Sequence record: MH791411.1
Direction: 5' to 3' (one strand)
DNA from: Escherichia phage Ecwhy_1
DNA: 64,000 nucleotides
Shown: one piece after another, positions 1-64,000 of the stretch
Position numbering within the stretch: the stretch's first letter is position 1
Layout: each line of letters starts with the position of its first letter
Notes under the pieces: generated by a model
The model's input: the letters and a program-made list of their open reading frames with translations, nothing else
Database searches by the model: none
Told to the model about the DNA's origin: nothing
Program-made: the position numbers and the translations under genes

Positions 1-195
1 AAAAATACAATGATAGCAATATGATAGACATACATCCACTTATTGTGTCCATGTTTATTACCATTCCTGAATTCTCGGTATAAACATTTAGTATGATTGT
101 ATAACACCACACAAATAAACACAACTATGAAACAAAAAATCCACTCGTAAACTATGTATGCCATCAGATATACTCTCTCTTTATAATTATTATTC

Positions 196-789
196 TCAGT
201 ATTTCAAAATATCAAACTCTGGACTAACACTTGTTACATTATCACTGACAATTTTGAAAATAGACTCAACACGTTCATGTAACTGAACATTGGTTTCTTC
301 TTGAACTTCAATATACGCTGACATGGATGCAATTGCATGATAAGTCCCACTTCCGACAGCAGTAATTTGTGTTTTAGGTTGCAGTACTGAAAAGTCTTCT
401 TGAACTTCATAAATCGTATGATTATGAAGAATAATGAACTGACCACCACCAACGTCTTGTGATGCATCACGAGCACCCCATTCATCTTTAAACATTTGAC
501 GAATGATAGGAATAACTTTCAGTACTAGATACTGTGAAAAGGTTTCCCCTGCAACTTGTTCTGGTAGAGTTAGGTTGTAATTCAACAACTGTCCCATGCG
601 GAACGAGGTAGTATACCCCAACGCCATTACTTCTTTAGTGCGAGAAAGACCATCCTCATTGAGTTTAATGAACTCTTTCTCAAATACTTTAGGCTCAGTT
701 TGAACTGCTTTAGTGAAACCATTGCTTCCTAATTTATCACCAGCGATGAAGGAAGATGTGCCATTTGTGTGAGCGATAATACAAGTCAT
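196..789 (-). CDS. HslV-like N-terminal-nucleophile (proteasome-type) peptidase
   Basis: Track ORF 196..858 trimmed to internal ATG at 787-789 so product begins M-T-C-I-I-A (Thr right after Met as in HslV); AVGSGT motif; revcomp upstream has AGGAG RBS. Confidence 0.7.
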   Translation of the reverse strand: MTCIIAHTNGTSSFIAGDKLGSNGFTKAVQTEPKVFEKEFIKLNEDGLSRTKEVMALGYTTSFRMGQLLNYNLTLPEQVAGETFSQYLVLKVIPIIRQMFKDEWGARDASQDVGGGQFIILHNHTIYEVQEDFSVLQPKTQITAVGSGTYHAIASMSAYIEVQEETNVQLHERVESIFKIVSDNVTSVSPEFDILKY

Positions 790-1046
790 GAAATAACTCC
801 TTGTGCAAAAAGGGCCGTATACAACCAGTATATCAACAACCCTAGTGTAAGTAAACATGCTCCATAAGAAATTGATAGAACATAGTAAATTCCTGCTTCT
901 AACTTGGATGAAAATTTGTGTGTACTGGAATCCATAAAACCACGTTTGTAGTCTTTATAGATGAAACATGTTAAAACTAATGTAATGCAATATACAATAG
1001 TTGTTGCATAAAAAACAAGAGATGTTAAGTTTTGTAAATTTGTCAT
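786..1046 (-). CDS. small hydrophobic (membrane) protein
   Basis: 86 aa ORF with two hydrophobic stretches; AGGAG 8 nt upstream of ATG; 4-nt overlap with downstream gene. Confidence 0.45.
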   Translation of the reverse strand: MTNLQNLTSLVFYATTIVYCITLVLTCFIYKDYKRGFMDSSTHKFSSKLEAGIYYVLSISYGACLLTLGLLIYWLYTALFAQGVIS

Positions 1047-1138
1047 AGTTTATACACTCCTAGTGTATGTGAACTTATAACAAAGGATGTACCACTTTAT
1101 CATCCTCTTATTATAATATTATTATTTTGTATCTAATA

Positions 1139-1747
1139 CTAATGAATGATACTACCTAATTCGAGCAACTGATCTGGTGTAAGTCTTACAACTTCATTAC
1201 CACGAACCTTACTAACCTCCACTAACAATTCTGGAGGAATACCATTCGCTGCATATAACGCAAATAGAACACCAACCTTAGTTGATAGCTGTTCAGCAAA
1301 AATAGTCATTTGGCGAACTGATATGTATGTGTCATCACTATTTCGTGCTTTACTTTCGATTGACACATTATGTAGACCTAGAATTGAGTCCTTCATCATG
1401 TATCTGTTTTCTATATTAGCACTAAAGAATGCGATAGTGCAAGAAGAATTACAATATCTTTCAACAATAATTGTTAAATTGTTATCATTGACAAAATTTC
1501 CTAGTGCCACTCCCGCATCAAAATCACCACCTGGTGACGTAATGATGATCGTGTCAAATGGGTGTGTTTCTCTAAAAACCATCAAACGGTTTACAGTATT
1601 TTCAGTTAAAGTTGAAATGAACTGAACTGTCTGTTTAGATTCATCATATCTAATGATACTTTTTCTTTCAACACCTGCACTTGCAGGAAAGTTAATTAAG
1701 AAAATAATAATAATAGATTGGATGATTTCTTTACATAATCGTACCAC
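1139..1747 (-). CDS. Clp-protease-superfamily (ClpP/SppA-like) serine peptidase with signal-peptide-like N-terminus
   Basis: 202 aa; ITSPGGDFDAG motif typical of ClpP/S49 fold; hydrophobic N-term ending ASAG; GTG start with AGAGGG RBS. Confidence 0.55.
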   Translation of the reverse strand: MVRLCKEIIQSIIIIFLINFPASAGVERKSIIRYDESKQTVQFISTLTENTVNRLMVFRETHPFDTIIITSPGGDFDAGVALGNFVNDNNLTIIVERYCNSSCTIAFFSANIENRYMMKDSILGLHNVSIESKARNSDDTYISVRQMTIFAEQLSTKVGVLFALYAANGIPPELLVEVSKVRGNEVVRLTPDQLLELGSIIH

Positions 1748-1787
1748 TGGTTAACCCTCTTAGTTGATTGTTGATTACATAAATAAT

Positions 1788-1814
1788 ATTATAGGAAGAT
1801 TTAACTTAAGTCAA
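1788..1814 (-). promoter_or_regulatory. sigma70-like promoter (TTGACT-N15-TATAAT on minus strand)
   Basis: Revcomp of 1788-1814 reads TTGACTtaagttaaatcttccTATAAT about 40 nt upstream of the 1747 start. Confidence 0.4.
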
Positions 1815-1882
1815 ATTGTTTTTTATATCACTTCACAAATTCCCTCGCAGAATCACCCCGCCTTTTTACCTTCTTTGGAATG

Positions 1883-1893
1883 ATTATATCACA
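1883..1893 (-). promoter_or_regulatory. extended -10 element TGTGATATAAT
   Basis: Revcomp of 1883-1893 is TGTGATATAAT; same 11-mer recurs upstream of clpP at 5409-5419. Confidence 0.3.
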
Positions 1894-2007
1894 CTAATGT
1901 ATAATGTCTATGCTTTTGTCAACAAATAACGTGGTAGTACTGAACTCGTTGTTGGTTCTAAGAGTTTTCCTGAAATTCAAACAAGTTGTGTACTAACAAA
2001 AGAAAAA

Positions 2008-2023
2008 GGAGCCTTATGGCTCC
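2008..2023. terminator. bidirectional intrinsic terminator hairpin
   Basis: GGAGCC-ttat-GGCTCC flanked by A-run (2002-2007) and T-run (2024-2030); immediately after stop of 2029..2295 gene. Confidence 0.55.
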
Positions 2024-2028
2024 TTTTT

Positions 2029-2295
2029 TTATTCTACCGTATTAAGTTTCTGACAAATCATGTCAGCTTCAACACGGTCTTTATAATAAATGGTAAAACC
2101 AAATTTACCAGTTACTTTATACTCTTTACAAGTTAAACAATTTACAATGTAGTACTTGTTGTTTTGTGCTGAAAATCGTACTTCATGATTACGCATCACT
2201 GGTGGAGTAGTATTATCATTTAATACCATCATCACTAAAAGTACAAGAATCACAACTGCAAATGGAATACCTAAAATCAAGAAAGTCAAAGTCAC
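2029..2295 (-). CDS. small membrane protein
   Basis: 88 aa; N-terminal 25-residue hydrophobic helix. Confidence 0.45.
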   Translation of the reverse strand: MTLTFLILGIPFAVVILVLLVMMVLNDNTTPPVMRNHEVRFSAQNNKYYIVNCLTCKEYKVTGKFGFTIYYKDRVEADMICQKLNTVE

Positions 2296-2768
2296 AACCC
2301 CTTATCATAAATGCAATTTACAATAATCCCAGCATCTTCCAGTACTTTAATAGCTTCTGGTGGAGTGCGAGGATAACTTTTGTGATAAATCACACGAGCA
2401 ATACCACTTCCCGCGATCAACTTAGAACAAGTATAGCATGGTTGTAGCGTTGTGTAAAGTGTTGCTCCCTGACGTTCAGTAGGTGAACTGTATAACAATG
2501 CATTCATTTCAGCATGGATTTCATGGATATTACTCCATTCATGGTGTTCATGCTTTGCGTCATCGCTAACCCAGTCTTGGAAACGTCCACCATTAACTAA
2601 GTGCTCATTAGCGTCACAGCAGTTAGGTTGTTTAGATGGAGTGCCATTATAACCAGTACTCAATACTCGGTTATTTTTAACAATAACACAACCAACTTTC
2701 TGTGAAATGCATTTACTCTCTTCAGCCACGACTTCGGCTATCTTCAACCACGTCAAGTGTTTCATCAT
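2292..2768 (-). CDS. dCMP deaminase (cytidine/deoxycytidylate deaminase family)
   Basis: 158 aa; zinc-binding H-A-E-x-N-A-L and P-C-x-x-C motifs. Confidence 0.85.
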   Translation of the reverse strand: MMKHLTWLKIAEVVAEESKCISQKVGCVIVKNNRVLSTGYNGTPSKQPNCCDANEHLVNGGRFQDWVSDDAKHEHHEWSNIHEIHAEMNALLYSSPTERQGATLYTTLQPCYTCSKLIAGSGIARVIYHKSYPRTPPEAIKVLEDAGIIVNCIYDKGL

Positions 2769-3249
2769 ATACTCCTAGGGATTGTAATTTGGCTTTACAG
2801 TTCGAATGTATTTTAAGAATACGAAGGTAGTTTAGCACATCTGATTCTTCAATGTCAAATGGTTTCGCTGCATAAACGTCCCATGCTCCCATTAATTCTG
2901 TACAGAACTTGATATCACCCGAACCCAGCAACTTGTCACGGAATTGTTTAAACTCGATTTCTTCATCGGATAATGAAAAACCCAAATCCATAAAGCACAT
3001 ACCACCAGCACTGAAGCATGACCCAGATGATGTACCAATTAAAATATCATCCATCCCATATAAGCCGTAAAAAATATTGGAGTACCAAGTACTAAGTTTA
3101 CTTCGGTGATGATATTTAAGAACATTCTTCTTGATATTTACATCTAATGAATTAGCTGTTGATATCACTTTTTTGGTTAAAATAATAGTTTTGTTCAAAT
3201 TACTCAACCATACTTTAGTATCAGTTGGGCTAAGAGCAGTGTATTTCAT
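2722..3249 (-). CDS. hypothetical protein
   Basis: 175 aa ORF in co-directional chain; GTSSGS motif only; 47-nt overlap with downstream gene. Confidence 0.45.
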   Translation of the reverse strand: MKYTALSPTDTKVWLSNLNKTIILTKKVISTANSLDVNIKKNVLKYHHRSKLSTWYSNIFYGLYGMDDILIGTSSGSCFSAGGMCFMDLGFSLSDEEIEFKQFRDKLLGSGDIKFCTELMGAWDVYAAKPFDIEESDVLNYLRILKIHSNCKAKLQSLGVYDETLDVVEDSRSRG

Positions 3250-3250
3250 G

Positions 3251-3775
3251 TTAATCCTCTAAATTCCATTCATCAACCATAGTTGAGCATAATTCCATGT
3301 GTCGGAAATATTTCTCATTAAGTGAATATGGACTCTTATAAAATTGTCGTACATCAGTGAATATATCATAGTTTCTATATATAAATGACATATTTTTATT
3401 CATGAATTCTATAATCTTCCATAACTTTTCTGTATCGTTTTGTATAGTTTCTGCACTCAATCCCGTCAATTTCATTAGACGCTTGATTTTGAAGCCTGAC
3501 TCTATTGACGTATTATTATGCTTAGTTAAGTAACTATAGCCGATAGAACTCTGTATTAGTTCGATACTATCAGTACTAGTTATTGTTCCTAGAAATGATT
3601 TTAAATTTCTATTCAACCAATACCATTTTTTGTTCTTGTTATAGCAAGAATACCACTTTTTAACTATAGCTATTGCCTCTGAATTTAAACTTTCGGCAAA
3701 TTCATCAATTAAAAACATGTGATTGAAAAATAAATCACTTTGATCTTCAGATAATTTATATTGCTGCATATCCAC
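3251..3775 (-). CDS. hypothetical protein
   Basis: 174 aa ORF in co-directional chain. Confidence 0.5.
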   Translation of the reverse strand: MDMQQYKLSEDQSDLFFNHMFLIDEFAESLNSEAIAIVKKWYSCYNKNKKWYWLNRNLKSFLGTITSTDSIELIQSSIGYSYLTKHNNTSIESGFKIKRLMKLTGLSAETIQNDTEKLWKIIEFMNKNMSFIYRNYDIFTDVRQFYKSPYSLNEKYFRHMELCSTMVDEWNLED

Positions 3776-3850
3776 CTACCCTATTAACAATTACACCTTG
3801 GGTATTTACCTCGTATGGATCAATTTTTGATCAATAATTTTTGATATGCA

Positions 3851-3881
3851 GCAAATAAAATGGGAATCATGAAAGATTCCC
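3851..3881 (-). terminator. intrinsic terminator
   Basis: Minus-strand hairpin GGGAATC-tttcat-GATTCCC followed by ATTTTATTTGC; directly after stop of 3889..4335. Confidence 0.45.
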
Positions 3882-3888
3882 TAAGTAA

Positions 3889-4335
3889 TTATTTCTGGAA
3901 TGGAGTGTACTGGTACTGCTCACAATCAGATACAGTTAGTACACCTTCATCATAACCGTACTGGAGAATAAGATCAAATGCTTTATCAACCATAGCTACA
4001 ACGTCTTTGTAACGAACGATGGTATGTGCCTGTTTCTCAACTGCTTTCATAATACCCATCAACATCCAGCGACCTTCATCAGTGTGAAGTTTAGCAAAAC
4101 GAGGACGTTTAGTTGCTGCCATAATGTCAGTCCATTCTGCTTTAAACACTGATGGACGTTTAGGAATATCATACAGAGTTGTTGGGAATGTTACGTTGTT
4201 TTTCTTCATAGCTTCAGCTTGTGCAGCACGATAACCTTGACGGAATAGTGGGTGCTGTGATTTTAGCTGTTCATTGTTAAAAACTACTTTGTTTTTAAAC
4301 GCGGCAGAACCTTCTTTGTATTGTGCATTAGACAT
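3889..4335 (-). CDS. hypothetical protein
   Basis: Track ORF trimmed to ATG at 4333-4335 (MSNAQYKEG) preceded by GAGGGGAAAGAATAAT. Confidence 0.5.
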   Translation of the reverse strand: MSNAQYKEGSAAFKNKVVFNNEQLKSQHPLFRQGYRAAQAEAMKKNNVTFPTTLYDIPKRPSVFKAEWTDIMAATKRPRFAKLHTDEGRWMLMGIMKAVEKQAHTIVRYKDVVAMVDKAFDLILQYGYDEGVLTVSDCEQYQYTPFQK

Positions 4336-4336
4336 A

Positions 4337-4666
4337 TTATTCTTTCCCCTCGTCAGTACTGATGAATTTTTTATCTGAGAATGTGCCATGTTCTTGACGC
4401 ATAGCTTCTGCGTGTTGAACTGCGTTAATTGGATTAATGTTCTTTTTAATAAGAACTTCTTGCATTAGTTCGAGAACAATAGAAAAACCATTGAGTACTC
4501 GTTCTGCCTCGTCAACACCTTTCAATTCAATAGCCACTGCACTAATCTGATCTAATGCGGTATTAATAAACTCTGAATCATCTAACACATCATTGACTTC
4601 AGTATTATTACGTACAAGAACTTTCATATAATCTCCAGAAATAAGATGCCCCAAATGAGGCATCAA
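4337..4666 (-). CDS. hypothetical protein
   Basis: 109 aa ORF in chain. Confidence 0.5.
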   Translation of the reverse strand: MMPHLGHLISGDYMKVLVRNNTEVNDVLDDSEFINTALDQISAVAIELKGVDEAERVLNGFSIVLELMQEVLIKKNINPINAVQHAEAMRQEHGTFSDKKFISTDEGKE

Positions 4667-4678
4667 ATGAAATTCAAA

Positions 4679-5374
4679 TTAGACCCACTCTTCCACGCCA
4701 CCGCGACGTTTGACGAGATACTTACCTTCTTCGTTGCGTGGACCAAGGATGATACCATCAATGAAACCATGTTCACCGTATTCGAGTGCTTCTTCAGCGT
4801 TCAACCACAGGTCACGATCCGCATCTTTCAGTAGTTGTTCGTGTGATACACCAACTGCTTCAGCAATTTCTTTAGTCAGTAGTGTGTTCAATGCATCAGA
4901 GTGTTTCAAGGAAATCTTCTGATCAGTAATCAGACCCTGAGTACCGGAACTTACTTGGTGACACATGAAGTAAGAACGCTTCCCGCCTAGACGGAAACCT
5001 TTAGTACCAACTACTGATTGTGTATAGCAACCCATTGATGCTGCATAACCCATTACTACTGTACGGATAGGAGATACACAAGACTTAGCAATGTCAGCGA
5101 TACCTAAACCTGCGTGTACTGAACCACCAGGAGAACTAATGTAGAAGGTAATTGGTTCAGAACCCTGAGAATCCAACCACACCAATTGTTGCTTGATGAT
5201 ATGTGCCATTTGGTCATTGAAGTCAGTATCAAGGAAAATGATACGGTCTTGCATCATACGAGATGCTAGATCATAAGTACGTTCTGCACCATTAACTTTT
5301 TCAACTACATAAGGAATAGAAATGTCGCGAACTTCACCACCAGCATAACCACCAAAATTGAATTGTTCAACCAT
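4679..5374 (-). CDS. clpP: ATP-dependent Clp protease proteolytic subunit ClpP
   Basis: 231 aa; YISSPGGSV, MGYAASMG (Ser nucleophile), downstream His and Asp; collinear with bacterial ClpP; AGAGGAAAATAACA RBS. Confidence 0.9.
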   Translation of the reverse strand: MVEQFNFGGYAGGEVRDISIPYVVEKVNGAERTYDLASRMMQDRIIFLDTDFNDQMAHIIKQQLVWLDSQGSEPITFYISSPGGSVHAGLGIADIAKSCVSPIRTVVMGYAASMGCYTQSVVGTKGFRLGGKRSYFMCHQVSSGTQGLITDQKISLKHSDALNTLLTKEIAEAVGVSHEQLLKDADRDLWLNAEEALEYGEHGFIDGIILGPRNEEGKYLVKRRGGVEEWV

Positions 5375-5408
5375 TGTTATTTTCCTCTATTGTTTCATTG
5401 ATGTGAGT

Positions 5409-5440
5409 ATTATATCACAGTGTTCGTATTTGTCTACAAG
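5409..5440 (-). promoter_or_regulatory. sigma70-like promoter with extended -10 (CTTGTAG ... TGTGATATAAT)
   Basis: Revcomp of 5409-5440 = cttgtagacaaatacgaacacTGTGATATAAT, about 35 nt upstream of clpP start. Confidence 0.4.
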
Positions 5441-5817
5441 TTTCTTAAAAAATCGAGTAAACCGCAAATTGTATGTTTATTAAACATATCGTGGTCAATC
5501 TTTAACAACTTAACCATAGCATTATCATACACCGTAGAGTCGGTAATGTCAAACAAAGAATTTGTGTAATAACGTTCATTTTCTACATAAATGTATAATT
5601 CATTTGATTTGTCAAGATCTTCATAGAAGTTAGCATCAAAGTACTCTGCATTTCCATCAATCCAAACCTCAACTGAATCATCATCTAAGCAGTAGTTTCT
5701 TGCTTCTTTTGAATATATTTCCAGCTTTCTGGCTGCACTGGAGTAATGTTTATAACCATTAATTACGTACTTTATTTCATCATTGTACTCAATTACATAC
5801 ACAACGATATTTTCCAT
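5434..5817 (-). CDS. hypothetical protein
   Basis: 127 aa ORF. Confidence 0.5.
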   Translation of the reverse strand: MENIVVYVIEYNDEIKYVINGYKHYSSAARKLEIYSKEARNYCLDDDSVEVWIDGNAEYFDANFYEDLDKSNELYIYVENERYYTNSLFDITDSTVYDNAMVKLLKIDHDMFNKHTICGLLDFLRNL

Positions 5818-6212
5818 CAGTACACCCCTATTGACGCAAGAGCATGAAGAAATTCATATCGTATACCAACTGGGATGTCATCAAAATCAATCTCAATCAT
5901 TCTTAGTGAATTTGAAAATTGTTCGTATTTAAAGAACGTATTAATTGATAAAGTACTGAATGGTAACACATCACCACGACTATCATCATGTACAAGAACA
6001 TACACCTTTCCCACAAATGAATCCAAATCGTCTGCTTGTCTTACATCACTGGTGAAGTTATACCTATCTTTCATCACAGTGCCAGTACCATCAGGATTGT
6101 AGTATTGGGTTTTATCACAAGAGTATAGTATACGCATACCCCATCGTCGATACAAATGACAGCTACCCAATATAACAAGCATTTTGTCTTTTATATGCAA
6201 TGTATATATCAT
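5817..6212 (-). CDS. hypothetical protein
   Basis: 131 aa ORF. Confidence 0.5.
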   Translation of the reverse strand: MIYTLHIKDKMLVILGSCHLYRRWGMRILYSCDKTQYYNPDGTGTVMKDRYNFTSDVRQADDLDSFVGKVYVLVHDDSRGDVLPFSTLSINTFFKYEQFSNSLRMIEIDFDDIPVGIRYEFLHALASIGVY

Positions 6213-6221
6213 AGTAATTCC

Positions 6222-7013
6222 TTAGATTTCAAATACAAATTTAGGATCGTAATCGAAGTTCTCACATGCACCACTGTAAGATTCATAACCTCTTGGATTA
6301 CAAATGATACGAGTTTTCCCAATGTTGTAGTCAAAGCTACTATGAACGTGACCATGAATCCAAACATCAGCACCCAAATCTTCGATGTACTGGTCCATAT
6401 CAGAACAATAACATCCATTCAGTGAGTCATTCTTGTATCTCGGAGATACACTCTGATAACTTGGTGCATGATGTGTTACCACCACAACCTTGAAATCATT
6501 ATCATTCATTAGACGAACTGTGTTAACTGAATTTTTGATAAATTGTTTATCCTGATGATGCATGAACTCAACATCATCAGGTTTGAGCTTACGTTTCCAC
6601 GGTTCTGATGTTGTTCCATGACGAATGTGTTTATAATCATTCATCTTTTGTTGAGCATCAAACTTAACCAGTGCGTTGCCTTTATCAAAGTCAGTCCACA
6701 GTGTACTACCAACCAGCAGTACACCATCCAGCCATACAAATTTGTTTTGCAAAAAGATGAAATTTGGAATCTCATCTTGCATATCGGACAGTACTTTATT
6801 AGTCTTGTGAATGTTTGAACCGTAGTACTCATGATTACCAGGAACCAGTACTACATTCTTGAACTGCTTGCACAGGGATTCGATGCCAGTACGATAACGA
6901 CTACGTTTAACTTCATCAAAATCCCCAGCAATAATCAGTACTGTATCACTGTAATCACCACTATGGAGGTAATCAGTGCCACCGTGTACGTCTGACGTTA
7001 CAACAAATTTCAT
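6222..7013 (-). CDS. calcineurin-like metallophosphoesterase
   Basis: 263 aa; D-V-H-G, G-D-F-D and G-N-H-E metal-binding motifs in canonical order. Confidence 0.75.
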   Translation of the reverse strand: MKFVVTSDVHGGTDYLHSGDYSDTVLIIAGDFDEVKRSRYRTGIESLCKQFKNVVLVPGNHEYYGSNIHKTNKVLSDMQDEIPNFIFLQNKFVWLDGVLLVGSTLWTDFDKGNALVKFDAQQKMNDYKHIRHGTTSEPWKRKLKPDDVEFMHHQDKQFIKNSVNTVRLMNDNDFKVVVVTHHAPSYQSVSPRYKNDSLNGCYCSDMDQYIEDLGADVWIHGHVHSSFDYNIGKTRIICNPRGYESYSGACENFDYDPKFVFEI

Positions 7014-7032
7014 AATTACCTCCTATAAATGA

Positions 7033-8451
7033 TTAACCGAGTGATTCAAGAATACTATTAGAGAACACCTCAACAGCACTATCACGAATTTCTAAGATAC
7101 GAGTATAGTCGTCACAGGTGTTTTTGTCAAATCTAAATTCAATAAACACTGGTAAAAATAGTGATGGCTCGCCAGTTCGCTTATCGAACACAATATCATT
7201 GCACTCTACTGTCACTACTTGACCAATGAGTTCTTGCATTCTTTCCCAAATGGTTTTAAACGTCCATTCTGCGTCTTTCTCTTTAATTCCAGTGCCTACA
7301 TTAACTTTCAATGTACCACAAGCACTTTCCAGTTGTAAAGAACCAAGGCTACCTTTACGCTTACCTTCACCTTCATTGAAACCAACAATACGCAAGTCCA
7401 ATTGCATTTTAAGTTTCATTTTCAACTGCTTAGGAGAAGTGTGAGATTTCCAGATACCATCTTCACATTTCAGTACTGAACCCTCTTCACCTTCGTTCAT
7501 TAGTTCACTATTGTACTCAAATGCTTCTTTGATGTTTAGAACTTTACGGAATCCAACCATACGAACAAAATCACTACCGAGTTCGTTAATTGCATCTACT
7601 AAGATCTCGCGGCGTTCTTTGCGTTTTACATTCCATACACCTTCACAAAATGCATCATATGGAACAACATCCCAGAGAACGAATACAGTACGCATTGCTT
7701 CATTCTGACTGATGCTATCTTTACCAGCTTTCTGAATGATACCGTTACCAGTAGTGCGTGGGAGAATGGTTTCTCCATCATTGTCCAGTACTACACCTTC
7801 ACCCATAAAGACTACACCACTACTAAAACGTTCATCTTTACTTTGGATAATGTGAGCAAGACCTGCCATCTCACCATCACGACAACCTAGGAAGTCGTAT
7901 AGTTTACCATTACGGGATGTAGAAGTTAATGAACCATTAATGACAACGTGGTTCAAGTACTGACCATCCATTTTAACTTCTGATATAGCATAACCATAAT
8001 CTTTGAAGTTAATGTTCTTTGCAGTCTTTTTGTCAATCAAAGAACAACGCATGTATGGTTCGTCTTTGATGAAACCTTTCCCGAACACATCATTACAGTT
8101 CTTTTCTTGGATACCACAATCAAGGTTCTTCGTGAGCATTTTACGAAGAACTTCTTGGTCATCTTCTGATACAGAACCCAGTACTGAAGCAATGAAGTCA
8201 CGTCCAGCATTTCCGGTCACACCACGTTTGTAAATGCATTCTAGCTTATCAATTGCTTCGTCTAATGTCATATGTTGGTATAGATCATCAGCTTGTGGTA
8301 GCTTTTTATATCCACTTACAATTGAAGGGTCTAGTGTATATTTCAGTACTTTTTGTAATGTTTGATTATCTTTGTTTTGTTCAAGGATAGCTTTTTTACC
8401 CAGAGTACTGCTAGTATTTTTAATGCTTTCAAGAATTGCTAAAATGCTCAT
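7033..8451 (-). CDS. ATP-dependent DNA ligase
   Basis: 472 aa; adenylation motif I K-M-D-G, later G-E-G-V-V-L motif; size matches T4-type DNA ligase. Confidence 0.8.
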   Translation of the reverse strand: MSILAILESIKNTSSTLGKKAILEQNKDNQTLQKVLKYTLDPSIVSGYKKLPQADDLYQHMTLDEAIDKLECIYKRGVTGNAGRDFIASVLGSVSEDDQEVLRKMLTKNLDCGIQEKNCNDVFGKGFIKDEPYMRCSLIDKKTAKNINFKDYGYAISEVKMDGQYLNHVVINGSLTSTSRNGKLYDFLGCRDGEMAGLAHIIQSKDERFSSGVVFMGEGVVLDNDGETILPRTTGNGIIQKAGKDSISQNEAMRTVFVLWDVVPYDAFCEGVWNVKRKERREILVDAINELGSDFVRMVGFRKVLNIKEAFEYNSELMNEGEEGSVLKCEDGIWKSHTSPKQLKMKLKMQLDLRIVGFNEGEGKRKGSLGSLQLESACGTLKVNVGTGIKEKDAEWTFKTIWERMQELIGQVVTVECNDIVFDKRTGEPSLFLPVFIEFRFDKNTCDDYTRILEIRDSAVEVFSNSILESLG

Positions 8452-8462
8452 TGTATATTCCC

Positions 8463-9665
8463 TTATAGATAATACTTTCCAATGTAAAGTTTATTACTTA
8501 GTGATAGCTGGACGTGACAAGGTTTTTCTTGGTAGTAACGAGTTGATGCTGTTTTATTTTCAGTTGGTGGGAAGAAAGGAGAACGGTATCCATTCCATGT
8601 ACCAAATGATACATGTTCGTTTAAATCCACATCCATTGTCATAATACCATTAGCATCAATTTCAACTGGATACGCACTGTATCGTTCAAATACATCAGTG
8701 TATTGAAGAATATAATCACCATTGCGACCATAATAACTTCTGGTTGTATTGTTCTTTACACCAAAGAAAACACGATATGCCTGTTCATCAACTTTACACA
8801 TGAACGGTACGTTCTCATTGAATCGTCCATTACTCATTATATCATCAGGATTGATTTCTTCGTACTTTACTTTCAAATCTTGTGCTTTAAACGACTTATC
8901 ACTTATCAGTACTGGAATATTGCTTTCACATAATGGGTTACTGCGATTTCGTTGGATATTTTGCCAAAATGCATTAGCTTTAACAATTTCATCTTGAACT
9001 GTAGTTTTTACATTCAGTGCAGCACTTGGTTCTAACGCATAAGTTTCAAGACGAGCATTAAGAGCATATGTCCCACGAGTAGTATTATATACTAAGTGAT
9101 ACTTGGAACTCTTATCAGAAAATGAAAACTCTTTAGTTTTCTTGATACAAATAGCATTTACTTTACCACAATAATAGTAATCTTCCTTATTGTGTCTAAA
9201 ACCATCACCCACTTTCAATTTAGAAACAACTTCTTTTTGATGTTCTTTCTTATTCTCCTTCTCAACCAATTTAGCAAAGGTTTTAGTTTTACCGTTAATT
9301 AGTTCTAAACTATTATTAAAGAACATAGGTTCAACAAATACACCCTTAACAATATCATTGTTGATGATAAGGTCGTTCATGTTTTTAGCACTCACCAAGA
9401 ACTCGAAACCTTCAGGGTGACGTATGGTGAAGTATGTTTCGCGAGCATGAACAGTGAGCTTATGTACCACAGAAAACCCAATTGTAGGCACATTATCAAT
9501 CCATAGTGAAGGTAGATTGTTTTTCTTAGCCCAGTACTCGGCCTTTTCTTTTTTAGTCTCAAACGCTTTTGTGTGTGATTTTGTGGCATCTATAATGTAA
9601 CCAGTAACTTGGTTATGATTTACATATGAACGAGCCACAAATAACTTCTCTGGAAAATCCATCAA
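8463..9665 (-). CDS. hypothetical protein (400 aa)
   Basis: Long uninterrupted ORF; no motif recognised. Confidence 0.55.
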   Translation of the reverse strand: MMDFPEKLFVARSYVNHNQVTGYIIDATKSHTKAFETKKEKAEYWAKKNNLPSLWIDNVPTIGFSVVHKLTVHARETYFTIRHPEGFEFLVSAKNMNDLIINNDIVKGVFVEPMFFNNSLELINGKTKTFAKLVEKENKKEHQKEVVSKLKVGDGFRHNKEDYYYCGKVNAICIKKTKEFSFSDKSSKYHLVYNTTRGTYALNARLETYALEPSAALNVKTTVQDEIVKANAFWQNIQRNRSNPLCESNIPVLISDKSFKAQDLKVKYEEINPDDIMSNGRFNENVPFMCKVDEQAYRVFFGVKNNTTRSYYGRNGDYILQYTDVFERYSAYPVEIDANGIMTMDVDLNEHVSFGTWNGYRSPFFPPTENKTASTRYYQEKPCHVQLSLSNKLYIGKYYL

Positions 9666-10081
9666 ACAGTCCTCATTGTGCTAATTGCTTTTAATGTGTT
9701 AAACAATGCACCATATTTTACTTGCATTAGTTGATCCCCAGCAGGAAGATTCATACGCATAACAGACATGTCTTCAACCATTTCAGATGTACATAGTACT
9801 GCTACACATGTAGTTGCATCATTTAATCCGGCTTCATTGAATTTAGCGAATGGCACTTTTCCCTGCTTACAAAGGTCATCATAATAAGAATTTAACTTAT
9901 CATGACCACCAGCATTTAGTACTACAATAGTTTCGTGGTCATAATACCATTCATCAATAATAGTACTGAAAGCAGTACCTTCATATTCTTTAATTAGTTT
10001 TATGCCAGCATGAAATGCTTGAATGCCAGCTTGGACACCTTGACAGTACATGTTTGTTAAGCAATATAATTTCATTTCCAT
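9662..10081 (-). CDS. hypothetical protein (weak resemblance to PTH2-type peptidyl-tRNA hydrolase)
   Basis: 139 aa; pattern K-x-hydrophobic ... Q-x-x-H-A followed by hydrophobic strand resembles PTH2, by eye only. Confidence 0.45.
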   Translation of the reverse strand: MEMKLYCLTNMYCQGVQAGIQAFHAGIKLIKEYEGTAFSTIIDEWYYDHETIVVLNAGGHDKLNSYYDDLCKQGKVPFAKFNEAGLNDATTCVAVLCTSEMVEDMSVMRMNLPAGDQLMQVKYGALFNTLKAISTMRTV

Positions 10082-10299
10082 ACCTCTTGTTTTTCTACAA
10101 ACCCTTTACCATCACAATGTGGACAAGCATAATAACTGCGATAGTCTTCAGATGGAACTTGTTGTGTACCATTACATGTAGGGCACACTTTACGTGCTCC
10201 AGAAATAATACGTTCATGGTGTTCAGCTTGTTTTGCTGAATCAAAAATACGACCATCTTCAGTTTGGTATTTTTCTACCATAACTTGAATTACTTTCAT
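10072..10299 (-). CDS. zinc-ribbon protein
   Basis: 75 aa; C-P-T-C ... C-P-H-C pair. Confidence 0.45.
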   Translation of the reverse strand: MKVIQVMVEKYQTEDGRIFDSAKQAEHHERIISGARKVCPTCNGTQQVPSEDYRSYYACPHCDGKGFVEKQEVWK

Positions 10300-10309
10300 T
10301 TCTATTTCC

Positions 10310-10615
10310 TTATAAAAATGTTAAATCTTCAGTACTTAATTGTAATAATTTACCATCATATTCAATTTCAACATATACATTTTGGTCATAAACAGCAACT
10401 ACACGACTAATAACTCCACTCTTCACCACATTCTTTTTGTAGTTGAATTCAACTGAGCAACCAATAAGTTTCTTTGATAGAATCTCACGTATTTGATTAG
10501 CATGGTCTTTTAGGATAGAATTAATAGATTTTTTCACAACATATCTATCATTTAAGTATTTTTTAACTACATCATGCATATTATTACCTTTTGAAGCGGT
10601 TAAATGAGTACTCAT
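10310..10615 (-). CDS. hypothetical protein
   Basis: 101 aa ORF. Confidence 0.45.
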   Translation of the reverse strand: MSTHLTASKGNNMHDVVKKYLNDRYVVKKSINSILKDHANQIREILSKKLIGCSVEFNYKKNVVKSGVISRVVAVYDQNVYVEIEYDGKLLQLSTEDLTFL

Positions 10616-11342
10616 CTTTTTCTTTACGTAAGTATCTCATCCCACCACTTTGGGGAGTTGCAAGAGTCAAATCACCAGTTAAGAACTGACTATCAATCCA
10701 GATACGATTACCATAAATGAGTGGGTCGGATACTGCGGTATGACCACTAAAGACGCAATGGATACCATCAAGTCTAGGGACGTAATATGTGTTATTTTTC
10801 TTGCAGTAGTCGAATGTATCACGGTCCCACAAGCACTTCTCAATTATATCAGCACTAAGTGATTTTGTCCCACTAACGAAACGTTCCCATGTGGTATATT
10901 CCAAAGGAACACCAGCATGAACCAGTCCAATCTTCAATCCTCGGTGATTGATTTGGATAATCATAGGGAGATCCTTTAAGTACTGACGGAAGAACTGTAT
11001 ACCTGTCTCACCAACTTCATCAATGAACTTATCTCCACCATTTTGTACCCAACAGTGATGCCAGTCACGGTGAGTTTCAGAATCAACGCACATGATCTCG
11101 TGGTTACCAGCAATCATAAAACGGTTTTCACCGAAAAGGAATTCAAACAGTAGTTTGGAATTCTGGTCACCACGGTCAATAACATCACCTACACAAAAAA
11201 CATAGTCATTATTGGTGATACCAAATTCTTTCTTGGTAGCATCCCACAGTTTTCCATTGCCGTGTAAATCACCAACGATATATAAATCTTTATCATCCGG
11301 TACTGTAACTTCCAAAAAATGTTTCATTATTGTTCCAACCAT
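10584..11342 (-). CDS. Ser/Thr protein phosphatase (lambda PPase / PPP family)
   Basis: 252 aa; G-D-L-H-G, G-D-V-I-D-R-G, G-N-H-E motifs. Confidence 0.8.
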   Translation of the reverse strand: MVGTIMKHFLEVTVPDDKDLYIVGDLHGNGKLWDATKKEFGITNNDYVFCVGDVIDRGDQNSKLLFEFLFGENRFMIAGNHEIMCVDSETHRDWHHCWVQNGGDKFIDEVGETGIQFFRQYLKDLPMIIQINHRGLKIGLVHAGVPLEYTTWERFVSGTKSLSADIIEKCLWDRDTFDYCKKNNTYYVPRLDGIHCVFSGHTAVSDPLIYGNRIWIDSQFLTGDLTLATPQSGGMRYLRKEKDEYSFNRFKR

Positions 11343-11581
11343 ATAATGTTAGTGTGTTTTGTAACTTGTGTACCTGCAAAAGAACCATCTTTAAGATACG
11401 TATTAACTTTGAAACGCCATTCACCACCGCTAATATACATATCAGCGATAATGTACTTCCCATAACCCCTTGAGTTTATCAAACGTACTTCTTGTCCAAT
11501 ATACTTCGGCTTCAAATCATTAATAAAATCATCAGCCAAAGACATAAGATATCGCAAATGTGAATAGTCGGTGTTGAACAT
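11327..11581 (-). CDS. hypothetical protein
   Basis: Track ORF trimmed to ATG at 11579-11581 (MFNTDY) giving TAATG overlap with upstream gene. Confidence 0.4.
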   Translation of the reverse strand: MFNTDYSHLRYLMSLADDFINDLKPKYIGQEVRLINSRGYGKYIIADMYISGGEWRFKVNTYLKDGSFAGTQVTKHTNIIWLEQ

Positions 11582-11796
11582 TATTTCTTTCTCTTGAAGT
11601 GGGATATGATATCTTTTGTTATTGAGATAAAAAGATACACCATAGTTACAGGCCAAATTATAGCCATTAGTGCTGCTGATTGTAGACTCATTGCAGTTAT
11701 GATTTCATCTTTGAAACATTTCCAATTCAGTACTAGAAAGTTACATATAAATGAGCAAAACGCAACAAATCCATATATTGCAAAAAAGGTAGTCAT
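11581..11796 (-). CDS. small membrane protein
   Basis: 71 aa, two hydrophobic segments. Confidence 0.4.
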   Translation of the reverse strand: MTTFFAIYGFVAFCSFICNFLVLNWKCFKDEIITAMSLQSAALMAIIWPVTMVYLFISITKDIISHFKRKK

Positions 11797-11798
11797 TA

Positions 11799-12131
11799 TT
11801 ATTCCTCATCAACTTGAATAAGATATTCTAAACTTATTTCATCACCAAAGGCAGCGGCATCAATTGCATCGTGATTGATGTATTCTACTTGTGCAATTAA
11901 ACGTATACCGTATTTTAGAATTTCAATAATTCTCATTCTTGTATTGGAATTTATGTACTGGTAGTATGATTCATACTCTGGATCATCGTCCATTTCCGCA
12001 TATCGGTTGATGTACTCGTCAGTAAATTTTACTATCTTACCGACGAGTTCTGTTTCTGCACTTTTATAGAAATCATCTTTCATTTGATGCAACGCAATCA
12101 AGTACTGATTATATTGTGCAAGATGTTTCAT
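11799..12131 (-). CDS. hypothetical acidic protein
   Basis: 110 aa ORF. Confidence 0.45.
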   Translation of the reverse strand: MKHLAQYNQYLIALHQMKDDFYKSAETELVGKIVKFTDEYINRYAEMDDDPEYESYYQYINSNTRMRIIEILKYGIRLIAQVEYINHDAIDAAAFGDEISLEYLIQVDEE

Positions 12132-12133
12132 TG

Positions 12134-12730
12134 TTAATCACAGCTACCGGAACTTGAACTAGAGCTTGAATCACAGCTAGAGCTATCATATGAACCAGTA
12201 TCAGCAGAAGAGATATATGGCGTTACGATTGCTGCGGTGGTGGCTGCTGTAATAATATGGGAAGTATGGTCGTGTGTACCTTGTTGTGGTTCATCTTGGA
12301 CTTTGTTTTTATTCTTCCCTTTAGTATAGCGAGCTTTCTTTGTAGTTTTGGTGTTCTTTGGTGCTTTAGTACTTTTCGGTGCTGCTTTAGGCTTTACTTC
12401 ATTAACTACAGGAACAACAGTAACATTAACTTTAGGGTCAGATTCATCAAGTGCATTGTGAACATTCACTTGCATTTGAACTTCAACTTTAAGTTCTTCT
12501 TGTTCTTCAGGAATAACTTTTTCAGGTTCTGGTGTAACCTGATCACGTTTATCATTAATCATGAAGTTGATATTACGTTCACCTAGCACTAATAAAGTAA
12601 CGATGGTGAGTACTGGGGTTAGTACTAGACTAAGTAGTACATAGCCGATAACACTACGATTGTAATTGTATGCAAGCATACCTGCAATAACTACACCAAG
12701 TACACTAATAACTGCTGCGATTGTTAACAT
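12134..12730 (-). CDS. membrane protein with Lys-rich linker and Ser/Cys-rich tail
   Basis: 198 aa; two N-terminal TM helices, KPKAAPKSTKAPKNTKTTKK segment, C-terminal SSCDSSSSSSSGSCD. Confidence 0.5.
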   Translation of the reverse strand: MLTIAAVISVLGVVIAGMLAYNYNRSVIGYVLLSLVLTPVLTIVTLLVLGERNINFMINDKRDQVTPEPEKVIPEEQEELKVEVQMQVNVHNALDESDPKVNVTVVPVVNEVKPKAAPKSTKAPKNTKTTKKARYTKGKNKNKVQDEPQQGTHDHTSHIITAATTAAIVTPYISSADTGSYDSSSCDSSSSSSSGSCD

Positions 12731-13034
12731 ATTCTACTCCTTTGTATATAAATTTACCAATATCTTCGATGTATAAACAGATTCCACCTCGATCATTTAA
12801 CACAAGCCAATCACCAAAACCACAACTGATGTTGCATATATTAAATTCTTCAATACCATCCGGTGAATACGCAATGAATGGACATATTTCATCTGATATA
12901 CCATTTACATAGTTATTACATATTAAATCAAATATATGTGAACTATAAGAATTATCAGTACTGAAAATGTGCATTAATGAACTAGATAGAATTACTATTG
13001 TTTTTTCCCACATTTTTAAAAAATCGTTATTCAC
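12705..13034 (-). CDS. hypothetical protein
   Basis: 109 aa ORF. Confidence 0.35.
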   Translation of the reverse strand: MNNDFLKMWEKTIVILSSSLMHIFSTDNSYSSHIFDLICNNYVNGISDEICPFIAYSPDGIEEFNICNISCGFGDWLVLNDRGGICLYIEDIGKFIYKGVEYVNNRSSY

Positions 13035-13091
13035 AACAACTACTCCATGTCAGTGTTGTAATGAAATTATATCACCGAATCAAGATATGTC

Positions 13092-13397
13092 TCATGAGAT
13101 TCGCATTTCATCCAGATATAAACTACATGCTTCGAAATTGTTGTCAGCACTTAAACCTAAATCAACCATCAGACCACAATGCGTTCCACAGAATTTCTTT
13201 ATGTATAGTTTCTTATTGTTTGTACCTAAGTCGTATACATATTCATTTTCGAAAATAGTTTTTAAATCATTACAAATACTTTTTACTATCTTCATTACAT
13301 CATTATGATACTCATATGGTATTCCATCTAGTTCATCAATGATAATAGCAAAACCATTGTCATAGTACTTTAGTTTATTGAATGTTTGTATATCCAT
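13092..13397 (-). CDS. hypothetical protein
   Basis: 101 aa ORF. Confidence 0.45.
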   Translation of the reverse strand: MDIQTFNKLKYYDNGFAIIIDELDGIPYEYHNDVMKIVKSICNDLKTIFENEYVYDLGTNNKKLYIKKFCGTHCGLMVDLGLSADNNFEACSLYLDEMRIS

Positions 13398-13694
13398 TTA
13401 ATATATAATCTCACTTACTTCTATGGTGTAGACACCATCATCAGTCATTAATCTAACTGCAACTTTAATATTACTAGACATTCGTGTAACTATCAATCCA
13501 ATAATTATACCATTCTTTAAAGTACCATTATGGTATCTAACTTTTACTTCAGTTTTATTATCAATTAAGTATCTTCTAATTATGTGTATTTCCGTTCTAA
13601 ACAGTTCTAAATAAACTTCACTATACTCCTTATCAGAACCATCAGCACAGCTATACAATAAATGTACCTGTTCTAACAAAAGTTTTAAATTCAT
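13398..13694 (-). CDS. hypothetical protein
   Basis: 98 aa ORF. Confidence 0.45.
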   Translation of the reverse strand: MNLKLLLEQVHLLYSCADGSDKEYSEVYLELFRTEIHIIRRYLIDNKTEVKVRYHNGTLKNGIIIGLIVTRMSSNIKVAVRLMTDDGVYTIEVSEIIY

Positions 13695-14050
13695 AAGAAC
13701 CTCACAGATTTAATATTACTTGTTACATGTTTAAACACAGTGTTATCGAACTTGTAAACAATTGTATTAAGTGATTTATGAAAATTAACCTCGCACACTA
13801 ATGCCTTGGAACCATTGATTGTACAGACCGTGGATGGTAAGTTGTTTGCTAATATCTCTTTTTCATCTAAACATAGTGAACTAATACAATCATAATAGAG
13901 AGGTTCAAGAACTTTTTCAGTACTAAGAAAATCGAAAGCAAGATCATCTATTTGTTTTATGTAATTGAATAAATTTTGATAGTACTCATTCATGGTCGAT
14001 CCTCTTGAATTTAGCATTATTCGAATAAGTATATGAATGTCCAAAATCAT
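13691..14050 (-). CDS. hypothetical protein
   Basis: 119 aa ORF, ATGA-type overlap. Confidence 0.45.
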   Translation of the reverse strand: MILDIHILIRIMLNSRGSTMNEYYQNLFNYIKQIDDLAFDFLSTEKVLEPLYYDCISSLCLDEKEILANNLPSTVCTINGSKALVCEVNFHKSLNTIVYKFDNTVFKHVTSNIKSVRFL

Positions 14051-14240
14051 TTACACCATGCACATTCAATACACCGTCAATGAAATAGATTCGGTCGATT
14101 GTTAGTTCACGTTTATAATCCGAATCATCATACCAGCACAGAACACGAATACCTTTATACTTTGTAGTTAGCTCTTTTTCTAATGTAACTAAGTACTCGA
14201 TATAACTTTTGAATAGCTCTAAGTCCTGCTCAAACATCAT
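13986..14240 (-). CDS. hypothetical protein
   Basis: 84 aa ORF. Confidence 0.4.
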   Translation of the reverse strand: MMFEQDLELFKSYIEYLVTLEKELTTKYKGIRVLCWYDDSDYKRELTIDRIYFIDGVLNVHGVNDFGHSYTYSNNAKFKRIDHE

Positions 14241-14497
14241 TGTTCCTCGTATAATTCCATGTCATCAACTCCAACTTGGCGAATTGCAGTACTTCTTTTA
14301 AATGTACCTTTTTCATATAAACATACAGTTAAACGTATTTCACACTTCAATGCACTGTAATAAATCATATCAATAACACCATATGTTTCATACATTTCTA
14401 AGTATACATTTCGTCCTAAGTACTTTTCTTCTAAATCAGTAATTAGACTATTGATAAGATTACCTATCTGTGATATATCTGTGTGAAATTTATCCAT
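14237..14497 (-). CDS. hypothetical protein
   Basis: 86 aa ORF. Confidence 0.45.
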   Translation of the reverse strand: MDKFHTDISQIGNLINSLITDLEEKYLGRNVYLEMYETYGVIDMIYYSALKCEIRLTVCLYEKGTFKRSTAIRQVGVDDMELYEEQ

Positions 14498-14742
14498 TAC
14501 AATAATCCTCTCACATAAAACATTGATGAAAATAGATAATCTTCAGTACTAGAATTTAGTAGTTTATCAAAACTATATTTTTTATGCTTATTTTTATACA
14601 AAGACATTCTATAGAATCTTTCTATATTTTCTAAGTATTCATTTCGTAATAACATCTGTGTTGTTACATTCACTATAATGTACCTTAAAAGAAAAAGGGA
14701 CCAATATATGATCCCTTTTGTATTAGAAATTACCTTCAGCAA
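14497..14742 (-). CDS. hypothetical protein (start uncertain)
   Basis: 81 aa ORF overlapping 3' end of the kinase gene. Confidence 0.3.
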   Translation of the reverse strand: MLKVISNTKGIIYWSLFLLRYIIVNVTTQMLLRNEYLENIERFYRMSLYKNKHKKYSFDKLLNSSTEDYLFSSMFYVRGLL

Positions 14743-15655
14743 CTTGCATTACTTTCAACCCAAGTAGCTTACGCCACATGAATACAACTTGTGATCTATC
14801 ATCATAAACCTTTTTAACATCGTAATGATCAACCACATTTTTCATGTACAGGTCGAATTTTACAACATCATCAGGACGTTTGTCATCGATGCCTCGCATA
14901 AACAACGCATCATAAGGAACACCCCAATTCTTAAGCCACTGTTCGGTATCAGCACGACACCCTTCAGTACGCCCACTCATGACGATAATCTTGCGTTTAT
15001 GAAAAACTGCTTCAGCGATAACAGATAAAATAACTTCTTCGTCTGGTGTATCCTGGAGTACAGTACTTTCATCGAACGGGTTACGTCCCCATTTATGAGC
15101 AAGAGTACCGTCGATATCAACGATAATAGCAGCTTCTCGTGAATTACCATAGTAACCAATGTGTAATGCCTTACTATAATAGTACGTATCTGCCATAGTG
15201 TCAATGATATTATCTTGTACTGAACGCTCACGCTGGAGGTTATATTTCTTACAAAGTTTTACGAACTCTTTAATCTTAAAGAATTCATGAACATCTGCAC
15301 CACGGTCTTCATTAGGTACAAAATCATCATAGAAGTTCTTTTCTTTGTAATCATAACCATTATCTATAGCCCATACTTTCCATAGATTACGGAAATGTTG
15401 TTTAAGGTTCGTATCGGATATGATGATGTTCCAACCATTCTCTGCTGCTGAATTTGCTGCACTGAACTGTAAATTAGTTACGTACTGCTCATTAGCATCG
15501 TTGAATTTGTAAGCATCATGTGACCCAGCCATAGATTCACGAATATCATCACGGTTGATGTTGATAGTCTTGGATTTGGCTTTTTTAATCTCTTGCACTG
15601 CCCATGTAGTTTTACCACACCCAGGCAATCCAACTGTTAGTGTGATAGTTGGCAT
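14723..15655 (-). CDS. polynucleotide 5'-kinase/3'-phosphatase (T4 Pnk-like)
   Basis: 310 aa; N-terminal Walker A G-L-P-G-C-G-K-T-T, C-terminal HAD motif V-D-I-D-G-T-L. Confidence 0.85.
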   Translation of the reverse strand: MPTITLTVGLPGCGKTTWAVQEIKKAKSKTININRDDIRESMAGSHDAYKFNDANEQYVTNLQFSAANSAAENGWNIIISDTNLKQHFRNLWKVWAIDNGYDYKEKNFYDDFVPNEDRGADVHEFFKIKEFVKLCKKYNLQRERSVQDNIIDTMADTYYYSKALHIGYYGNSREAAIIVDIDGTLAHKWGRNPFDESTVLQDTPDEEVILSVIAEAVFHKRKIIVMSGRTEGCRADTEQWLKNWGVPYDALFMRGIDDKRPDDVVKFDLYMKNVVDHYDVKKVYDDRSQVVFMWRKLLGLKVMQVAEGNF

Positions 15656-15658
15656 CCA

Positions 15659-15988
15659 TTAATCCTCTAAAAATTTAACATGCTCTATATTATGATAGGT
15701 GAGCCATTCCTGTGGTGTTCCCTTGCGTATTAAAACACCAATATACGCAATACCATTAATTAGACCATTACTATCAGTATTCACATCAACTTTCACAATC
15801 TCGGAATCGTACCAGTGTTTGAATGTGTAATCCCAACATCTGACTTTCTTTCCAATAAGATTGCTCTTGTATTTGTCAATCATTTCATCGACGATAGTTT
15901 GTACTGAATTTTTAATTTCAGCTTCTACTGACTTTATATATAGTAAATTACTTTGTGCATTGTTTATCATTGTATTTCCCAATCCCAA
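15659..15988 (-). CDS. hypothetical protein
   Basis: 109 aa ORF. Confidence 0.45.
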   Translation of the reverse strand: MGLGNTMINNAQSNLLYIKSVEAEIKNSVQTIVDEMIDKYKSNLIGKKVRCWDYTFKHWYDSEIVKVDVNTDSNGLINGIAYIGVLIRKGTPQEWLTYHNIEHVKFLED

Positions 15989-16184
15989 ATCGCTTGGAGA
16001 TTTTCACAAGTACAGATTCATCACAACGAATACTAGCAGTATCATTGGATGAACTGTACTTTAATGGGGTCCACTGTAATTGAGATTCTTCTAGGAACTT
16101 GATACATCTGAAATAATCTTTCAAGGAAAGAAATTTAACTACTGACATATCCTGAACAATACTATGCTGAACTTCAACTTTCAT
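15948..16184 (-). CDS. hypothetical protein
   Basis: 78 aa ORF. Confidence 0.4.
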   Translation of the reverse strand: MKVEVQHSIVQDMSVVKFLSLKDYFRCIKFLEESQLQWTPLKYSSSNDTASIRCDESVLVKISKRFGIGKYNDKQCTK

Positions 16185-16193
16185 ATGAACTCC

Positions 16194-16451
16194 TTATAGT
16201 GGGTCGAATTTATTTTCACGTTTTGATGTATAGCGAGTTACATCATGTATTCTCGGCTTAACACCTTTTGGTTTCCTTTTCTTCTTGTATTCAGTACTAC
16301 TACACCCGAAAGTATTCTCGATTCGTTTCTTACTAATCTTCACACCTTTCTTAGAGCGTTTGTGCTGTAATTCATCGATTTCTTCTTGTATTTTCCTGAA
16401 TTCTGTCGGAGAAAGGGAACCGTCATTTTTATACTTAGGTTTAGCCATCAC
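16194..16451 (-). CDS. small basic protein
   Basis: 85 aa, Lys/Arg-rich (KKKRKPKGVKPR). Confidence 0.45.
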   Translation of the reverse strand: MMAKPKYKNDGSLSPTEFRKIQEEIDELQHKRSKKGVKISKKRIENTFGCSSTEYKKKRKPKGVKPRIHDVTRYTSKRENKFDPL

Positions 16452-16477
16452 TTCTCCTTGTGCTAGGCTAGATAGTA

Positions 16478-17620
16478 CTAAAAATCCTTTAGTACAATTT
16501 TCATGTACTTAATAAGAGTCTCTTTGTAATCGACTTTCTTATTGTTGTACATTGCAAAGGCCAAGCCCTGACGATTCAGTTCATTAGTTAAACACTCCTG
16601 AACCTTCTTAGCGAATTCCTTTCGCTCCAAGTGCTTGTGTTCCTTGACGAAGCTTTCAACTTCATCTTGTAAAGCATTATAGCACGAAAAGACTAGTTGT
16701 TCCATTCTTAATATCTTTTGGGTAGCATATTCGTCAGTACTGAACAACTGTTTTAAATCATCACTCGAACCATTTAATACAGCTTCATATAAATGGGAAT
16801 CGAATATAATACTGTCTTTCGTTAAATGCAAAGAACAATACCAGTCGGTTTTGATTTTGCACATTGTACCATTATTTAGGATGCACACAAAACCTTCAAT
16901 GTCAAGCATTTTCTTAACTTCTTCAACACTTTCTTTGAATGTAGCACGAACAGGGAAAGTGTAATGAATATCTTTACCTGTCATGTTAGTACTGTACTGT
17001 GCAAGGCATGGAAACTTGTTACGTAATGCAGAACCACATAATAGTTCACCACTCTTGCGATGGCGAACGTTTAGTACAAATATTTGTTCAACCTGGTATG
17101 GTAATACAATACGGTACTCTGGACTTGTATACTCCAGATTAACAGTATAGCCCAAACGGTCTGCTTCGTCAATGTATTGATACAAATTTTGGTTCTCATT
17201 GAGAAGACGAGTACTGTTAATCGCATGGTCTGAATACAATGCAGTATGTGATTTACAACGAATTACACCATCATTATCACGGTAAGTACTGATTACTGAA
17301 CCATCCAACTTAGGCATCACTACTGCAATGTCATCGAATGTGGTATCAGCAGGGAACATTGTAGCAGGATTTTCGTAAGCATTGAAGAACTTTTTCATAG
17401 TACGAGCAGCACAACGAATCATATCACCGTCTTCATCAATTTCCCACATAGAACCACGGGTTTCTAATGCATTGGGTTGCATGAAATCGGTATATGATGC
17501 TAGACGATAACTGAATACACGATATGTTCCACCAGCAGGACTTTTATGATCCACATAAAAGAAAGCCTCACGAGTATTACATAAGTGCATTAAATCTTCA
17601 TATATTTGTAAAAGGGTCAT
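16478..17620 (-). CDS. rnlA: RNA ligase 1 (T4 Rnl1-like)
   Basis: 380 aa; collinear with T4 Rnl1 as I recall it: FFY-x-D, TYR-x-FSY-x-x-ASY, adenylation motif K-L-D-G-S-V-I-S-T-Y, IEGFV, K-I-K-T-D-W-Y-x-S-L-H, G-S-S-D-D-L-K. Confidence 0.88.
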   Translation of the reverse strand: MTLLQIYEDLMHLCNTREAFFYVDHKSPAGGTYRVFSYRLASYTDFMQPNALETRGSMWEIDEDGDMIRCAARTMKKFFNAYENPATMFPADTTFDDIAVVMPKLDGSVISTYRDNDGVIRCKSHTALYSDHAINSTRLLNENQNLYQYIDEADRLGYTVNLEYTSPEYRIVLPYQVEQIFVLNVRHRKSGELLCGSALRNKFPCLAQYSTNMTGKDIHYTFPVRATFKESVEEVKKMLDIEGFVCILNNGTMCKIKTDWYCSLHLTKDSIIFDSHLYEAVLNGSSDDLKQLFSTDEYATQKILRMEQLVFSCYNALQDEVESFVKEHKHLERKEFAKKVQECLTNELNRQGLAFAMYNNKKVDYKETLIKYMKIVLKDF

Positions 17621-17925
17621 TTTATTACCTCTATATCTACATCTGTGCCATAGTAGGAAACGTAACCATTATCTGAATTACATTGAATTGATAACTCTGA
17701 TTCATAGTATGTTACTTTGATCACTGTTAGAACTTTTTCATCAATTTTTCCCGTTAAATAATCCATTTCACGAACACGAACTTTGGTTCCTTTTGGGAGT
17801 TCTTGTGCAATTTTATTAACAAGTTCAAAAGCAGCTTCTTCAAGTGTGTGCAACAATTGCAATCTATCTTGGATATTCATATTATTTCCACCAAGTTGTA
17901 TCACGACCACCAGACAAAGATTCAT
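17617..17925 (-). CDS. hypothetical protein
   Basis: 102 aa ORF. Confidence 0.45.
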   Translation of the reverse strand: MNLCLVVVIQLGGNNMNIQDRLQLLHTLEEAAFELVNKIAQELPKGTKVRVREMDYLTGKIDEKVLTVIKVTYYESELSIQCNSDNGYVSYYGTDVDIEVIK

Positions 17926-18571
17926 TGTACTGATGCCTGAAATTAGTATTTGGATTATTTGTCATTGTACTAATAAAATCAAATTTAACATTCTCTTGAA
18001 TGTAATTAATAACATTATCTTTAAATTTAATAGTACTGAAATCTAAATCCAAATGTTCATACAATACCGGATGACAAAACTCATGTGTACGCAACGATGG
18101 CATGGTATCCTTAATGTATTGCACAGTGTTAATCATTGCATTGTATTCAGGCATAGCACGCATCATCATTAGCTGAAAGTGTTCTTCCTCTGACATTGAC
18201 TCATCCAAATCAATAACGACTTCATCATTTTTAGAGTCATATACTTTAATGGAACTCTTGGTTGGATCAAGCATAGCCCACTCTGGATACAGGCATGTTT
18301 TCCAAAAAGGATTATTGCACTGAAACATACTAATTAGATTTTGATTTTTATCAAAAATAGCAAACCCAAGATCCGAACTTGGCTGTACTTCACATACACA
18401 AATATCATAAGGGGAGTCTTCAGTACTGAATGAACCAACTACATTTGATATATGTGAATATGGAGTTTCTCTTGATTTTAATTCAAAGGCTCTCTCCATA
18501 CGATTAACCTGTGGTTGTAATGTAATTACACCCCTCAGTACATATAAAATTCTATCTAAATCTTTAATCAA
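17882..18571 (-). CDS. hypothetical protein with family-A-like EEEHFQLMMM segment
   Basis: 229 aa; S-E-E-E-H-F-Q-L resembles the family A core. Confidence 0.5.
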   Translation of the reverse strand: MIKDLDRILYVLRGVITLQPQVNRMERAFELKSRETPYSHISNVVGSFSTEDSPYDICVCEVQPSSDLGFAIFDKNQNLISMFQCNNPFWKTCLYPEWAMLDPTKSSIKVYDSKNDEVVIDLDESMSEEEHFQLMMMRAMPEYNAMINTVQYIKDTMPSLRTHEFCHPVLYEHLDLDFSTIKFKDNVINYIQENVKFDFISTMTNNPNTNFRHQYNESLSGGRDTTWWK

Positions 18572-18575
18572 AATT

Positions 18576-18875
18576 CTATCCTCTTAGTTTAATAGTACTG
18601 GCTGGATAATCTACCATAGTACTATCTGGTAATCCTATACAGTAATAAGGAAAATATCCCATCATATTAATACCAATTAACATTCCTGTTTTATATGAAG
18701 TATTAATTTCATAGTGGTCGTCTATATCAACCGCCAGTCCATATAAGGATATGTTACAATCCTTGATGTATCGTTCAAAGATTTTATACATTGATGGGTA
18801 TACAGTTCCATTGGATTCTCTCACTACATCAGCCAACAACTTTATAGTACTGTTAATTAAATCTATACTAATCAT
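18576..18875 (-). CDS. hypothetical protein
   Basis: 99 aa ORF. Confidence 0.45.
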   Translation of the reverse strand: MISIDLINSTIKLLADVVRESNGTVYPSMYKIFERYIKDCNISLYGLAVDIDDHYEINTSYKTGMLIGINMMGYFPYYCIGLPDSTMVDYPASTIKLRG

Positions 18876-18919
18876 CTTTGTACCTGCGAAAAAAGACCAG
18901 CAAACGCTGGCCTAAAAAT

Positions 18920-19201
18920 TTAAATTATTTCATATAGACAATATACACCATCAACGCCATCACAAGGAAAATCAACATAGAAATTCACACTAACAGTATC
19001 ATAATCAATCTCAGTGATGCGTCCGGTTTTACCTACACTCTTCACGAATAGGTCAGAGCCAAGATATACAAACTCAAACTCATCTGCATACTCTTTTATA
19101 ATATCAGCAAAATCACAACCATATCTGGGATCAGTATTAATAATCTCAAGATATAATGTAATGTATTGTTCGTATGACCATGTGTGTAGGTAAAAATCCA
19201 T
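18920..19201 (-). CDS. hypothetical acidic protein
   Basis: 93 aa ORF. Confidence 0.45.
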   Translation of the reverse strand: MDFYLHTWSYEQYITLYLEIINTDPRYGCDFADIIKEYADEFEFVYLGSDLFVKSVGKTGRITEIDYDTVSVNFYVDFPCDGVDGVYCLYEII

Positions 19202-19210
19202 AACAGTTCC

Positions 19211-19948
19211 TTAGAAATATACCATACCCATCAATTCTGAATCTTCAGGGCGAGTATAGCCTTGTTTCTTAACTTTAAAGTAGAAGGATTCATTGTCTTC
19301 TAAATTATAACGTTTCTTCAAGCAACGGGTATATGTCTGGCAATTAGGATGAACCCATTCATATATATGAACACCATCTTCATTATAACCATTTATACTA
19401 CAACGGTTGCCTTCATGTTTCTTGTAGTTCTTGCTTTTCTCGGTAAATTCTTTTACAGCAGTAGTACTTGGTGATTTATATTCAAAAGGAACTTCAGTCA
19501 TACGGAAATAATAATATTGATCGTCTTCATCATATCCCAAGAGCACTGTGTTAGTTTCACGTACATTGTAATGATTCTTACTTTTCAATTCATTTTCATA
19601 TATATCTTGAAGTACTTCTGCAAATACTGTAGTACTGTCAGCATTTGGGTTGGATACACCTGATACTCTTCGTTCAATAATAAAATCAGTATATTTGCGG
19701 TCTTCTGCAATGTCTTCATTCATATAAAGACTAACGAACTTATCCTTGTACGTCTTTACACTGTATTGTTTACTTTGAACTTCGCTATATACATCTGCTA
19801 ACATATTCTCCTGACCGCACTGCACACCACTTACAGAATAAGCACATGCATGTTCAGCCATCACTGATGTTAACATTTGAAAATTTGCCATGTTTAATTC
19901 ATTCGCCATCTCTGTAGCGAAACGGATACGGTCAAGCACTTTACACAC
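19211..19948 (-). CDS. hypothetical protein
   Basis: 245 aa ORF. Confidence 0.5.
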   Translation of the reverse strand: MCKVLDRIRFATEMANELNMANFQMLTSVMAEHACAYSVSGVQCGQENMLADVYSEVQSKQYSVKTYKDKFVSLYMNEDIAEDRKYTDFIIERRVSGVSNPNADSTTVFAEVLQDIYENELKSKNHYNVRETNTVLLGYDEDDQYYYFRMTEVPFEYKSPSTTAVKEFTEKSKNYKKHEGNRCSINGYNEDGVHIYEWVHPNCQTYTRCLKKRYNLEDNESFYFKVKKQGYTRPEDSELMGMVYF

Positions 19949-19997
19949 TCCTTGTGTTAGTTATTGTTCCTCATCCAATATTATATCACTACTTGAG

Positions 19998-20282
19998 CTA
20001 TTGTCCCGCTTTGTAACAATAAAGATTCTCAAATTTAAAGTTCTCTATATCACATTCCTCACGAACTCGGTTCTTGTTCCAGAACAGAATACGAATCCTT
20101 TCATAATCACGATAAACACTAATAATACTTTTGTGTTTAGATTTGTAGTACTGCTGTATAACCTGAAGAGTTATATCCCTCAACTTGGACTTAATTGGGT
20201 AAGACAAATCATTACTAGTTGTTATGGCATAAACCATCTTCATTGTTTCAGCAACAAGTACTTCATTCGATTTATTTGCCAT
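19998..20282 (-). CDS. hypothetical protein
   Basis: Track ORF (GTG at 20300) trimmed to ATG 20280-20282 (MANKSNEV) with AAGGA RBS. Confidence 0.45.
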   Translation of the reverse strand: MANKSNEVLVAETMKMVYAITTSNDLSYPIKSKLRDITLQVIQQYYKSKHKSIISVYRDYERIRILFWNKNRVREECDIENFKFENLYCYKAGQ

Positions 20283-20445
20283 TAAAATCCTTACAAACAC
20301 TATGTAAAGTAAATCCTAAACCAACACCTACGAATGGGAATAGTAAATTAATGTACCAGACATTCATTGTCGAAAGGAAACAAATCCCACTTACTGTCAG
20401 TACTGCTAGTGAGAAAAGACTCCAGATAAAAAATAATGCTCTCAT
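20272..20445 (-). CDS. small two-helix membrane protein (below track size cut-off)
   Basis: Hand-translated 57 aa MRALFFIWSLFSLAVLTVSG...; ATGA overlap with upstream stop; GAGGT upstream. Confidence 0.3.
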   Translation of the reverse strand: MRALFFIWSLFSLAVLTVSGICFLSTMNVWYINLLFPFVGVGLGFTLHSVCKDFNGK

Positions 20446-20732
20446 AAAAATGTTACCTCGTTAGATGGGTAGTTACGATATATTTGTGAATTATGTTCCA
20501 CACCATGAATTGTTATATGCCCGTTGTAGAAAAAAGTAATATCTACAACTTTGAGTTCTTTACGTTTTTTAGTACTGAAATATCTACCCACTAACGCAGC
20601 ATATATATAATCCCTGTACTCTTGAGTAATGAATTTATACATATTATGATTTGCACTACACTTTTCATCATAAGTATTAGTATATTCTTTCATCAGTATA
20701 GCATATGTTTTTTGTATCAATATAATATTCAT
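20442..20732 (-). CDS. hypothetical protein
   Basis: 96 aa ORF. Confidence 0.45.
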   Translation of the reverse strand: MNIILIQKTYAILMKEYTNTYDEKCSANHNMYKFITQEYRDYIYAALVGRYFSTKKRKELKVVDITFFYNGHITIHGVEHNSQIYRNYPSNEVTFL

Positions 20733-21115
20733 CTATAGTTTAATATTGAAATGGGTAGACTATATATATGTACGTAAAGTTTATCAACTCTTTCCATATT
20801 CACTTTTAAAGTACTTCCAAGACGACTGATGCTATCTATGCGATAAAGCACGTCATTCAGCATCATTACGGTATCGGTGTAATCTTCACTAAGAGATTCA
20901 ATGTAGATATCTTCAAGTTTCACATCCGTGCGTGGGATATCTAAATCCCTCAATAAACGCAGTGTTTGCACGATCAGTTCAGCTTTAGTCATGGATACGC
21001 TCACAATTAAGGCAATAAATGCACTCAATGTCAGGTCGCCATGATTTATCAAAATCTTTGTGCTGTTCTTCAGTGTATTCCGAATCATCATTGATGGGAA
21101 AGAAATCACCAGCAC
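20729..21115 (-). CDS. hypothetical protein (start uncertain, possibly ATG at 20992)
   Basis: 128 aa ORF; 5' part overlaps zinc-ribbon ORF in another frame. Confidence 0.4.
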   Translation of the reverse strand: MLVISFPSMMIRNTLKNSTKILINHGDLTLSAFIALIVSVSMTKAELIVQTLRLLRDLDIPRTDVKLEDIYIESLSEDYTDTVMMLNDVLYRIDSISRLGSTLKVNMERVDKLYVHIYSLPISILNYR

Positions 21116-21185
21116 CAGTGGCCCAGTCTGAATCTAAACGGAAACGAGCTAATTGAGTACTGTTGCAATATGGACATTTATTCAA
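20985..21185 (-). CDS. zinc-ribbon protein
   Basis: 66 aa; C-P-Y-C ... C-I-Y-C-L-N-C. Confidence 0.35.
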   Translation of the reverse strand: MNKCPYCNSTQLARFRLDSDWATGAGDFFPINDDSEYTEEQHKDFDKSWRPDIECIYCLNCERIHD

Positions 21186-21462
21186 AATTTATTCCTTCTA
21201 ACTGATATACGTTTAATGAAAATGACCCACTATTATTATCGCATCTGAAACACAGTGTTAAAGAACCATTAAAACTAACAACATCAGTACATATACATTT
21301 TTCACCATTGGATATGATAGATTTTCCTATATATAAATCTCTTACTATAGTACGGTAATGTTGCCATAAAAAATAATACACACTTTCATAGTACTCATCT
21401 TTTACATATGACAAGTATAAGAATTTATAAAATACTTGTATTTCCTTTAAGTTGTTTTTCAT
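21178..21462 (-). CDS. family C paralog
   Basis: 94 aa; N-term M-K-N-N-L-K-E-I-Q-V-F-Y-K-F-L-Y; one of five tandem paralogs. Confidence 0.5.
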   Translation of the reverse strand: MKNNLKEIQVFYKFLYLSYVKDEYYESVYYFLWQHYRTIVRDLYIGKSIISNGEKCICTDVVSFNGSLTLCFRCDNNSGSFSLNVYQLEGINFE

Positions 21463-21736
21463 TCTCCAACTCCAGTAAATTTACACCAATCCAATCAACA
21501 TCACTATCAGTACTTAATTCCAATCGTAGCTTACCGCTATGACTAACAATATCGCGGAATTTGTATATTTTATTATCACGAACTATACACAAATCATGGT
21601 AATATTCATGTAATTCATCCAAAAACTTTATCCATACCGAACGATAGATTTCACCGTAGAGATATTCTCCAGCATCAACCGTAGCGTATTGGATATACAA
21701 AAATTTGTATGTGAATTGTATATCATTAAGATTCAT
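21425..21736 (-). CDS. family C paralog
   Basis: 103 aa; N-term M-N-L-N-D-I-Q-F-T-Y-K-F-L-Y. Confidence 0.5.
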   Translation of the reverse strand: MNLNDIQFTYKFLYIQYATVDAGEYLYGEIYRSVWIKFLDELHEYYHDLCIVRDNKIYKFRDIVSHSGKLRLELSTDSDVDWIGVNLLELENEKQLKGNTSIL

Positions 21737-21746
21737 ATGTCAATCC

Positions 21747-22058
21747 TTATAGGTCCGTTAACTTCAAAACTTTGATCTCCATAAATTCCCTATCAGTTTT
21801 TTCAAGAAATTCTACATGGATAATACCTTGATAAGATTTGACACCTGAATATTCGAATATATCATCTCCATCAGTGTAAGTACTGTAATTCTTTTTTATA
21901 TATTCAGCAATAGAATCTAAGTAATCATAGTAATTATGAATAAATGGTGATTCTTTTGATTCTACATGTTCACCAATCTTCCCACTAAAAAGATACATGT
22001 CATACAAACCGTATATATTTTTATATGTGAATTGAACATCATTCAAATTTAATTTCAA
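21747..22058 (-). CDS. family C paralog
   Basis: 103 aa; N-term M-K-L-N-L-N-D-V-Q-F-T-Y-K. Confidence 0.5.
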   Translation of the reverse strand: MKLNLNDVQFTYKNIYGLYDMYLFSGKIGEHVESKESPFIHNYYDYLDSIAEYIKKNYSTYTDGDDIFEYSGVKSYQGIIHVEFLEKTDREFMEIKVLKLTDL

Positions 22059-22315
22059 GGGAATATCTCCAGAGGAACACTCGTAAATCCAAAATCTGTG
22101 AAGAACTGTACCTCAACTTTACCATCGAGCTTAATGATTATATCTGAAAATTCTGCATGATCGTTATTAATAATTACAGTACTGAATTTTTCTTTAATCC
22201 TCTCACGCACAGTATTAATCATTTCATTACATGTATCTTCTAAAAATATACTATTATTTTTATTTGCTAGGTCACGAATGCACTTGAATGTTAATTGGAA
22301 ATCTTTATAATTCAT
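22055..22315 (-). CDS. family C paralog
   Basis: 86 aa; N-term M-N-Y-K-D-F-Q-L-T-F-K. Confidence 0.5.
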   Translation of the reverse strand: MNYKDFQLTFKCIRDLANKNNSIFLEDTCNEMINTVRERIKEKFSTVIINNDHAEFSDIIIKLDGKVEVQFFTDFGFTSVPLEIFP

Positions 22316-22581
22316 ATATTCACCAAATCCACAGAGAATAGGTCGTTATCAAATTTATATGAAAGTACTAATCTACCACCGAAACTATCTACTCTAAGTA
22401 TCTTTCGTTTTTTTCCATTAATGACAATTTCAGTATTAACAAAATACTCACGTAATTCTTCTAGATAATTTGACCATATTTTATGGGTAAACGCATTTTT
22501 ATTAATTGTGTTAGTACTTCGGTGATTGTGGTGTAATTTAAATAATTCCATATAAGTGAATTGTATATGTTTGTAATTCAT
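22312..22581 (-). CDS. family C paralog
   Basis: 89 aa; N-term M-N-Y-K-H-I-Q-F-T-Y-M; AAGGGGAAAT RBS. Confidence 0.5.
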   Translation of the reverse strand: MNYKHIQFTYMELFKLHHNHRSTNTINKNAFTHKIWSNYLEELREYFVNTEIVINGKKRKILRVDSFGGRLVLSYKFDNDLFSVDLVNI

Positions 22582-22591
22582 ATTTCCCCTT

Positions 22592-22620
22592 ACAAAAATA
22601 GCCCGAACTTATGTCGGGCT
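22592..22620 (-). terminator. intrinsic terminator
   Basis: Minus-strand hairpin AGCCCGA-cataagt-TCGGGCT followed by ATTTTTGT; just after stop of 22628..23287. Confidence 0.4.
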
Positions 22621-22627
22621 ATATGTA

Positions 22628-23287
22628 TTATTCATCGTCATCATCGTCGTCGAGATCTAGGTAAATGTCACTATCACCATCATCGAAGTACTCAACCACT
22701 ACACCAGGAATGTTCAGTGCTGTGAACATCGCATCATATTTTTCATCAGATGGGATAAGAACAAACTCATCAATGCTTTGAATTTCAGGCATACGATCTT
22801 CAGGAATACCCATTTGCAATAAGGATTGGATGATTTTTTCTTTGTATTCTTGGAACTTCTCTTCTGATTCAAAATCCATAATAAGTTGTGCTACATAACC
22901 ATCTTCGTTACCAAATGCGATTGACATTTGTGCATCAGTACCGACATATGACCATGTACGCTTGCCAGTATTTTTCTCAATGAAGTTCTGAATTTCAAGA
23001 ACGATTTCATGACGAGAACTATTGGCAATGTTGTTAAGGTTAGCAACACCAGCAATAATTTCTGAACTGTCATTGGATTCTTCGAATGTGCCATAGTCAC
23101 CTAATACATATTGAACACCATCACAATGTAATGCATATGCATAATCCAAATCAGCAAGTGAATCACACTTACCACGGATTGGGCGTAGGGAAAGCCCTAG
23201 GCGAAGATAACGAAAATATGTATTAGTATTTGTATTTGTCAACGTAATGCTCCTTAACAATATAAAAGTAGTTGCTGTTGTTGTCAA
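22628..23287 (-). CDS. hypothetical protein with poly-Asp C-terminus (start uncertain)
   Basis: 219 aa ORF; N-terminal 40 aa low-complexity and probably not translated; C-term DLDDDDDDE. Confidence 0.4.
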   Translation of the reverse strand: MTTTATTFILLRSITLTNTNTNTYFRYLRLGLSLRPIRGKCDSLADLDYAYALHCDGVQYVLGDYGTFEESNDSSEIIAGVANLNNIANSSRHEIVLEIQNFIEKNTGKRTWSYVGTDAQMSIAFGNEDGYVAQLIMDFESEEKFQEYKEKIIQSLLQMGIPEDRMPEIQSIDEFVLIPSDEKYDAMFTALNIPGVVVEYFDDGDSDIYLDLDDDDDDE

Positions 23288-23531
23288 AAAAGATGACTAA
23301 TCCTTTGTAGACATTTACACCAATCTTGATTTGGCATATTTTATTCGATTTACAAGCCTCAGTCAATAACATTTTGTGCTCTTTACTGAAAGTGTGGAAG
23401 AGTGGTTTTACATGCCACATCTCCACACCATCTAGTACTGGAAAATGTTCACTGAATTTGATCATTGATTCTTGCAAAAAATAACCTGTTAGATTTGAAT
23501 CATCAGACATGTAAGTTCGCCAGGAAGTCAA
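23223..23531 (-). CDS. hypothetical protein
   Basis: 102 aa ORF. Confidence 0.4.
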   Translation of the reverse strand: MTSWRTYMSDDSNLTGYFLQESMIKFSEHFPVLDGVEMWHVKPLFHTFSKEHKMLLTEACKSNKICQIKIGVNVYKGLVIFFDNNSNYFYIVKEHYVDKYKY

Positions 23532-23796
23532 TTACTTCGTCATGTGTTAACTTATCACTACGCTCTAGAACATTGATGATGAATGGTGTTTGACTATATA
23601 ATTCAGCCAGAAACGCAACTTCATCAGATGTATAAGAATATCCCATAGGAACAACTTGTGCAGTCCAGTTTCCTAAAGTTTTGTTTGCAATGATTGCAAC
23701 CACCGTATTACCTTTGAATTCAACATGGATTGAACGGAAACCCGAATCCTCATTCTGATCCCAAAGTACTGGGTTAGTTTTAAACAGTACTGACAT
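23503..23796 (-). CDS. hypothetical protein
   Basis: 97 aa ORF. Confidence 0.45.
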   Translation of the reverse strand: MSVLFKTNPVLWDQNEDSGFRSIHVEFKGNTVVAIIANKTLGNWTAQVVPMGYSYTSDEVAFLAELYSQTPFIINVLERSDKLTHDEVIDFLANLHV

Positions 23797-23798
23797 AG

Positions 23799-24332
23799 TT
23801 ATTTCCTCATGTATTTTATTACATCTTCAAATAGTTTAGTTTTCAGTGCATCATCATTACCAGGTAGAAAAGTACTGAAGCTATTAAAATCTTCATTCTT
23901 GGCAAACTCACGCATCTGTGTGGAACTGTAGCGACTTATATTTCGGTCAATTCCAGCTTGAACTGCCTTGATTGAACAAAAATTATATAACTTCCCATTG
24001 TACGTGTCAAGTGTTTTTTGGAATGGTTCAAGTCTATCTGAACCACATATGAAAAGAACATCTAAGTACTTTCCATCCAGTTCTCTCATTATATCAAACA
24101 GATTATCTTCTGTATAGATATTTTCTTGTACAGATGGGTAAAATCCTTCTGTATAGTACATTTTCAGTTCAGGAGGTAATGGGTTTTTGATGGCATCAGT
24201 ACTGGTACTAAGGAATATTTTCAAATCAGCATTGTACTGTTCTTGTAGTGCTTGAGCTTTTTCAAACACTAAACCATGACCTCGATGTACAGGGTTAATT
24301 CTTCCGAATGTCACTACGCATGTTTCTTTCAT
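23799..24332 (-). CDS. HxGH-motif nucleotidyltransferase (cytidylyltransferase-like; possibly NMN adenylyltransferase type)
   Basis: 177 aa; N-terminal T-F-G-R-I-N-P-V-H-R-G-H. Confidence 0.65.
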   Translation of the reverse strand: MKETCVVTFGRINPVHRGHGLVFEKAQALQEQYNADLKIFLSTSTDAIKNPLPPELKMYYTEGFYPSVQENIYTEDNLFDIMRELDGKYLDVLFICGSDRLEPFQKTLDTYNGKLYNFCSIKAVQAGIDRNISRYSSTQMREFAKNEDFNSFSTFLPGNDDALKTKLFEDVIKYMRK

Positions 24333-24853
24333 ATGTTCTTCATCACCTGACCAATAGATTTAAGATGGTTGATTTTAGCTGGAGTCAAATACTTATCCAG
24401 TACTATTAAACAACTAGGGAATGGAGCACTGTCAGTCTTTTTATCTGGTTCTTCAGGGATACCGAACTTTAAGCGACCTTTTATAAAACAAATACAATCA
24501 CAAACTTTCGCAGCATAATCCTGAAAGGCTATAGTATCAGTTCTTGATGGTACGAGAATCAGTACTGTAGCACCTTTGTTATATGCATCAACTGCCTTAG
24601 ATAACCACGTTTTCAAATCACTGTACGGTGGGTTGAGCCACACGATATTGTTTCCCCAGTCCTGTTCAAGTGAATTGTCTTCTGGTGTAAAGAAATTATC
24701 ACACAATGCTGTTTCTTTAACACATGCTGCATCTAGTGTAAATCCCCAGAGTTCATCCAAATCTTCAAAGAAATCCTTTGGAGTAGTCCAGTTATCTTTC
24801 CCAGTACTGAAATGTACTGATTGTTTTTTCTTCGAAGCATCCTTCTTCGACAT
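24329..24853 (-). CDS. phage Dam-type DNA N6-adenine methyltransferase
   Basis: 174 aa; D-N-W-T-T-P-K-D-F-F and W-L-N-P-P-Y-S catalytic motif. Confidence 0.8.
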   Translation of the reverse strand: MSKKDASKKKQSVHFSTGKDNWTTPKDFFEDLDELWGFTLDAACVKETALCDNFFTPEDNSLEQDWGNNIVWLNPPYSDLKTWLSKAVDAYNKGATVLILVPSRTDTIAFQDYAAKVCDCICFIKGRLKFGIPEEPDKKTDSAPFPSCLIVLDKYLTPAKINHLKSIGQVMKNI

Positions 24854-24869
24854 ACATAATTTCCTTTGA

Positions 24870-25415
24870 TTATAGACAGTTAAGTACTATGTCATCAAAA
24901 GTACTACTGTCAATGTTGTATTCATATAAAAATTTAAAATGTGATCCATAACGCATCATCAGATTAAACTCTTCTTCAGTATTAAATTTGTAATCATGAA
25001 GAGTTTCAAGGGTACATGTTAAACCTAAAAACTCAATAATTTCTGATGTTACATCATTTCCTGAATTGAAGTATTTAACCCAAACACATTTTCCTTGTGG
25101 GTTGAATTTTCTATATTCTCCTTCTAGTTCTCCATTGACGATATGTGCTTTCGCACTGATTAGATTATTACTATAACGCTCTTCGTAGTAGTTCCCATAA
25201 CGAGCTTTAAGAATTGTAGGCTTCTTGGTTGGGAATAACTTAATGGAAGTTAATTCAAAACCGCACTGCAACTCTTTGATGTACGAAATACATCCCTTTT
25301 CTTTAATCACAACAAAACCAGTAAAATTCTCTTGGTCTTGGTTCTGATTGTCTGAATCAACAAATTCTAGTGTTTTATAAGTGACGCTTTTAGATTTTTT
25401 AATAAATGACATCAT
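24870..25415 (-). CDS. hypothetical protein (family-A-like TEEEFNLMMRYG segment)
   Basis: 181 aa ORF. Confidence 0.5.
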   Translation of the reverse strand: MMSFIKKSKSVTYKTLEFVDSDNQNQDQENFTGFVVIKEKGCISYIKELQCGFELTSIKLFPTKKPTILKARYGNYYEERYSNNLISAKAHIVNGELEGEYRKFNPQGKCVWVKYFNSGNDVTSEIIEFLGLTCTLETLHDYKFNTEEEFNLMMRYGSHFKFLYEYNIDSSTFDDIVLNCL

Positions 25416-26097
25416 TATTCCTATGGAAACATCAATGACTGTACATGGCGTTGACTACATCAACACCAGTCGAATTATACACGCTTCGCATGTCTAATTC
25501 GACGAAAGTACTATGATTTGTTTTAATTAATATTGACGGGGTTTGCTTGAGCATATTTCATCCCCCCCGCAGGGGAAAGAACAAAAAAAGTTTGACGCTG
25601 GTGGCCTTCACATAGTTCATATCACGAATTCTCTTACGAGGCGAAAGCGGGTTGCTCTGTTTCTCTCTATCGCGGTTCTTGTAGCAACGGTCGTCGGTCT
25701 TAAACATCCCGACACATAATACAAATACCATATGACCAGTACTTGTATTTGATTTCACGAATTTTGGACGCAACTATATTGTATAAATTACGACCGCAAA
25801 TTTCTCATGAAATCTCCCTTAGATAATTGGTAAGGTGCGATCCTTATATGTCTATCGAGGAACTCTCTTTATCCTATTGGAGTTCTTTATACAGCCGCAT
25901 TGCCGTGAGTGGTTCAAACTATGCCATCATCTAACGGGTTTCATTTGCTGTTCGTACTGAAAGGACTACTCATCTACCCTCTACTTTTCGAGTGGATTAG
26001 GCTTTAATCATTTCCATATGGAACCTTTCAGGATTAAAAAAAGGCGACAACATATTCTGCTGTCACCTTACATTATATCATAAACTTATGGTATGTC
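25416..26097. other. ORF-free island, apparently G+C-richer than flanks; candidate structured RNA / regulatory region
   Basis: About 680 bp with no credible ORF on either strand; 9-bp inverted repeat 25469-25477/25495-25503; direct repeat TCACGAATT at 25622 and 25755; runs such as tcccccccgcagggg. Confidence 0.4.
26034..26067 (-). terminator. intrinsic terminator
   Basis: Minus-strand hairpin GGTGACA-n11-TGTCGCC (one G-U) followed by TTTTTTTAA; directly after stop of 26098..26946. Confidence 0.5.
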
Positions 26098-26946
26098 TCA
26101 GTTGTATTCTGTTTTTTCAGTGAAATTAGTTAAGATATCTGCACTTAAGCTTCTCATAACCTCAATCTTACTTGGCATGAACCTGTGCTTGTTTTTTACA
26201 TACAACTCATCATCTTCAATGAAAGATGTGAACATGAATACCATATCTTCACGTGGAATTGAGAGAATATTACAGTTTTCATTTTCAGCAACAGGGGAAT
26301 CATTGTAGTACTTAGAGAATGCAGTACTTTGACGACCGATTATGATAGAATTTCGGATTAGAAAATTACTACAGTACTGAAAATCTTTGTAGTACTTGTC
26401 AAGGATATATGGCATTATCGCTTCTTTCACTTCTTCATATCCATTGGTACTATCAATTTCAGTACAATAATCTTCTCGGTCTTTTTTCCCTCGATGATTA
26501 TCAAACTCGTACTCAAAGAATAAATTTTTATTTAATGAATCATTTGAACCAACTGATCCACTATAGTATGATTTTCTATCATTCATTCGATCATCCGGGC
26601 ATGATGCATACATAGAAATGTCATGTGTTGACGTACCGATATAAATTTTCTTAGTAATGTGATTGTACGCGATGTAATCATAATCTTGTACTCCAGTTAG
26701 CATTAACTGGAACATCAATTCATCAGGAACATCAATTAACGGGTACTCAAACTTCGAATATCTACTACGACAGAAATTCTTTTCAAATGCTCGATATGCG
26801 ATGAAATCTTTTAGGTTTGTAATAGATTCATGCTCATGTGTACTACTGGTGCGTACATTGACATTAGTAGACGAGCAATACCCTTCAGATTCTTCTGCGT
26901 AGTCATAATAACCCTTACTGTAGTCAACGATTAGATAAAGTTTCAT
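26098..26946 (-). CDS. hypothetical protein (282 aa)
   Basis: Long ORF; no motif recognised. Confidence 0.55.
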   Translation of the reverse strand: MKLYLIVDYSKGYYDYAEESEGYCSSTNVNVRTSSTHEHESITNLKDFIAYRAFEKNFCRSRYSKFEYPLIDVPDELMFQLMLTGVQDYDYIAYNHITKKIYIGTSTHDISMYASCPDDRMNDRKSYYSGSVGSNDSLNKNLFFEYEFDNHRGKKDREDYCTEIDSTNGYEEVKEAIMPYILDKYYKDFQYCSNFLIRNSIIIGRQSTAFSKYYNDSPVAENENCNILSIPREDMVFMFTSFIEDDELYVKNKHRFMPSKIEVMRSLSADILTNFTEKTEYN

Positions 26947-26997
26947 ATATCTCCAGACAAAAAAAAGACGAGATATTATATCCCGTCCTTTGGTTTA

Positions 26998-27303
26998 TTA
27001 GTGGCTTGCCCAGCAGTAAACAGGACGTAGATTTTCCATTGGGTTTACTTCAGGCTTCAGTACTGTAACACGAACTTCATACGGAGTACCATCTGCATGA
27101 TGGAACGTTTCGTAATGAATACTCTCAATGAAGGTTTCATATTCTTCTTGAGAACGTGAACGAACTGATGGGGAATATTTCTTTTTGGTATCTGATTTTA
27201 GTGTAACACTTACTAGTTCTGATTCTTCACCATTTTCAAGTTTATTGAAATCGAACTCTGGTACACCTTCAAACATATCAAATTTCATTCCGTTGTCTTC
27301 CAT
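26998..27303 (-). CDS. hypothetical protein
   Basis: 101 aa ORF. Confidence 0.5.
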   Translation of the reverse strand: MEDNGMKFDMFEGVPEFDFNKLENGEESELVSVTLKSDTKKKYSPSVRSRSQEEYETFIESIHYETFHHADGTPYEVRVTVLKPEVNPMENLRPVYCWASH

Positions 27304-27354
27304 TTTAAATTCCTTTTTATATAATGTTAGTTAGATAGTTTTTAATAAATCAGA

Positions 27355-27741
27355 TTAGATTACGTCATACGGTAGAGTACCGTGACGGAATTTATCAAGT
27401 TGTGCTAGAACTTCTTTACGTTCGATAATCTCTGGCACATCTTCTTGCAGTTGGTCACATACTTCAACGATGAAATCCCAATCGCTCTCACAACTCACAC
27501 GTACTGCTTCAATTGTTTTCCAATCAGCACTAATTTCACCTTCAGGATTTACATACGAAGGCCATACCTTTCCATAGTCTTGTACTGATTTGTCGTTAAG
27601 AACACGAATAGCATTGAAAATCTGTCCAGTACTGAAGTGTTTAGTATTCTTCATGTCTTCTAAGCAACATAGCTTAGGTTCACCCTGGACTTCAATCAGA
27701 AGTACACCACCAATAGCTTTTAGAACAGAACTTGTATTCAT
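27355..27741 (-). CDS. hypothetical protein
   Basis: 128 aa ORF. Confidence 0.5.
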   Translation of the reverse strand: MNTSSVLKAIGGVLLIEVQGEPKLCCLEDMKNTKHFSTGQIFNAIRVLNDKSVQDYGKVWPSYVNPEGEISADWKTIEAVRVSCESDWDFIVEVCDQLQEDVPEIIERKEVLAQLDKFRHGTLPYDVI

Positions 27742-27812
27742 CTATATCTCCATTTATCAAAAAAAGATGTGAACATTATATCACAAGGAATTGTCATGTC
27801 CACAATATTTTA

Positions 27813-28106
27813 TCAAATAGTCAAACTTTCGTGCCAGTTATTGAAATCGTTAATAGCCAGCATAAACATATTCTCATCATTAAATTCTAGAATATGTTCA
27901 TTGTATAAGTAGCTAATGTACTTATTACTACAGTGTTTGCTATTCATAATTAGCATTTCAACTGCACGTTCATACGAACATGGGCTGAGATACAATTTTG
28001 TTCCATCAGGATGCTCAATCTCCACTGCACCAGGTGGAATAAAACGTTCACCAGTATAAGGGATATACGGCTCTGTTTTGAAAATAAGTTTGAATTTAGT
28101 ATCCAT
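27813..28106 (-). CDS. hypothetical protein
   Basis: 97 aa ORF. Confidence 0.5.
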   Translation of the reverse strand: MDTKFKLIFKTEPYIPYTGERFIPPGAVEIEHPDGTKLYLSPCSYERAVEMLIMNSKHCSNKYISYLYNEHILEFNDENMFMLAINDFNNWHESLTI

Positions 28107-28122
28107 ACCAAATCCTCCATAA

Positions 28123-28971
28123 TTACATTGTTTCTTTTATGTTGCGTAACATAGTATTAACTATGTTCATCTTCCCACCTAACTTGAAGTAATATTCCAA
28201 TTTATTAATAATATTACTTTTTAATATCTCAAATATTTGATATTCATTTGTTTCGAAACCAAGTTCGAATTGGAAAGTATATAAATTGTTGAATAGATGT
28301 ACCAACGATGCATCAGGTGATTCCATTGTAAATGTGTAGTTGGTACGATAACCAGTACTAATCACCACTTCCGATGATTCACCTTTCATGAATATGTCAA
28401 TATTATACATCATTGGGCGACCAGTTGCAATATCTTTCATTCGGAAGAATGCAGTACTACGATACACAACACCATCTTCGGTAACCTTTTCTTGTATAGT
28501 GATATTTGAAACTTCACTCTCTTTGAATTTGGATTCGAATGAATGAATACGATTTGATTTTTCATCATCCGTATACATAGTGCATGTATATTTTCCAAAA
28601 TCATCTCTAGATGTATATGATTTATCGCTGGCGGTTTTATAAAACGAAACCCCATTGATGTGTTCTTCTTTGTACATCATTGTGTCATTGGATTTGTAGT
28701 ATGAACAATTAGGTGTTGAAAGAGATTCAAAATTGTTCACATCATGACAGTAAGAAATAGAAGAATCGCTATACAGTACTACATCACGAATTGCAACTTC
28801 TTTTGAAGTACCTTTTTTGACAGAAATTTGAAAGTCATTGCATGGGAAGATTCTATATCCATCGTATGTATCTGATGTACTGATACCAAATGGTGTTGGG
28901 GAATTCAGAAATTCGTTGATATGTTCAAGTACTGAATACTTTTTGAAATTACGAAAATCTGTTGTATCCAT
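28123..28971 (-). CDS. hypothetical protein (282 aa)
   Basis: Long ORF. Confidence 0.55.
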   Translation of the reverse strand: MDTTDFRNFKKYSVLEHINEFLNSPTPFGISTSDTYDGYRIFPCNDFQISVKKGTSKEVAIRDVVLYSDSSISYCHDVNNFESLSTPNCSYYKSNDTMMYKEEHINGVSFYKTASDKSYTSRDDFGKYTCTMYTDDEKSNRIHSFESKFKESEVSNITIQEKVTEDGVVYRSTAFFRMKDIATGRPMMYNIDIFMKGESSEVVISTGYRTNYTFTMESPDASLVHLFNNLYTFQFELGFETNEYQIFEILKSNIINKLEYYFKLGGKMNIVNTMLRNIKETM

Positions 28972-28990
28972 AGTAATACAATCTCCTAAA

Positions 28991-29027
28991 TTTCGGACAA
29001 AAAATTAGTCGAGAATAAATCTCGACT
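28991..29027 (-). terminator. intrinsic terminator
   Basis: 8-bp stem AGTCGAGA/TCTCGACT (29007-29027) followed on minus strand by AATTTTTTGT. Confidence 0.45.
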
Positions 29028-29136
29028 TGTGTTTTACTTTACCATTCTTCATTGCTTTTTTACGGTCCACATGTGTTTGAGGTTTATTAAACTCATTCAT
29101 ATGCTTTTGTACAAAGTTGTTTACATTTTTAGCCAT
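29005..29136 (-). CDS. small basic protein (43 aa, below track cut-off)
   Basis: Hand-translated MAKNVNNFVQKHMNEFNKPQTHVDRKKAMKNGKVKHKSRFILD; GGAG RBS before ATG at 29134-29136. Confidence 0.35.
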   Translation of the reverse strand: MAKNVNNFVQKHMNEFNKPQTHVDRKKAMKNGKVKHKSRFILD

Positions 29137-29138
29137 AC

Positions 29139-29612
29139 TTACTCCAAATCGGGATCTTTAACTGTTAGGCTTTCAATATCACTTGCGTAAAGAACTACAT
29201 TAGTTTGTGTCTCTGATACTTTAAAATCATGATAACTATCTTTCACTTTAAAATTATCCAAAATAAACCCTTTACTACAACACATCATGATTTTATCATC
29301 TTTGATGGTGTATGTATTCTTTTTCTTACGTACTTCAGATTGTGGGGTAATATTATCATTGTTACGAATAACACAATCAATGTACTCGTCATTTGTACTC
29401 ATAGGCATACCCATGATAAACGAATTACTAGTACTGATTGTTAGTATGAAAACATTAGTATTTGGATTGTGAAAGAAGTCGTGCATAGTTTTACTGCATA
29501 AAAACAAGCACTGAATTATGTCCTTTACATTGAACATTATATCATGAACTTTGAATGCGTCCAACTCTAAAATGTCATCTATCTTTCCATTCTCAACAGT
29601 TTTAATCTCCAT
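29139..29612 (-). CDS. hypothetical protein
   Basis: 157 aa ORF. Confidence 0.5.
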   Translation of the reverse strand: MEIKTVENGKIDDILELDAFKVHDIMFNVKDIIQCLFLCSKTMHDFFHNPNTNVFILTISTSNSFIMGMPMSTNDEYIDCVIRNNDNITPQSEVRKKKNTYTIKDDKIMMCCSKGFILDNFKVKDSYHDFKVSETQTNVVLYASDIESLTVKDPDLE

Positions 29613-29654
29613 GATCTATCCTTGATCTTCAAAGGCACTCCATGTGCACATATA

Positions 29655-30155
29655 TTAGGTCACAGCTTTGTATTTCTCCATTGCTTCGGTGATATTCAAT
29701 ACTGCTTGCGGTACGTCACTTTTGTTGTATGCAATGGTTAGTTTTTCCATGTTATTGAGAAGACTTAGAAACAATGGAAGTACTTCTGCATTGTCACTGA
29801 AGTTACAATCATTGACAGTACTCAATTGAAATAACTCACCAGCATCAACATTGAGTGTGTTGTATTCTTTAACAATGTTTTCTTCAGTATTGAAGATGTA
29901 GAATACAGTCCCCATGTGGTGTAAGTATACACCAGTATCATTCTGAATATGACATGGGGTGATTACAATTGCTGTGTTATCAATATTATTTACTATTGTC
30001 AAACGCAGACTATGTAACCCAAAGATTACAGTACAATCCTTTGTACTGTGTTGGATCTGGTCACTAGTAAAGGAAGACCCACTATGATTTTTAGATCCAT
30101 TTAGTATTTCTTTGATAATTTTAAATGAATACTTCATCGAATTAGTTAAAAGCAT
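29655..30155 (-). CDS. hypothetical protein
   Basis: 166 aa ORF. Confidence 0.5.
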   Translation of the reverse strand: MLLTNSMKYSFKIIKEILNGSKNHSGSSFTSDQIQHSTKDCTVIFGLHSLRLTIVNNIDNTAIVITPCHIQNDTGVYLHHMGTVFYIFNTEENIVKEYNTLNVDAGELFQLSTVNDCNFSDNAEVLPLFLSLLNNMEKLTIAYNKSDVPQAVLNITEAMEKYKAVT

Positions 30156-30555
30156 GAACTTTACCTTTAAGTAAATTAATTAATGATCGCATAGATTCAG
30201 TACTGACAGTACCAAAATCAACACCTAAGCACTCGTATTGAAAGAACTCAATAGAATCAATTGAGTCCAAAGGAATCTCAACAACCTGATTCCCTATACC
30301 AGACATAGTAACATTGCTTTTATTAATCGTCAAGAAGTTTTTTGAATAAGTATTAAATTTTAGTGAAATCGCATCGGGGTGCTTTGTAACAATGCAGTAC
30401 TGGGAGCCATACACATATAGTACTTTACTTTCACTAAGATCCGTTTTAAAAAAATGAATCCCATTGAAGTATTTCTCATTGGCTCCCATCGCCGCGATTA
30501 GTTCATCTGTTGTTGTTAACCTTGTTTCGTTCTTCGTTAAACTGTTGAAAAGCAT
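30142..30555 (-). CDS. family A-like paralog
   Basis: 137 aa; S-I-E-F-F-Q-Y-E. Confidence 0.5.
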   Translation of the reverse strand: MLFNSLTKNETRLTTTDELIAAMGANEKYFNGIHFFKTDLSESKVLYVYGSQYCIVTKHPDAISLKFNTYSKNFLTINKSNVTMSGIGNQVVEIPLDSIDSIEFFQYECLGVDFGTVSTESMRSLINLLKGKVHAFN

Positions 30556-30976
30556 AGAATACTACCTTAACCATTTGTAGTGTTTCAGACATTACTTCTG
30601 ATGAAAATTCAACATCATTGAATTTCAGCATAGTGTTCTGTGTAAAGAAAGTTGCTTCTAAGTCTTCCAGATTGAAGGGTTCATCAAACAAATTAGTACT
30701 GAACATGTCAGTCTTCTTCTTGTATGTGAACAAGAATTTGGAATTATAACGAAGAACTATTTCATCTTTATTAACCAAAATACGTGCAATGTTTTGACGT
30801 GTCAATGTGGTAATGTTTAAATTGAACACGTTCTTGCGTGTTTCAGTGATATCAACAAAATACCCATCTCCCTGATGGATATTACATCGTACATCCAACC
30901 CTTTCTGTACTGTATTGAACAGTGCATCTTGAATAAAATAATTTGCTGTATCGATGTTTCCTAAAATGTCTAACAT
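30503..30976 (-). CDS. hypothetical protein
   Basis: 157 aa ORF. Confidence 0.45.
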   Translation of the reverse strand: MLDILGNIDTANYFIQDALFNTVQKGLDVRCNIHQGDGYFVDITETRKNVFNLNITTLTRQNIARILVNKDEIVLRYNSKFLFTYKKKTDMFSTNLFDEPFNLEDLEATFFTQNTMLKFNDVEFSSEVMSETLQMVKVVFYAFQQFNEERNKVNNNR

Positions 30977-31488
30977 AACTTCTCCTTGATTGCTGTCATA
31001 TTTAGAAGAAATTCTTCAAGCAATTCCTCTGTAACATACTCAACATACCAGAATATCACAATATCTTTTGAAAGTCGAGTATTCTTAAAAATATCTACTA
31101 ACTCTTTGTAGTACTCAAGATCATATACATCTTTTATAATTAGTGAGTACTGAAATAGTGATTCTTCAGTTAACTTAAATTCTGGATATAGTAAGTCATT
31201 AAATTCTAATGATTCTGATTGTACTTTTATTTTAGTGAAGTCATTTGTTAATCCACCATTACATCCATATAATGCAGCGTAATTCACGAACTTGGCTTTT
31301 GGATTAAAATCAAGAACAGTTTCACCATTATATGACAATCGGTGGAACGCCGTGAACTTTGTAATTTGCCACGGTTGCTTAATATCTAAGTCATTTATGT
31401 CTTTATTATTGTACATAAGAACAGTGAATATTTCAGCAATCTTCAATAATAATTTAGTACGTGCTAGTACTGTCATAGGTTCAATCAT
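30970..31488 (-). CDS. family A paralog
   Basis: 172 aa; T-E-E-S-L-F-Q-Y-S-L-I. Confidence 0.55.
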   Translation of the reverse strand: MIEPMTVLARTKLLLKIAEIFTVLMYNNKDINDLDIKQPWQITKFTAFHRLSYNGETVLDFNPKAKFVNYAALYGCNGGLTNDFTKIKVQSESLEFNDLLYPEFKLTEESLFQYSLIIKDVYDLEYYKELVDIFKNTRLSKDIVIFWYVEYVTEELLEEFLLNMTAIKEKLC

Positions 31489-31901
31489 TATACACCTTCA
31501 TATTCATCAAGGAAATCTTCGATGATCATTTCTGCGTCATCCATGTGCATAGCATCAACTTCGACAATGCGAACCTTAGACGTATCCCAAATCATATAGC
31601 TAGAAACTGTATCTGGTTCGTAATCGTTTTTGTACTGAACTGCATCATAGCCGTTAATTTCGCAGTACTCAATCACTCCACGCCATTCGTCATCACTGCC
31701 CATATCCGTCCACAGAAGCACGTTATCAACATCAACTTCTAAGGTATGTAAGTATACTGTATCAGCGTCAACAACGTTCAGTGGGCTTCTAAGCTTGCGT
31801 AATGCAGCTTCTAAAGCACTGTGTTTACCTCCCATATGAAGACCACCATACGGGATATAAAAGTTATCAATTTTTACAGTACTCGCATGATACAGTTTCA
31901 T
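31488..31901 (-). CDS. hypothetical protein
   Basis: 137 aa ORF, no family motif. Confidence 0.5.
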   Translation of the reverse strand: MKLYHASTVKIDNFYIPYGGLHMGGKHSALEAALRKLRSPLNVVDADTVYLHTLEVDVDNVLLWTDMGSDDEWRGVIEYCEINGYDAVQYKNDYEPDTVSSYMIWDTSKVRIVEVDAMHMDDAEMIIEDFLDEYEGV

Positions 31902-31910
31902 AATTCATTC

Positions 31911-32495
31911 CTATTTCAGTACTTTGACCAGGGCTTTAACCGCTGTTTCAAGTTGTGCAAAGTCGTTGATTGTAAGATAATGAATACCCAATGTACTCAT
32001 TTCTGAATCTATTTTACTATACAAATCGAACATGTCAAGTAGATATTGATATGTATATGACTCCGATGACACACATGATTCTTGAAATAGACGTTCTTCC
32101 ATATCATTTACTACTTCATCATTTGCGTCTCGAATCACACCATCTTTGTATGTGTAGTAAATCTCATCCCATTCATCTGATAAGCGGAATAGTAAAGGTT
32201 TACCATTAAACATCTCAAGGTCATATGCATTGACTTCACTCAATAACATATCATCAGGATCAGGTGTGAAATCGAATTGAGCGAGTGAAGAACCATCATA
32301 ATCCTTAAGGAATACACCAATAGCATTCAATTTAACTTCGCCATAATTGCCATTCTTGAACTTTACACGAATATTAATATCAATGTTTTGAACAGTATCA
32401 TCATCTTGGAATTGATAATCAATTTTATACTTTTCCCAAAGTTTTTTAATATCTTTAAAGTACTTAATTTTACTTTCTATTTCTTTAAAGTTCAT
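31911..32495 (-). CDS. family A paralog
   Basis: 194 aa; E-E-R-L-F-Q-E-S-C-V. Confidence 0.55.
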   Translation of the reverse strand: MNFKEIESKIKYFKDIKKLWEKYKIDYQFQDDDTVQNIDINIRVKFKNGNYGEVKLNAIGVFLKDYDGSSLAQFDFTPDPDDMLLSEVNAYDLEMFNGKPLLFRLSDEWDEIYYTYKDGVIRDANDEVVNDMEERLFQESCVSSESYTYQYLLDMFDLYSKIDSEMSTLGIHYLTINDFAQLETAVKALVKVLK

Positions 32496-33123
32496 CTGGA
32501 ACCGCCATCTCTTGTATGTTCTTGCATTTTATCATTGCACAATTAGTATGTAAAATGATAGCGTACTTGTGTAATGATTTAATTTTATAACACTCATTAA
32601 GTACTGAAATGATGCCCCATAACTCTTCTACATCAATAGTGATAGGTTCACTAGTACTAAGTTGCATTAGTGCTGCTTCCACATCATCTTTGTTATTGAT
32701 TTTGAACTGCATACCACGTTTCAGTATTTTGGTTTTTGGGTTATACTCTGCCATTACATCACCTTCAGGGTAACCCTCGTGTAATAATAATGTAGTCTCA
32801 TAATCTCCACAATTGAAATTAATTTCATCATAGTCAGGAACACAAATCATTCCTTCACCATATTGATTATCTACTGATTCGATTGTTAAAATACGCTGAT
32901 GTTCATTACTCAGGATAATAGAATCATGCCAGTACTGCGTAGTGAATTTACTACGTTTCTTTTGACAGCACATACTTGACATGGGACCATACTTTTTATA
33001 TAGGGACTTCTTGAATGCTATCGCATCAGGAGCCACCTTAATAACTTCTCGAATTAGGTCAATAGCTTCTTGATAACTTTTTCTCATTTGTCGTACCCAT
33101 ATAAAATATGATCTAGTGTGCAT
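32485..33123 (-). CDS. hypothetical protein
   Basis: 212 aa ORF. Confidence 0.5.
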   Translation of the reverse strand: MHTRSYFIWVRQMRKSYQEAIDLIREVIKVAPDAIAFKKSLYKKYGPMSSMCCQKKRSKFTTQYWHDSIILSNEHQRILTIESVDNQYGEGMICVPDYDEINFNCGDYETTLLLHEGYPEGDVMAEYNPKTKILKRGMQFKINNKDDVEAALMQLSTSEPITIDVEELWGIISVLNECYKIKSLHKYAIILHTNCAMIKCKNIQEMAVPDEL

Positions 33124-33635
33124 TGTACTTCTTCATGGAAGAACAGTGGGTAAATTTGTATCAATTTTTCTTTAAGTTCAAGTGAATGGCATAATTCTAA
33201 TGCTTTGATACAATCTTCATATTGAACTAAGCTATGTATTGTACTTAACTGGAAATGTTGTTCTTCAGAGTAAGCTAAATCATATACCAAATTATCATCT
33301 AAAAGGTTTGATTTCTTTGAAGGATCAAGTACTGTGTTGCTATGACCTACCCAGAAAAAAGCATTGGTGTTCATATTATTACAACCCCAACCTGCCCCCA
33401 TTTTCTGGTGAATAGCAAAGACACAACTATCATAGAGATTAATACCAAGACGTTCTTCGTTGACATAAATCGTAACACCATCGATTGTCATGGTTATTTG
33501 GAAACGCATTGAACCTTCACTTCGTGAACGTGCACAGAAGCCAAGATAACGGTTAATAATTGTATTGATTTTATCTGCCCATCCTTCCACATCTTTGGAT
33601 GCACATAATTTAAAAAGATCATGACTTTGATTCAT
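33084..33635 (-). CDS. family A paralog
   Basis: 183 aa; E-E-Q-H-F-Q-L-S-T-I-H. Confidence 0.55.
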   Translation of the reverse strand: MNQSHDLFKLCASKDVEGWADKINTIINRYLGFCARSRSEGSMRFQITMTIDGVTIYVNEERLGINLYDSCVFAIHQKMGAGWGCNNMNTNAFFWVGHSNTVLDPSKKSNLLDDNLVYDLAYSEEQHFQLSTIHSLVQYEDCIKALELCHSLELKEKLIQIYPLFFHEEVQCTLDHILYGYDK

Positions 33636-33646
33636 GTAGTTCTCCG

Positions 33647-34228
33647 TTAATCAAGCATAAGTGGCATCATCGCCCATATCTTTTTCATAATCATATCTTC
33701 AGTAAAAACAAACGTTTTAGGTGCAGTATATGATATTGACAACCCAAATGGAAGTACGATTGCATCATCAATTATATTATGAATATCAAACCATGTTTTT
33801 ACACAATCATATGGTGGAAGTTCATGTATTGTACTTAACTGAAAGTATTGTTCTTCACCAAATGTACTGCAATCAATATCACAAATTTTAGTGAATTGAT
33901 GATTCCATTTAGATATAATACTGTTTTTATTATTGAACATATTAGTTCTATGCATGAAACCATTTCTGCTAATATGATTTGATATTGCGTTTTCTTCAAT
34001 ATCATTGCTTATTTTAAAATTCATGTCAAAGTTGTAGTGCGAACTCGACGATTCTTTGAATTTTAAATGAAAATAACGATTGTTATTAATTTCCATTTCA
34101 ATACAAAACACATCCGAATCAAAACGATTAAACTTGTAATCGTTGTCTTCAGGTAGAGTCTGTAGTTTTTTCATAACACCAAGCATAGGGTGCACTAAGC
34201 TTCTAATAAAATCATTAGTTATTTTCAT
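33647..34228 (-). CDS. family A paralog
   Basis: 193 aa; E-E-Q-Y-F-Q-L-S-T-I-H. Confidence 0.55.
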   Translation of the reverse strand: MKITNDFIRSLVHPMLGVMKKLQTLPEDNDYKFNRFDSDVFCIEMEINNNRYFHLKFKESSSSHYNFDMNFKISNDIEENAISNHISRNGFMHRTNMFNNKNSIISKWNHQFTKICDIDCSTFGEEQYFQLSTIHELPPYDCVKTWFDIHNIIDDAIVLPFGLSISYTAPKTFVFTEDMIMKKIWAMMPLMLD

Positions 34229-34721
34229 AGTATTCCTTTAGAACTTTAAATGATTCAACAATACAATCTTGTGTGTAATTAGAACTATATACAATTGCAT
34301 TTGATTTGATTGACCACAGATATGACATAAAGGTTATAACACTACTACATGAACTTAATGTATTGTTTTGGAATTCATTTTCTTCAATGTTATCAGTACT
34401 GGTATTGATGAATTGGATAGTATCTTGTTTCTGATTAGACATTGAAACTAAAGTACAATCAGTATAAGGAGTGTACAAAAACGTCTCATTACTAATTGAA
34501 CTATCATTAGTATATGATGGTTTGGTAATATAAATCAAACGCATGATATCACGCTCAATACCCGATTTACGACTTTCCACTAAAGAAATCATATCTATAT
34601 TTTTCATATGATCAACATTGACATGGAACTTTTTGTTTAGAATTACATCTTTTGGGGAATTTTTATATGAAGATAAGATCTCATACATCTCAACTAATTC
34701 TCGTGCATTTAATAAACTCAT
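34215..34721 (-). CDS. family A-like paralog
   Basis: 168 aa; E-E-N-E-F-Q-N-N-T-L. Confidence 0.5.
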   Translation of the reverse strand: MSLLNARELVEMYEILSSYKNSPKDVILNKKFHVNVDHMKNIDMISLVESRKSGIERDIMRLIYITKPSYTNDSSISNETFLYTPYTDCTLVSMSNQKQDTIQFINTSTDNIEENEFQNNTLSSCSSVITFMSYLWSIKSNAIVYSSNYTQDCIVESFKVLKEYYENN

Positions 34722-35146
34722 GTTTTGTCTCTTAATGAAAGAATATCCTTAGTATAAACTGAAACTGAAATATGATTATATTTCATCATTAATTTATACA
34801 CATAAGAAGCTAGTACTAAATCGTAAATTAATTTAGTATCATACAGTACTCCGTATTGTAAAGCAAGTGAATCAATATCATCTTTACTTTCAATATCCAG
34901 AAATGTGCCGAAATATGTAGTACCGTAGAGATGAAAATTGGAATTAATGCAATCAATGCATTCATTGTCCAACAGAGTAGATGATGATGCCCTCGGTGAA
35001 TCCCAAATAGTCACTGCGTGTATGCCCTCAACGAACAAATCTATCCATATTTTGTGTCGTTGTCTTTTTTTTGTTTTATAATTTTCTGGATTTGAAAGTG
35101 TAGTTTCAATTATATCCCATATGTATAAGCATTCATCTCTTGTCAT
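34718..35146 (-). CDS. family A-like paralog (degenerate)
   Basis: 142 aa; L-A-L-Q-Y-G-V-L-Y-D. Confidence 0.45.
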   Translation of the reverse strand: MTRDECLYIWDIIETTLSNPENYKTKKRQRHKIWIDLFVEGIHAVTIWDSPRASSSTLLDNECIDCINSNFHLYGTTYFGTFLDIESKDDIDSLALQYGVLYDTKLIYDLVLASYVYKLMMKYNHISVSVYTKDILSLRDKT

Positions 35147-35724
35147 TATAGCACCTTATCCATTGCTGCATTTAATGCTTTTAAACGATCAACATTCAAA
35201 GTATTGAAGATGTACGTTCCTAAAATGTGGAAATCGAACTGGTACTTTTTGTATGTGTGATAAATTAAACTACAAAAAATAACAGTACTAAGAACCTCTT
35301 CAGGTATAACGGTGCTCATCTGAAACAGTTCTTCATCAACTGTACTTGATTCTGGATTGATAGCTTTTAACTCATACTCTTTATCACCGAATAGTACTTT
35401 AATATTATATAAAACACCAACAGTACTAATATGAAATGGATGGTGTGAAAAACTTCCATCATCATTAATTTGGATATCGGATCTAATCTCGCACTCTTCA
35501 TTACTTTTACTATTATTTTTTACAATACAAATATTCCTGGCACCAGAAATAGTAAGAATACCGTGATCGTAATATTCTTTGGACATACATTTAGATGAAA
35601 ATGACACATCACGAATGAGGTAATGTTTGTTAATTTCTTTGGCACTACCAACAATGTGTAGCATCTTTGTACTGATATCATATAGCTGTTGGTGTCGGGC
35701 TGTCATATAACTATAAGCGTTCAT
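35146..35724 (-). CDS. family A paralog
   Basis: 192 aa; D-E-E-L-F-Q-M-S-T-V. Confidence 0.55.
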   Translation of the reverse strand: MNAYSYMTARHQQLYDISTKMLHIVGSAKEINKHYLIRDVSFSSKCMSKEYYDHGILTISGARNICIVKNNSKSNEECEIRSDIQINDDGSFSHHPFHISTVGVLYNIKVLFGDKEYELKAINPESSTVDEELFQMSTVIPEEVLSTVIFCSLIYHTYKKYQFDFHILGTYIFNTLNVDRLKALNAAMDKVL

Positions 35725-36295
35725 ATGTATCCTTGATGTTTTTGATTGCCGTGTGTAGCTCTTTTAATGTATCGGATTCACAGTTAATGAACTTACTATA
35801 CATTACCAATTCACCAGTGTCAATAGCTTTTGCAGTTTCATAGCAAAGCATCATGTACTCAAACTCCTTGAAGTTGTCAAGTACTGATCTCTGGAAAATG
35901 TATGCTTCACGAATGTCTTCACTTTGATCTAGTTCTGGTGGAATTTCCAAATATGTATCATTCTCTACGTCATCAAAATTAGATTCAACAATTCGATTAA
36001 TATCTTCGTGTAAAGCATTGACAAATATCATGTTTGGAGTAATGGAACCAATTCGCTCACTATGCCTTGATGTACGGATATACATTGCCATAGTATCCCA
36101 TGAACCTTTTTTTGTCGTTCCATAATCGTAAACTTTATAAGACTCCAGTACTACTGAACCAAAACGATATGGTGATTTGCATTCAACTTTAAGACGATAA
36201 TTTCCAATAGGCTCATGTTCAGTAATGTTGTGCTTTTCAGATAGTTCTGCAATGTCATGCATCAATTTCATAATTTGAATGTGTTCAGCTTGCAT
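35711..36295 (-). CDS. family A paralog
   Basis: 194 aa; E-A-Y-I-F-Q-R-S-V-L-D. Confidence 0.55.
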   Translation of the reverse strand: MQAEHIQIMKLMHDIAELSEKHNITEHEPIGNYRLKVECKSPYRFGSVVLESYKVYDYGTTKKGSWDTMAMYIRTSRHSERIGSITPNMIFVNALHEDINRIVESNFDDVENDTYLEIPPELDQSEDIREAYIFQRSVLDNFKEFEYMMLCYETAKAIDTGELVMYSKFINCESDTLKELHTAIKNIKDTYERL

Positions 36296-36858
36296 TATAA
36301 GTCCTCTAATTTAACAGGTACATGTTCATTGATGAACGTCTTAAGAGCCAGTACTAGATCTTCTAATTCTTCTGTACTGAATTTTAATATAGTTTTAAAG
36401 ATTATCAATTCATTTCTTTCTATAATCTTTGGAATTTCATATGCTAACATAAGATTGCGAACAGTACCAGCGTTGTGTATGAGGTTCGCATTGAATAAAA
36501 GTACATCGTACTCGTCTTTTTTAATTTTATAATTGTACTCTTCAATTACTTCATGTGTGTATGTATTCTTATAAGCAATTTTATTTTTATGAAATTTATA
36601 ACCAACAGTAACACTATCATCATAAAATGTAGAACGATAATCTTGTTTTCTATCGCCGGACGAAATGATGTGTAATGCGGTGTATTTGTCCTCAACATCT
36701 AACTCAATGTTTGCATAACTGTTAACAGTTTCATTCTTTAGGACATTAATGTTATATTTCTCATTAACTTTAATGTACTGGCGTGCACCATTATCATCAA
36801 TGAACTTAAAACAATGCTTTATCAACAATGTGATTTCTTTAATTAATTCAGTGCTCAT
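36295..36858 (-). CDS. hypothetical protein
   Basis: 187 aa ORF; AGGAG RBS; first gene after internal promoter. Confidence 0.5.
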   Translation of the reverse strand: MSTELIKEITLLIKHCFKFIDDNGARQYIKVNEKYNINVLKNETVNSYANIELDVEDKYTALHIISSGDRKQDYRSTFYDDSVTVGYKFHKNKIAYKNTYTHEVIEEYNYKIKKDEYDVLLFNANLIHNAGTVRNLMLAYEIPKIIERNELIIFKTILKFSTEELEDLVLALKTFINEHVPVKLEDL

Positions 36859-36885
36859 ATCTTCTCCTGTACTCTGTTAAAAGCG

Positions 36886-36914
36886 ATTATAACACACCTG
36901 AATGCTCATGTAAA
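36886..36914 (-). promoter_or_regulatory. sigma70-like promoter TTTACA-N17-TATAAT with TG extension
   Basis: Revcomp of 36886-36914 = TTTACAtgagcattcaggtgtgtTATAAT; AGGAG RBS and ATG of 36295..36858 follow. Confidence 0.55.
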
Positions 36915-36920
36915 GCACTA

Positions 36921-36945
36921 AACACAAAAAGACCCATAAGGGTCT
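36921..36945. terminator. intrinsic terminator hairpin (usable on both strands)
   Basis: AGACCC-ataa-GGGTCT with A-run upstream and T-rich run downstream; abuts stop of 36946 gene. Confidence 0.5.
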
Positions 36946-37464
36946 TTATTTTGGTAAAACGCTGTCAATGTACGCTAGAGCCTCATCTCGGAGGTACGTT
37001 CCATCTATTGTTATGTAATAATTCTTAGGGATATCACTCCCAATCTTCTCGTAAATTTTCATACATGATATCACATCTTCATCACAAATGGTACTCAATT
37101 GAAACTGTACTTCATCAGTTAAAGGTACGATATCATGTTTAGATGGGGGGTTGGTATTTTCATTCAAAACAATATCAAACAAATTAGGAGTATTCTTTGA
37201 CGAAATGTAACGATGTTTACTACGAATTACCATTCTCGACAGAGAAATACTGGAACTCCATCTTTGGTCCACATCTTCGTATGTTAACGCAATTAACATT
37301 TCATAATAATCTTGGAATTTCATTGATGCATAATATGTTTTGTCCTCACCGTACATTCCAAATGATTTGAATTCAATGTCACCTACATTGTGTGTATCGC
37401 TATCACTATTCACGAATTTTAAAAGACTGTTGATTAGTCTGATTAGAATATCATCTTTATTCAT
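36946..37464 (-). CDS. family A paralog
   Basis: Track ORF (TTG at 37530) trimmed to ATG 37462-37464; E-V-Q-F-Q-L-S-T-I. Confidence 0.5.
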   Translation of the reverse strand: MNKDDILIRLINSLLKFVNSDSDTHNVGDIEFKSFGMYGEDKTYYASMKFQDYYEMLIALTYEDVDQRWSSSISLSRMVIRSKHRYISSKNTPNLFDIVLNENTNPPSKHDIVPLTDEVQFQLSTICDEDVISCMKIYEKIGSDIPKNYYITIDGTYLRDEALAYIDSVLPK

Positions 37465-38023
37465 TATCAGATAACTCCCTGTGCATGTTGTATAAATCTC
37501 TAAAGTCCTGATAGAAATCTTTTTCTTCAAGAATATCTTTTAAACTAGGAATCTCATCCATAATCTCATCGATATCAGTTTCAATAGTAAAACCTGATTT
37601 ATAATTTTGTAAGAGATAACTAAAAGCAACAAGATAAAGAATTTCATTTGGTTTATGAATTAACATGTGTTGGAACATAACTGATTCTAAATCAGATTCA
37701 GTACTAAGGTCAGCATAACATGTATCGTTGGTGTCAATTCGTACTGTACTTGAATTTGGATTCCATGTAAAGCAATGTGTTCCAACTGTTCCCAAACATC
37801 CTACTCTTGTACTATCATTTGTTCCCAAAAAGATATAAAAATACGTTTCATCTGTATAATCGTATTTTTGTACTTTACCTTTTTTAAGGCATAAATCATT
37901 ATCCTTTCGAAAAGTTTTAGATGATAGTGTATCAATGATGCACATTAATGTTTTTGCAAATGCAATACAATGACGTAATTCAAGTCTATGGAAATTATAA
38001 TTAGTAAAATTCATAAAATTCAT
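37457..38023 (-). CDS. family A paralog
   Basis: 188 aa; E-S-V-M-F-Q-H-M-L-I. Confidence 0.5.
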   Translation of the reverse strand: MNFMNFTNYNFHRLELRHCIAFAKTLMCIIDTLSSKTFRKDNDLCLKKGKVQKYDYTDETYFYIFLGTNDSTRVGCLGTVGTHCFTWNPNSSTVRIDTNDTCYADLSTESDLESVMFQHMLIHKPNEILYLVAFSYLLQNYKSGFTIETDIDEIMDEIPSLKDILEEKDFYQDFRDLYNMHRELSDNE

Positions 38024-38562
38024 AATTGTACCTTCAATATTTTATCAGCAATTGATATAACCTTATCACTGAATACATTACCAATCTCAATTCTTATATA
38101 CATCGCAGGTGGAATCTTTCCCTGAAGTGCATAATATGTTTGTATACCTAAGTACTCATTATTTGATAATGAAAATTTGATTCTCTCCATATCTATGTCT
38201 GATGTTGGTAAATCTAGTAGTTCATGGTTGTAGTCAACATTTTCAGTGTATATCTGTTCGACGTAATTTGAATGATCACTACTAATGTAGATACTATCAT
38301 CACGAATAATTACTTTATAATCAGAAGGTTCAAACTTATCTTTAGGAGAAAAGAAGACATCATCTATCTTCTCTTCTCGGACACCGAATAACAATTTACC
38401 ATCGTACTTTACATCAAGCATACTACCTAGAATAGTAATTACACAATGATCATCAATATTATGACGTAAAGAACGAGTCTTGTATTTTGGGTTAATGAAA
38501 ATTTTCATTAATTTTATACAAATGTCGGCAATGCATTTTACATTATCATTTTCTATGTACAT
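38020..38562 (-). CDS. hypothetical protein
   Basis: 180 aa ORF. Confidence 0.5.
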   Translation of the reverse strand: MYIENDNVKCIADICIKLMKIFINPKYKTRSLRHNIDDHCVITILGSMLDVKYDGKLLFGVREEKIDDVFFSPKDKFEPSDYKVIIRDDSIYISSDHSNYVEQIYTENVDYNHELLDLPTSDIDMERIKFSLSNNEYLGIQTYYALQGKIPPAMYIRIEIGNVFSDKVISIADKILKVQL

Positions 38563-39040
38563 CGTAAATCCTCTTTAATTCTTTTACATTTTTAATGAAT
38601 ACTTTCATTGCAGAGATCTCAAAAGCTAATGATTTAAATTTGCAGTACTTTTTAAAGTACGACATAATGAATAGCATTTTGAGTTCTTTTTCTGTGTAAA
38701 TTAAACTATTTTGAAAGTAACTTTCTTCTGATAAATCATCAAGAAAAGGATATACAACTCCATTTGGAGTCAAGAACATGACACGTTCACTCCAAGATCT
38801 AAATGAAATGTAATCAGTCTTACCACATTCATATAAGGAGTTTATCATGCCATCAATCATTAAGGAGAACTCAATACTGTATCCTAATCGTTGACACTTG
38901 TATCTCTTATCTTCTTTCTTTGTAATTACAAAGTGACGACCCAATGCGTCTTTGTTATCGAAAATGAAATCAACTGTCTCTAAACACTCCTTAGCGAACT
39001 TCATAGTTTCTCTGTACTTTCGGTTCATTAGTCTCTCCAA
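38546..39040 (-). CDS. family A paralog
   Basis: 164 aa; E-E-S-Y-F-Q-N-S-L-I-Y. Confidence 0.55.
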   Translation of the reverse strand: MERLMNRKYRETMKFAKECLETVDFIFDNKDALGRHFVITKKEDKRYKCQRLGYSIEFSLMIDGMINSLYECGKTDYISFRSWSERVMFLTPNGVVYPFLDDLSEESYFQNSLIYTEKELKMLFIMSYFKKYCKFKSLAFEISAMKVFIKNVKELKRIYDVHRK

Positions 39041-39441
39041 ACTTTACCAGGGAAGTGTTTCTCGTAGAACTCATCATCACTTAACATATAATCAGGTGTT
39101 TCTACTTCTATGGGTTTGTAGAATGTTTCTGGAATGTGTGTAATTTTATTGGGTAGTACTTTATGTTCGCGTAAAACCTTCTGTATAGCTCCTAGACGTT
39201 GTAAATCAATACAGCCCGGCAGAACTAAGCTGTACTGAAATAGCTCATCAGGGGTCATTATAGATACATCCTTGGCTTGTTTGATTTTATTGTTGGCATC
39301 AATGAATATATCAAATCCAAGTACTGCATTATAGCTTACATATGTTGTTTTGTTTTTGTCAATAGCTGCACTTAAACTATATCCATATATTCCATGTTGG
39401 TCAACAATGCATCGTTGCATAATTTTAATCATTTCGAACAT
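39028..39441 (-). CDS. family A paralog
   Basis: 137 aa; D-E-L-F-Q-Y-S-L-V. Confidence 0.55.
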   Translation of the reverse strand: MFEMIKIMQRCIVDQHGIYGYSLSAAIDKNKTTYVSYNAVLGFDIFIDANNKIKQAKDVSIMTPDELFQYSLVLPGCIDLQRLGAIQKVLREHKVLPNKITHIPETFYKPIEVETPDYMLSDDEFYEKHFPGKVWRD

Positions 39442-39784
39442 AATTTACCTCGTATGTGTTATAATTCCACGTTTTAACACTATCCATTTGTATATCCTGA
39501 ACTTCATGGAAATATTTAAGTACCTTCTGGTATTCCATTAGTTCGTACACATCTTCAGTATTGACAGTGCTCTCCTGAAACAATTCCTCTTCTGATAAAG
39601 TACTATAATCAGGGATTTTTATTTCAGAATATATCTCATTCATATATGAATCATTTTGGTAAATCTGTAGATAAAACTGATTATATTCAGGGATATAGGT
39701 TACGAAATGGTTCTTGATGAATTCATATCTTGAAGCAAAGCAATCATTGCCATCCGTCATGTACTGAATTGTTGTATTATGCAT
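39425..39784 (-). CDS. family A paralog
   Basis: 119 aa; S-E-E-E-L-F-Q-E-S-T-V. Confidence 0.55.
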   Translation of the reverse strand: MHNTTIQYMTDGNDCFASRYEFIKNHFVTYIPEYNQFYLQIYQNDSYMNEIYSEIKIPDYSTLSEEELFQESTVNTEDVYELMEYQKVLKYFHEVQDIQMDSVKTWNYNTYEVNYVRND

Positions 39785-40259
39785 TCAAATAATCCACACA
39801 TTTATAGTATACTGCTAAATCTAAAAAGAATCGTTGTTTGTATTTGTAATGATGAAGTAGTGCACCATAAAGTAATATAGCATTAAGTACTTTTGCATCA
39901 TGAATACAAGACCCTTGGAAGTACATTTCTTCTGTCATGAAAACTAACTCATTGTACGGGATAAGCACTGAATCTCTAAATGTATCAATGTTAATCTTCA
40001 AATCGGACCCTTGGCAATATGAAATATATTCACCTCGGTAATGAAAGTCATTATCGTCAAAGTACTCAGCATATACTTGATTGTCCCTATTATTTTTAAA
40101 GGCAAGTCTTCCTTTGGTTGAACTGAATTGGTCATATTGGAACATTCCACCAAAAGGCATTCCACCGAAAGGTTGGGGACTTCTGAACTCCTTTGCAATG
40201 CGATGAATGTTAGATGCAAATTCTAAAACACCATCGTAATCATATTCTGTTGTAATCAT
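39777..40259 (-). CDS. family A paralog
   Basis: 160 aa; E-E-M-Y-F-Q-G-S-C-I. Confidence 0.55.
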   Translation of the reverse strand: MITTEYDYDGVLEFASNIHRIAKEFRSPQPFGGMPFGGMFQYDQFSSTKGRLAFKNNRDNQVYAEYFDDNDFHYRGEYISYCQGSDLKINIDTFRDSVLIPYNELVFMTEEMYFQGSCIHDAKVLNAILLYGALLHHYKYKQRFFLDLAVYYKCVDYLNA

Positions 40260-40738
40260 AGACCATTTTTCTCCATGTACTCAATGATTTCATCTACGAA
40301 GTTTAAATCCATATAGAATCTATCATCTGCGTCATTGAGTTCATCTTTAAGTACTGTAAAAATTGTAGAACTAAACACGATTCTCTCATTGTACAAAGTA
40401 CTGTACTGGAAGAATTCTTCTTCTGATCTAACATTAAATGTGTCATATTCATATTCATCATCATTAAATCTAGGATGATAGTACTTAAAACTATCAGATG
40501 TATGGAAACAATATGAGATAAAATCCCCTGATGGTGCATCGTCAAGTACACGAATACCACAGAAATTCTCATCTGTAGTATGCAACAAATTGCTATTCAT
40601 TGACAAATAATTTTTGTACGCATAAAGTGTGCATCGTGGGAGAATTATATTCTCTTTAACTGTTACAAAGAACTTATGAAGTTTAATGATATTTTGTGCG
40701 ATTTTTTGTGCATTGCTAAATGATAGGTCTTTGGACAT
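40256..40738 (-). CDS. family A paralog
   Basis: 160 aa; E-E-E-F-F-Q-Y-S-T-L-Y. Confidence 0.55.
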   Translation of the reverse strand: MSKDLSFSNAQKIAQNIIKLHKFFVTVKENIILPRCTLYAYKNYLSMNSNLLHTTDENFCGIRVLDDAPSGDFISYCFHTSDSFKYYHPRFNDDEYEYDTFNVRSEEEFFQYSTLYNERIVFSSTIFTVLKDELNDADDRFYMDLNFVDEIIEYMEKNGL

Positions 40739-40797
40739 TGTGATATAACCCTTTACAATTAATATAAAGAGATTATATCACAAAGATTTGGAGGGTG

Positions 40798-41388
40798 TCA
40801 AGAGTTCTCACGAAGTTCTACCATTTCTTTCCATACTAAATGGTAATCTTCTAAGTCCAGATAGAAGTCTTCATTTAAGTGCTCATATAAGTACTTGTAC
40901 ATGAATAGTACACCTAAATTGTATTCAGTATTAAGTAATGATTGTTGGAAGTAGTTTTCTTCATTTAGTTCTATATCCATGAACTCAAATCTACCTAGAC
41001 CTTTTAATGTACGTATCTCAACATGTGAAGTATCTGTTTTACTGAAGCACATGAATCCACCTCTAAATTCGGGATCATATTCACATTCATACTGTCCACT
41101 GTTATTATAGAAATCTCTATTACCATCCTTATCTTTTGGCTTAACAACTGATACGTGAAGGTCGTCATCTTTGTACATTGTACGTTCTGGCGTTTTCACA
41201 CATTTTAACTTATTTTCTTTAATGTACTTGATAATATCAATTATATCTTGTGCAGTACTGATTGCTGCCTCGAACGTATCCAACTTAAGATGATTGTATT
41301 GTGTACCCTTGTTCTTTATTTTATCTAACATACTAACCTCATAATTCATACATCTTTGATTTGAATTGCATTGGTCCACCAACTTCAC
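40798..41388 (-). CDS. family A paralog
   Basis: 196 aa; E-E-N-Y-F-Q-Q-S-L-L. Confidence 0.55.
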   Translation of the reverse strand: MKLVDQCNSNQRCMNYEVSMLDKIKNKGTQYNHLKLDTFEAAISTAQDIIDIIKYIKENKLKCVKTPERTMYKDDDLHVSVVKPKDKDGNRDFYNNSGQYECEYDPEFRGGFMCFSKTDTSHVEIRTLKGLGRFEFMDIELNEENYFQQSLLNTEYNLGVLFMYKYLYEHLNEDFYLDLEDYHLVWKEMVELRENS

Positions 41389-41677
41389 ATGGATAATTTT
41401 CCATAATACGATTCAAAAGTATCTGGTACTGTTGTAGTACTTCAATTTCCAAATGTATACTACTATCCAGTACTAATGACTCCTGGAACAATTCACCTGT
41501 ATCTAAACATGAAAAATCATTTATAGTTAGCATTGGCTTATCATTGGTACGCAATGTAAATGATTCCTCATTTCGGATTAATGTACAGAATTCATTATGT
41601 TTTCTGTTATAATCCATTTTAACCAATAATAACTTAGTGTGAGTTGCGTACATTATTTTTACTAATTCAGTCTTCAT
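41339..41677 (-). CDS. family A paralog
   Basis: 112 aa; T-G-E-L-F-Q-E-S-L-V. Confidence 0.55.
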   Translation of the reverse strand: MKTELVKIMYATHTKLLLVKMDYNRKHNEFCTLIRNEESFTLRTNDKPMLTINDFSCLDTGELFQESLVLDSSIHLEIEVLQQYQILLNRIMENYPCEVGGPMQFKSKMYEL

Positions 41678-42026
41678 AACGGAATAAAATTCTCCTGTAC
41701 TGCTCCGGCTTAGTACTCAATCTCTTCACCGGATAATTGTCGAAGATCCTTTTCATTTCTTTCTGGATTAAACAAAGAAAATCAAAATCACAATAGTATT
41801 TTTTATCCCATACTAAACTTTCTTGAAATAACTCATCTTCTTGCATTAGCGTAGTATCAATTGTATCTTCACGTGTATTTGAGTACGCTTCATGACATTG
41901 AAAACCATCTTCTGATAATTCTAATGTATATGCCGCCATTTCAAACATATCATCATTTGTCTTTAACGAAAGTAAACAACAAACGTATTTTTTCGTTGTG
42001 TAGTACGTAATACTAATGGTATTCAT
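41667..42026 (-). CDS. family A paralog
   Basis: 119 aa; E-D-E-L-F-Q-E-S-L-V-W-D. Confidence 0.55.
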   Translation of the reverse strand: MNTISITYYTTKKYVCCLLSLKTNDDMFEMAAYTLELSEDGFQCHEAYSNTREDTIDTTLMQEDELFQESLVWDKKYYCDFDFLCLIQKEMKRIFDNYPVKRLSTKPEQYRRILFRYED

Positions 42027-42031
42027 GGCAT

Positions 42032-42634
42032 TTAAACCTCAGTATAAAGCTTACAATAGCTTTCATCGAAATCAAAAATACTTCTCAAGAACTGACAAAG
42101 GTCAGTAAAAATATTTACATTTGCTATATACACATTATCAAATTCTGTTCTTTCGAAGAATGTATGCATAGAATTTGTAATATATCTCATTGCAGATTCA
42201 CGCTGCATTGTTATATCATTTGTGAACATTGCATCTTCATCAGTACTGACTAATTCAATATCAAATGATTGCATATATGGGATACTCTTCCCTAGTGCAA
42301 AGCTATCACCGTATGATGCTTCAACTGCACCTTTAGAATACACCAATTGATATAAGTCCGAAATAGGGTTATAAAAAGTACGACATATTGATGAACATAA
42401 TTTATTATCTATCCAAAAGAAAACCCTATTTGTATTACCGTCAAATGCTATACGCAATCCATCACCATCTAACGATATATCACCATCGAGATTAAAAGAG
42501 AACTGAACTAATGCTTTTTCTAAGTCCATTCTTTTGTGATAAATGATTTCTTGCATATAGATAATATCATTTACTAATTTCTTAAAATACAAATGAACCT
42601 CAGTACTACAACATTTATTTGCATTTAATAACAT
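42032..42634 (-). CDS. family A-like paralog (degenerate)
   Basis: 200 aa; E-D-A-M-F-T-N-D-I. Confidence 0.5.
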   Translation of the reverse strand: MLLNANKCCSTEVHLYFKKLVNDIIYMQEIIYHKRMDLEKALVQFSFNLDGDISLDGDGLRIAFDGNTNRVFFWIDNKLCSSICRTFYNPISDLYQLVYSKGAVEASYGDSFALGKSIPYMQSFDIELVSTDEDAMFTNDITMQRESAMRYITNSMHTFFERTEFDNVYIANVNIFTDLCQFLRSIFDFDESYCKLYTEV

Positions 42635-43221
42635 AGTAGATCCTTATACATTGCATGTATTCTTACAATGTCTCTGTAATAACTCATATCTTCACGATTA
42701 TCATTAAAAACAGTAACACTGAATACAGCAGTACTAATTGAACTATCAACAATGTACTCTTTTAATTTATTATAAAGATATATGCACTTAGTAGATGTAT
42801 CATCCCACATAAGACTATTTTGAAAGATGTTTTCTTCTGTGTTAGGATATAAGTACTGCTCAATCTTGTACTCCAATGAACTATCACAGTTTTTATATAC
42901 AGAAATAGATGGGACATTCATATTGCACATAATACTAATAACATTATCATTGTATGTAGAAATTAAACTGGTACTGGATGCTACACTTTCATCATAATTC
43001 AGTACTGAAATTCTTGCATTATCTGTGCAGTACAGATGTTTCATTCCACCTCTCATAGCCATAGTAAGAAATTTATCAGTGAACCATATTCCTTTTGTTT
43101 TCAGTATAGTTTCATGCATAAGATAAGTTTCAATGAAGATTTTTACACGCTCAAATGCCAAGTCAAGTTCATTGTACATAACGGATATCCTTCTGTAAAG
43201 AATCAATATATTCTTTAACAA
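42625..43221 (-). CDS. family A paralog
   Basis: 198 aa; E-E-N-I-F-Q-N-S-L-M-W-D. Confidence 0.55.
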   Translation of the reverse strand: MLKNILILYRRISVMYNELDLAFERVKIFIETYLMHETILKTKGIWFTDKFLTMAMRGGMKHLYCTDNARISVLNYDESVASSTSLISTYNDNVISIMCNMNVPSISVYKNCDSSLEYKIEQYLYPNTEENIFQNSLMWDDTSTKCIYLYNKLKEYIVDSSISTAVFSVTVFNDNREDMSYYRDIVRIHAMYKDLLCY

Positions 43222-43360
43222 CTTGTTCCTGATACTGTGTGCCCAAATACATCAGTACTTTTAATTCTTTGAATTCAGTACTATATGAGTCAATTTGCAT
43301 CATTTTAGAAGAATATATATTGAATAGTTTAGCAATATCATCTTGGTCTATTATTTTCAT
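43169..43360 (-). CDS. family B paralog (interspersed copy)
   Basis: 63 aa; Y-L-G-T-Q-Y-Q-E-Q-V-V. Confidence 0.45.
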   Translation of the reverse strand: MKIIDQDDIAKLFNIYSSKMMQIDSYSTEFKELKVLMYLGTQYQEQVVKEYIDSLQKDIRYVQ

Positions 43361-43556
43361 ATATTCTCTTCTGGATTAGTTCCTGTAAGTGCTGAATATA
43401 ACCCTTCATTGCAACATCCTGTTTGTTAGAGCCAACGAAGAACAATAGCTTAAAGTCATGGTAATCCATTTTTGGTTTAGTAGTGAACCATATGTCCCAC
43501 ACTGCACTCACAGTTCTCATGTATTCAATTCGATTAAATGTTTTTGAATACTTCAT
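43338..43556 (-). CDS. family B paralog (interspersed copy)
   Basis: 72 aa; F-V-G-S-N-K-Q-D-V. Confidence 0.45.
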   Translation of the reverse strand: MKYSKTFNRIEYMRTVSAVWDIWFTTKPKMDYHDFKLLFFVGSNKQDVAMKGYIQHLQELIQKRIYENNRPR

Positions 43557-44070
43557 CGATGTTCATCGCCAATAAGTTAATATACAAATTACTGTTAAAT
43601 GCAATCTGCAATTCCATATAGAACTGAATGATAGCATAGTCAGGGTCAGTACACGATAGTTGAAAACACTGTTCGTCAAATGCATTGTAACTGTACTTAG
43701 GGATGTGAATTTCACGCTTCAAATCAGGTTGACCCCACTTCATCGCATACACACCAATGTTATTGTTCTTTTTCCTTTTCTTAAATGTTAATTGTTGAAT
43801 ATTTCCAGCGTTGTCTAGGAAAATAGTATTATTCGACACAGGTGCACCAATAGAAAACAATGATGTATCAATGACGTGTTTCTCACGTATCTCACACTTC
43901 TGGAATGCACCATTCCCTTGTAACAGTTTATGGAAATCGTACTTCTCATTAACAACAGTACTAGGATCAATTAATCCAGTACTGCATTTTTTCAGTACTG
44001 GTACGATAGTGCGAATCTTTTTTGATAAATCTTGTAATGCATCATAATCATTAATGTTAATTTTTCTCAA
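43534..44070 (-). CDS. family A paralog
   Basis: 178 aa; D-E-Q-C-F-Q-L-S-C-T. Confidence 0.55.
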   Translation of the reverse strand: MRKININDYDALQDLSKKIRTIVPVLKKCSTGLIDPSTVVNEKYDFHKLLQGNGAFQKCEIREKHVIDTSLFSIGAPVSNNTIFLDNAGNIQQLTFKKRKKNNNIGVYAMKWGQPDLKREIHIPKYSYNAFDEQCFQLSCTDPDYAIIQFYMELQIAFNSNLYINLLAMNIDEVFKNI

Positions 44071-44513
44071 AAGGATGCCTCTTCTATAGTAACGAAATCA
44101 ACTAACCTATCAAGTTTTTCAGTGTCTAGATAAAATATATCCAGTACTGACTTCTGATATAGTACACTAAATGTACATAGATTGTCAAGTGTTCCTTCAT
44201 TATAAACAGTACTTCCCTGGAAGTACCCTTCTTCTGTACTCAGAGATAAAATATCAGAAATTTTAAAAGATTCTTCATTCTCATGACGCTCTATCGTAAC
44301 TTCATCATATTTTCTGTTCAATGAAATATAATCGTATGCTAATTCAATAGTACTACAGTTGTTGTTGCTAGTGTCAAATAAAGAATCAATTGTAATCTTC
44401 GTACCATTAGAAACTTCTCTGCGTTCATCATCTACGTATTCAGGATTTTCTTTGAAGAACTTAACAACTTTTAGAATATCATTTGCTTTCTTGATTGCAC
44501 TTTCATAACTCAT
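44067..44513 (-). CDS. family A paralog
   Basis: 148 aa; E-E-G-Y-F-Q-G-S-T-V-Y. Confidence 0.6.
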   Translation of the reverse strand: MSYESAIKKANDILKVVKFFKENPEYVDDERREVSNGTKITIDSLFDTSNNNCSTIELAYDYISLNRKYDEVTIERHENEESFKISDILSLSTEEGYFQGSTVYNEGTLDNLCTFSVLYQKSVLDIFYLDTEKLDRLVDFVTIEEASF

Positions 44514-44952
44514 TTTTTCTGGACTCCATATATATCACCTGATTTAGTTCATATACATAATCTAAATCAATGAATATAGAATTATTAAAGTTCTCTTTCA
44601 GGAATGCATTAAAAACTACTAAAGCTCTTAACGCCCCATTTGGGTATATAGTACTGTACTGGAAGTAAGCATCTTCTGAATTTAAAAATAGTACTTCTTC
44701 TTCTGTGAATTCAAAATATTTGCCATCTTCCTCTATAGAATAGAAAGTTCCAGAATCCCATACGAAGTACTTGAATTCCAAATCATAATCATGGGACTCG
44801 TACTTATATTCATTACCTAATCCTAGTATATCTGTACCAACACTTATAGTACTAATATATGCCCCTTTATAGTCTAAGTACTTTACATTATTTTGAAAGA
44901 ACTTTACTATATTAACTAATTCTTCAGCGTGCTTAAGATCACTTTCGTACAT
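44503..44952 (-). CDS. family A paralog
   Basis: 149 aa; E-D-A-Y-F-Q-Y-S-T-I-Y. Confidence 0.6.
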   Translation of the reverse strand: MYESDLKHAEELVNIVKFFQNNVKYLDYKGAYISTISVGTDILGLGNEYKYESHDYDLEFKYFVWDSGTFYSIEEDGKYFEFTEEEVLFLNSEDAYFQYSTIYPNGALRALVVFNAFLKENFNNSIFIDLDYVYELNQVIYMESRKNEL

Positions 44953-45266
44953 TATATTTCAATCTCTATATATTTTTGGGTAATTAAGTAATCCCAGTAG
45001 TACTTCACTTGTTTTTGTATCTCAAGTAAAGCATAAAAATTAATTCTCTTATCCCATACAAGTGATTCCTGAAAAAGAAATGTTTCATGATCATCTCTGT
45101 AATCACATTCAAGGAAGTCAGGAATATAATCACAATCGTGAAGATATTCAATCATTAAAGATTCATTACATCTTCTAACGGCAAGGTGCTGGAAATTATC
45201 ATGATCGAAGAAATACATTAAACTAATTGTACCTGGAATGTACTGAATACTGTATAATAATTTCAT
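44952..45266 (-). CDS. family A paralog
   Basis: 104 aa; E-T-F-L-F-Q-E-S-L-V-W-D. Confidence 0.55.
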   Translation of the reverse strand: MKLLYSIQYIPGTISLMYFFDHDNFQHLAVRRCNESLMIEYLHDCDYIPDFLECDYRDDHETFLFQESLVWDKRINFYALLEIQKQVKYYWDYLITQKYIEIEI

Positions 45267-45706
45267 CGTTTACCCTTATGTGCTGCACGTACATATTCAT
45301 AATCCAAATAAAATCTTGTGCTATCAATACTTTTAAAGTACCACATAATAACTAAAGTATCTAGTACTTCATCATCATACAAAGTACTATTCTGAAAGTA
45401 ATACTCTTCACTATCCCACGGACCTTTCAGTACTTCAAAGTTCAATTTTAAAGGTCTGCTGCGATTATAAAAACGGATTTCACCACCATAAGCATAACTG
45501 ATAAATTCTGCATCTGGATTGTATTGTGAAAAATCTGCGGGACTTTTGGAATTCAGCCCAAGAATAACTGTAGTTGTGGTAAAATCACTATCCTTGTAGT
45601 AGTTACCATTCTCGGCTTTGTATACTTCTTCGAACTTCCCAGCCTTGATATCTTCAATATATACCTGTAGTTCTTTTGCTTTATCCAGAGCACTTTGTAA
45701 TGACAT
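45263..45706 (-). CDS. family A paralog (MSLxSAL subgroup)
   Basis: 147 aa; G-P-W-D-S-E-E-Y-Y-F-Q-N-S-T-L-Y-D. Confidence 0.6.
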   Translation of the reverse strand: MSLQSALDKAKELQVYIEDIKAGKFEEVYKAENGNYYKDSDFTTTTVILGLNSKSPADFSQYNPDAEFISYAYGGEIRFYNRSRPLKLNFEVLKGPWDSEEYYFQNSTLYDDEVLDTLVIMWYFKSIDSTRFYLDYEYVRAAHKGKR

Positions 45707-46172
45707 TATCTTCCCCTACAGTATTCTCTACGTATTCATAATCGAAATAGAAACTATCAGAACCAATACTTTTAAAGTACCACATAATTACAATAACATC
45801 TAATTCTTCTTCATTGTACACAGTACTGTTCTGGAAGTAATATTCTTCACTATCCCACGGACCTTCCAGTACTGAATACGGAATGATTGTGTCATAATCA
45901 TCGTAATCAGGACTGTAAATTATAATATCTTCATCTCTACAATAACTAATGTACTGATTGTACATATGATATTCACAGTCATCAGTATCACCCGTATCAG
46001 TGTGTAGTACTAACGTTTCTGCACATATCTCTGACTCATCATAATCGTCGCGGTCTTTTACAAAAAATTCAGTATCAGATGTTTTATACACACCAGGCAC
46101 TGAACCTTCTTGTACCATAATCATGTACTCATGAATCTTCTTTGCTTCTTTCAATGCACTTTCTAATGACAT
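45681..46172 (-). CDS. family A paralog (MSLxSAL subgroup)
   Basis: 163 aa; G-P-W-D-S-E-E-Y-Y-F-Q-N-S-T-V-Y. Confidence 0.6.
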   Translation of the reverse strand: MSLESALKEAKKIHEYMIMVQEGSVPGVYKTSDTEFFVKDRDDYDESEICAETLVLHTDTGDTDDCEYHMYNQYISYCRDEDIIIYSPDYDDYDTIIPYSVLEGPWDSEEYYFQNSTVYNEEELDVIVIMWYFKSIGSDSFYFDYEYVENTVGEDNVITKCSG

Positions 46173-46174
46173 TA

Positions 46175-46615
46175 CTAATCCCCTGTACTTAAATATTCAC
46201 ATGCTCCCCAGTCAAGGAAGAAGGGTTCAAAATTCAATTCCTTAAAGTACCACAAAACAACCAAGGAATCAAGCATTTCTTGGTTAAAAATAAGACTCTG
46301 TTGGAAGTAATACTCTTCAGTACCCCACGGCCCATCAAGTACCCCGAAGTCAACAGGTGTATTTGATGTGTCAAAAGTAATCTTAGTACCTGGAATATAT
46401 ACAAAAAAACTAGTATATTGACTACATGAAGAGTACTGTATAGTATTGTCTTTATCATGGCCCATAAGTAAAATATCATCAGAGTATGTCTTTATACCTG
46501 ATAGATAATACTCATTACCAAATGCACTTACTTTATCACCATAGAAACCACTTTTTATGTTATCGTGGAAGTGATGTATTTTGTGTGCCAGTTTAAGTGC
46601 ACTTGCTAAACTCAT
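46175..46615 (-). CDS. family A paralog (MSLxSAL subgroup)
   Basis: 146 aa; G-P-W-G-T-E-E-Y-Y-F-Q-Q-S-L-I. Confidence 0.6.
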   Translation of the reverse strand: MSLASALKLAHKIHHFHDNIKSGFYGDKVSAFGNEYYLSGIKTYSDDILLMGHDKDNTIQYSSCSQYTSFFVYIPGTKITFDTSNTPVDFGVLDGPWGTEEYYFQQSLIFNQEMLDSLVVLWYFKELNFEPFFLDWGACEYLSTGD

Positions 46616-47082
46616 ATATCCTCTTTAATAACTCGTAGTAGATCCAAGTCCAAATAGAAGCTAGGACAATCTGTATTATTAAAGTACCACAGAATGACAA
46701 GCTTGTCAAGCACATATTCCTCGTAGATAGTATTCTGCTGGAAGTAGAACTCTTCACTTCCCCAGTCATTATCCAGTACTGAATACGGAAGATGTTTCTC
46801 TGCTGCACCAGTTATAATGTCAGTATATTGTATTAAAATATCAGCATCACGACAGAAGTACATGTAATTATCTTCCAGATTAACATCACACCCAGTGAGT
46901 GTTGTTTCAGAAGAATCTAAGTTTTCTTCGTACATGTGAATGTACTCACTACTGTCATCGTATATCATTCGACAATAAGCTTTACCTTCCTTGAATAGAT
47001 ACCCATTGAGTTGATTGAGTACTATTTCCTTTTTACATAAATCAATTAACTTAGCAATTTCTAATGCTCTTTCTAAACTCAT
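46612..47082 (-). CDS. family A paralog (MSLxSAL subgroup)
   Basis: 156 aa; W-G-S-E-E-F-Y-F-Q-Q-N-T-I-Y. Confidence 0.6.
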   Translation of the reverse strand: MSLERALEIAKLIDLCKKEIVLNQLNGYLFKEGKAYCRMIYDDSSEYIHMYEENLDSSETTLTGCDVNLEDNYMYFCRDADILIQYTDIITGAAEKHLPYSVLDNDWGSEEFYFQQNTIYEEYVLDKLVILWYFNNTDCPSFYLDLDLLRVIKEDI

Positions 47083-47083
47083 T

Positions 47084-47575
47084 TTAACCCCTGTTAATAC
47101 CGTTATCTACAGTTTTCTTTACGTATTTGTAATCGAAATAGAAGTTCCCAGAACCAATACTTTTAAAGTACCACATAATTATAATAACATCAAGTACTTC
47201 ATCATCGTAAACAGTACTTTGTTGGAAGTAATACTCTTCACTATCCCACGGACCTTCCAGTACTTCACTCGGAATTATAATGTCATCGGAATCGCTATCA
47301 GTACTGTAGATGGTATCTGTATCATTAATATAGACCATGTACTCATTATGCATATTAATGAAGCATTCATAATCATTAGGGTCGGTATCCAGTACACACG
47401 TTTCTGTATCCAGTACGCACGTTTCTGTATCTGAGTCGTCATTATTAAGGAGGTTATCCGGTACATAATATTGAGTACTTGTGTCTTTGAAAACACCGTA
47501 AACTGAACCTTCTTTTGCCATATTCATGTACTCATGAATCTTCTTTGCTTTTTCCAATGAACTCTGTAATGTCAT
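47084..47575 (-). CDS. family A paralog (MSLxSAL subgroup)
   Basis: 163 aa; G-P-W-D-S-E-E-Y-Y-F-Q-Q-S-T-V-Y-D. Confidence 0.6.
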   Translation of the reverse strand: MTLQSSLEKAKKIHEYMNMAKEGSVYGVFKDTSTQYYVPDNLLNNDDSDTETCVLDTETCVLDTDPNDYECFINMHNEYMVYINDTDTIYSTDSDSDDIIIPSEVLEGPWDSEEYYFQQSTVYDDEVLDVIIIMWYFKSIGSGNFYFDYKYVKKTVDNGINRG

Positions 47576-47584
47576 TTTATAATC

Positions 47585-47944
47585 TCATATATTGAAATAA
47601 TAATTACTTGTTGTTGGTGTAGATGTATCAAAGGTGTTTTCTTTAACATATCTCTTCATTTCATTTTGTATAAAAATCATATCTTCTATTGTACATGAGT
47701 ACTTATTCTTGTCAAACACCAAAGAAGCTTGAAATAGTTCAACATCATCCAGTACTGTATAATCTGTAATACTTTCAGAGTTATAGTCGAAGTCATCATG
47801 CAATACATCAATGAAATTAAAACACAAATCCGAGTACTGAATATATAAACTCAACTCATGTTCCGAGTCACCCTTGACAAGATTACAGCACAAATCCCAC
47901 CCCGTTCTGGACTTGCAAACGTACATCGAATAATCAAATGTCAT
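47585..47944 (-). CDS. family A paralog (short YTVLD subgroup)
   Basis: 119 aa; Y-T-V-L-D-D-V-E-L-F-Q-A-S-L-V-F-D-K. Confidence 0.6.
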   Translation of the reverse strand: MTFDYSMYVCKSRTGWDLCCNLVKGDSEHELSLYIQYSDLCFNFIDVLHDDFDYNSESITDYTVLDDVELFQASLVFDKNKYSCTIEDMIFIQNEMKRYVKENTFDTSTPTTSNYYFNI

Positions 47945-48300
47945 TCTGGAATTCCTATATTGAATTTGTATTCTTGATTAATACTGACATTGCCTTTATT
48001 CAAAGCAGCATACTCTTTCATTTCATTTTGTATTGCAATAACTTCTTCAAATGTACACAAGTACTTCTTATCAAATACTAATGACTCCTGAAATAGTTCA
48101 GCCTCATCAAGTACTGTATAATCCGGCATATCCTGATGCGGATACTGTAATGAATTGTAATCAATGAATGTAAATTTACCCTGAGTGAAATGAATATACT
48201 CATTTGCACTGTGCATTAAATCACCTTTGTTTAAATTACAAAAGTACTGAAAACTGTTCTTAAAAGAATGTACTGATATTACAAAATCAAATTCCATCAC
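47941..48300 (-). CDS. family A paralog (short YTVLD subgroup)
   Basis: 119 aa; Y-T-V-L-D-E-A-E-L-F-Q-E-S-L-V-F-D-K-K. Confidence 0.6.
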   Translation of the reverse strand: MMEFDFVISVHSFKNSFQYFCNLNKGDLMHSANEYIHFTQGKFTFIDYNSLQYPHQDMPDYTVLDEAELFQESLVFDKKYLCTFEEVIAIQNEMKEYAALNKGNVSINQEYKFNIGIPE

Positions 48301-48710
48301 TCTTCCCCTAGATTGAAATGATTACAAAAATCAACTTCACCAGTACTGCACCAGATATCTATACATTCCCTGTGAATACATTTAATTCTACGCTGTAATT
48401 CAATCATCTCTTCTAATGTACAGATGTACTTCTTATCAAATACTAATGCCTCCTGAAACAGTGCAGCATCATCAAGTACTGTATAGTCCAACATCTCGGT
48501 TGCTTTACCCCTAAACCCAGTATTAAAATCCATCAAATAAAAGTCAGCATTTTCGTATTTTATAAGCTTGTCCCTTGTGTAGTTTAAATCACCCTTGTAT
48601 AAGTTAGAGTGCGTAACTAACTCACCAGTGTACATCCATGTCCTTGCACAAAATTCATTATATTTTATTTCCATCTTAATCTCTACTATAATTAATAAGG
48701 TAAACTCCAA
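48297..48710 (-). CDS. family A paralog (short YTVLD subgroup)
   Basis: 137 aa; Y-T-V-L-D-D-A-A-L-F-Q-E-A-L-V-F-D-K-K. Confidence 0.6.
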   Translation of the reverse strand: MEFTLLIIVEIKMEIKYNEFCARTWMYTGELVTHSNLYKGDLNYTRDKLIKYENADFYLMDFNTGFRGKATEMLDYTVLDDAALFQEALVFDKKYICTLEEMIELQRRIKCIHRECIDIWCSTGEVDFCNHFNLGEE

Positions 48711-48868
48711 TATAAGGAGAACGTTCGCGGCGGGGTATTTTTTGTTTCAGGAAACATGAACTGTACTCTGAAAACACATTTTAAAACTTTATATTAAACA
48801 TATACCTTAACATGTTTTTCAGCGAAAATTTTTTTGACCCCCCAGCGGCCTGTGAAAATGAAACGTCT

Positions 48869-49084
48869 CTATTTATTCAGCCTAGAAAGCTTGATTTCTT
48901 CAATCCTTTTCATCGCACAAAGCCTTCGACTCGTCTTCTCGTATATATTCAATACTCGTTGTACTGCATCATCTGCAACTGCAATCTGAACCAAATATGT
49001 ATCCTTCAAAATCGAATCCATCATGTATTCAAAACCTTTCACACTATAACAATATACCACTTCCGGCTCTTCAAACGTAATCAT
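48869..49084 (-). CDS. hypothetical small protein
   Basis: 71 aa ORF. Confidence 0.4.
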   Translation of the reverse strand: MITFEEPEVVYCYSVKGFEYMMDSILKDTYLVQIAVADDAVQRVLNIYEKTSRRLCAMKRIEEIKLSRLNK

Positions 49085-49274
49085 AACTCCAATCCCCTAT
49101 TCCATCTAACCTTCTAAGATATCTTGCGTAAATTATTTCGAAATATCTGTGCAACGAAATTACGGATTGCTCATAATCATCATTCCTGTACATTGTGCAT
49201 GTAAGAAAATCATTTAAACCGTAATCTAAACTGCACTTGAACTTCTCCTTTGCAACATCTCTAAAATTATCCAT
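49071..49274 (-). CDS. hypothetical small protein
   Basis: 67 aa ORF; AGAGGA RBS. Confidence 0.4.
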   Translation of the reverse strand: MDNFRDVAKEKFKCSLDYGLNDFLTCTMYRNDDYEQSVISLHRYFEIIYARYLRRLDGIGDWSYDYV

Positions 49275-49437
49275 AATATGTCCTCTGCACAGCGTAGGTG
49301 TACTGTGAACTCAGCACCGTTAATAGGTAATCTATGTTGTAAGCACGATTTCCTCGTTGACTAGCACGACTAGAATAAAGAATATTATCCACATATGTAT
49401 CGAACTGTTCTTCAAATAACTCTTTCATCAGCACCCT

Positions 49438-50064
49438 TTAGCACCCTTTAACAACTTTTGAAATGTAATCTTCTAATGCACCAATGTTCTTTGTATTCGT
49501 TCGAACTAAAAGATAACTTAAATTCTCGAACTCCTGAACATAATGCTTAACAGCGTACATGCATCGTAATTCAAAATCTGTATGAACCGTTTTGTACTGA
49601 AATAACATCTCTTCTGAAGCCTCTAAAAGCTCTGTAGCTTGTTCTGTACTGAACTTAAAGGGATTCTGTACTCCTGAACTAAAACACTTTTGTTCGTTCG
49701 TCTGGACACCCTGTGATAGATATAATCCTGTACTACCATCTTGTGTTGATATCGAATTGAAACCATTACTTGCAACCATTAAATCTGAACTCAATACAAA
49801 TAATAATTTATCTTCCTTATGAATTAATAAATCTGACTTCAGGGATTTTATTCCTGTACTGGTTATATCACCTATACTAAGATTGTCACTGAACTTCTCA
49901 GCGTTGTTCGCAATGCTCTGGACAAGATTTTTTAATCTCTTAATGGCACTTCTGTCTTTTTCTAATGTATCTAATAAACTCATTGAACTCATTGTACTTT
50001 CCTTACATATTTGTACCGAACAAAACGGAACTTTGAATGCCATTAATCGACACTTCATGTACAT
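49438..50064 (-). CDS. family A paralog
   Basis: 208 aa; E-E-M-L-F-Q-Y-K-T-V. Confidence 0.55.
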   Translation of the reverse strand: MYMKCRLMAFKVPFCSVQICKESTMSSMSLLDTLEKDRSAIKRLKNLVQSIANNAEKFSDNLSIGDITSTGIKSLKSDLLIHKEDKLLFVLSSDLMVASNGFNSISTQDGSTGLYLSQGVQTNEQKCFSSGVQNPFKFSTEQATELLEASEEMLFQYKTVHTDFELRCMYAVKHYVQEFENLSYLLVRTNTKNIGALEDYISKVVKGC

Positions 50065-50347
50065 ATATATTTTGTCTGAATACCTGAAGCAATTGAACTA
50101 AACTCTGTTGCATAATAATATGCATCGCTAAATTATCAAAGGCCGTTTCGTGTTGGAATCGTGCAGCTTCATCTTCTATGAAATTCGGAACTTGGACTGG
50201 ATTCTCAAAATTTGTCCTTGTACTGAACTGTACATCATTGTCCTGTACCTTAATACCATATGAATTATCATTGTTATCAACTACATCAAATTCAATTAAA
50301 CTACCATCTTTACTGACGTTTACTATATAAACTGAAAATCTACTCAT
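50003..50347 (-). CDS. family A paralog
   Basis: 114 aa; E-A-A-R-F-Q-H-E-T-A. Confidence 0.5.
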   Translation of the reverse strand: MSRFSVYIVNVSKDGSLIEFDVVDNNDNSYGIKVQDNDVQFSTRTNFENPVQVPNFIEDEAARFQHETAFDNLAMHIIMQQSLVQLLQVFRQNIYVHEVSINGIQSSVLFGTNM

Positions 50348-50862
50348 AATCCTATTTCCTTTAAATCTTCCAAAAATGTTTCATAATCACTTAAGGAAAA
50401 AAAGATATCCGTATCGATGTTCGCATCTAATACATTATACAAATTCTGCATCTGTAACACATCAGGAGCATCAATCAATGATTGCTGGAAATATGCAGCT
50501 TCATCTTCTAAAATATCCCTGAATGTTCTCTCTCGTACTCTGTGGTGTACTGAATTGAATATTGATTTCTCATCCTTAAGCATTGGTAGGTATCGAATGT
50601 ACATGTGTTCTCTTAGCTCAGGACTGATGGAACCCCTGAACTGTAACACGTATTCGAAGCACATAGCAACATCCTGAAGGTAATTGGCACTGTAATTATT
50701 GCTGTAAACAATCTTATGACTTCTGAACTCATCATCATTTCTGAACCAATTGTCACCTACTTTGGTGTACTTATGACTAAGCAATCCACCCTCTAACGCT
50801 TTGATGATCTTCAAAATGTTGTGTGCAAATGCATATGATGTATTGTACTTGGCCTGATACAT
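50344..50862 (-). CDS. family A paralog
   Basis: Track ORF trimmed to ATG 50860-50862 (MYQAKYN) with GAGG RBS; E-A-A-Y-F-Q-Q-S-L-I. Confidence 0.5.
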   Translation of the reverse strand: MYQAKYNTSYAFAHNILKIIKALEGGLLSHKYTKVGDNWFRNDDEFRSHKIVYSNNYSANYLQDVAMCFEYVLQFRGSISPELREHMYIRYLPMLKDEKSIFNSVHHRVRERTFRDILEDEAAYFQQSLIDAPDVLQMQNLYNVLDANIDTDIFFSLSDYETFLEDLKEIGL

Positions 50863-50875
50863 GTGTGCCTCAACC

Positions 50876-51070
50876 TTATCTTGTGTTAAAATATTCACTG
50901 AAATGATTATAACACAAAAGCACCACGATGTTAAGCACTCTGTTGTCAAAATCATCTTGTGATGTAGGATGCAATGACGCATTGATGTTAAAATTCACTA
51001 TATCATTGTGGAATTGGTATGTGAACAAATCAAACTTCGTATGCCTTTGTTTGATATCATAGGCGGTCAT
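50876..51070 (-). CDS. hypothetical small protein
   Basis: 64 aa ORF between two family A genes. Confidence 0.3.
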   Translation of the reverse strand: MTAYDIKQRHTKFDLFTYQFHNDIVNFNINASLHPTSQDDFDNRVLNIVVLLCYNHFSEYFNTR

Positions 51071-51071
51071 A

Positions 51072-51680
51072 TTATATATTCAACCCTTTAACAATGGAAA
51101 TAAATTCTTTGTAAACATTTTCAGGTAAAGCTCTACTACCATAAAGAACACTAAATTCAGGTAACATATCCGAAATCTCTTTCGCTAAATTTATTTCATC
51201 CCTGAACATTTGCACAGGCATGATATCCTGTACCAATGATAACTGAAAGAAAAATGATTCAATATCTTCATGCACCTCTGAATTTAAATAAATCTCTTCT
51301 GGAAACTGGGCTGTACTGTAATAATAAAATACGTCAATTCTTTTTTCATTATTTTGTACAAGAGGTAAATTTCTTTCGTCTCTCTTATTAATATTTGTTT
51401 TCCATGACTCAATGTTATTCGGAACCCAAAACTCATAAGGTGTCTTCTCTCCTGAAATATTATCCAGCTTCAATCCATAATATTCACTTTCGCCGTACTT
51501 TTGCTTCAAAACAATACCTGTACTACTAATGTTTACAATGTACGTATCAACAATCCCTTCTGTGGTAAAAGGAATATTTAACTCTGAACCTTCAGGGTAC
51601 TTAGCATTGAATGCATCTAATGCTTTACTTAGCACTGGAATTGCACTTGCACTGTACTTCATTAATTGGTCTATGTTCAT
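51072..51680 (-). CDS. family A paralog
   Basis: 202 aa; E-S-F-F-F-Q-L-S-L-V. Confidence 0.55.
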   Translation of the reverse strand: MNIDQLMKYSASAIPVLSKALDAFNAKYPEGSELNIPFTTEGIVDTYIVNISSTGIVLKQKYGESEYYGLKLDNISGEKTPYEFWVPNNIESWKTNINKRDERNLPLVQNNEKRIDVFYYYSTAQFPEEIYLNSEVHEDIESFFFQLSLVQDIMPVQMFRDEINLAKEISDMLPEFSVLYGSRALPENVYKEFISIVKGLNI

Positions 51681-52321
51681 TTTAATTCCCCTGTAATCAC
51701 TGCATTTACTGCACTTGATGCAAATAAACTGATATTTGAACGATACATATCGTACACTGTACTTTCTTTCTTGTGCACAATGAAATCATAAAGATCAACA
51801 AATGCAGGAATAATAATCTTGAATGATTTATTTGGGTACGTCCCAAAATCAACTGTACTCAATTTTGCAACGAGCATAACAACAAAGATTTCTTCTGGAC
51901 TATACACTGTACTGTACTGAAAATAATCCTCTGCACTCATGGCACTCATTGCATTTATATCTTGTGTTTGTAATGTAATATTAAGACAATCAAAAATATA
52001 ATAAAACTCTGATTTGTTTTGTATTTTGTATTTGTCAATTGGGGTATCTCTCATGAACCATAAACGATCTTGTCCATAAAAAGGAATGATTGAATTTGGG
52101 GAAGCCAGAAATACTTCTTCTCTATCAATATCCTTTAACTCAATTTGCATACCGGATGAATTGGCAATAATTAATTCATTAAAAATATAATGAACCTTGT
52201 GTACAATCTCTTGTACTGAATTGAAATCATCTGGTATTTTAAAATTTTCCATAGGTATCTCCTTAAAATGATTACACATTGTACCATGCATTTGTACTCG
52301 TGTCAAACAAAAAAAGCCCAT
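51677..52321 (-). CDS. family A paralog (start uncertain)
   Basis: 214 aa; A-E-D-Y-F-Q-Y-S-T-V-Y. Confidence 0.55.
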   Translation of the reverse strand: MGFFCLTRVQMHGTMCNHFKEIPMENFKIPDDFNSVQEIVHKVHYIFNELIIANSSGMQIELKDIDREEVFLASPNSIIPFYGQDRLWFMRDTPIDKYKIQNKSEFYYIFDCLNITLQTQDINAMSAMSAEDYFQYSTVYSPEEIFVVMLVAKLSTVDFGTYPNKSFKIIIPAFVDLYDFIVHKKESTVYDMYRSNISLFASSAVNAVITGELK

Positions 52322-52324
52322 ATC

Positions 52325-52822
52325 TTACGATACAGGCATGTTTATTTGAATTTCATTGTACAAATCATCAATATATAGACATGAAAACGATAAACTTTCT
52401 TTAACTATATTGTTGTGATAAAGCATTTTAAATGCAATATAGAAAAATAAATCAATATCATCATGTACTAAATTCTGCTGGAACCACCACTCTTCTGTTA
52501 AATCTTGTGCATTAAAATCATCAGGAACTACAATTGACGACATATCAGCATCTTCTTTGTACTCAAACCACATGTCGTCATTTGGATAACGTTCATGCTT
52601 CTCTGGGTAACAATTGCTGGGATTAAATGCTAAAATATAAAATGCCGTCGCAGAATGTTCTTTATTATAAAATGAATTATTCCACACCTGATACCTTTCA
52701 CCAACATCAAACTCTTTTGATACTGATGTTATTGCACATAATGTACGATATATTGTTTCTATTTTGTGAACAAATTTAAAGGCTGCATCTAAACTGAACT
52801 CTAAATCAGACATGCGGTGCAT
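52325..52822 (-). CDS. family A paralog
   Basis: 165 aa; T-E-E-W-W-F-Q-Q-N-L-V. Confidence 0.55.
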   Translation of the reverse strand: MHRMSDLEFSLDAAFKFVHKIETIYRTLCAITSVSKEFDVGERYQVWNNSFYNKEHSATAFYILAFNPSNCYPEKHERYPNDDMWFEYKEDADMSSIVVPDDFNAQDLTEEWWFQQNLVHDDIDLFFYIAFKMLYHNNIVKESLSFSCLYIDDLYNEIQINMPVS

Positions 52823-53142
52823 AAAATTACCTCAACTAAAATAAGAACGGTATTGAATTCGATGCAACCTTTGATACCTTGATTGTACATGTACTTTGCT
52901 ACTACATATTTCTGTACTAAATTATAATTATTAAATTCCTCAAAATTGTAATTTAGAATGAAATTTGTACTCAAAAATAACTTATGCATCTCTAATGCAC
53001 TCTGATAATATTTGTACAACTCTCTGATATCAATACTTTGTAAATCACTTTGTTCATATCTATGATAAGGAATGGCTTCAATTTCAATACTATAAAACCA
53101 TTCTCTTAACTTCTTAATATCAAATGTATTATTCAGCTTCAT
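52801..53142 (-). CDS. hypothetical protein
   Basis: 113 aa ORF, no family motif. Confidence 0.45.
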   Translation of the reverse strand: MKLNNTFDIKKLREWFYSIEIEAIPYHRYEQSDLQSIDIRELYKYYQSALEMHKLFLSTNFILNYNFEEFNNYNLVQKYVVAKYMYNQGIKGCIEFNTVLILVEVILCTACLI

Positions 53143-53698
53143 AACTCAATACCTCCATTAAGCACTCATAAACACCATCAATCGCATAAGCACAAAAACT
53201 GAAATTAATTTTGTTATTCTTGTGTAATGGACTATTGTATACTGTACTCAACATAACACTATAAAACAAAGAACGTTCATGTGTAAATAATGATTCCTGA
53301 AAAAATGCTTCCTCTGATTTAATTTTATTATATTCAATCGATTGATCATTAGAATAAAATGAATCTTGATTTGAATTGTACCATGTGTAATCCAAATCAT
53401 TCTTTGATATAACTGGTGTTGGATTAAACTGTAAAAGACTAATAACACTACGGGCATTTGGGGTATCAGGTGTATTGAATCGTTTGTCAAAATAACTTGT
53501 GCACGCAATATGTGAATCAAAATCAGATGGTTTAAACCCCATGAATGCGTTAATGATTCTTGTATATGGTTTTTTATTATGTGCTGCTTTCTGTACATTA
53601 TATAAGGCTGCAACAATACAAGCTAACTTTTGTCCCATTAGGATTGCATTAGCGTAGGTGTACTGAATTTCATTGCTGGTACGGTACTTCGAGATCAT
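53129..53698 (-). CDS. family A paralog
   Basis: 189 aa; S-E-E-A-F-F-Q-E-S-L-F. Confidence 0.55.
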   Translation of the reverse strand: MISKYRTSNEIQYTYANAILMGQKLACIVAALYNVQKAAHNKKPYTRIINAFMGFKPSDFDSHIACTSYFDKRFNTPDTPNARSVISLLQFNPTPVISKNDLDYTWYNSNQDSFYSNDQSIEYNKIKSEEAFFQESLFTHERSLFYSVMLSTVYNSPLHKNNKINFSFCAYAIDGVYECLMEVLSYEAE

Positions 53699-53996
53699 GG
53701 AACAGCCTCACTTTGCCTAACTCGTCATTGGATATTAATTCGTTAACAGCTTTCTGTATATTCTTTAATAATAGCACATCAAATCCTTTTGTGTCAAGCA
53801 CACATTGCATTTGGAAGAATTCTTCTTCTGATAATGTATTAAAATCCACAAAATTGTCTAATATTACGTCATTATCCAAATGTGCCATGTACCATGTATT
53901 TCTTTCGGAGCGTTTGATAAAATTCCATCCATCTGGATAATCGGGTTCTAATTCTACATATATCCCTGATAATGTATAAAGCATTTTATACTTCAT
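53670..53996 (-). CDS. family A paralog (MKYKMLYTL pair)
   Basis: Track ORF (GTG at 54020) trimmed to ATG 53994-53996 by paralog comparison; S-E-E-E-F-F-Q-M-Q-C-V. Confidence 0.5.
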   Translation of the reverse strand: MKYKMLYTLSGIYVELEPDYPDGWNFIKRSERNTWYMAHLDNDVILDNFVDFNTLSEEEFFQMQCVLDTKGFDVLLLKNIQKAVNELISNDELGKVRLFHDLEVPYQQ

Positions 53997-54016
53997 AACT
54001 ATTGTACTCATTGCTT

Positions 54017-54328
54017 TCACTGTACGTCGATGTCATAATACGCTCCTACCTCATAATCTTTCTTGCTTTGGAATTCATTAACGGCTTTCTGTATATTTCT
54101 TAATGTTACCATGTCATGTCCGTACATGTCAACCACCAATTGCATTTGGAAAAATTCTTCTTCAGATAATGTATTAAAATCTATAAAATAATCCGTAACA
54201 ACCTGTGCGTCTAAATTTGCCATGTACCATTGATTGGTATCGACCTCTTTAACCAAATTCCATGCATCTGAATCGGATTCTAATTCTACATATATTAATG
54301 TTAATGTATACAGCATTTTATACTTCAT
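54017..54328 (-). CDS. family A paralog (MKYKMLYTL pair)
   Basis: 103 aa; S-E-E-E-F-F-Q-M-Q-L-V; AAGGA RBS. Confidence 0.55.
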   Translation of the reverse strand: MKYKMLYTLTLIYVELESDSDAWNLVKEVDTNQWYMANLDAQVVTDYFIDFNTLSEEEFFQMQLVVDMYGHDMVTLRNIQKAVNEFQSKKDYEVGAYYDIDVQ

Positions 54329-54878
54329 AACTATATCCTTGCATTAAAAGATCATAAGCAATATCAACTAATTCTAAACGAATGAAAAATTTTAAATTAT
54401 CTTTCAATGGATTCAAATGCATTGTACTAAACAACATAAGATACTTCATTTGATTTGTATTGTATATTAGGGATGTCTGAAATACTTCTGCTTCATTGTA
54501 AGGATCAATGAATTTTATACCTTCTTCACTATAATCCGTTTTGGAATTCTGATATATAAAATAATCATCACCATAATTGTACCACAAATAACCTTCAAAA
54601 CTGGAATCAAATTCTGAATTTTCATTTCGCATTAAAGGTGATACTGAAATTGGATTTGAACCAACTGTTGCACAAACCTCAATGAAAGCATCTTCATTTC
54701 CCTTAACTTCTTCTTTGATTTTATCATTGTACTGTCCTGCAAAACCAGCTTTTACTTCCAAATATAAACTACTCCCAACTTTATTAATTCTTAAAAGGGA
54801 ACTCTGTACTGTATTCGCATTGTCCAGCACTAACGATATTGTGCAAATCTTATGTACCAATAACTCAATATCATTCAT
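54318..54878 (-). CDS. family A paralog
   Basis: 186 aa; E-A-E-V-F-Q-T-S-L-I-Y. Confidence 0.55.
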   Translation of the reverse strand: MNDIELLVHKICTISLVLDNANTVQSSLLRINKVGSSLYLEVKAGFAGQYNDKIKEEVKGNEDAFIEVCATVGSNPISVSPLMRNENSEFDSSFEGYLWYNYGDDYFIYQNSKTDYSEEGIKFIDPYNEAEVFQTSLIYNTNQMKYLMLFSTMHLNPLKDNLKFFIRLELVDIAYDLLMQGYSYEV

Positions 54879-54889
54879 ATTGGTATTCC

Positions 54890-55072
54890 TTAATTTGGTG
54901 GATTTGGATGTAATAACTGATCTATATAATTTAAATGTTCTATTGTAACTAATGAAAGATAATAATTGTAATTATCTATACCACCCTTTAAATGTATATT
55001 GTAATACATCTTGATACTTACTAATAAAGAATCATTTAAATCATTTATTGCTTTTGTATTAACGGTTTTCAT
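54890..55072 (-). CDS. hypothetical small protein
   Basis: 60 aa ORF. Confidence 0.35.
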   Translation of the reverse strand: MKTVNTKAINDLNDSLLVSIKMYYNIHLKGGIDNYNYYLSLVTIEHLNYIDQLLHPNPPN

Positions 55073-55211
55073 TAATGTTCTTCTCTTAAAAAACGCTTAA
55101 TGGCACAATCTAAATAAAAATCATAATACATCATATCTCTATTCTTAACCCATACACAATAATCTGCATTAATATTTCTTAATAATATATTCATATTATA
55201 ATCTTCACACC

Positions 55212-55622
55212 CTAATCGTGCCATTTAATAGGATACTCCGTTCCATTTATTGTATAAGATATAATCCATCCGTAATGAATAGGATGATTTTTGTCTGAAA
55301 CAGGAATAAAATATAAAGATGTACTGGGGTTATAACTGAATAAATCGTTGTTACCAATTGTAAAATGTGATAACTCAATCTTCCTTGTACCTGTACTTGG
55401 ACGAAGAACATTCTTAACACCGAAGACTGTACCTTGATATTTCTCGGAAAATTCAAACAATGCATCTGCAATTAAATCACGAAACTCCGCATGTATGGTT
55501 TCAAAAAAATCTATATTACACGATGTTTTAATATCCTTGAACTCCTTATATAAAGAGCTTCTTGTATTCAAAAGAAATATTACTTTTTTAAGATCCTGAA
55601 CTATTTCTGGATTCATATTCAT
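55212..55622 (-). CDS. hypothetical protein
   Basis: 136 aa ORF. Confidence 0.5.
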   Translation of the reverse strand: MNMNPEIVQDLKKVIFLLNTRSSLYKEFKDIKTSCNIDFFETIHAEFRDLIADALFEFSEKYQGTVFGVKNVLRPSTGTRKIELSHFTIGNNDLFSYNPSTSLYFIPVSDKNHPIHYGWIISYTINGTEYPIKWHD

Positions 55623-55872
55623 TTATCTCATTCTGTAACTTAAGCATCAAAATTTGCATATTAATTTTTTGTACAAGATGATTGAGAAATTTCTGTACTG
55701 TATCTTCTTGTTCTTTTGTACCAAGATAAAATAACATATTAAATTCAGATAATCTCAGAGCGAAATCTTCCTCTCCCCCTCGTAAACAAAAATCCCTGTA
55801 CTTTGAAGCATACAAATAAGCATCTATCTTTTTATACCTTTGGGTCTGCATTGTATCTCCTTTTTCATGCAC
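55588..55872 (-). CDS. family B paralog (interspersed copy)
   Basis: 94 aa; F-Y-L-G-T-K-E-Q-E-D-T-V. Confidence 0.5.
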   Translation of the reverse strand: MHEKGDTMQTQRYKKIDAYLYASKYRDFCLRGGEEDFALRLSEFNMLFYLGTKEQEDTVQKFLNHLVQKINMQILMLKLQNEINEYESRNSSGS

Positions 55873-56036
55873 CTTATTAGATTATCAACGTATTGATCCT
55901 GTACTATTGTCCCTAGATAAAATGATACTTCGAACTCTGATAATTTTATATTGAAAGGATCTACATATACATCTTTAATAAACTCTTTGTACTTCAACAT
56001 ATATGCATTAGGTATATTCTTATATATCGATTTCAA
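55824..56036 (-). CDS. family B paralog (interspersed copy)
   Basis: 70 aa; F-Y-L-G-T-I-V-Q-D-Q-Y-V. Confidence 0.5.
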   Translation of the reverse strand: MKSIYKNIPNAYMLKYKEFIKDVYVDPFNIKLSEFEVSFYLGTIVQDQYVDNLIRCMKKEIQCRPKGIKR

Positions 56037-56331
56037 TGATCCTCCCTGACATACCTTGTATTAGCTTATCATACATATCGAGCATCACTTTTTGAATACT
56101 AATTAATACTGGCATCGTGCAAATATCAATGTCGTATATTAAGCTGTACTGGAATAATTCCTCTTCCTGCATGTGTACTAAATTAGGTAAAAGATAATTG
56201 TCTGCCTCTTCATCCTGGTACTTGAAATGCATAACACCATCCTTTTTGTACAAAAGAATGTCAATATCACCTAACTCTTCTGCATAACCAAAAATACATA
56301 TACTCGATGTTTTTGCTATATTAAATTTCAT
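56020..56331 (-). CDS. family A paralog
   Basis: 103 aa; E-E-E-L-F-Q-Y-S-L-I-Y-D. Confidence 0.55.
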   Translation of the reverse strand: MKFNIAKTSSICIFGYAEELGDIDILLYKKDGVMHFKYQDEEADNYLLPNLVHMQEEELFQYSLIYDIDICTMPVLISIQKVMLDMYDKLIQGMSGRIIEIDI

Positions 56332-56340
56332 ATTCTTCTC

Positions 56341-56691
56341 TTATATGTAGAATTCACATACGCGTTGAACAAAATTCTTTGGAAGATGACAATGTGCAAT
56401 CATCTGCTTTTGTACTTCCTTCATGTCTTCGAATGTAAATCCTAAAGAATCATCATGTACTAACAAGTACTGAAACTCTTCTTCTTCAGAGATAGAACAT
56501 AAATTCGGTACTGAAATTGTTTTTGCTTTTCTTGCACCCAATTTCCAATGAAAAGAATTATTGCATTTTCTGTACTCAAATATCTTCAACCCAGAACCTG
56601 TATTAAAATCAGCTACTACAATGTAACATGAATTCTTACGTACAATACAATTGAACTTACGCATTATCTCCACCTCTCTCCGTCTGTACAA
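56341..56691 (-). CDS. family A paralog
   Basis: 116 aa; S-E-E-E-E-F-Q-Y-L-L-V-H-D. Confidence 0.55.
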   Translation of the reverse strand: MYRRREVEIMRKFNCIVRKNSCYIVVADFNTGSGLKIFEYRKCNNSFHWKLGARKAKTISVPNLCSISEEEEFQYLLVHDDSLGFTFEDMKEVQKQMIAHCHLPKNFVQRVCEFYI

Positions 56692-56909
56692 GAGTACTGG
56701 TACGTTGTCGTTAGGGTAGGGACCATGTTGGTAATGGGCATATTATTAACAATAACGGTAACAGGCATAAGTATCGTCTCTACTCTACTCTGTCCTGTCC
56801 TTGTGCAATTCATCTTTTGCATTTCATCGGACTCCATGAAATACAATACAAATGGTGCAATCCCAAGAACAATACACAAGACGATAAGGAAATTTAAAAA
56901 ATTCAACAT
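56664..56909 (-). CDS. hypothetical small membrane protein (strand ambiguous)
   Basis: 81 aa with hydrophobic N-term; a plus-strand ORF 56725..56931 with a TM helix covers the same DNA. Confidence 0.3.
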   Translation of the reverse strand: MLNFLNFLIVLCIVLGIAPFVLYFMESDEMQKMNCTRTGQSRVETILMPVTVIVNNMPITNMVPTLTTTYQYSCTDGERWR

Positions 56910-56970
56910 AATTTTCTACCCTAATGATTAACGTACAGGTACTATATCAGTAATGAAAAGTACTGTCAAG

Positions 56971-57345
56971 CTAGTATTGCACTGTTCTAATGAAAGTACC
57001 TTTACTCATGGATTTAAGCTTATGAACCTCTTCCTGTATACCCTTGATTAACCCTAAAGGTATAGGTACATCATGTACTAAGCTGTACTGAAAGTATTCT
57101 TCTTCAGATAAAGTACTAACATCTGGAATACCAATTTTAGTTATATAATCTTGATGTGTTGACCAATAAATTATATCTTCAGTACTATTGTACTCCCCAT
57201 ATACTGAACAATATTGATGAATATCTTTCATGTATCCTTGAGCAATAAAGAACTTATCTACTGCATTACCAGCATTAATAGAATTCACTTCGATTGTCAC
57301 AGTACTTGAGCTTGTTTTTCCTTTACTATGCATATTAATCCCCAA
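56971..57345 (-). CDS. family A paralog
   Basis: 124 aa; S-E-E-E-Y-F-Q-Y-S-L-V-H-D. Confidence 0.55.
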   Translation of the reverse strand: MGINMHSKGKTSSSTVTIEVNSINAGNAVDKFFIAQGYMKDIHQYCSVYGEYNSTEDIIYWSTHQDYITKIGIPDVSTLSEEEYFQYSLVHDVPIPLGLIKGIQEEVHKLKSMSKGTFIRTVQY

Positions 57346-57521
57346 ATTAGATATCGAACACTATCAGCTTGATAGTTAGTTCCTACTGTGTGTTTTAATA
57401 TTAACTCATCTTTCAGTACTGAACATTCTGCATTAGATATAGGAAGAGAATTAATTCTTTGAATTTCTGGTCGCAAAATACCGCGAAGCTTGCGGTAATC
57501 TTCGTATGATAATATTTTCAT
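57297..57521 (-). CDS. family B paralog (interspersed copy)
   Basis: 74 aa; V-G-T-N-Y-Q-A-D-S-V. Confidence 0.5.
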   Translation of the reverse strand: MKILSYEDYRKLRGILRPEIQRINSLPISNAECSVLKDELILKHTVGTNYQADSVRYLIWGLICIVKEKQAQVL

Positions 57522-57524
57522 TGT

Positions 57525-57866
57525 TTAGTACTCAACGATGTGTTCTTCATAACCATTAAACTCCGGTTTAGTTTCTTTCATTAGGACTACCATTTTATGT
57601 ACTAATGGCATAGGAAATTCTAAATCCCATACTAATGATTCTTGAAAGTATTCTTCTTCAGATAAAGTACTTAAATCTTTAATATCAACGTGCTTGTATA
57701 TTTTATTTTCGTAATTAAGAAATGATATATATAAATCATTAACATCAGAATCATAAGTAATTGTGAATGGCTTACCCTTGTAGTCCATTACATCTTTACA
57801 TAGACTGCATTTGATATATGTATGTTCTTCTGAACTGTATACATTGAGTTGTATATTAGTTTTCAT
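57525..57866 (-). CDS. family A paralog
   Basis: 113 aa; S-E-E-E-Y-F-Q-E-S-L-V-W-D. Confidence 0.55.
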   Translation of the reverse strand: MKTNIQLNVYSSEEHTYIKCSLCKDVMDYKGKPFTITYDSDVNDLYISFLNYENKIYKHVDIKDLSTLSEEEYFQESLVWDLEFPMPLVHKMVVLMKETKPEFNGYEEHIVEY

Positions 57867-58140
57867 ATTTCTCTTTATTAGCTTGTTTAGATTGTGTGGT
57901 TTTATAGTGAATTAAATCTATTAATGTAATCAAGTACAACGTCAAATAGTACTCTTGTTGATCTGTACCTAATGATACAAAGAACTTGTGCTCATAGATT
58001 AAAACCTGTTTCTCATAACAAGAACACTTAATCCTATGTATAGGTTTCAGTAAATGTGAGTACTTATTAAATCTCATACCCATTTCTATTTCAGATAGTA
58101 CTTTCATATTAAACATGTACTCCATTAGCTGTAGCATCAC
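57856..58140 (-). CDS. family B paralog
   Basis: 94 aa; S-L-G-T-D-Q-Q-E-Y-Y-L. Confidence 0.5.
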   Translation of the reverse strand: MMLQLMEYMFNMKVLSEIEMGMRFNKYSHLLKPIHRIKCSCYEKQVLIYEHKFFVSLGTDQQEYYLTLYLITLIDLIHYKTTQSKQANKEKYEN

Positions 58141-58330
58141 GTAAAGCTCTCAAATACTTCTGTACTGCTTGCTCTTGATGATCTGTACCTAAAAGTATAT
58201 ACATCCATAATTCACTGTAATGTACATCTTGTGTATAAGGGTTGTTGTAACTTTTTGATAATATAGCATCAAATTCAGATGCATGAACCCTTGCGAACTT
58301 AAGCATATCTTGTTGTGTTATGATTCTCAT
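58109..58330 (-). CDS. family B paralog
   Basis: 73 aa; L-G-T-D-H-Q-E-Q-A-V. Confidence 0.55.
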   Translation of the reverse strand: MRIITQQDMLKFARVHASEFDAILSKSYNNPYTQDVHYSELWMYILLGTDHQEQAVQKYLRALRDATANGVHV

Positions 58331-58542
58331 ATCTTTTCCTGTACTATCTGCATAAGAATCTCTATGTGTGAATTAACAGTTCTCTCTTGATGCTGTGTTC
58401 CTAAGAGTGTCAGTACTATCATATCTGAACGCAAAAGATTTTTTTCAAGTTCACTTATATCAGTTCTTGAATCAAGTGCCATATATTTGTGATTATTCTT
58501 CCTGAATAGTGCCAAGTACTCTTGATTTGATATTTCCTTCAT
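58327..58542 (-). CDS. family B paralog
   Basis: 71 aa; L-G-T-Q-H-Q-E-R-T-V. Confidence 0.55.
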   Translation of the reverse strand: MKEISNQEYLALFRKNNHKYMALDSRTDISELEKNLLRSDMIVLTLLGTQHQERTVNSHIEILMQIVQEKI

Positions 58543-58778
58543 AGTTTATCCCTGATGCCATTTAAAAGTGCTCTAATATGCTCCTGTACGAATTTGTACT
58601 GACTGTCTGTTCCTAGAGTGAGTAGTAATCTTAAATCTGAACTTTTGATATGATATTCTAAATCATTATTTGATTCTTGCATCAGTTTCTTAAAGGATGA
58701 GAAGTTTGCAGCCATTAGTTCAATGTATTCTGCTGTTCCTAGGGGTTTGTGTATTGGCTGTTTGTGCTGTCTGTGCAT
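58539..58778 (-). CDS. family B paralog
   Basis: 79 aa; L-G-T-D-S-Q-Y-K-F-V. Confidence 0.55.
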   Translation of the reverse strand: MHRQHKQPIHKPLGTAEYIELMAANFSSFKKLMQESNNDLEYHIKSSDLRLLLTLGTDSQYKFVQEHIRALLNGIRDKL

Positions 58779-58990
58779 TTTAATTTTATTACCCTTTTGA
58801 GTGTATTAATGTAATTATACACATTGGCTTCTTGATAGTTTGTTCCTAGAGTAGCTTGAACGTAGATTTCATTTAACTTAATAATTTTATCAGTATCTGG
58901 AAGTTTTGATGTGTTAATGGCAAATAACTTCGAAAACAGTCCATTTATGATTGTTAGGTATTCTTCGTCGGTAATGATTCGCATTTGCAT
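58739..58990 (-). CDS. family B paralog
   Basis: 83 aa; L-G-T-N-Y-Q-E-A-N-V. Confidence 0.55.
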   Translation of the reverse strand: MQMRIITDEEYLTIINGLFSKLFAINTSKLPDTDKIIKLNEIYVQATLGTNYQEANVYNYINTLKRVIKLKCTDSTNSQYTNP

Positions 58991-59196
58991 TGGATAAACC
59001 TTTTTAGTTCTTTGATGTAATCATTAATATTACATTCTTGATAGTTAGTCCCTAGGGTAGAATTAACATAGATTTCACTCATTAGAATATTTTTTTCTTC
59101 ATCAGGTAAATCTGTGGTCTTTGCTATATACAATTTTAGAATTAAACTACTTAATAGTTCGTGGTATTCACTTGGTGAAAGGATTTTCATTTGCAT
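58954..59196 (-). CDS. family B paralog
   Basis: 80 aa; L-G-T-N-Y-Q-E-C-N-I. Confidence 0.55.
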   Translation of the reverse strand: MQMKILSPSEYHELLSSLILKLYIAKTTDLPDEEKNILMSEIYVNSTLGTNYQECNINDYIKELKRFIQCKCESLPTKNT

Positions 59197-59402
59197 GTTC
59201 TCAGTACAGATTCTTTAAGTTCATCGATGTAGTCCTCAACGAATTGCTCTTGGAAGTTAGTTCCAACATATAAAAGAACTCTTAAATCTGCTCTAAGTAA
59301 CTCTTTTTCATCCTCATCTATATCAGACAATGTTATGTTTAAGAATTTACTTGTATTAAAGATTAACAATTCTGTTTGTTCACTGTGGCTTAAAATTTTC
59401 AT
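59187..59402 (-). CDS. family B paralog
   Basis: 71 aa; V-G-T-N-F-Q-E-Q-F-V. Confidence 0.55.
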   Translation of the reverse strand: MKILSHSEQTELLIFNTSKFLNITLSDIDEDEKELLRADLRVLLYVGTNFQEQFVEDYIDELKESVLRTCK

Positions 59403-59610
59403 AATCTCTTTTTGCTTTCCTCGACAGTAGGTACAAATACGATTCTTCGTATTGTGCTTGGAAGTTTGTGTTTAAGAGTCGAAACAACTTCTGTTCTGCT
59501 AGAACGAGTTGCTTATCTTCATAACAACGGTAGCGTATCAACTTTTTGTATTCGATGTTGATTACATCCATTACTATAAGCCCATGTTCATCATCTGTCA
59601 AGTGCTTCAT
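59380..59610 (-). CDS. family B paralog
   Basis: 76 aa; L-N-T-N-F-Q-A-Q-Y. Confidence 0.5.
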   Translation of the reverse strand: MKHLTDDEHGLIVMDVINIEYKKLIRYRCYEDKQLVLAEQKLFRLLNTNFQAQYEESYLYLLSRKAKRDYENFKPQ

Positions 59611-59848
59611 GCTTTTTTCTTTTCCTGATGTGTTTAGTTAAAAGGTATATTAGTTTTCTGATGTATTCTTCTTGATAGTTTGTTCCTAGGAGTGCCAGAA
59701 GTTTTGCTTCAACTAAAGCTAATTGACGTTCTTCAAATGTGTGTTCCAGTATGTACTTTGGGTTTGATTTTTTAGATATTGCACTATTAGTTTTCATTAC
59801 AATCTTATGATATTCATTAACTGTTAGGATTTTTAAATTCTTGAGCAT
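59591..59848 (-). CDS. family B paralog
   Basis: 85 aa; L-G-T-N-Y-Q-E-E-Y-I. Confidence 0.55.
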   Translation of the reverse strand: MLKNLKILTVNEYHKIVMKTNSAISKKSNPKYILEHTFEERQLALVEAKLLALLGTNYQEEYIRKLIYLLTKHIRKRKKHEALDR

Positions 59849-60074
59849 GTACCTTTTCCTTTATAGAGAATTTAAGATATCGAAGCATACTTTCAATGTA
59901 ATACTCTTGTCTGTCAGTGCCAAGAAAGTACATGAGTTGAATGTATAAAACTTCTGCACTCCTTTCGGCATGTGACTTGTTTGTGTCGTTTGGAAGTTGA
60001 TTTGTAAGTTTTCTGGATTTAATTAGTCGTTCTTTTAACTCATCGTCTGTTAAGTATTTCATTTCATTTTGCAT
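59817..60074 (-). CDS. family B paralog (MQNEM trio)
   Basis: 85 aa; F-L-G-T-D-R-Q-E-Y-Y-I. Confidence 0.55.
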   Translation of the reverse strand: MQNEMKYLTDDELKERLIKSRKLTNQLPNDTNKSHAERSAEVLYIQLMYFLGTDRQEYYIESMLRYLKFSIKEKVHAQEFKNPNS

Positions 60075-60294
60075 TTACTTTTTCCTTAATACTCATTACA
60101 AGATGTTCAATCATATTTTGAACCATAAATTCTTGTTTATCAGTTCCAAGAACGTATGGTAGCTTCTGAAACAATACATTCGCAGACATTTCATATATTG
60201 ATTGATTTGGAACGAACTTAAGAGTAATGTTATTGGCTTTTAACATCTTCTCTTGAAATTCTTCATTCGTTAAGTATATCATTTCACTTTGCAT
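60064..60294 (-). CDS. family B paralog (MQNEM trio)
   Basis: 76 aa; V-L-G-T-D-K-Q-E-F-M-V. Confidence 0.55.
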   Translation of the reverse strand: MQSEMIYLTNEEFQEKMLKANNITLKFVPNQSIYEMSANVLFQKLPYVLGTDKQEFMVQNMIEHLVMSIKEKVNAK

Positions 60295-60520
60295 TTACTT
60301 TTTCCATAATAGTAATTTTGAGATATTTAATTATACGTTCAATGTGATACTCTTGCCTATCAGTTCCAAGAATGTATGGTAATCTTTGGAATAAAACTTC
60401 TGCACTCCTTTCCGCTGGGGTTTGGTTTGGGTTGTGTGGAAGATATTTTGTAAGTTTTTTGGATTTATCTAGTCTTTCTGTTAACTCATCATGTGTTAAG
60501 TATATCATTTCATTTTGCAT
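60284..60520 (-). CDS. family B paralog (MQNEM trio)
   Basis: 78 aa; I-L-G-T-D-R-Q-E-Y-H-I. Confidence 0.55.
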   Translation of the reverse strand: MQNEMIYLTHDELTERLDKSKKLTKYLPHNPNQTPAERSAEVLFQRLPYILGTDRQEYHIERIIKYLKITIMEKVNAK

Positions 60521-60756
60521 TTAATGTTCCTTACGTAAATTGTCTGGATTAAACAATCAATCCAAGTTTGAATATATTGGTTTTGATACTGTGTGCCTAA
60601 GAGACTCTGCATTTTAAACTCTGCTTCAAGTTCATATCTCTTTTCTATAGAAAAGCTCAAATGACCATATTCTTTATCGTATCTTCTCAGTGCTTCCCCA
60701 ATTCTATCAAATCTTTCTGCTAATCTGATGTTATTCACAATATTCATCGCATTCAT
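60505..60756 (-). CDS. family B paralog
   Basis: 83 aa; L-G-T-Q-Y-Q-N-Q-Y-I. Confidence 0.55.
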   Translation of the reverse strand: MNAMNIVNNIRLAERFDRIGEALRRYDKEYGHLSFSIEKRYELEAEFKMQSLLGTQYQNQYIQTWIDCLIQTIYVRNIKCKMK

Positions 60757-61031
60757 CGATCAGTACACCTCAGTGGTTGGGTCATTTGATGAAAGTACAG
60801 CTTACCTCTGATTTCCAGTAGTAACTCAGCAATTAAGCGATTTACTTCTGGCTCTTGATAGTTTGTTCCTAAGAATACACCCATCTTTAACTCACGCATC
60901 ATAATCATTTTCTTACTGTGTTGAATTTCTGGGTTGTGATAGATTGTATTACGTTTGTGCGTAATTTTTGTCATACGCTCGGTATATTCATCTTTACTTA
61001 AATTGATCATTTGCATGTTCATCAACCTCAC
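60753..61031 (-). CDS. family B paralog
   Basis: 92 aa; L-G-T-N-Y-Q-E-P-E-V. Confidence 0.55.
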   Translation of the reverse strand: MRLMNMQMINLSKDEYTERMTKITHKRNTIYHNPEIQHSKKMIMMRELKMGVFLGTNYQEPEVNRLIAELLLEIRGKLYFHQMTQPLRCTDR

Positions 61032-61242
61032 ATTTATTTTCGATACAAATCATGAGTTCTCTAAGATAGTTTTTTACCTTACCTGCCTGATAGTTCGTCC
61101 CCAGGAAGTTGCATAACTCTGCTTCTATCATTTTGATTCTTCTGTTATCAGGTTTCAATTTTTTGTTATTGAAGATTTGAATCCTTATATCCCTTGATGC
61201 ATTTAAACGTTTTTGATATTCATGGAAAGATAAATTAATCAT
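60994..61242 (-). CDS. family B paralog
   Basis: 82 aa; L-G-T-N-Y-Q-A-G-K-V. Confidence 0.55.
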   Translation of the reverse strand: MINLSFHEYQKRLNASRDIRIQIFNNKKLKPDNRRIKMIEAELCNFLGTNYQAGKVKNYLRELMICIENKCEVDEHANDQFK

Positions 61243-61457
61243 TTACTTTGTATCTCTCTCTTGAGGGCATCAATTAACAACAGTACAGCATTCTCTTGAT
61301 AGTTTGTTCCTAAGACTGAAAGCATCTTAATCTCATTTACTACGATCAACTTCTTTGAGCGTTCAATAATGTTACTATTATAAACGGCGTTACGTGCTGG
61401 ATAAGTTTTTGCAAGACGTTCATAATATTCATCTTTACTTAAATTAATCATTTGCAT
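61239..61457 (-). CDS. family B paralog
   Basis: 72 aa; L-G-T-N-Y-Q-E-N-A-V. Confidence 0.55.
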   Translation of the reverse strand: MQMINLSKDEYYERLAKTYPARNAVYNSNIIERSKKLIVVNEIKMLSVLGTNYQENAVLLLIDALKREIQSK

Positions 61458-61666
61458 TTACTTTTGACCTCCTTGACTAATGCATCAACCCACATGTCTA
61501 TATACATTTGTTGATAGTTTGTCCCTATGAGTGCCCCTGCATAGAGTTCAGCTATCAATGCATGTTTTAGGTTGGCAGGGATGCTCTTATCAGATTGAAT
61601 CTTTACTCTTCTGTTGGCACATGTTTTCAGGAGTCTGATGTATTCAAAGCCTTGTAATTTTCTCAT
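61448..61666 (-). CDS. family B paralog
   Basis: 72 aa; I-G-T-N-Y-Q-Q-M-Y-I. Confidence 0.55.
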   Translation of the reverse strand: MRKLQGFEYIRLLKTCANRRVKIQSDKSIPANLKHALIAELYAGALIGTNYQQMYIDMWVDALVKEVKSKCK

Positions 61667-61878
61667 TCTTTTGATATCACCTTGTTACGTAAGGCACTTA
61701 ACAATACGTCAGTGTAGATGTTTTGATAGTTTGTTCCTACGAATACACCCAACTTCATTTCAGCTATTATAACACATTTGTCCTCTTGTGCAATAGACTT
61801 GTCTAAAGAAATACTAACAACTTTCCTTCTTATAGCTTGTAACCTCCAATGATACTGAAACTCATTTAGGGTTATCAT
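61663..61878 (-). CDS. family B paralog
   Basis: 71 aa; V-G-T-N-Y-Q-N-I-Y. Confidence 0.55.
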   Translation of the reverse strand: MITLNEFQYHWRLQAIRRKVVSISLDKSIAQEDKCVIIAEMKLGVFVGTNYQNIYTDVLLSALRNKVISKE

Positions 61879-62113
61879 TCTCTCGCCTCCATATCTCGGT
61901 TCTAATGTGTTGACATTGTGCTTCGATGAACATATCTATTGATTTGGCAATTGCTTTTTTATCAGTGCCTGTCATCAGTACAAGCATCTCGGCCTCACAG
62001 TGAAGTAAACGCATGATATCATAGGGTAATATTCCAGATACCGTGTCATAGTGTTTCTGTGCCAGTGTCTGTAATAGTTTACAATACATTTTGTGATTTA
62101 GTCTTTGTCGCAT
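61862..62113 (-). CDS. family B paralog (degenerate core)
   Basis: 83 aa; M-T-G-T-D-K-K-A-I. Confidence 0.45.
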   Translation of the reverse strand: MRQRLNHKMYCKLLQTLAQKHYDTVSGILPYDIMRLLHCEAEMLVLMTGTDKKAIAKSIDMFIEAQCQHIRTEIWRRENDNPK

Positions 62114-62370
62114 TGTCTATTCCATTCTTTTTTGGCCTTGATGGTTTTATATTGGATTTGGTTTCTTAATGCTGATAAGTATCGTTGAATGAACAGATCT
62201 TGATAGTTTGTTCCAATGAATTTCATAAGATAAAGTTCACCGTTGATAACATCCACTTCAGGTGCACCATATAAGGCATTGTTTTTTCTAAGGGCATGGA
62301 TTAAAGAGAATAGGGCAGTTTGATACTCAACTCCTGATAAAGTCTTCATGTTTTGTGAGCCAATAATCAT
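62098..62370 (-). CDS. family B paralog
   Basis: 90 aa; I-G-T-N-Y-Q-D-L-F-I. Confidence 0.55.
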   Translation of the reverse strand: MIIGSQNMKTLSGVEYQTALFSLIHALRKNNALYGAPEVDVINGELYLMKFIGTNYQDLFIQRYLSALRNQIQYKTIKAKKEWNRQCDKD

Positions 62371-62590
62371 CTAGTTTATCCTGTATAACATTCATTAATT
62401 GTTCGACATATTCTGTGCAAAACTTATCTTGATATTGAGTCCCCATAAAGTACAGCAACCATAGCTCATTAACTTTAGCTCGCATTTGGTTCCATGTAAG
62501 GCTGGGGTCATCGTAGACTATCCTTGCTATAGGGGTTAGTTTACGGACTATAGTTTCATATTCATCTAGTGTTAAGTGTTTCATTTGCAT
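62327..62590 (-). CDS. family B paralog
   Basis: 87 aa; M-G-T-Q-Y-Q-D-K-F. Confidence 0.55.
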   Translation of the reverse strand: MQMKHLTLDEYETIVRKLTPIARIVYDDPSLTWNQMRAKVNELWLLYFMGTQYQDKFCTEYVEQLMNVIQDKLDDYWLTKHEDFIRS

Positions 62591-62799
62591 TTGTCCCTTA
62601 TTAAATCAGTGAGGGCAACTATGTGTGCAACAACATACTCTTCCTGAAAGTTCGTCCCCAGTACAGCCATCATGCGTATATCGGTGGTGTTTATTCTGTG
62701 TTCCCTTACACATAAACCTTCTGTGTGAGGAAGTGTAAAATATTTGTTTATTGCAGCAACGATAATTTTATTCTTCTCGTAATTACTTAAATGTTTCAT
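62581..62799 (-). CDS. family B paralog
   Basis: 72 aa; L-G-T-N-F-Q-E-E-Y-V. Confidence 0.55.
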   Translation of the reverse strand: MKHLSNYEKNKIIVAAINKYFTLPHTEGLCVREHRINTTDIRMMAVLGTNFQEEYVVAHIVALTDLIRDKCK

Positions 62800-63008
62800 A
62801 GTTTGCTCTTAATGTATTTCTGGAGTGCAATTATATACTCATTCAAGAAGTGCTCCTGATAATCTGTGCCGAGGAATGCACCCAATAGTATATCATTTTC
62901 CAATACTAATGCTAAGTTTAAATCATCAGTCTCTTCATATACTATGAGAATTTCAAGTTGTCTGGCAGCGACGCGTTCGGTATATAGATTTGAGTTAATG
63001 CTATTCAT
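62796..63008 (-). CDS. family B paralog (near-identical pair)
   Basis: 70 aa; L-G-T-D-Y-Q-E-H-F-L; C-term Y-I-I-A-L-Q-K-Y-I-K-S-K-L. Confidence 0.55.
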   Translation of the reverse strand: MNSINSNLYTERVAARQLEILIVYEETDDLNLALVLENDILLGAFLGTDYQEHFLNEYIIALQKYIKSKL

Positions 63009-63217
63009 AGTTTACTCTTAATGTAATTCTGGAGTGCAATTAAGTATTCCCCTACATAATACACCTGAAAGTCTGTATCCAAAAATGCACCCATAAGTAA
63101 ATCTTTTTCTAATACCCTTGATAAGTTAAGGTCTGCATTTGAATTGTATATAATTAAGATTTTATTCTGGACAGAAACAAAACGTATCTTATATTCTTCT
63201 GGTGTTAAAAAAATCAT
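63005..63217 (-). CDS. family B paralog (near-identical pair)
   Basis: 70 aa; L-D-T-D-F-Q-V-Y-Y-V; C-term Y-L-I-A-L-Q-N-Y-I-K-S-K-L. Confidence 0.55.
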   Translation of the reverse strand: MIFLTPEEYKIRFVSVQNKILIIYNSNADLNLSRVLEKDLLMGAFLDTDFQVYYVGEYLIALQNYIKSKL

Positions 63218-63423
63218 AGTTTACTCTTAATATCTTCTATTAAAAAATGAATCCAATCATCAACATACTCTTCCTGATGGTTTGTGTTCAGTACAGCCAA
63301 CATGCGGATCTCTGCTCTTGCAACTTGGATTTCAGTTTTAGAAAGGTCTTTGCTGATATCAAACATTAAGTCCATGTATTTCAAGATAAGACCGAATGAT
63401 TGGGTTCGTGTTATAGTTTTCAT
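63214..63423 (-). CDS. family B paralog
   Basis: 69 aa; L-N-T-N-H-Q-E-E-Y-V. Confidence 0.55.
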   Translation of the reverse strand: MKTITRTQSFGLILKYMDLMFDISKDLSKTEIQVARAEIRMLAVLNTNHQEEYVDDWIHFLIEDIKSKL

Positions 63424-63620
63424 TGTTTCCTCGTGGACAATATTTCATTTTTCAATGCATCCATATATTGAATCACCCATCTTCCCTGATAGCTTGTACC
63501 CAATGTAATCAAAAGGTATAACTCAATTCGTTCTAAGTTTGTGTCTGTGTTATAAATCTTTACCATGTTTTTACGTAACAGTTCTTGATAATCTTCTTTA
63601 TTTAAAATACGCATTTTCAT
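63420..63620 (-). CDS. family B paralog
   Basis: 66 aa; L-G-T-S-Y-Q-G-R-W-V. Confidence 0.55.
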   Translation of the reverse strand: MKMRILNKEDYQELLRKNMVKIYNTDTNLERIELYLLITLGTSYQGRWVIQYMDALKNEILSTRKQ

Positions 63621-63814
63621 AGTCTACCTTTTATGTCCCTTCGTAATTCTTGTAAGTATAGTTCGATATACTTTTCTTGATAGTTAGTTCCTATGAAAAG
63701 TTTCATAACCAATTCACGCTTATATGCAATACCACGGATATGTGACATATGTAAGATATATGCCATGTTGGATATGAGTGTGTGGTTGTGCTCTTCTTGA
63801 GTTAAAATACGCAT
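63617..63814 (-). CDS. family B paralog (first gene of array)
   Basis: 65 aa; I-G-T-N-Y-Q-E-K-Y-I; GGAG RBS 7 nt before ATG at 63812-63814. Confidence 0.55.
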   Translation of the reverse strand: MRILTQEEHNHTLISNMAYILHMSHIRGIAYKRELVMKLFIGTNYQEKYIELYLQELRRDIKGRL

Positions 63815-63844
63815 AGGGACTCCATTAAAAATAATATCAATCCA

Positions 63845-63872
63845 ATAATATACGATTCATATAAAAAGTCAA
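63845..63872 (-). promoter_or_regulatory. sigma70-like promoter TTGACT-N16-TATTAT heading the family B array
   Basis: Revcomp of 63845-63872 = TTGACTttttatatgaatcgtaTATTAT, about 30 nt upstream of the first family B start. Confidence 0.45.
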
Positions 63873-64000
63873 TAACATTTTATAAGTAATACCCCTTTAT
63901 CGAAGTCGCTAAGGTTACCCGCCCTTTAGCCCCCTACGCATTTTGCCATAGTCCAATCCCTTTTTATTCATAAAAGTCAAGGGATTACCTATGCATTTTT

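What the first reader, a model, noticed from the sequence alone, without database searches (positions are those of the whole stretch)
1..64000. Strong over-representation of the palindrome AGTACT (often as TCAGTACTGA)
By eye, AGTACT occurs several times per kb throughout: for example 383-388 and 521-526 in the first kb; four in 30001-31000; five in 40001-41000; two plus a near-match inside the ORF-free island (25505-25510, 25737-25742). With roughly one-third G+C a random expectation is about 0.3-0.4 per kb, so the excess is roughly ten-fold. It occurs in several reading frames (encoding S-T, V-L or Q-Y-x) and in non-coding DNA, so it is not a by-product of one protein motif. Phages usually deplete palindromic restriction-type sites; enrichment suggests a positive role such as a binding, nicking, modification or recombination site.
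Basis: seen in the sequence. Interest (0 to 1): 0.6.

Follow-up and report, generated by a model that had tools for sequence, protein, structure and literature searches.

The report
Selected AGTACT palindrome saturating jumbo phage
A whole group of giant bacterial viruses has packed its DNA with the six-letter palindrome AGTACT, about ten times more often than chance and about fifty times more densely than in a sampled 50 kb of its host's DNA, and evolution actively preserves the individual copies, so it is a working DNA signal whose reader is still unknown.

Summary
AGTACT occurs 192 times in the window against about 18.6 expected, in all reading frames and in non-coding DNA. It survives codon-aware nulls: 172 in genes vs 47 after synonymous shuffling.

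The window comes from an Asteriusvirus jumbo coliphage (fEgEco12/PBECO4 type). AGTACT is the top hexamer in five genera of the RaK2-like clade but is not enriched in T4 or E. coli. Individual sites are under purifying selection (76% conserved vs 51% for a local control). Flanks are two-fold symmetric, with CAGTACTG about 40-fold enriched.

It is not present "throughout". Two conserved holes exist, at 48481-56465 and 58521-64000. In the first, a one-sided variant (AGTACA, always on the sense strand) replaces the palindrome at the same per-strand density.

Outside the window, in the 21 kb terminal repeats, the motif is built into early promoters and forms an array at the genome end.

No paper I could search mentions it. 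The reader protein was not identified. My best guess is a clade-specific, phage-encoded symmetric DNA-recognition protein that uses the motif as a dense "self" tag and early-promoter operator. Rivals are a methyltransferase target (HIP1-like), a strand-specific replication signal, and a nickase site.

Side finding: GCGC is absolutely absent clade-wide.

The parts
1..48480 (.). Zone A: 178 AGTACT palindromes (3.7 per kb) spread through about 100 small minus-strand genes and the intergenic DNA.
   Evidence: Searches give the counts. One search gives the frame distribution and codon-aware nulls. One search shows the sites are conserved above background.
48481..56465 (-). Zone B: a hole with 0 AGTACT and 0 AGTAC on the + strand. 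Instead there are 43 copies of (C)AGTACA(G), all on the sense (-) strand. GTAC is still about 10 per kb.
   Evidence: Searches give counts and contexts. Codon-aware null: sense AGTACA 40 vs 15.5 and 5.6; sense GTACT 0 vs 4-4.8. The variant sites are conserved 69% vs 46%. The same pattern is seen in PBECO4, where only 22 of 44 sites are shared. The zone is not one gene family. The top-strand AGTAC density equals that of the neighbouring regions.
56466..58520 (.). Zone C: a 2 kb block between the two holes with 14 AGTACT (6.8 per kb). It is part of the longest block of about 95% identity with PBECO4.
58521..64000 (+). Zone D: a hole with 0 AGTACT and GTAC at chance level. It has 9 AGTACA on the + strand, the opposite polarity to zone B. 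It lies in a tandem array of 26 tiny paralogous genes. In fEgEco12 this hole starts within about 140 bp of the right boundary of the 20,993 bp terminal repeat, which would lie about 0.9 kb beyond the window's end.
   Evidence: Codon-aware null: sense TGTACT 9 vs 2.4 and 1.2, above all 200 shuffles. Eight of nine sites are conserved in PBECO4.
24329..24853 (-). Gene for a 174-aa Dam-family (PF05869) N6-adenine DNA methyltransferase. It is the only sequence-specific DNA enzyme domain detectable among 150 window proteins. It is a candidate but weakly supported partner of the motif.
   Evidence: Pfam E = 6e-33. Window-wide domain inventory. The family is widespread, and the enzyme is only 41% identical within the clade.
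4353..4362 (.). Example of the extended 10-bp palindrome TCAGTACTGA. Nine copies start at 4353, 7470, 12955, 16734, 18420, 30197, 42240, 42999 and 57413.
   Evidence: 9 observed vs 0.09 expected.

Best explanation
AGTACT (optimum CAGTACTG, fullest form TTCAGTACTGAA) is the recognition site of a clade-specific, phage-encoded protein that reads double-stranded DNA with two-fold symmetry.

Selection keeps the phage chromosome densely studded with this site, at about 3 per kb and 7-10 per kb in the terminal repeats. The host chromosome sample has about 0.06 per kb.

In the terminal repeats the same site sits at fixed positions against the -35 and -10 elements of the strong sigma-70-type early promoters, and in an array at the genome end.

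What is shown: the enrichment, its symmetry, site-level purifying selection, the clade-wide distribution, and the embedding in promoters and at the terminus.

For: (1) The exact hexamer stands far above its neighbours. In fEgEco12, O/E is 8.8 for AGTACT against 1.9, 1.3 and 1.4 for one-base variants at the outer, middle and inner positions. The palindrome is 2.7-fold above what two independent half-sites predict. CAGTACTG is 221 vs 5.4 expected.

(2) The flanks are mirror-symmetric even though genes run one way. Position -1 is A249/C430/G91/T207 and the complement-ordered +1 is 220/462/75/220. This argues for a duplex reader, not an RNA or codon effect.

(3) There is purifying selection on individual sites, with balanced turnover. 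Conservation is 76% vs 51%, z = 6.7, with 41 gains and 41 losses.

(4) AGTACT is the top hexamer in Asteriusvirus, Mimasvirus, Eneladusvirus, Alcyoneusvirus and the Munch group, on five host genera. It is not enriched in T4 (4 vs 7.6 expected) or in E. coli (3 vs 4.8 expected per 50 kb). This points to a phage-encoded reader.

(5) In the fEgEco12 terminal repeat, 73 of 138 sites are intergenic (10.9 per kb). They lie in AAAGTACTTGCAA...TATAAT and TTGACA-N9-AGTACTGTATAAT arrangements, often both together 20-22 bp apart. Seventeen sites fill the 1.7 kb non-coding left terminus. CBB shows the same arrangement.

(6) Density is lower in constrained structural and replication genes and higher in small accessory genes, as expected for many weakly selected sites competing with coding constraint.

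(7) The same clade has zero GCGC, which shows that short palindromes are used as all-or-none marks in these genomes.
Against: No reader was found. The 150 window proteins contain no recognisable DNA-binding or nuclease domain other than the Dam-family methyltransferase. Ten annotated regulator and nuclease candidates gave nothing informative. There is no SlmA/TetR-like homologue.

A 6-8 bp site is short for a classical helix-turn-helix dimer and is more typical of restriction/modification-type enzymes.

A symmetric binder does not explain zones B and D. There a one-sided variant is maintained, at the same per-strand density as elsewhere, with opposite polarity on the two sides of zone C.

None of the 192 window sites lies in a promoter context, so an operator role cannot explain the bulk of the sites.

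The benefit of about 1,000 intragenic binding sites is conjecture.
Confidence: 0.38

Rival explanations
1. Methyltransferase target, analogous to HIP1. An orphan phage DNA methyltransferase methylates AGTACT or its GTAC core. The methyl marks serve as an epigenetic self-mark or timing signal at early promoters, or a methylation-linked biased repair process creates and maintains the palindrome.
For: The site has the size, symmetry and sharp specificity of a type II methyltransferase target. The clade carries orphan methyltransferases, one of them in the window. In cyanobacteria every highly iterated palindrome co-occurs with a cognate methyltransferase, and one-base deviations concentrate at the outer positions (PMC4390886; PMC6105098). 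The same outer-position bias is seen here (O/E 1.9 vs 1.3-1.4). The GTAC core stays at about 10 per kb even in zone B. Adenine methylation at GTAC was at least quantified in coliphage Bas51 DNA (methods of PMC12548924).
Against: No enzyme can be assigned. The C5 methyltransferase appears to act in a CpG context in RaK2 (PMC3622015). The Dam-family enzyme belongs to a very widespread family and is only 41% identical between Asteriusvirus and Serratia BF, whose capsid proteins are 90% identical. Methylation alone gives no reason to enrich the site. A repair drive predicts depletion of specific one-off neighbours, yet AGTATT and AATACT have O/E of 1.4 and 1.3. A drive also would not leave sharp conserved holes or a strand-specific variant.
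Confidence: 0.2
2. Strand-specific replication or recombination signal. The working unit is 5'-AGTAC(W)-3' on one strand, read by a fork-associated enzyme such as the T4-type primase on the lagging-strand template. The palindrome packs the signal for both fork directions into six bases. Where fork direction is fixed, on either side of an origin in zone C, only one strand carries the signal.
For: Zone B keeps the top-strand AGTAC density of its neighbours (5.9 vs 6.6 per kb) and loses only the bottom-strand copy (0.12 vs 5.4 per kb). Polarity is opposite in zone D although gene orientation is unchanged, which excludes a transcription-linked cause. The one-sided sites are conserved in both zones. 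GC skew at 4-fold degenerate sites changes sign in the same sense (-0.25 in zone D, +0.22 in zone B). T4 and T7 primases start primers at GT-containing template sites (from memory). Dense sites at the genome terminus would help prime near the ends.
Against: Outside zones B and D, one-sided AGTAC sites are not conserved above background (z = 0.07 to 1.4). The palindrome exceeds the independent half-site prediction 2.7-fold. The GC4 skew is noisy genome-wide (sd 0.16), and its correlation with motif polarity is only r = 0.32. The zone D evidence rests on 9 sites, at least three in an A-V-L codon context and two of them at the family's conserved L/N-G-T position. CBB has no comparable polar zones. 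The fixed promoter positions remain unexplained.
Confidence: 0.17
3. Cleavage or nicking site of a phage-encoded ScaI-like endonuclease or nickase, comparable to the site-specific single-strand nicks of T5 virion DNA. Palindromes can be cut on both strands. The one-sided variants in zones B and D can only be nicked on one defined strand.
For: The site is restriction-enzyme-like. The total exclusion of palindromes next to the terminal-repeat boundary, together with retention of one-strand variants, fits avoidance of double-strand breaks there. The phage is T5-like in having long terminal repeats filled with pre-early genes. It encodes ligases and end-healing enzymes in the window.
Against: About 1,100 double-strand-cleavable sites per genome would be very risky. 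No nuclease of this kind was detected. Restriction digests of fEgEco12 DNA gave the predicted patterns with no sign of fragmentation (PMC13070987).
Confidence: 0.08
4. Binding site of a conserved host protein, for example the nucleoid-occlusion factor SlmA, whose site GTGAGTACTCAC has the same centre.
For: The SlmA site shares the central AGTACT and the 12-bp palindromic geometry (PMC3020112).
Against: SlmA requires G, T and a purine at positions 1-3. None of the 977 sites in fEgEco12's unique genome has those flanks. The phage prefers C at position 3, and G is the rarest base there. GAGTACTC is 6 vs 3.3 expected, while CAGTACTG is 221 vs 5.4. T4, which infects the same host, lacks the enrichment.
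Confidence: 0.03
5. No function. The excess would be a by-product of base composition, codon usage, a recurrent peptide motif, a dispersed repeat, or promoter sequences.
For: Part of the raw excess is absorbed by higher-order context: the order-3 Markov expectation is 81 and the order-4 expectation is 165. Those models already contain the motif's own sub-words. In the terminal repeats, many sites are parts of repeated promoter cassettes.
Against: All frames and non-coding DNA are affected, and the excess survives synonymous and codon-order shuffles. There is no information beyond +/-1 to 3 bases, so it is not a longer repeat. None of the 192 window sites is in a promoter context. Sites are conserved above background. 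The enrichment persists across genera whose proteins are only about 60% identical.
Confidence: 0.02

Closest known systems
HIP1 (GCGATCGC) and other highly iterated palindromes of cyanobacteria
   Same: Both are short palindromes massively over-represented across a whole genome, including inside genes in all frames. Both are conserved across a clade. In both, one-base deviations are biased to the outermost positions, and orphan methyltransferases are present in the same genomes. The function of HIP1 is also unresolved (PMC4390886, PMC6105098).
   Different: HIP1 is a GC-rich octamer in cellular genomes with demonstrated cognate methyltransferases. Here the motif is an AT-rich hexamer in a virus, and no cognate methyltransferase could be assigned. 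There are also sharp motif-free zones with a strand-specific variant, and the motif is embedded in early promoters and at the genome terminus. None of these features is noted for HIP1 in the sources read here.
Chi, KOPS and other over-represented oriented oligomers read by DNA-tracking enzymes
   Same: These are short words enriched several-fold by selection throughout coding DNA because an enzyme reads them along the chromosome. They act as a species-specific 'self' signal. The one-sided AGTACA variant in zones B and D behaves like a polar element.
   Different: Those signals are asymmetric and strand-biased genome-wide, whereas AGTACT is a palindrome. It is not the host's Chi: genuine GCTGGTGG is separately and strongly enriched in this phage (5 vs 0.34 expected in the window; 10 vs 0.18 in the terminal repeat).
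Global operator networks of plasmid partition/repressor proteins, for example KorB and KorA operators of IncP plasmids (from memory, not tested here)
   Same: One palindromic operator is reused at many places on a replicon. These places include positions immediately upstream of -35, positions overlapping -10, and sites far from any promoter.
   Different: Those networks have about a dozen 12-13 bp operators. Here there are about 1,100 sites with a 6-8 bp core, mostly inside genes, and no ParB/KorB-like protein was identified.
SlmA-binding sequence GTGAGTACTCAC of E. coli
   Same: It has the identical central AGTACT and the same 12-bp palindromic layout as the phage's commonest 12-mer, TTCAGTACTGAA.
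   Different: The outer three positions that SlmA requires are absent, and partly avoided, in the phage sites. No SlmA homologue is encoded.
Restriction-site avoidance in phage genomes
   Same: It concerns the same class of sequence (a type II restriction-type palindrome) and also acts genome-wide through selection. The same genomes show extreme avoidance of GCGC, GGTACC and CGTACG.
   Different: The sign is opposite: a ten-fold enrichment instead of depletion.

Membership tests
Highly iterated palindromes (HIP-type) | A short palindrome far above expectation throughout the genome, including coding DNA in all frames. | tested here: met
   192 vs 18.6 expected, frames 72/41/59, and it survives codon-aware nulls. 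There are 1115 sites in the fEgEco12 genome.
Highly iterated palindromes (HIP-type) | A cognate orphan methyltransferase specific for the palindrome or its core is encoded in the same genome. | tested here: inconclusive
   A Dam-family m6A enzyme and a C5 enzyme are present, but their specificity cannot be read from sequence. The C5 enzyme appears to be CpG-directed in RaK2. The Dam-family enzyme is poorly conserved within the clade.
Highly iterated palindromes (HIP-type) | [quoted passage not shown] | tested here: met
   O/E is 1.91 for outer-position variants, 1.28 for middle and 1.36 for inner.
SlmA-binding sites | G, T and a purine at positions 1-3 (and the mirror image) flanking AGTACT. 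| tested here: not met
   None of the 977 sites in fEgEco12's unique genome has the full flanks. C is preferred and G disfavoured at position 3.
Chi-type or KOPS-type polar signals | An asymmetric word with genome-wide strand bias that follows replication direction. | tested here: not met
   The main motif is a palindrome. Polarity is seen only for the AGTACA variant, within about 14 kb. The link to replication direction is weak.
Sigma-70 promoter element | The site lies at a fixed distance from -35/-10 hexamers upstream of genes. | tested here: not met
   None of the 192 window sites is in such a context. The feature is met only for the 73 intergenic sites of the terminal repeat, which lies outside the window.
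Dispersed repeat or mobile element | Sequence similarity extends well beyond the core. | tested here: not met
   Information content is 0.3 bit or less at +/-1 and about 0 beyond that.
Coding by-product (codon pair or peptide motif) | The excess is confined to one frame or one family and is removed by codon-aware shuffling. | tested here: not met
   One search gives the frames and shuffles. Sites are spread over many unrelated genes and families.
Restriction-modification target (ScaI type) | A cognate endonuclease and protective methylation at AGTACT. | not testable with these tools
   No nuclease domain was found in the window. The full proteome was not scanned. Methylation status needs wet-lab or long-read data. 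ScaI and RsaI were not among the enzymes used on fEgEco12 DNA.

The most novel reading that the evidence does not exclude
These jumbo phages distinguish their own, chemically unmodified DNA from host DNA with a two-word sequence code. One word is obligatory: AGTACT, at about 3 per kb in the phage against about 0.06 per kb in the host sample. The other is forbidden: GCGC, with zero copies in 354 kb against about 7 per kb in the host sample. Phage-encoded readers act on these words. One marks, organises or primes only phage DNA. The other could destroy any GCGC-bearing DNA. Next to the terminal repeat, the obligatory word is switched to a single-strand form (AGTACA) with opposite polarity on the two sides of a fixed replication start. 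This would be a sequence-based alternative to the base modifications that T-even phages use for self-recognition.
Probability: 0.15. Interest if true: 0.9.

Novelty: new variant of a known kind. Interest (0 to 1): 0.72.

Why it matters
Phage genomes are known for avoiding restriction-type palindromes. A ten-fold, selection-maintained enrichment shared by a whole clade of therapeutically studied jumbo phages (PBECO4, 121Q, RaK2, CBB and related groups) is the opposite, and it appears to be unreported.

It implies an unidentified, clade-conserved factor that reads about 1,100 sites per genome. Finding that factor could explain several open points:
- how these large phages with unmodified DNA tell self from host;
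- how they switch off their pre-early promoters;
- how they start replication or process their 21 kb terminal repeats.

The finding is directly testable, with ScaI/RsaI digestion, long-read methylome and nick mapping, and oligonucleotide pull-down. The motif also gives a simple sequence signature for recognising members of this clade in metagenomes.

Tried and rejected
1. Compositional or codon artefact. Rejected by Markov models, dinucleotide shuffles, synonymous shuffles and codon-order shuffles.
2. Longer repeat or mobile element. Rejected because the flanks carry almost no information.
3. Promoter element as the cause of the window's excess. Rejected: 0 of 192 sites are in a promoter context, and the generic promoter/terminator scan was at shuffle level.
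4. SlmA sites or a phage SlmA-like reader. Rejected by the flank test and by phmmer.
5. Host Chi analogue. Unlikely, because genuine Chi is itself enriched.
6. Very-short-patch-type repair drive. Not supported: AGTATT and AATACT are not depleted, and the alternative states of non-conserved sites are varied.
7. Holes as recently imported foreign DNA. No homologues exist outside Asteriusvirus. The pattern is kept in lineages whose zone B proteins are only about 40% identical, and only half of the variant sites are shared. Holes as one gene family were rejected for zone B.
8. C5 methyltransferase as the AGTACT enzyme. Unlikely, given CpG-context methylation in RaK2.
9. Dam-family enzyme as a clade-conserved reader. 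Weakened by its poor conservation.
10. Type II topoisomerase or gyrase preferred site. The paper I consulted gave no support, and the sharp specificity argues against it.
11. GC skew at 4-fold sites as proof of an origin in zone C. Only suggestive, because the genome-wide variance is large.
12. Origin-like repeats in zone C. Only remnants of paralogous genes were found.
13. Domain searches for a reader among 10 annotated candidates and all 150 window proteins. Nothing beyond the methyltransferase was found.
14. Literature. There is no mention of AGTACT in the fEgEco12, CBB or RaK2 papers, or in full-text searches.

Full report
**Observation.** AGTACT occurs 192 times in the 64 kb window. Dinucleotide-preserving shuffles give 18.55 +/- 4.39, never more than 29. 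Markov models of order 0-3 expect 21, 18, 39 and 81. Even under order 3, which already contains the motif's own sub-words, AGTACT is the top-ranked of all hexamers (z = 12.3), followed by its overlapping words GTACTG and CAGTAC. The window has 33.4% G+C. Almost all genes are on the minus strand. In 133 called genes there are 172 sites in frames 72/41/59, against 47 +/- 6 after shuffling synonymous codons within genes and 23 +/- 5 after shuffling codon order. Non-coding DNA carries the motif at the same density as coding DNA (2.9 per kb).

**What the sequence is.** Over 6000-18000 the window is 100% identical to Escherichia phage fEgEco12, and it is 88-99% identical to other Asteriusvirus jumbo coliphages such as WPEC5, CMSTMSU and PBECO4. 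I assembled the whole fEgEco12 record (374,733 bp). It has exact 20,993 bp direct terminal repeats, which its authors confirmed by restriction digestion (PMC13070987). The window corresponds roughly to record positions 21.9-85.9 kb, reverse-complemented. That places it just inside the left terminal repeat and running into the nucleotide-metabolism and repair genes (ligases, polynucleotide kinase, dCMP deaminase, Clp proteases).

**Anatomy of the motif.** The core is the bare hexamer. Only position -1 (C in 43%) and position +6 (G in 41%) carry any information, at most 0.3 bit. Genome-wide these flanks are mirror images: A249/C430/G91/T207 against 220/462/75/220. Genes run one way, so this symmetry argues for recognition of duplex DNA rather than of mRNA or codons. 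In the fEgEco12 unique genome the O/E values are:
- AGTACT: 8.8
- hexamers with only one AGTAC half: 1.9
- GTAC hexamers with no such half: 1.1

The palindrome is 2.7-fold above what independent halves predict. CAGTACTG is 221 vs 5.4 expected, whereas GAGTACTC is 6 vs 3.3. One-base variants are most tolerated at the outer positions (1.9, against 1.3-1.4 inside). Spacing is close to Poisson (CV 0.90, mean 400 bp in the genome core).

**Distribution.** fEgEco12 has 1115 sites. Density is 6.5-7 per kb in the terminal repeats and in the early region just left of the right repeat. It is about 3-5 per kb in the arrays of small accessory genes and about 2 per kb in structural and replication genes, whichever strand the genes are on. 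In the repeat, 73 of 138 sites are intergenic (10.9 per kb). They sit in sigma-70-type early promoters in two fixed registers, AAAGTACTTGCAA-N-TATAAT and TTGACA-N9-AGTACTGTATAAT, often both together 20-22 bp apart. Another 17 sites, mostly (T)TCAGTACTGA(A), fill the 1.7 kb non-coding left terminus. By contrast, none of the 192 window sites is in such a context.

**The two holes.** The window has no AGTACT in 48481-56465 (zone B; 29 expected at the local rate) or in 58521-64000 (zone D; 20 expected). In fEgEco12 these are gaps of 8631 and 5759 bp, while the next-largest gap is 1976 bp. Zone D begins within about 140 bp of the right boundary of the terminal repeat. Both holes are present in PBECO4. 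The more distant phage CBB lacks this accessory region and has no gap above 1.2 kb.

- **Zone B.** It still has about 10 GTAC per kb, but the motif is replaced by (C)AGTACA(G). There are 43 copies, all on the sense strand, and none in the other orientation. Codon-aware nulls give 40 vs 15.5 (synonymous) and 5.6 (codon order), while sense-strand GTACT is 0 vs 4-4.8. The top-strand AGTAC density in zone B (5.9 per kb) equals that of the neighbouring regions (6.6), and only the bottom-strand copy has vanished (0.12 vs 5.4). The zone consists of several small families and singletons. A member of family 1 lying inside it lacks AGTACT, while most of its paralogues outside carry 1-3 copies and one has none. 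The variant sites are conserved above background (69% vs 46%, z = 2.6). Only 22 of PBECO4's 44 are shared with the window, and one zone B protein is only about 40% identical between the two lineages. The pattern is therefore actively maintained and is not inherited passively.
- **Zone D.** This is a tandem array of 26 tiny paralogues. GTAC is at chance level there, but AGTACA occurs nine times in the opposite orientation. Sense-strand TGTACT is 9 vs 2.4 and 1.2, above all 200 shuffles. Eight of the nine sites are conserved in PBECO4. At least three of the nine fall in an A-V-L codon context, two of them at the family's conserved L/N-G-T position, which weakens this evidence.

Gene orientation is the same in both zones, so the polarity of the one-sided variant follows position and not transcription.

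**Evidence for function.** Across 60.7 kb aligned to PBECO4 (85% identity), 133 of 174 AGTACT sites are fully conserved (76%). Same-phase hexamers within 150 bp are conserved at 51% (z = 6.7), and eight control hexamers sit at baseline. Gains and losses are balanced at 41 each. AGTACT is also the top hexamer in every clade sample tested:
- Pectobacterium phage CBB: 153 vs 10.7
- Serratia phage BF: 86 vs 12.2
- Klebsiella phage RaK2: 95 vs 8.5
- Salmonella phage Munch: 65 vs 11.3

Two out-group samples show no enrichment: T4 (4 vs 7.6) and E. coli K-12 (3 vs 4.8 in 50 kb). The capsid protein defines this clade sharply, with 86 records at 60% identity or more and then a drop to about 30%. The motif is thus an old, clade-specific, selected DNA signal, about 50 times denser in the phage than in the sampled host DNA.

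- The window encodes a 174-aa Dam-family (PF05869) adenine methyltransferase at 24329-24853. It is the only sequence-specific DNA enzyme domain among 150 window proteins, and about 135 of those have no Pfam match. That family is present in about 2,200 phage records. The enzyme is only 41% identical between Asteriusvirus and Serratia BF, whose capsid proteins are 90% identical. This fits poorly with a clade-invariant specificity.
- The genome's short C5 methyltransferase probably acts in a CpG context, as bisulfite data for RaK2 indicate (PMC3622015).
- Ten annotated nuclease or regulator candidates gave nothing useful.
- The E. coli nucleoid-occlusion protein SlmA binds GTGAGTACTCAC (PMC3020112). 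None of the 977 sites in fEgEco12's unique genome has the required flanks, and the phage encodes no SlmA homologue.
- fEgEco12 DNA is cut normally by ten restriction enzymes, so there is no global base modification. None of those enzymes overlaps GTAC.

**Interpretation.** The firm conclusion is that AGTACT is a functional, positively selected duplex-DNA signal read by a factor specific to this phage clade. As mechanism I favour (0.38) a phage-encoded, two-fold symmetric DNA-recognition protein. For it the motif would be a dense self tag on the chromosome, and an operator in pre-early promoters and at the genome end. The rivals are:
- A methyltransferase target of the HIP1 kind (0.20). The parallel with Elhai's analysis is close, but no enzyme can be assigned, and neither a mark nor a repair drive explains the holes.
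- A strand-specific replication or recombination signal whose bidirectional form is the palindrome, with an origin in zone C (0.17). This is the only idea that explains zones B and D and the equal per-strand density. However, one-sided sites elsewhere are not conserved, and the 4-fold-site GC skew support (-0.25 vs +0.22) is not exceptional genome-wide (sd 0.16, r = 0.32).
- A nickase or endonuclease site (0.08).
- A host-factor site or no function at all. Both are essentially excluded.

Zones B and D remain the least explained feature under my preferred model.

**Novelty.** Full-text searches for AGTACT with jumbo-phage or bacteriophage terms returned nothing relevant, and the fEgEco12, CBB and RaK2 papers do not mention the motif. 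The closest known phenomenon is the highly iterated palindrome HIP1 of cyanobacteria, and the closest functional analogues are Chi-type self signals. I therefore rate this as a new variant of a known kind, and I know of no phage precedent.

Noticed in passing
window 1-64000; also fEgEco12, PBECO4, CBB, BF, RaK2 and Munch loci (L001-L014, L017): The tetranucleotide GCGC is completely absent: 0 vs 25.7 expected in the window, and 0 vs 215 in the 354 kb unique genome of fEgEco12. It is also 0 in every clade sample (expected 13-70), yet normal in T4 (50 vs 54) and E. coli (342 vs 388). This suggests a clade-wide lethal GCGC reader, possibly a phage nuclease aimed at host DNA.
   Followed up: partly
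window 1-64000 and clade loci: The GTAC-containing palindromes GGTACC and CGTACG are also absent (window 0 vs 4.4 and 0 vs 2.7; fEgEco12 0 vs 36 and 0 vs 22.5), although GTAC itself is enriched. Their asymmetric relatives CGTACC and GGTACG do occur.
   Followed up: partly
window 25597 (+ strand) and 3002, 5337, 9906, 17529 (- strand); fEgEco12 terminal repeat: The E. coli recombination hotspot Chi (GCTGGTGG) is strongly enriched. There are 5 in the window vs 0.34 expected. There are 10 in one orientation in the 21 kb terminal repeat vs 0.18 expected. An inverted Chi pair lies about 0.58 kb from the left genome end. This suggests the phage's exposed DNA ends are managed through host RecBCD.
   Followed up: partly
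window 1-64000: T4-type late-promoter words are strongly avoided on both strands: TAAATA 8 vs 59, TATTTA 15 vs 68, ATAAATA 1 vs 19, TATAAATA 0 vs 5.9. This is consistent with avoidance of spurious late promoters in this early/middle region.
   Followed up: no
window 57297-63814 (- strand): A tandem array of 26 tiny paralogous genes (65-92 aa) shares an L-G-T-N-Y-Q-E motif. Most have overlapping start and stop codons. They are found only in Asteriusvirus phages.
   Followed up: partly
window 17882-57866 (13 genes, - strand): A dispersed paralogous family of 13 genes. Seven of its members carry a conserved acidic E-E-(L/Y/E)-F-Q-(Y/E)-S/L-L-(V/I)-x-D motif. Other small families are also present, and about 135 of the 150 window proteins have no Pfam match.
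   Followed up: no
fEgEco12 L001 1-20993 (outside the window, about 0.9 kb beyond its end): The terminal repeat holds about 56 tiny genes, many of them preceded in the ~85 bp intergenic gaps by a near-consensus sigma-70-type promoter cassette carrying AGTACT against -35 and/or -10. This resembles the pre-early (first-step-transfer) region of T5.
   Followed up: partly
Salmonella phage Munch L014: CCWGG (Dcm-type site) is absent (0 vs 27 expected) in the 40 kb sampled, unlike in the other clade members.
   Followed up: no
window 48400-60400: This stretch is only 97.6% identical to fEgEco12, with indels (5 aligned pieces), whereas 6000-18000 is 100% identical. The window therefore comes from a close relative or mosaic that is not identical to any record in the collection. 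Identity to PBECO4 is mosaic, ranging from 70% to 98% per kb.
   Followed up: no

What the first reader, a model, noticed from the sequence alone, without database searches (positions are those of the whole stretch)
196..5374. Three phage-encoded compartmentalised-protease subunits within 5 kb: HslV-like, bona fide ClpP, and a signal-peptide-bearing Clp-superfamily peptidase
ClpP (4679-5374) has an intact Ser motif and is collinear with cellular ClpP. The HslV-like ORF (196-789) has Thr directly after the initiator Met, as needed for an N-terminal nucleophile. The third (1139-1747) has the S-P-G-G Clp-fold motif but a hydrophobic leader ending A-S-A-G, suggesting export. No ATPase partner (ClpX/ClpA/HslU) and no capsid or portal genes are in the window, so these do not look like prohead proteases. 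A phage bringing its own degradation chambers could be hijacking host unfoldases.
Basis: partly seen in the sequence, partly recalled or inferred. Interest (0 to 1): 0.55.

Follow-up and report, generated by a model that had tools for sequence, protein, structure and literature searches.

The report
Three non-capsid proteases of a jumbo phage
A giant E. coli phage carries three intact protease genes that are not its capsid-maturation enzyme (a ClpP that probably works with the phage's own ClpA motor, a partnerless proteasome-like threonine protease, and an exported ClpP-like enzyme); the genes were already annotated in relatives, but none has been studied.

Summary
The window is 100% identical to the published jumbo coliphage fEgEco12 (121Q/Asteriusvirus group). 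All three ORFs lie on the minus strand at the stated coordinates and are under purifying selection.

- **ClpP (4679-5374):** it keeps Ser113/His139/Asp188.
- **HslV-like ORF (196-789):** this is a proteasome-fold protein with invariant Met-Thr-Cys, Asp18 and Lys34.
- **Third ORF (1139-1747):** it has a ClpP fold with invariant Ser101/His126, a C-x-S-x-C signature and a Sec-type leader. It belongs to a large exported family that has no Pfam model of its own.

They are not the head protease. A T4 gp21-type S77 protease sits between the portal and capsid genes about 120 kb away, and virion mass spectrometry of the relative phAPEC6 lists none of the three.

The "orphan chambers hijack host unfoldases" reading is only partly right. 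The genome encodes a full-length ClpA with intact motors and an I-G-M ClpP-docking loop, plus a weak ClpS-like protein. No HslU or ClpX homologue exists.

The Clp and HslV-like genes are already annotated and discussed for Rak2-like phages, and phage proteasome homologues were described in 2021. I found no description of the exported family. Interest is modest.

The parts
4679..5374 (-). Phage ClpP (231 aa; fEgEco12 g207). Catalytic codons: Ser113 at 5036-5038, His139 at 4958-4960, Asp188 at 4811-4813. It has an 18-aa N-terminal extension and a conserved 22-aa C-terminal extension.
   Evidence: Pfam CLP_protease 143 bits. PDB ClpP hits E 4e-36, collinear. 36% identity to E. coli ClpP with the triad aligned. 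dN/dS 0.036. Codons checked.
5409..5436 (-). Sigma-70-like promoter with extended -10 (TAGACA-16-TGTGATATAAT) directly upstream of clpP.
   Evidence: 11 of 12 consensus matches plus the TG. Same motif class as upstream of the exported ClpP-like gene and of clpA. Consensus match only; not shown to be functional.
4645..4664 (-). Terminator-like hairpin just downstream of clpP. This suggests a monocistronic unit.
   Evidence: 8-bp stem with 5 GC pairs and a T-rich tail.
1139..1747 (-). Exported ClpP-fold Ser/His protein (202 aa; g214; GTG start). Ser101 at 1445-1447, His126 at 1370-1372, Cys99 at 1451-1453, Cys103 at 1439-1441, SPGGD at 1523-1537.
1676..1747 (-). Predicted Sec signal peptide (residues 1-24): n-region with R3 and K6, h-region I8-F20, c-region P-A-S-A, predicted cleavage before G25.
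   Evidence: Hydrophobicity maximum 2.5-3.2 over residues 7-19. FPASA is invariant in close orthologues. 135 of 170 family members have a comparable N-terminal hydrophobic segment and 32 have a lipobox-like Cys. No dedicated signal-peptide predictor was available.
1883..1910 (-). Sigma-70-like extended -10 promoter (TAGACA-16-TGTGATATAAT) upstream of the exported ClpP-like gene. It probably drives the 1747-196 three-gene unit.
2003..2028 (-). Strong terminator-like hairpin that separates the upstream genes from the promoter at 1883-1910.
   Evidence: 11-bp stem followed by a T-run.
786..1046 (-). Small protein (86 aa; g215) with two predicted transmembrane helices. Its stop overlaps the HslV-like start (ATGA). 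It is conserved in the same position in 121Q (gp474).
   Evidence: ORF. Hydrophobic 19-mers at residues 7-30 and 53-82. Synteny in 121Q. Overlap seen. dN/dS 0.255.
196..789 (-). Proteasome-like (HslV/BPH-type) N-terminal-nucleophile threonine hydrolase (197 aa; g216). Thr2 at 784-786, Asp18 at 736-738, Lys34 at 688-690, Gly-Ser-Gly at 346-354.
   Evidence: PHROG 1040 'peptidase HslV family' E 2.6e-22. Family profile against PDB: HslV E 6e-8 with Thr1/Asp17/Lys33 aligned. AlphaFold pLDDT 92.4. Foldseek: HslV E 3e-10, BPH TM 0.74-0.78. Invariant columns.

Best explanation
The region encodes three separate non-structural proteolytic functions of a Rak2/121Q-type jumbo phage. They are probably transcribed by host RNA polymerase from sigma-70-like extended -10 promoters.

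(1) ClpP. The ClpP at 4679-5374 is a catalytically competent subunit. It most likely assembles with the phage's own ClpA-type double-ring unfoldase (g327, outside the window), and perhaps with a diverged ClpS-like adaptor (g414). Together they would form a phage-specified ATP-dependent ClpAP protease that degrades selected host or early phage proteins in the cytoplasm.

(2) HslV-like protein. The protein at 196-789 is a proteasome-family threonine hydrolase whose Thr1 is exposed by removal of the initiator Met. It has no phage HslU. It most likely acts as a self-assembling, ATP-independent peptidase in the manner of BPH or Anbu-type homologues. It is one of the phage-borne proteasome homologues already catalogued in silico.

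(3) Exported ClpP-like protein. The protein at 1139-1747 is a ClpP-fold Ser-His hydrolase that is exported, or anchored, across the inner membrane by a Sec-type leader. It would act without ATP in the periplasm.

What is shown: intact active sites, folds, selection, genomic placement, the ClpA partner gene and its docking loop, the separate S77 head protease, and absence from a relative's virion proteome.

What is inferred: complex formation, substrates, timing, export and any enzymatic activity.
For: Identity and conservation. Purifying selection.

ClpP:
- Triad and collinearity.
- It scores far better against cellular ClpP models (TIGR00493, 153 bits) than against the ClpP-related head-maturation model (51 bits).

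Phage ClpA:
- PDB E. coli ClpA E 5.6e-178, end to end.
- TIGR02639 ClpA is the best model, 752 bits.
- Walker A/B, KYRG and GYVG pore loops intact. Docking tripeptide is IGM (fEgEco12), IGV (RaK2), LGM (GAP32), IGF (Deifobo) and IGL (E. coli).
- ClpP and ClpA co-occur in Asteriusvirus, RaK2, GAP32, Erwinia, Yersinia and Salmonella relatives and PA5oct-like phages.
- The same promoter motif lies upstream of clpP, the exported ClpP-like gene and clpA.

Not head proteases:
- Peptidase_S77 lies between portal and Gp23 capsid genes.
- phAPEC6 virion MS lacks gp345c, gp346c, gp353c and gp246 but has the S77 protease.

HslV-like protein:
-.
- No HslU or ClpX in the genome.
- Relatives sit in early, nucleotide-metabolism or anti-defence neighbourhoods without an adjacent unfoldase.

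Exported ClpP-like protein:
-.
- Synteny with ClpP is kept in RaK2 and in a metagenomic relative.
Against: - No experiment exists for any of these proteins.
- clpA lies about 87 kb from clpP. The shared promoter motif is a general class (9 exact copies in the genome), so co-regulation is only suggestive.
- Several residues that I recall as forming the E. coli ClpP docking pocket differ in the phage ClpP: Y60 to T, F82 to S, L114 to G. This may mean co-adaptation to the phage ClpA, but it could also mean altered or lost docking.
- ClpP does not reach the NCBIfam equivalog cut-offs.
- The ClpS-like assignment is weak (E 0.014 to 0.7). By my reading of the alignment, it lacks two residues I recall as binding N-degrons.
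- One peptide of the CBB ClpP was seen in virion MS.
- Signal-peptide cleavage was judged by rule, not by a trained predictor. RaK2's orthologue has no clear A-x-A site, so the leader may be an uncleaved anchor.
- The GSG serine of the HslV-like family is not invariant.
Confidence: 0.6

Rival explanations
1. The phage supplies only proteolytic chambers, and these dock onto host unfoldases: ClpP on E. coli ClpX or ClpA, and the HslV-like protein on HslU. This would redirect host ATP-dependent proteolysis.
For: No ClpX or HslU homologue exists anywhere in the phage genome. The HslV-like protein therefore has no phage-encoded partner. Phage ClpP keeps the N-terminal loop region and several pocket positions of E. 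coli ClpP (Y62, M92, I90 to V). Mixed use of host ClpX is not excluded.
Against: The phage encodes its own ClpA with a ClpP-docking loop, conserved together with ClpP across the clade. Pocket residues recalled as important for IGF/IGL docking are replaced. The HslV-like protein is only 16-20% identical to HslVs and scores 18.9 bits against the HslV equivalog model with cut-off 137. Its family is common in T5-like and other phages, in neighbourhoods with no unfoldase.
Confidence: 0.2
2. One or more of the three are head-maturation or virion-associated proteases, as the GenBank and RefSeq labels 'head maturation protease' say.
For: The best PHROG for ClpP is phrog_94 'head maturation protease'. 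ClpP-fold prohead proteases are common in tailed phages. One peptide of the CBB ClpP orthologue was found in virion MS. A gene labelled structural (2722-3249) lies between the proteases.
Against: A dedicated Peptidase_S77 prohead protease lies in the portal-scaffold-capsid module about 120 kb away. It is the protease detected in phAPEC6 and RaK2 virions. Orthologues of the three genes are absent from the 62-protein phAPEC6 virion list. NCBIfam Clp_rel_HeadMat scores are 51 and 15.5 against a cut-off of 120. The neighbours are ligase, dCMP deaminase, phosphoesterase, Sir2 and NUDIX.
Confidence: 0.05
3. The exported ClpP-like protein is not a soluble periplasmic protease. Instead it is an inner-membrane-anchored enzyme of the SppA or NfeD type that works together with the adjacent two-helix membrane protein, for example by clipping membrane proteins or leader peptides. 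Alternatively it is a non-proteolytic hydrolase or a pseudo-enzyme.
For: RaK2's orthologue lacks a clear A-x-A site. A 2-TM protein gene follows in the same unit and is conserved in 121Q. SppA and NfeD are the known exported or membrane-bound ClpP-fold proteases, and both appear in the fold matches. No acidic third residue is conserved in the family.
Confidence: 0.25
4. The HslV-like protein is not a protease. It could be another kind of N-terminal-nucleophile enzyme, such as a ligase or transpeptidase like the proteasome homologue connectase, or an amidohydrolase acting on a small molecule.
For: Proteasome-like homologues include a non-protease, connectase, as discussed in PMC8665760. The family has its own strongly conserved motif, T-T-S-F-R-M-G-Q, which is absent from HslV. 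Its neighbours are metabolic and anti-defence genes.
Against: Thr1/Asp17/Lys33 and the GSG region are those of proteolytic members. The structural neighbours are HslV, BPH and beta subunits. Connectase appears only at E 0.23.
Confidence: 0.12

Closest known systems
E. coli ClpAP(S) protease (ClpP MEROPS S14, ClpA, ClpS)
   Same: ClpP fold and Ser-His-Asp triad, 36% identity. The partner is a double-ring ClpA homologue at 43% identity with both ATPase sites, both pore loops and an [I/L]-G-hydrophobic docking loop. A ClpS-like core may also be present.
   Different: It is encoded by a virus, and the genes are dispersed (clpP, clpA and the clpS-like gene are 87-170 kb apart). ClpP has N- and C-terminal extensions and altered pocket positions. 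All three proteins fall below the NCBIfam equivalog cut-offs. The ClpS-like protein is 181 aa with a long N-terminal extension and only weak similarity.
HslV, BPH and the phage-associated proteasome-like homologues AAH, CPH and PPH (Fuchs, Alva, Lupas 2021, PMC8665760)
   Same: Proteasome beta-like fold with Thr1/Asp17/Lys33 and no propeptide. It is phage-borne, like PPH, AAH and CPH. It has no known ATPase partner, like BPH.
   Different: It is not HslV proper: 16-20% identity, no HslU, 18.9 bits against a cut-off of 137. It is longer than PPH (about 140 aa, lacking helix H2) and is predicted to have all four flanking helices. It has its own invariant M-T-C start and a TTSFRMGQ motif. I could not test which of AAH or CPH it belongs to.
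SppA (signal peptide peptidase A, S49) and NfeD/1510-N membrane proteases
   Same: ClpP/crotonase-fold serine hydrolases that act outside the cytoplasm or at the membrane, without ATP.
   Different: The window protein keeps the ClpP-type Ser and His rather than a Ser-Lys dyad. It is a single 20-kDa domain closest in fold to ClpP. It carries a C-x-S-x-C motif around the nucleophile that none of the known families has.
ClpP-related and T4 gp21-type (S77) phage prohead proteases
   Same: Phage-encoded, and in the ClpP-related case the same fold. The database labels equate them with the window proteins.
   Different: The window genes lie outside the head module and are not in the virion proteome of a close relative. 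The phage already has an S77 prohead protease in the canonical position.

Membership tests
ClpP (MEROPS S14; Pfam PF00574; TIGR00493) - ORF 4679-5374 | Ser-His-Asp triad at the canonical positions in a collinear ClpP domain | tested here: met
   S113/H139/D188 align with E. coli S97/H122/D171, and with the same residues in four phage orthologues. Pfam score is 143 bits against a cut-off of 20.2.
ClpP (MEROPS S14; Pfam PF00574; TIGR00493) - ORF 4679-5374 | Score above the curated equivalog cut-off for bacterial ClpP | tested here: not met
   TIGR00493 scores 153 bits against a cut-off of 308.6. PRK00277 scores 156 against 249. It is a divergent ClpP, not an equivalog of the cellular enzyme.
ClpP (MEROPS S14; Pfam PF00574; TIGR00493) - ORF 4679-5374 | A cognate AAA+ unfoldase carrying an IGF/IGL-type docking loop | tested here: met
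   g327 is a ClpA homologue with an I-G-M loop, and it is conserved together with ClpP across the clade. Physical interaction was not tested.
ClpP (MEROPS S14; Pfam PF00574; TIGR00493) - ORF 4679-5374 | Hydrophobic docking pocket and assembly into a tetradecamer | tested here: inconclusive
   Of eight pocket positions recalled from memory, Y62 and M92 are kept and I90, F112 and L189 are conservatively replaced. Y60 to T, F82 to S and L114 to G are not conservative. Oligomeric state is not testable with these tools.
HslV (TIGR03692 / PRK05456) - ORF 196-789 | N-terminal Thr nucleophile with Asp17 and Lys33 | tested here: met
   M1-T2, D18 and K34 are invariant in 33 homologues. They align to HslV T1/D17/K33 in the profile search.
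HslV (TIGR03692 / PRK05456) - ORF 196-789 | Score above the HslV equivalog cut-off | tested here: not met
   18.9 bits against 137, and 18.1 against 157.75. There is no Pfam Proteasome hit. Identity in structural alignments is 16-20%.
HslV (TIGR03692 / PRK05456) - ORF 196-789 | A cognate HslU ATPase encoded with it | tested here: not met
   tblastn of E. coli HslU against the whole 374,733-bp genome hits only a P-loop stretch inside clpA (E 8e-4). None is annotated. None lies next to distant homologues.
Phage proteasome-like homologues PPH / AAH / CPH (PMC8665760) - ORF 196-789 | PPH: about 140 residues, lacking helix H2 | tested here: not met
   The protein is 197 aa. The AlphaFold model has helices at 63-72, 84-104, 149-166 and 170-184.
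Phage proteasome-like homologues PPH / AAH / CPH (PMC8665760) - ORF 196-789 | Clustering with the AAH or CPH reference sequences | not testable with these tools
   The reference accessions (WP_035979212, WP_008185288) could not be fetched. The only support is the general fit: group I, phage-borne, compact, no propeptide.
ClpP-related head maturation protease (NF045542; PHROG 94) | Position in the head module, score above cut-off, and presence in proheads or virions | tested here: not met
   Scores are 51.1 (ClpP) and 15.5 (third ORF) against a cut-off of 120. The head module with an S77 protease is elsewhere. The proteins are absent from the phAPEC6 virion MS. The single CBB peptide is the only contrary datum.
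SppA / NfeD (Ser-Lys ClpP-fold membrane proteases) - ORF 1139-1747 | Ser-Lys catalytic dyad | tested here: not met
Exported C-x-S-x-C ClpP-fold family (no Pfam model of its own) - ORF 1139-1747 | S-x-G-G, C-x-S-x-C and His motifs plus an N-terminal hydrophobic leader | tested here: met
   1,496 representative clusters at E <= 1e-3. C-x-S-x-C is present in 168 of 170 members and S-x-G-G in 168 of 170. A hydrophobic leader is present in 135 of 170. Only weak CLP_protease or NfeD hits appear in Pfam. Export itself was not tested.
ClpA (TIGR02639) - g327, outside the window | N-domain, two AAA+ modules, D2-small domain, docking loop, no ClpB middle domain | tested here: met
   It aligns end to end with E. 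coli ClpA, residues 17-741 against 20-734. Pfam finds AAA, AAA_lid_9, AAA_2 and ClpB_D2-small. At 752 bits it is the best model but below the equivalog cut-off of 993.
ClpS (PF02617) - g414, outside the window | ClpS core fold with N-degron-binding residues | tested here: inconclusive
   Pfam E 0.014 (15.6 bits against a cut-off of 23). NCBIfam E 0.065. All five PDB hits are ClpS but at E 0.4-0.7. By eye, positions I recall as D36 and H66 are Pro and Asn.

The most novel reading that the evidence does not exclude
The exported protein at 1139-1747 would be a member of a large, unrecognised family of ATP-independent periplasmic or lipoprotein Ser-His peptidases built on the ClpP fold. The family has more than 1,400 representative clusters in bacteria and phages, and its nucleophile elbow may be stapled by a C-x-S-x-C disulfide. 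The phage would deploy this protein early, together with the co-transcribed two-helix membrane protein and the partnerless proteasome-like threonine protease, as an envelope-directed proteolytic module. Possible tasks are removing receptors or defence proteins, or blocking superinfection. Its roughly four- to seven-fold higher dN/dS than ClpP and the HslV-like gene would then reflect an arms race at the host surface.
Probability: 0.2. Interest if true: 0.6.

Novelty: new member of a known kind. Interest (0 to 1): 0.35.

Why it matters
If the phage really assembles its own ClpAP(S) machine, it would be a tractable case of a virus importing a complete regulated-proteolysis system rather than borrowing or inhibiting the host's. 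Its substrates would then be worth finding, and could include host defence proteins, host housekeeping proteins or the phage's own early proteins.

The partnerless proteasome homologue belongs to a family that is frequent in T5-like and jumbo phages and has no known function. The exported C-x-S-x-C ClpP-fold family is widespread and has no dedicated Pfam model.

A practical point also follows. The 'head maturation protease' labels on these genes in public records are probably wrong, and they propagate.

Against this, the genes are already annotated, and published comparative papers already state the idea that jumbo-phage ClpP targets host proteins rather than capsids.

Tried and rejected
- **g308 'ATPase' as a hidden HslU-like partner: rejected.** This 442-aa protein is the size of HslU and sits behind the same promoter motif. 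However, it has no PDB or NCBIfam similarity to HslU or ClpX, it belongs to phrog_1297, and its phAPEC6 orthologue gp265c is a virion protein.
- **Upstream ATG at 858 as the HslV-like start (a 23-aa propeptide): rejected.** The Shine-Dalgarno site, the ATGA overlap and the invariant M-T-C start all point to 789.
- **A specific 'Clp regulon' promoter: weakened.** The TGTGATATAAT motif occurs 9 times in the genome, in front of unrelated genes too.
- **Second HslV-like gene g518 compared with the first:** no detectable profile similarity. It starts M-T-T and has a GSGG motif. It was left as a side observation.
- **Single-sequence searches that found nothing useful:** the third ORF against the PDB gave no hit, and the HslV-like ORF against Pfam gave no hit. 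Profiles and structure prediction were needed for both.
- **afdb50 fold library:** not available.
- **PA5oct supplementary expression tables:** not held.
- **Names for distant members of the exported family:** the only named one was a hypothetical protein of Ferrimonas balearica.

Full report
**Source of the window.** The first 6 kb are 100% identical to Escherichia phage fEgEco12 (PP777464.1, 374,733 bp), a 121Q/PBECO4-type (Asteriusvirus, 'Rak2-like') jumbo myovirus. They are about 80% identical to 121Q itself. Window position x corresponds to record position 85917-x on the opposite strand.

The three ORFs are annotated there as g216 'protease', g214 'head maturation protease' and g207 'protease'. 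In 121Q they are gp475 'peptidase HslV family (ClpYQ-like)', gp473 'protease (ClpP-like)' and gp464 'head maturation protease (ClpP-like)'. The fEgEco12 genome paper does not mention proteases at all.

**Checking the observation.** All three ORFs are on the minus strand at exactly the stated coordinates.

*ClpP (4679-5374, 231 aa).*
- It matches Pfam CLP_protease at 1.3e-41 and solved ClpPs at about 4e-36 over residues 20-208.
- It is 36% identical to E. coli ClpP. Ser113, His139 and Asp188 sit on the catalytic Ser97, His122 and Asp171, and the preceding Arg is kept.
- It scores much better against cellular ClpP models than against the ClpP-related head-maturation model (153 against 51 bits). 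It stays below the equivalog cut-offs.

*HslV-like ORF (196-789, 197 aa).*
- It has no Pfam hit but matches PHROG 1040 'peptidase HslV family'.
- Its start is well defined. AAGGAG lies 7 nt upstream, and the ATG overlaps the stop of the preceding ORF.
- In 33 homologues down to 25% identity, M1, T2, C3, D18, K34, G146 and G148 are invariant.
- A profile of that alignment finds HslV in the PDB (E 6e-8) with Thr1, Asp17 and Lys33 in register.
- The AlphaFold model is confident (pLDDT 92.4). It matches HslV (E 3e-10), BPH (TM up to 0.78) and proteasome beta subunits.

*Third ORF (1139-1747, 202 aa, GTG start behind AAGAGGG).*
- It barely passes Pfam CLP_protease (20.6 against 20.2 bits).
- S71-P-G-G-D75, C99, S101, C103 and G124-L-H126 are invariant in orthologues. 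Ser101 and His126 align with the ClpP Ser and His.

*Selection.* dN/dS against 121Q is 0.036 (ClpP), 0.066 (HslV-like) and 0.258 (third ORF). All three are therefore maintained by selection, although dS is near saturation.

**Are they head proteases?** I read the annotation of the whole genome.
- The head module lies at record 199.8-206 kb. It runs portal (g345), g348, a scaffold-like gene, then capsid g350.
- g348 is Pfam Peptidase_S77, the T4 gp21 type (8e-21), and g350 is Gp23 (9.5e-90).
- In the close relative phAPEC6, virion mass spectrometry found 62 proteins. These include the S77 protease gp227c. They do not include gp345c (HslV-like), gp346c (third ORF), gp353c (ClpP) or gp246, which by gene order should be the ClpA-like gene.
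- RaK2 virions likewise contain the gp21-type protease.
- The only contrary datum is one peptide (4.5% coverage) of the CBB ClpP orthologue in a virion preparation.
- The neighbours of the three genes are DNA ligase, a phosphoesterase, dCMP deaminase, Sir2, NUDIX and PhoH.

The 'head maturation protease' labels look like name transfer from PHROG 94.

**Is there really no ATPase partner?** Within the window there is none. In the genome there is one.
- g327 (record 168077-170365, 762 aa) aligns end to end with E. coli ClpA (E 5.6e-178; residues 17-741 against 20-734). Identity is 43% over 732 residues.
- It has the Pfam architecture AAA, AAA_lid_9, AAA_2 and ClpB_D2-small, without a ClpB middle domain. 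Its best NCBIfam model is ClpA.
- Both Walker A and B pairs are intact, as are the KYRG and GYVG pore loops.
- The ClpP-docking tripeptide is I-G-M in fEgEco12, I-G-V in RaK2, L-G-M in GAP32, I-G-F in the PA5oct-like phage Deifobo, and I-G-L in E. coli.
- tblastn shows that this ClpP and this ClpA occur together in Asteriusvirus, RaK2 and K64-1, GAP32, Erwinia, Yersinia and Salmonella relatives and the PA5oct group.
- g414, annotated 'protease adapter protein', gives only weak but consistent ClpS signals: Pfam E 0.014, and all five PDB hits are ClpS at E 0.4-0.7.
- No ClpX or HslU homologue exists. The E. coli proteins hit only the ClpA gene.
- A 442-aa 'ATPase' (g308) is not HslU-like, and its orthologue is a virion protein.

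**Transcription signals.**
- clpP has a TAGACA-16-TGTGATATAAT promoter-like site (5436-5409) and a terminator-like hairpin (4664-4645).
- The third ORF has the same element (1910-1883), preceded by a strong hairpin (2028-2003).
- clpA, although embedded among oppositely oriented tail and baseplate genes, carries TTGACA-N-TGTGATATAAT immediately upstream.
- The motif is a general promoter class. There are 9 exact copies in the genome, all on one strand. It therefore argues for host-polymerase, non-late expression rather than for a dedicated regulon.
- The third ORF, a two-helix 86-aa membrane protein (786-1046) and the HslV-like ORF look like one unit. That arrangement is kept in 121Q.

**ClpP: most likely mechanism.** The simplest reading is a phage-specified ClpAP protease.
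- Several positions that I recall as lining the E. coli ClpP docking pocket are changed in the phage enzyme: Y60 to T, F82 to S, L114 to G. These changes recur in RaK2 and GAP32.
- The ClpA loop has its own tripeptide variants. This is compatible with a co-adapted pair but does not prove it.
- A 22-residue C-terminal extension (…RNEEGKYLVKRRGGVEEWV) is conserved among the enterobacterial phages. Its role is unknown.
- Substrates are unknown. Published comparative work already proposes that jumbo-phage ClpP is aimed at host proteins (PMC7824862). Another paper lists ClpA, ClpP and ClpS in Rak2-like phages (PMC6102473).

**The HslV-like protein.**
- It fails the tests for HslV proper. The equivalog score is 18.9 against 137, structural-alignment identity is 16-20%, and there is no HslU.
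- It belongs to a family found in 196 phage records. Many are T5-like phages, where the gene sits among ribonucleotide reductase, thymidylate synthase and RNase H genes.
- In three distant metagenomic phage contigs it lies in a PhoH, dCMP deaminase and ligase neighbourhood that also holds anti-defence genes (Gad2, Apyc1). No adjacent unfoldase is present.
- Phage-borne proteasome homologues (PPH, AAH, CPH) were described in silico in 2021 (PMC8665760). This protein is too long and too helix-complete for PPH. I could not test AAH or CPH membership.
- A Salmonella jumbo-phage paper had already noted HslV genes without HslU.
- RaK2 lacks this gene. In its place are NadR-like and NAMPT genes.
- fEgEco12 has a second, unrelated-looking candidate, g518. 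It starts M-T-T and has a GSGG motif.

**The exported ClpP-like protein.**
- The leader has R3 and K6, a 13-residue hydrophobic core, Pro at -4 and A-S-A before Gly25. FPASA is invariant in close orthologues.
- An exhaustive profile search found 1,496 representative clusters at E <= 1e-3.
- Among 170 sequences held, 168 have C-x-S-x-C, 168 have S-x-G-G, 135 have a strongly hydrophobic N-terminal 12-mer and 32 have a lipobox-like Cys. None of the 72 HslV-like proteins has such a hydrophobic segment.
- In a 40-sequence alignment of distant members, only S71, G73, G74, C99, S101, C103 and H126 are invariant.
- Of those 40, 10 match Pfam CLP_protease and 6 match NfeD1b_N, none better than E 2.4e-07, and no other family recurs.
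- At least one member is chromosomal, in Ferrimonas balearica.
- Two cysteines flanking the nucleophile in an exported protein suggest a disulfide. That is my inference only.
- The gene evolves about four to seven times faster in dN/dS than ClpP or the HslV-like gene.
- It keeps its position a few kb from clpP in RaK2 and in a 37%-identical metagenomic relative.
- RaK2's leader lacks an obvious cleavage site, so an uncleaved anchor is possible.

These are not capsid proteases, and the third one is very probably exported. However, ClpP is not an orphan chamber, because the phage has its own ClpA. The HslV-like protein is a known type of phage proteasome homologue rather than a true HslV.

The genes and the general idea are already in databases and in the literature. 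The exported C-x-S-x-C family, and the specific ClpA-ClpP pairing evidence, are the parts I did not find described. No function has been tested for any of them.

Noticed in passing
window about 58637-64000, minus strand (record 21091-27280): A tandem array of at least 27 paralogous small ORFs (g057-g084, 60-85 aa), often overlapping by 4 nt. There are 193 pairwise blastp matches at E <= 1e-3, and the ORFs share a G-T-N-Y-Q-E-like motif. Function is unknown.
   Followed up: partly
window 1883-1893, 5409-5419, 27775-27785, 40772-40782 (minus strand); genome-wide in PP777464.1: The extended -10 motif TGTGATATAAT, usually with GACA about 14 nt upstream, occurs 9 times in the 375-kb genome, always on the same strand. 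This looks like the phage's own class of host-polymerase promoter. In the window, 16 matches allowing 1 mismatch were found against 6.3 expected.
   Followed up: partly
outside the window: PP777464.1 168077-170365 (L006:18077-20365): A full-length ClpA homologue (g327) with an I-G-M docking loop. It is embedded among oppositely oriented tail and baseplate genes but has an early-type promoter.
   Followed up: yes
outside the window: PP777464.1 251795-252340 (L008:1795-2340): g414 'protease adapter protein' is a weak ClpS-like core (residues 63-139) behind a 60-aa N-terminal extension, next to a phage IF3 gene. By eye, two N-degron-binding positions are not conserved.
   Followed up: partly
outside the window: PP777464.1 305560-306057 (L009:5560-6057): A second candidate proteasome-like gene (g518, 165 aa). 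It starts M-T-T and has F-M-G-S-G-G. It shows no detectable profile similarity to the first one. It may be a PPH-type homologue.
   Followed up: partly
window 786-1046, minus strand: An 86-aa protein with two predicted transmembrane helices sits between the exported ClpP-like and HslV-like genes. Its stop overlaps the HslV-like start. It is conserved in 121Q (gp474).
   Followed up: partly
just beyond window position 1 (L001:369-5963) and in L011, L027: The proteases border a Sir2, NUDIX, PhoH and WGR cluster. In RaK2 and a metagenomic relative, the slot next to the exported ClpP-like gene holds NadR-like and NAMPT genes. This suggests an NAD-salvage or counter-defence region.
   Followed up: no
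window 2722-3249 and 2292-2768, minus strand: A gene labelled 'structural protein' (phrog_19307) overlaps the start of dCMP deaminase by 47 nt. It is one of the fastest-evolving genes in the region (49% identity to 121Q, dN/dS 0.37). Its phAPEC6 orthologue is not in the virion MS list.
   Followed up: partly
window 1139-1747 and 4679-5374; public records of 121Q, RaK2, fEgEco12 and others: The 'head maturation protease' annotations for ClpP and the ClpP-like gene in GenBank and RefSeq conflict with the genome context and with virion proteomics. They seem to be propagated from the PHROG 94 name.
   Followed up: yes
PP777464.1 1-21000 and 353700-374733 (outside the window): Judging from the annotation tables alone, the gene sizes and order of g01-g56 repeat as g615-g670. 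This suggests a direct terminal repeat of about 21 kb. The sequences were not compared.
   Followed up: no

What the first reader, a model, noticed from the sequence alone, without database searches (positions are those of the whole stretch)
14723..17620. RNA-repair pair: polynucleotide kinase/phosphatase plus RNA ligase 1
A T4 Pnk-type bifunctional kinase/phosphatase (14723-15655) and a T4 Rnl1-type RNA ligase (16478-17620, KLDGS adenylation motif) lie 0.8 kb apart. In T4 this pair heals and seals host tRNA cleaved by anticodon nucleases. Their presence implies the phage expects tRNA-targeting host defence. The nearby ORF 9662-10081 has a weak PTH2-like pattern, possibly another translation-apparatus function.
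Basis: established knowledge. Interest (0 to 1): 0.5.

Follow-up and report, generated by a model that had tools for sequence, protein, structure and literature searches.

The report
Phage tRNA repair kinase and ligase
This jumbo E. coli phage carries intact copies of the two phage T4 enzymes that mend cut transfer RNAs, a known and already annotated feature, so the finding is correct but ordinary.

The parts
16478..17620 (-). RNA ligase 1 (T4 RnlA family), 380 aa. The adenylyltransferase domain is about aa 1-262 (16835-17620). The Rnl1-specific C-terminal domain is aa 268-379 (16484-16819).
   Evidence: It is 38% identical to T4 Rnl1. The T4 reference sequence was verified against NC_000866.
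17297..17311 (-). Ligase motif I, KLDGS. Lys104 is the predicted AMP-attachment site.
   Evidence: K, D, G and S are invariant in 118 homologs.
17246..17254 (-). Ligase motif Ia, K123-S124-H125. His replaces T4 Lys119; Lys123 and Ser124 are conserved.
   Evidence: the column reads H 46, K 40, Q 18, N 14.
16850..16897 (-). Ligase motifs IV (E242, G243) and V (K255, K257).
   Evidence: all four are invariant in the family.
16194..16451 (-). Small basic protein ('basic85'), function unknown. It lies directly after the ligase. Its true start is probably the second Met, at 16448.
   Evidence: phrog_15306, unknown function. It is conserved directly after Rnl1 in the 15 jumbo-phage loci where it was detected, L005 and L007-L021, but not in L006, and it is 60% identical in L002. 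It occurs in 55 phage records, all of this clade.
15948..16184 (-). Small protein 'orf78', function unknown, directly upstream of Pnk in relatives.
   Evidence: phrog_14730. It has 24 invariant columns across 15 sequences and occurs in 70 phage records of this clade. The predicted fold is a generic ferredoxin-like one.
15659..15988 (-). ORF of 109 aa (103 aa as annotated), labelled 'transcriptional regulator' in the record. It appears to be a recent insertion between orf78 and Pnk.
   Evidence: It was found only in the 94%-identical relative L005 among 80 loci. There is no Pfam hit.
14723..15655 (-). Bifunctional polynucleotide 5'-kinase/3'-phosphatase (T4 PseT type), 310 aa. The kinase domain is about aa 1-165 (15161-15655) and the HAD phosphatase domain is aa 173-310 (14726-15139).
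   Evidence: It is 38% identical to T4 Pnk.
15608..15631 (-). Kinase P-loop, GLPGCGKT (residues 9-16).
15104..15118 (-). Phosphatase DxDxT motif, DIDGT (residues 180-184). Asp180 is the predicted nucleophile.
   Evidence: D, D and T are invariant in 120 homologs.
14693..14719 (-). Terminator-like hairpin (11-bp stem followed by a T-run), 3 nt after the Pnk stop codon.
   Evidence: A hairpin plus T-run at this position, with different stem sequences, occurs in about 11 of 17 jumbo-phage loci.
9662..10081 (-). PTH2-fold hydrolase-like protein. Its probable true start is Met3 at 10075, giving 137 aa.
   Evidence: It is collinear with the Rnl1/Pnk block in the jumbo clade.

Best explanation
The two genes encode an active heal-and-seal RNA repair pair of the phage T4 type. 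They lie in one tightly packed, same-strand cassette: ligase, two or three small ORFs, kinase/phosphatase, terminator.

[quoted passage not shown] The C-terminal HAD domain of Pnk (nucleophile Asp180) removes the 3'-end phosphate. The N-terminal P-loop kinase (Lys15, Asp36, Arg39, Arg142) phosphorylates the 5'-OH. The ligase is adenylylated on Lys104, transfers AMP to the 5'-phosphate and seals the loop. Its Rnl1-specific C-terminal domain is expected to direct it to tRNA.

What is shown: gene presence, family membership, conservation of the catalytic residues, conserved gene order, and the presence of further tRNA-maintenance genes in the same genome. What is inferred: enzymatic activity, tRNA as the substrate, and a role against host defence.
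For: Family matches come from four independent libraries and from the T4 crystal-structure sequences.

Residue mapping used T4 sequences verified against NC_000866. Pnk has K15, T16, D36, R39, R142, D180, D182, T184, R191, R229, D262, D285 and D286. Rnl1 has R55, K77, F79, K104, D106, G107, E163, E242, G243, K255 and K257, all invariant or nearly so in 118 homologs.

The Rnl1 C-terminal domain, which confers tRNA specificity in T4 (PMC6379707), is detected at E 1.7e-16.

The gene order matches T4: rnlA, four small ORFs, pseT. Pnk lies downstream on the same strand in 46 of 80 viral Rnl1 loci. Gaps within the cassette are 26, 9 and 3 nt with one 41-nt overlap, and it ends in a positionally conserved terminator.

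The same genome encodes an RlaP RNA-repair nucleotidyltransferase, a CCA-adding enzyme and 6 tRNAs.

The literature states that T4 Pnk and Rnl1 repair PrrC-cut tRNA (PMC12409363), and that jumbo phages carry Rnl1/Rnl2, PNK-HAD, RlaP and PTH2 as an RNA-repair kit (PMC7824862).
Against: No activity, substrate or phenotype was tested. T4 Rnl1 Lys119 is His125 here. I recall Lys119 being reported as essential for the RNA-adenylylation step, but the primary paper is not held. One secondary source instead names K117A as the severe mutant (PMC4797309). Whether the hosts of this phage carry an anticodon nuclease is unknown. There are no tRNA genes in the window. A ligase relative at 42% identity has no Pnk within 6 kb, so the linkage is common but not obligatory.
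Confidence: 0.8

Rival explanations
1. The pair repairs or processes RNA in general rather than specifically countering an anticodon nuclease. Possible substrates are phage or host mRNA, rRNA or tRNA cut by toxin RNases, or the phage's own tRNA processing.
For: Jumbo phages carry several ligase types that are thought to deal with different RNases (PMC7824862). Many E. coli systems cut or modify tRNA in different ways (PMC12409363). Motif Ia differs from T4 in this clade, which could reflect a different substrate end.
Against: The Rnl1-specific C-terminal domain, which gives tRNA specificity in T4, is retained. The T4 gene order is retained. Co-resident CCA-adding and RlaP genes point to tRNA.
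Confidence: 0.2
2. The ligase homolog serves mainly as a tail-fibre attachment factor, the second activity of T4 gp63, and RNA joining is secondary.
For: The T4 rnlA record and phrog_562 both carry the label 'RNA ligase and tail fiber protein attachment catalyst'.
Against: All ligase catalytic residues are under strict conservation. The gene sits with Pnk among early-type small ORFs and not with structural genes. Tail-fibre attachment was not tested and cannot be tested here.
Confidence: 0.08
3. One or both genes are inactive relics kept only by genome collinearity.
For: His replaces T4 Lys119 in the ligase. There is a clade-specific insertion of about 20 aa in the kinase domain. One metagenomic relative (L007) has a split Pnk.
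Against: Both ORFs are full-length and all nucleophiles and metal- or phosphate-binding residues are invariant across more than 100 homologs. The His/Gln/Asn variation and the insertion are shared by the whole clade. The L007 twin contig L008 has an intact Pnk.
Confidence: 0.03

Closest known systems
Phage T4 PseT (Pnk) and RnlA (Rnl1, gp63), the countermeasure to the PrrC anticodon nuclease
   Same: The domain architectures are the same: P-loop kinase plus HAD phosphatase, and adenylyltransferase plus the Rnl1 C-domain. The catalytic residues are the same. The transcriptional order, ligase then small ORFs then kinase on one strand, is the same.
   Different: Identity is only about 38%. The intervening small genes are unrelated: T4 alc and pseT.1-3 have no homolog in the window. 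Motif Ia has His where T4 has Lys119. The kinase domain carries an extra ~20 aa. The gap is 0.8 kb here against 1.4 kb in T4.
RNA-repair toolkit of jumbo phages as surveyed by Iyer et al. 2021 (PMC7824862)
   Same: Rnl1, PNK-HAD, RlaP, a CCA-adding enzyme, PTH2 and a few tRNAs occur together in one genome.
   Different: Nothing essential differs; this phage is an instance of that description. The two conserved small cassette proteins did not come up in the passages of that paper I read.
Archaeal/eukaryotic peptidyl-tRNA hydrolase Pth2 (for ORF 9662-10081)
   Different: It scores below the Pfam and NCBIfam curated cutoffs. It has Glu in place of Asp86, and Gln17 where I recall Lys18. It has an extra C-terminal helical segment of about 35 aa.
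Bacterial Pnkp/Hen1 and fungal/plant Trl1 heal-and-seal systems
   Same: The logic is the same: kinase plus phosphoesterase heals the ends, and an ATP-dependent ligase with an Rnl1-like N-terminal subdomain seals them (PMC6379707; PMC2190708).
   Different: Those are fused multidomain proteins. They use a metallophosphoesterase or 2H phosphoesterase, and a different ligase C-domain. No Hen1-type methyltransferase was found here: the record's '2'-O-MTase domain' label on 13398-13694 has no Pfam support.

Membership tests
T4 PseT-type polynucleotide kinase/phosphatase | N-terminal P-loop kinase with GxxGxGK(S/T) | tested here: met
   GLPGCGKT at residues 9-16. G9, G14 and K15 are invariant in 120 homologs.
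T4 PseT-type polynucleotide kinase/phosphatase | Kinase residues equivalent to T4 Asp35, Arg38 and Arg126 | tested here: met
   D36 and R39. In the pairwise alignment Arg126 fell on Gln141, but the 120-sequence alignment places it on Arg142, and that column is Arg in 117 of 120.
T4 PseT-type polynucleotide kinase/phosphatase | C-terminal HAD phosphatase with DxDxT and the equivalents of T4 Arg176, Arg213, Asp254 and Asp277/278 | tested here: met
   D180, D182, T184, R191, R229, D262, D285 and D286, invariant in the family. Pfam HAD_PNKP scores 146.9 bits against a cutoff of 27.6.
T4 PseT-type polynucleotide kinase/phosphatase | 5'-kinase, 3'-phosphatase and 2',3'-cyclic phosphodiesterase activities | not testable with these tools
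   This needs purified protein.
Rnl1 (T4 RnlA) RNA ligase | Motif I KxDG with the lysine nucleophile | tested here: met
   K104-L-D106-G107-S108, invariant in 118 homologs.
Rnl1 (T4 RnlA) RNA ligase | Rnl1-type N-terminal subdomain residues (T4 Arg54, Lys75, Phe77) and motifs III, IV and V (Glu159, Glu227, Gly228, Lys240, Lys242) | tested here: met
   R55, K77, F79, E163, E242, G243, K255 and K257.
Rnl1 (T4 RnlA) RNA ligase | Motif Ia basic residue (T4 Ser118-Lys119) | tested here: inconclusive
   S124 is conserved, but the Lys119 position is His125. The family column is H 46, K 40, Q 18, N 14, while K117 is invariant. The primary mutagenesis paper is not held. PMC4797309 names K117A as the severe mutant.
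Rnl1 (T4 RnlA) RNA ligase | Rnl1-specific C-terminal domain, which confers tRNA specificity in T4 | tested here: met
   Pfam T4_Rnl1_C at E 1.7e-16, covering residues 268-379. The role of this domain in T4 is taken from PMC6379707.
Rnl1 (T4 RnlA) RNA ligase | Curated equivalog score | tested here: met
   TIGR02308 scores 291.3 bits against a cutoff of 242.25.
Pth2 peptidyl-tRNA hydrolase (ORF 9662-10081) | Pth2 fold | tested here: met
Pth2 peptidyl-tRNA hydrolase (ORF 9662-10081) | Curated family thresholds | tested here: not met
   Pfam PTH2 scores 22.7 bits against a cutoff of 23. The NCBIfam Pth2 equivalog scores 18.1 against 126. Of 99 family members, 42 hit PTH2 at E <= 0.01.
Pth2 peptidyl-tRNA hydrolase (ORF 9662-10081) | Active-site residues (S. 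solfataricus Lys18 and Asp86, recalled from memory) | tested here: inconclusive
   Asp86 aligns with the near-invariant Glu83, and Q21 and H24 are shared with true Pth2 enzymes. The Lys18 position is Gln17. The source paper for these residues is not held.

The most novel reading that the evidence does not exclude
In the RaK2/121Q-type jumbo phages, the tRNA repair pair may be a larger dedicated module. The two small proteins fixed between ligase and kinase are an 85-aa highly basic protein and a 78-aa ferredoxin-like protein. Both are at least as conserved as the enzymes and are absent from T4. They could be uncharacterised accessory factors of the repair reaction, for example tRNA-binding or targeting subunits, or inhibitors of a host nuclease. 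The divergent PTH2-fold hydrolase would be a third arm that strips the peptide or amino acid from damaged tRNA before repair. This is suggested by its position between the CCA-adding and RlaP genes in unrelated phages.
Probability: 0.2. Interest if true: 0.5.

Novelty: already known. Interest (0 to 1): 0.15.

Why it matters
The finding confirms that this therapeutic-candidate jumbo coliphage carries the classic T4 countermeasure to tRNA-cutting host defences, together with further tRNA-maintenance genes. That is useful for annotation: the GenBank record lists the ligase as 'hypothetical protein' and truncates the kinase name. It is also useful for predicting which defence systems the phage may resist. 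It does not change what is known about RNA repair. The two conserved small cassette proteins and the PTH2-like family are concrete, cheap targets for anyone looking for new parts of phage tRNA repair.

Tried and rejected
1. The pairwise alignment suggested that the kinase had lost Arg126 (it fell on Gln141). The 120-sequence alignment rejected this and placed it on Arg142.

2. I considered that His at ligase position 119 might mean inactivation. I rejected this as unsupported because the substitution is clade-wide and its neighbours Lys and Ser are invariant. I could not retrieve the primary T4 mutagenesis paper.

4. Pattern-based scans for PTH2-like loci in viral contigs failed with both alignments and with two distant single members. 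I replaced them with tblastn against annotated phages.

5. I tested whether Gp291, labelled 'aminoacyl-tRNA hydrolase', is a paralog of the PTH2-like ORF. There is no Pfam hit, and hhalign gives a probability of 0.9%, so this is not supported.

6. An iterative search for a wider family among the ~100-aa ORFs around the pair found only two members. My impression by eye of a large shared family is not supported at this sensitivity.

7. The sigma-70 promoter scan gave no more sites than shuffled sequence, so no promoter is assigned.

8. The record's labels 'Nop10', '2'-O-MTase domain' and 'transcriptional regulator' on small ORFs in the region have no Pfam support, and I did not use them.

9. Collinearity of the PTH2-like gene with Rnl1/Pnk inside the jumbo clade reflects shared genome order, so I did not count it as independent evidence of function.
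Full report
**Origin of the window.** Bases 14000-18000 match Escherichia phage fEgEco12 (PP777464.1, 374,733 bp) at 100% identity. They match 34 other PBECO4/121Q-type jumbo phages of E. coli and Salmonella at 80-99.8%. Window position x corresponds to record position 85917 - x. The whole region is transcribed on the minus strand and has about 34% G+C.

- The first ORF matches Pfam HAD_PNKP (5.8e-43) and AAA_33, phrog_505 'polynucleotide kinase' (3.5e-94, full length), and the T4 Pnk crystal-structure sequence 1ltq (5.8e-38).
- The second matches Pfam RNA_lig_T4_1 and T4_Rnl1_C, phrog_562 (7.7e-108), and T4 Rnl1 structures 2c5u and 5tt6 (about 1e-56). It passes NCBIfam's curated equivalog model for the T4 RnlA family, at 291 bits against a cutoff of 242.

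**Residue-level check.** I aligned both proteins to the T4 sequences, which I later verified to be identical to the translations of NC_000866. Identity is about 38% for each.

- Pnk kinase domain: the P-loop GLPGCGKT (K15, T16), D36 and R39 are present.
- Pnk phosphatase domain: DIDGT (D180, D182, T184), R191, R229, D262, D285 and D286 are present.
- T4 Arg126 fell on Gln141 in the pairwise alignment, next to a clade-specific insertion of about 20 aa. A 120-sequence family alignment places it on Arg142, and that column is Arg in 117 of 120.
- Ligase: R55, K77, F79, K104-L-D106-G107-S108, E163, E242, G243, K255 and K257 correspond to T4 Arg54, Lys75, Phe77, Lys99, Asp101, Gly102, Glu159, Glu227, Gly228, Lys240 and Lys242. 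All are invariant or nearly so in 118 homologs.

The one departure is motif Ia, where T4 has F-K117-S118-K119-G and this protein has C-K123-S124-H125-T. Across the family, the Lys117 and Ser118 columns are invariant, while the 119 column reads H 46, K 40, Q 18, N 14. H, Q and N are typical of the jumbo-phage clade and K of T4-like members. From memory, Lys119 was reported as needed for the RNA-adenylylation step in T4, but that paper is not in the library. A secondary source describes K117A as the most severe mutant and says Lys117 buttresses Ser118 and Arg54 (PMC4797309). In fungal Trl1, the motif Ia lysine contacts the ATP beta-gamma phosphates and is proposed to bind the RNA 5'-phosphate (PMC6379707). 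I read His125 as a clade trait of uncertain mechanistic meaning and not as a sign of decay.

**Anatomy of the cassette.** The genes are tightly packed on one strand:

1. Ligase, then a 26-nt gap.
2. An 85-aa very basic protein (16194-16451), then a 9-nt gap.
3. A 78-aa protein (15948-16184), which overlaps the next ORF by 41 nt.
4. A 109-aa ORF (15659-15988), then a 3-nt gap.
5. Pnk.
6. Three nucleotides after the Pnk stop codon, an 11-bp GC-rich hairpin followed by a T-run (14693-14719).

A hairpin plus T-run in the same position, but with different stem sequences, occurs in about 11 of 17 related jumbo-phage loci. The terminator is therefore conserved in position while its sequence has diverged, and Pnk is probably the last gene of its transcription unit. 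No promoter could be assigned, because sigma-70-like sites are no more frequent than in shuffled sequence.

**Comparison with other phages.**

- In T4 the order on one strand is rnlA, alc, pseT.3, pseT.2, pseT.1, pseT, with 1.4 kb between ligase and kinase. The record notes that rnlA repairs tRNA in restrictive prr hosts together with PseT.
- Among 80 viral contigs carrying an Rnl1 relative, 46 have a Pnk relative within 10 kb. In every case it is on the same strand and downstream, at +0.4 to +4.2 kb. This includes most of the T4-like contigs of about 170 kb. The arrangement is inherited and is not special to this phage.
- The linkage is not obligatory. Many loci with full flanks lack Pnk, as does a 341-kb contig whose ligase is 42% identical.
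- T4's intervening genes have no homolog in the window.
- In the 17 jumbo-phage loci (ligase 55-94% identical) a long block is collinear: a 245-aa protein, ligase, basic85, orf78, Pnk, and several kb on, a lambda-type Ser/Thr phosphatase, the PTH2-like protein, a 400-aa protein, and ATP-dependent DNA ligase.
- A more distant metagenomic relative, with a ligase 46% identical, keeps ligase, basic85 (60% identical), Pnk and the PTH2-like gene in the same order.
- The 109-aa ORF between orf78 and Pnk is found only in the closest relative and looks like a recent insertion.

**The PTH2-like ORF (9662-10081).** Pfam PTH2 is marginal for this protein (22.7 bits, cutoff 23) and the NCBIfam Pth2 equivalog is far from met.

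- An exhaustive search found 719 representative relatives. Of 99 aligned members, 42 hit PTH2 (best 2.5e-8), and the three best PDB profile hits are all Pth2 enzymes.
- Family-invariant Q21 and H24 correspond to the Q-x-x-H-A motif of true Pth2 enzymes. Near-invariant E83 aligns with S. solfataricus Asp86. The position where I recall Lys18 is Gln17. So the fold is Pth2 and the active site is partly conserved.
- Context outside the clade is informative. The family occurs in 269 phage records. In a Vequintavirinae Klebsiella phage and in an unrelated 137-kb Vibrio phage, the gene lies between a CCA-adding enzyme (PolyA_pol head plus HD) and an RlaP RNA-repair nucleotidyltransferase.
- In a T4-like Aeromonas phage it lies next to DNA ligase, as it does here. 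In a Schizotequatrovirus it lies among nucleotide-metabolism genes and is annotated as peptidyl-tRNA hydrolase.

It agrees with the proposal that phage PTH2 frees peptides from cut tRNAs during ribosome rescue (PMC7824862).

**Wider genome.** The fEgEco12 genome paper's supplementary table names Gp182 'RNA ligase' and Gp186 'polynucleotide kinase'. It also lists a tRNA nucleotidyltransferase, an 'aminoacyl-tRNA hydrolase' and 6 tRNA genes near 295 kb (PMC13070987). I confirmed that Gp249 is an RlaP family member (4.5e-17) and that Gp284 is a CCA-adding-type enzyme. Gp291 has no Pfam support and is not detectably related to the PTH2-like family. No second RNA ligase is annotated.

**Mechanism and rivals.** The best-supported reading is the T4 heal-and-seal pathway. 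The HAD domain clears the 3' end, the kinase phosphorylates the 5' end, and the ligase seals the tRNA anticodon loop, with the Rnl1 C-domain providing tRNA specificity. Gene identity and intact active sites are shown. Activity, substrate and defence context are inferred.

- Rival 1: a broader RNA-repair role. This is plausible, given the many tRNA- and RNA-targeting systems now known in E. coli (PMC12409363).
- Rival 2: a tail-fibre attachment role for the ligase. This is an inherited annotation and is untestable here.
- Rival 3: inactivity. This is contradicted by the strict conservation of the catalytic residues.

**Verdict.** The finding is correct and its interpretation is supported, but it is already known. 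Relatives annotate both genes. The phage's own paper lists them. The general phenomenon in jumbo phages has been described. I rate interest as low. The small additions are the motif Ia His, the two conserved small cassette proteins, the positionally conserved terminator, and the tRNA-repair neighbourhood of the PTH2-like family in other phages.

Noticed in passing
window 33084-57866, plus 17882-18571: There is a paralogous family of 32 ORFs (103-229 aa) on the minus strand, found by all-against-all phmmer at E < 1e-3. One member lies just upstream of the ligase, with one small ORF (17617-17925) between them. Representatives hit only PHROGs of unknown function.
   Followed up: partly
window 57856-63814 (also 43338-43556 and 55588-55872): There are 27 paralogous ORFs of 65-94 aa in a near-perfect head-to-tail array. 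They belong to phrog_4148, function unknown.
   Followed up: partly
window 16478-17620 and 14723-15655, as annotated in PP777464.1: The GenBank record lists the ligase (g182) as 'hypothetical protein' and truncates the kinase product name to 'polynucleotide 5'. The paper's supplementary table names both correctly.
   Followed up: yes
window 12134-12730, 13398-13694, 15659-15988: The record labels these 'ribosome biogenesis protein Nop10', 'SAM-dependent 2'-O-MTase domain-containing protein' and 'transcriptional regulator'. None has any Pfam support. The labels look like over-interpreted weak matches.
   Followed up: partly
window about 15260-15330 (Pnk residues about 110-131): An insertion of about 20 aa in the kinase domain, just before the Arg142 region, is shared by the jumbo-phage clade. 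It is absent from T4 and from the bacterial relatives.
   Followed up: partly
L087:3691-6538 and L089:2578-6948: In a Vibrio phage and a Vequintavirinae Klebsiella phage, the PTH2-like gene lies between a CCA-adding enzyme and an RlaP nucleotidyltransferase. In the Klebsiella phage a DUF7205 protein also lies between them.
   Followed up: partly
window 10072-10299: A 75-aa protein with a DnaJ-type CXXCXGXG zinc-finger pattern (below the Pfam cutoffs) overlaps the start of the PTH2-like ORF as listed by 10 nt. It is present near the PTH2-like gene in 5 of the 17 jumbo loci.
   Followed up: no
window 10584-11342 and 6222-7013: Two calcineurin-type metallophosphoesterases lie in the same collinear block. 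One is a lambda/NinI-type Ser/Thr phosphatase. Lambda phosphatase has 2',3'-cyclic phosphodiesterase activity in vitro (PMC2190708), so a role in RNA-end healing is conceivable but untested.
   Followed up: no
L007:11868-12804: Pnk is split into two overlapping ORFs in this metagenomic contig, whereas its near-identical twin L008 has it intact. This is probably a sequencing frameshift.
   Followed up: no
L085:769-2007 (fEgEco12 record 106768-108006, outside the window): Gp249 is 'hypothetical protein' in the record and 'nucleotidyltransferase' in the paper's table. It is an RlaP-family RNA-repair nucleotidyltransferase (Pfam 4.5e-17). Gp291, labelled 'aminoacyl-tRNA hydrolase', has no Pfam support.
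   Followed up: partly
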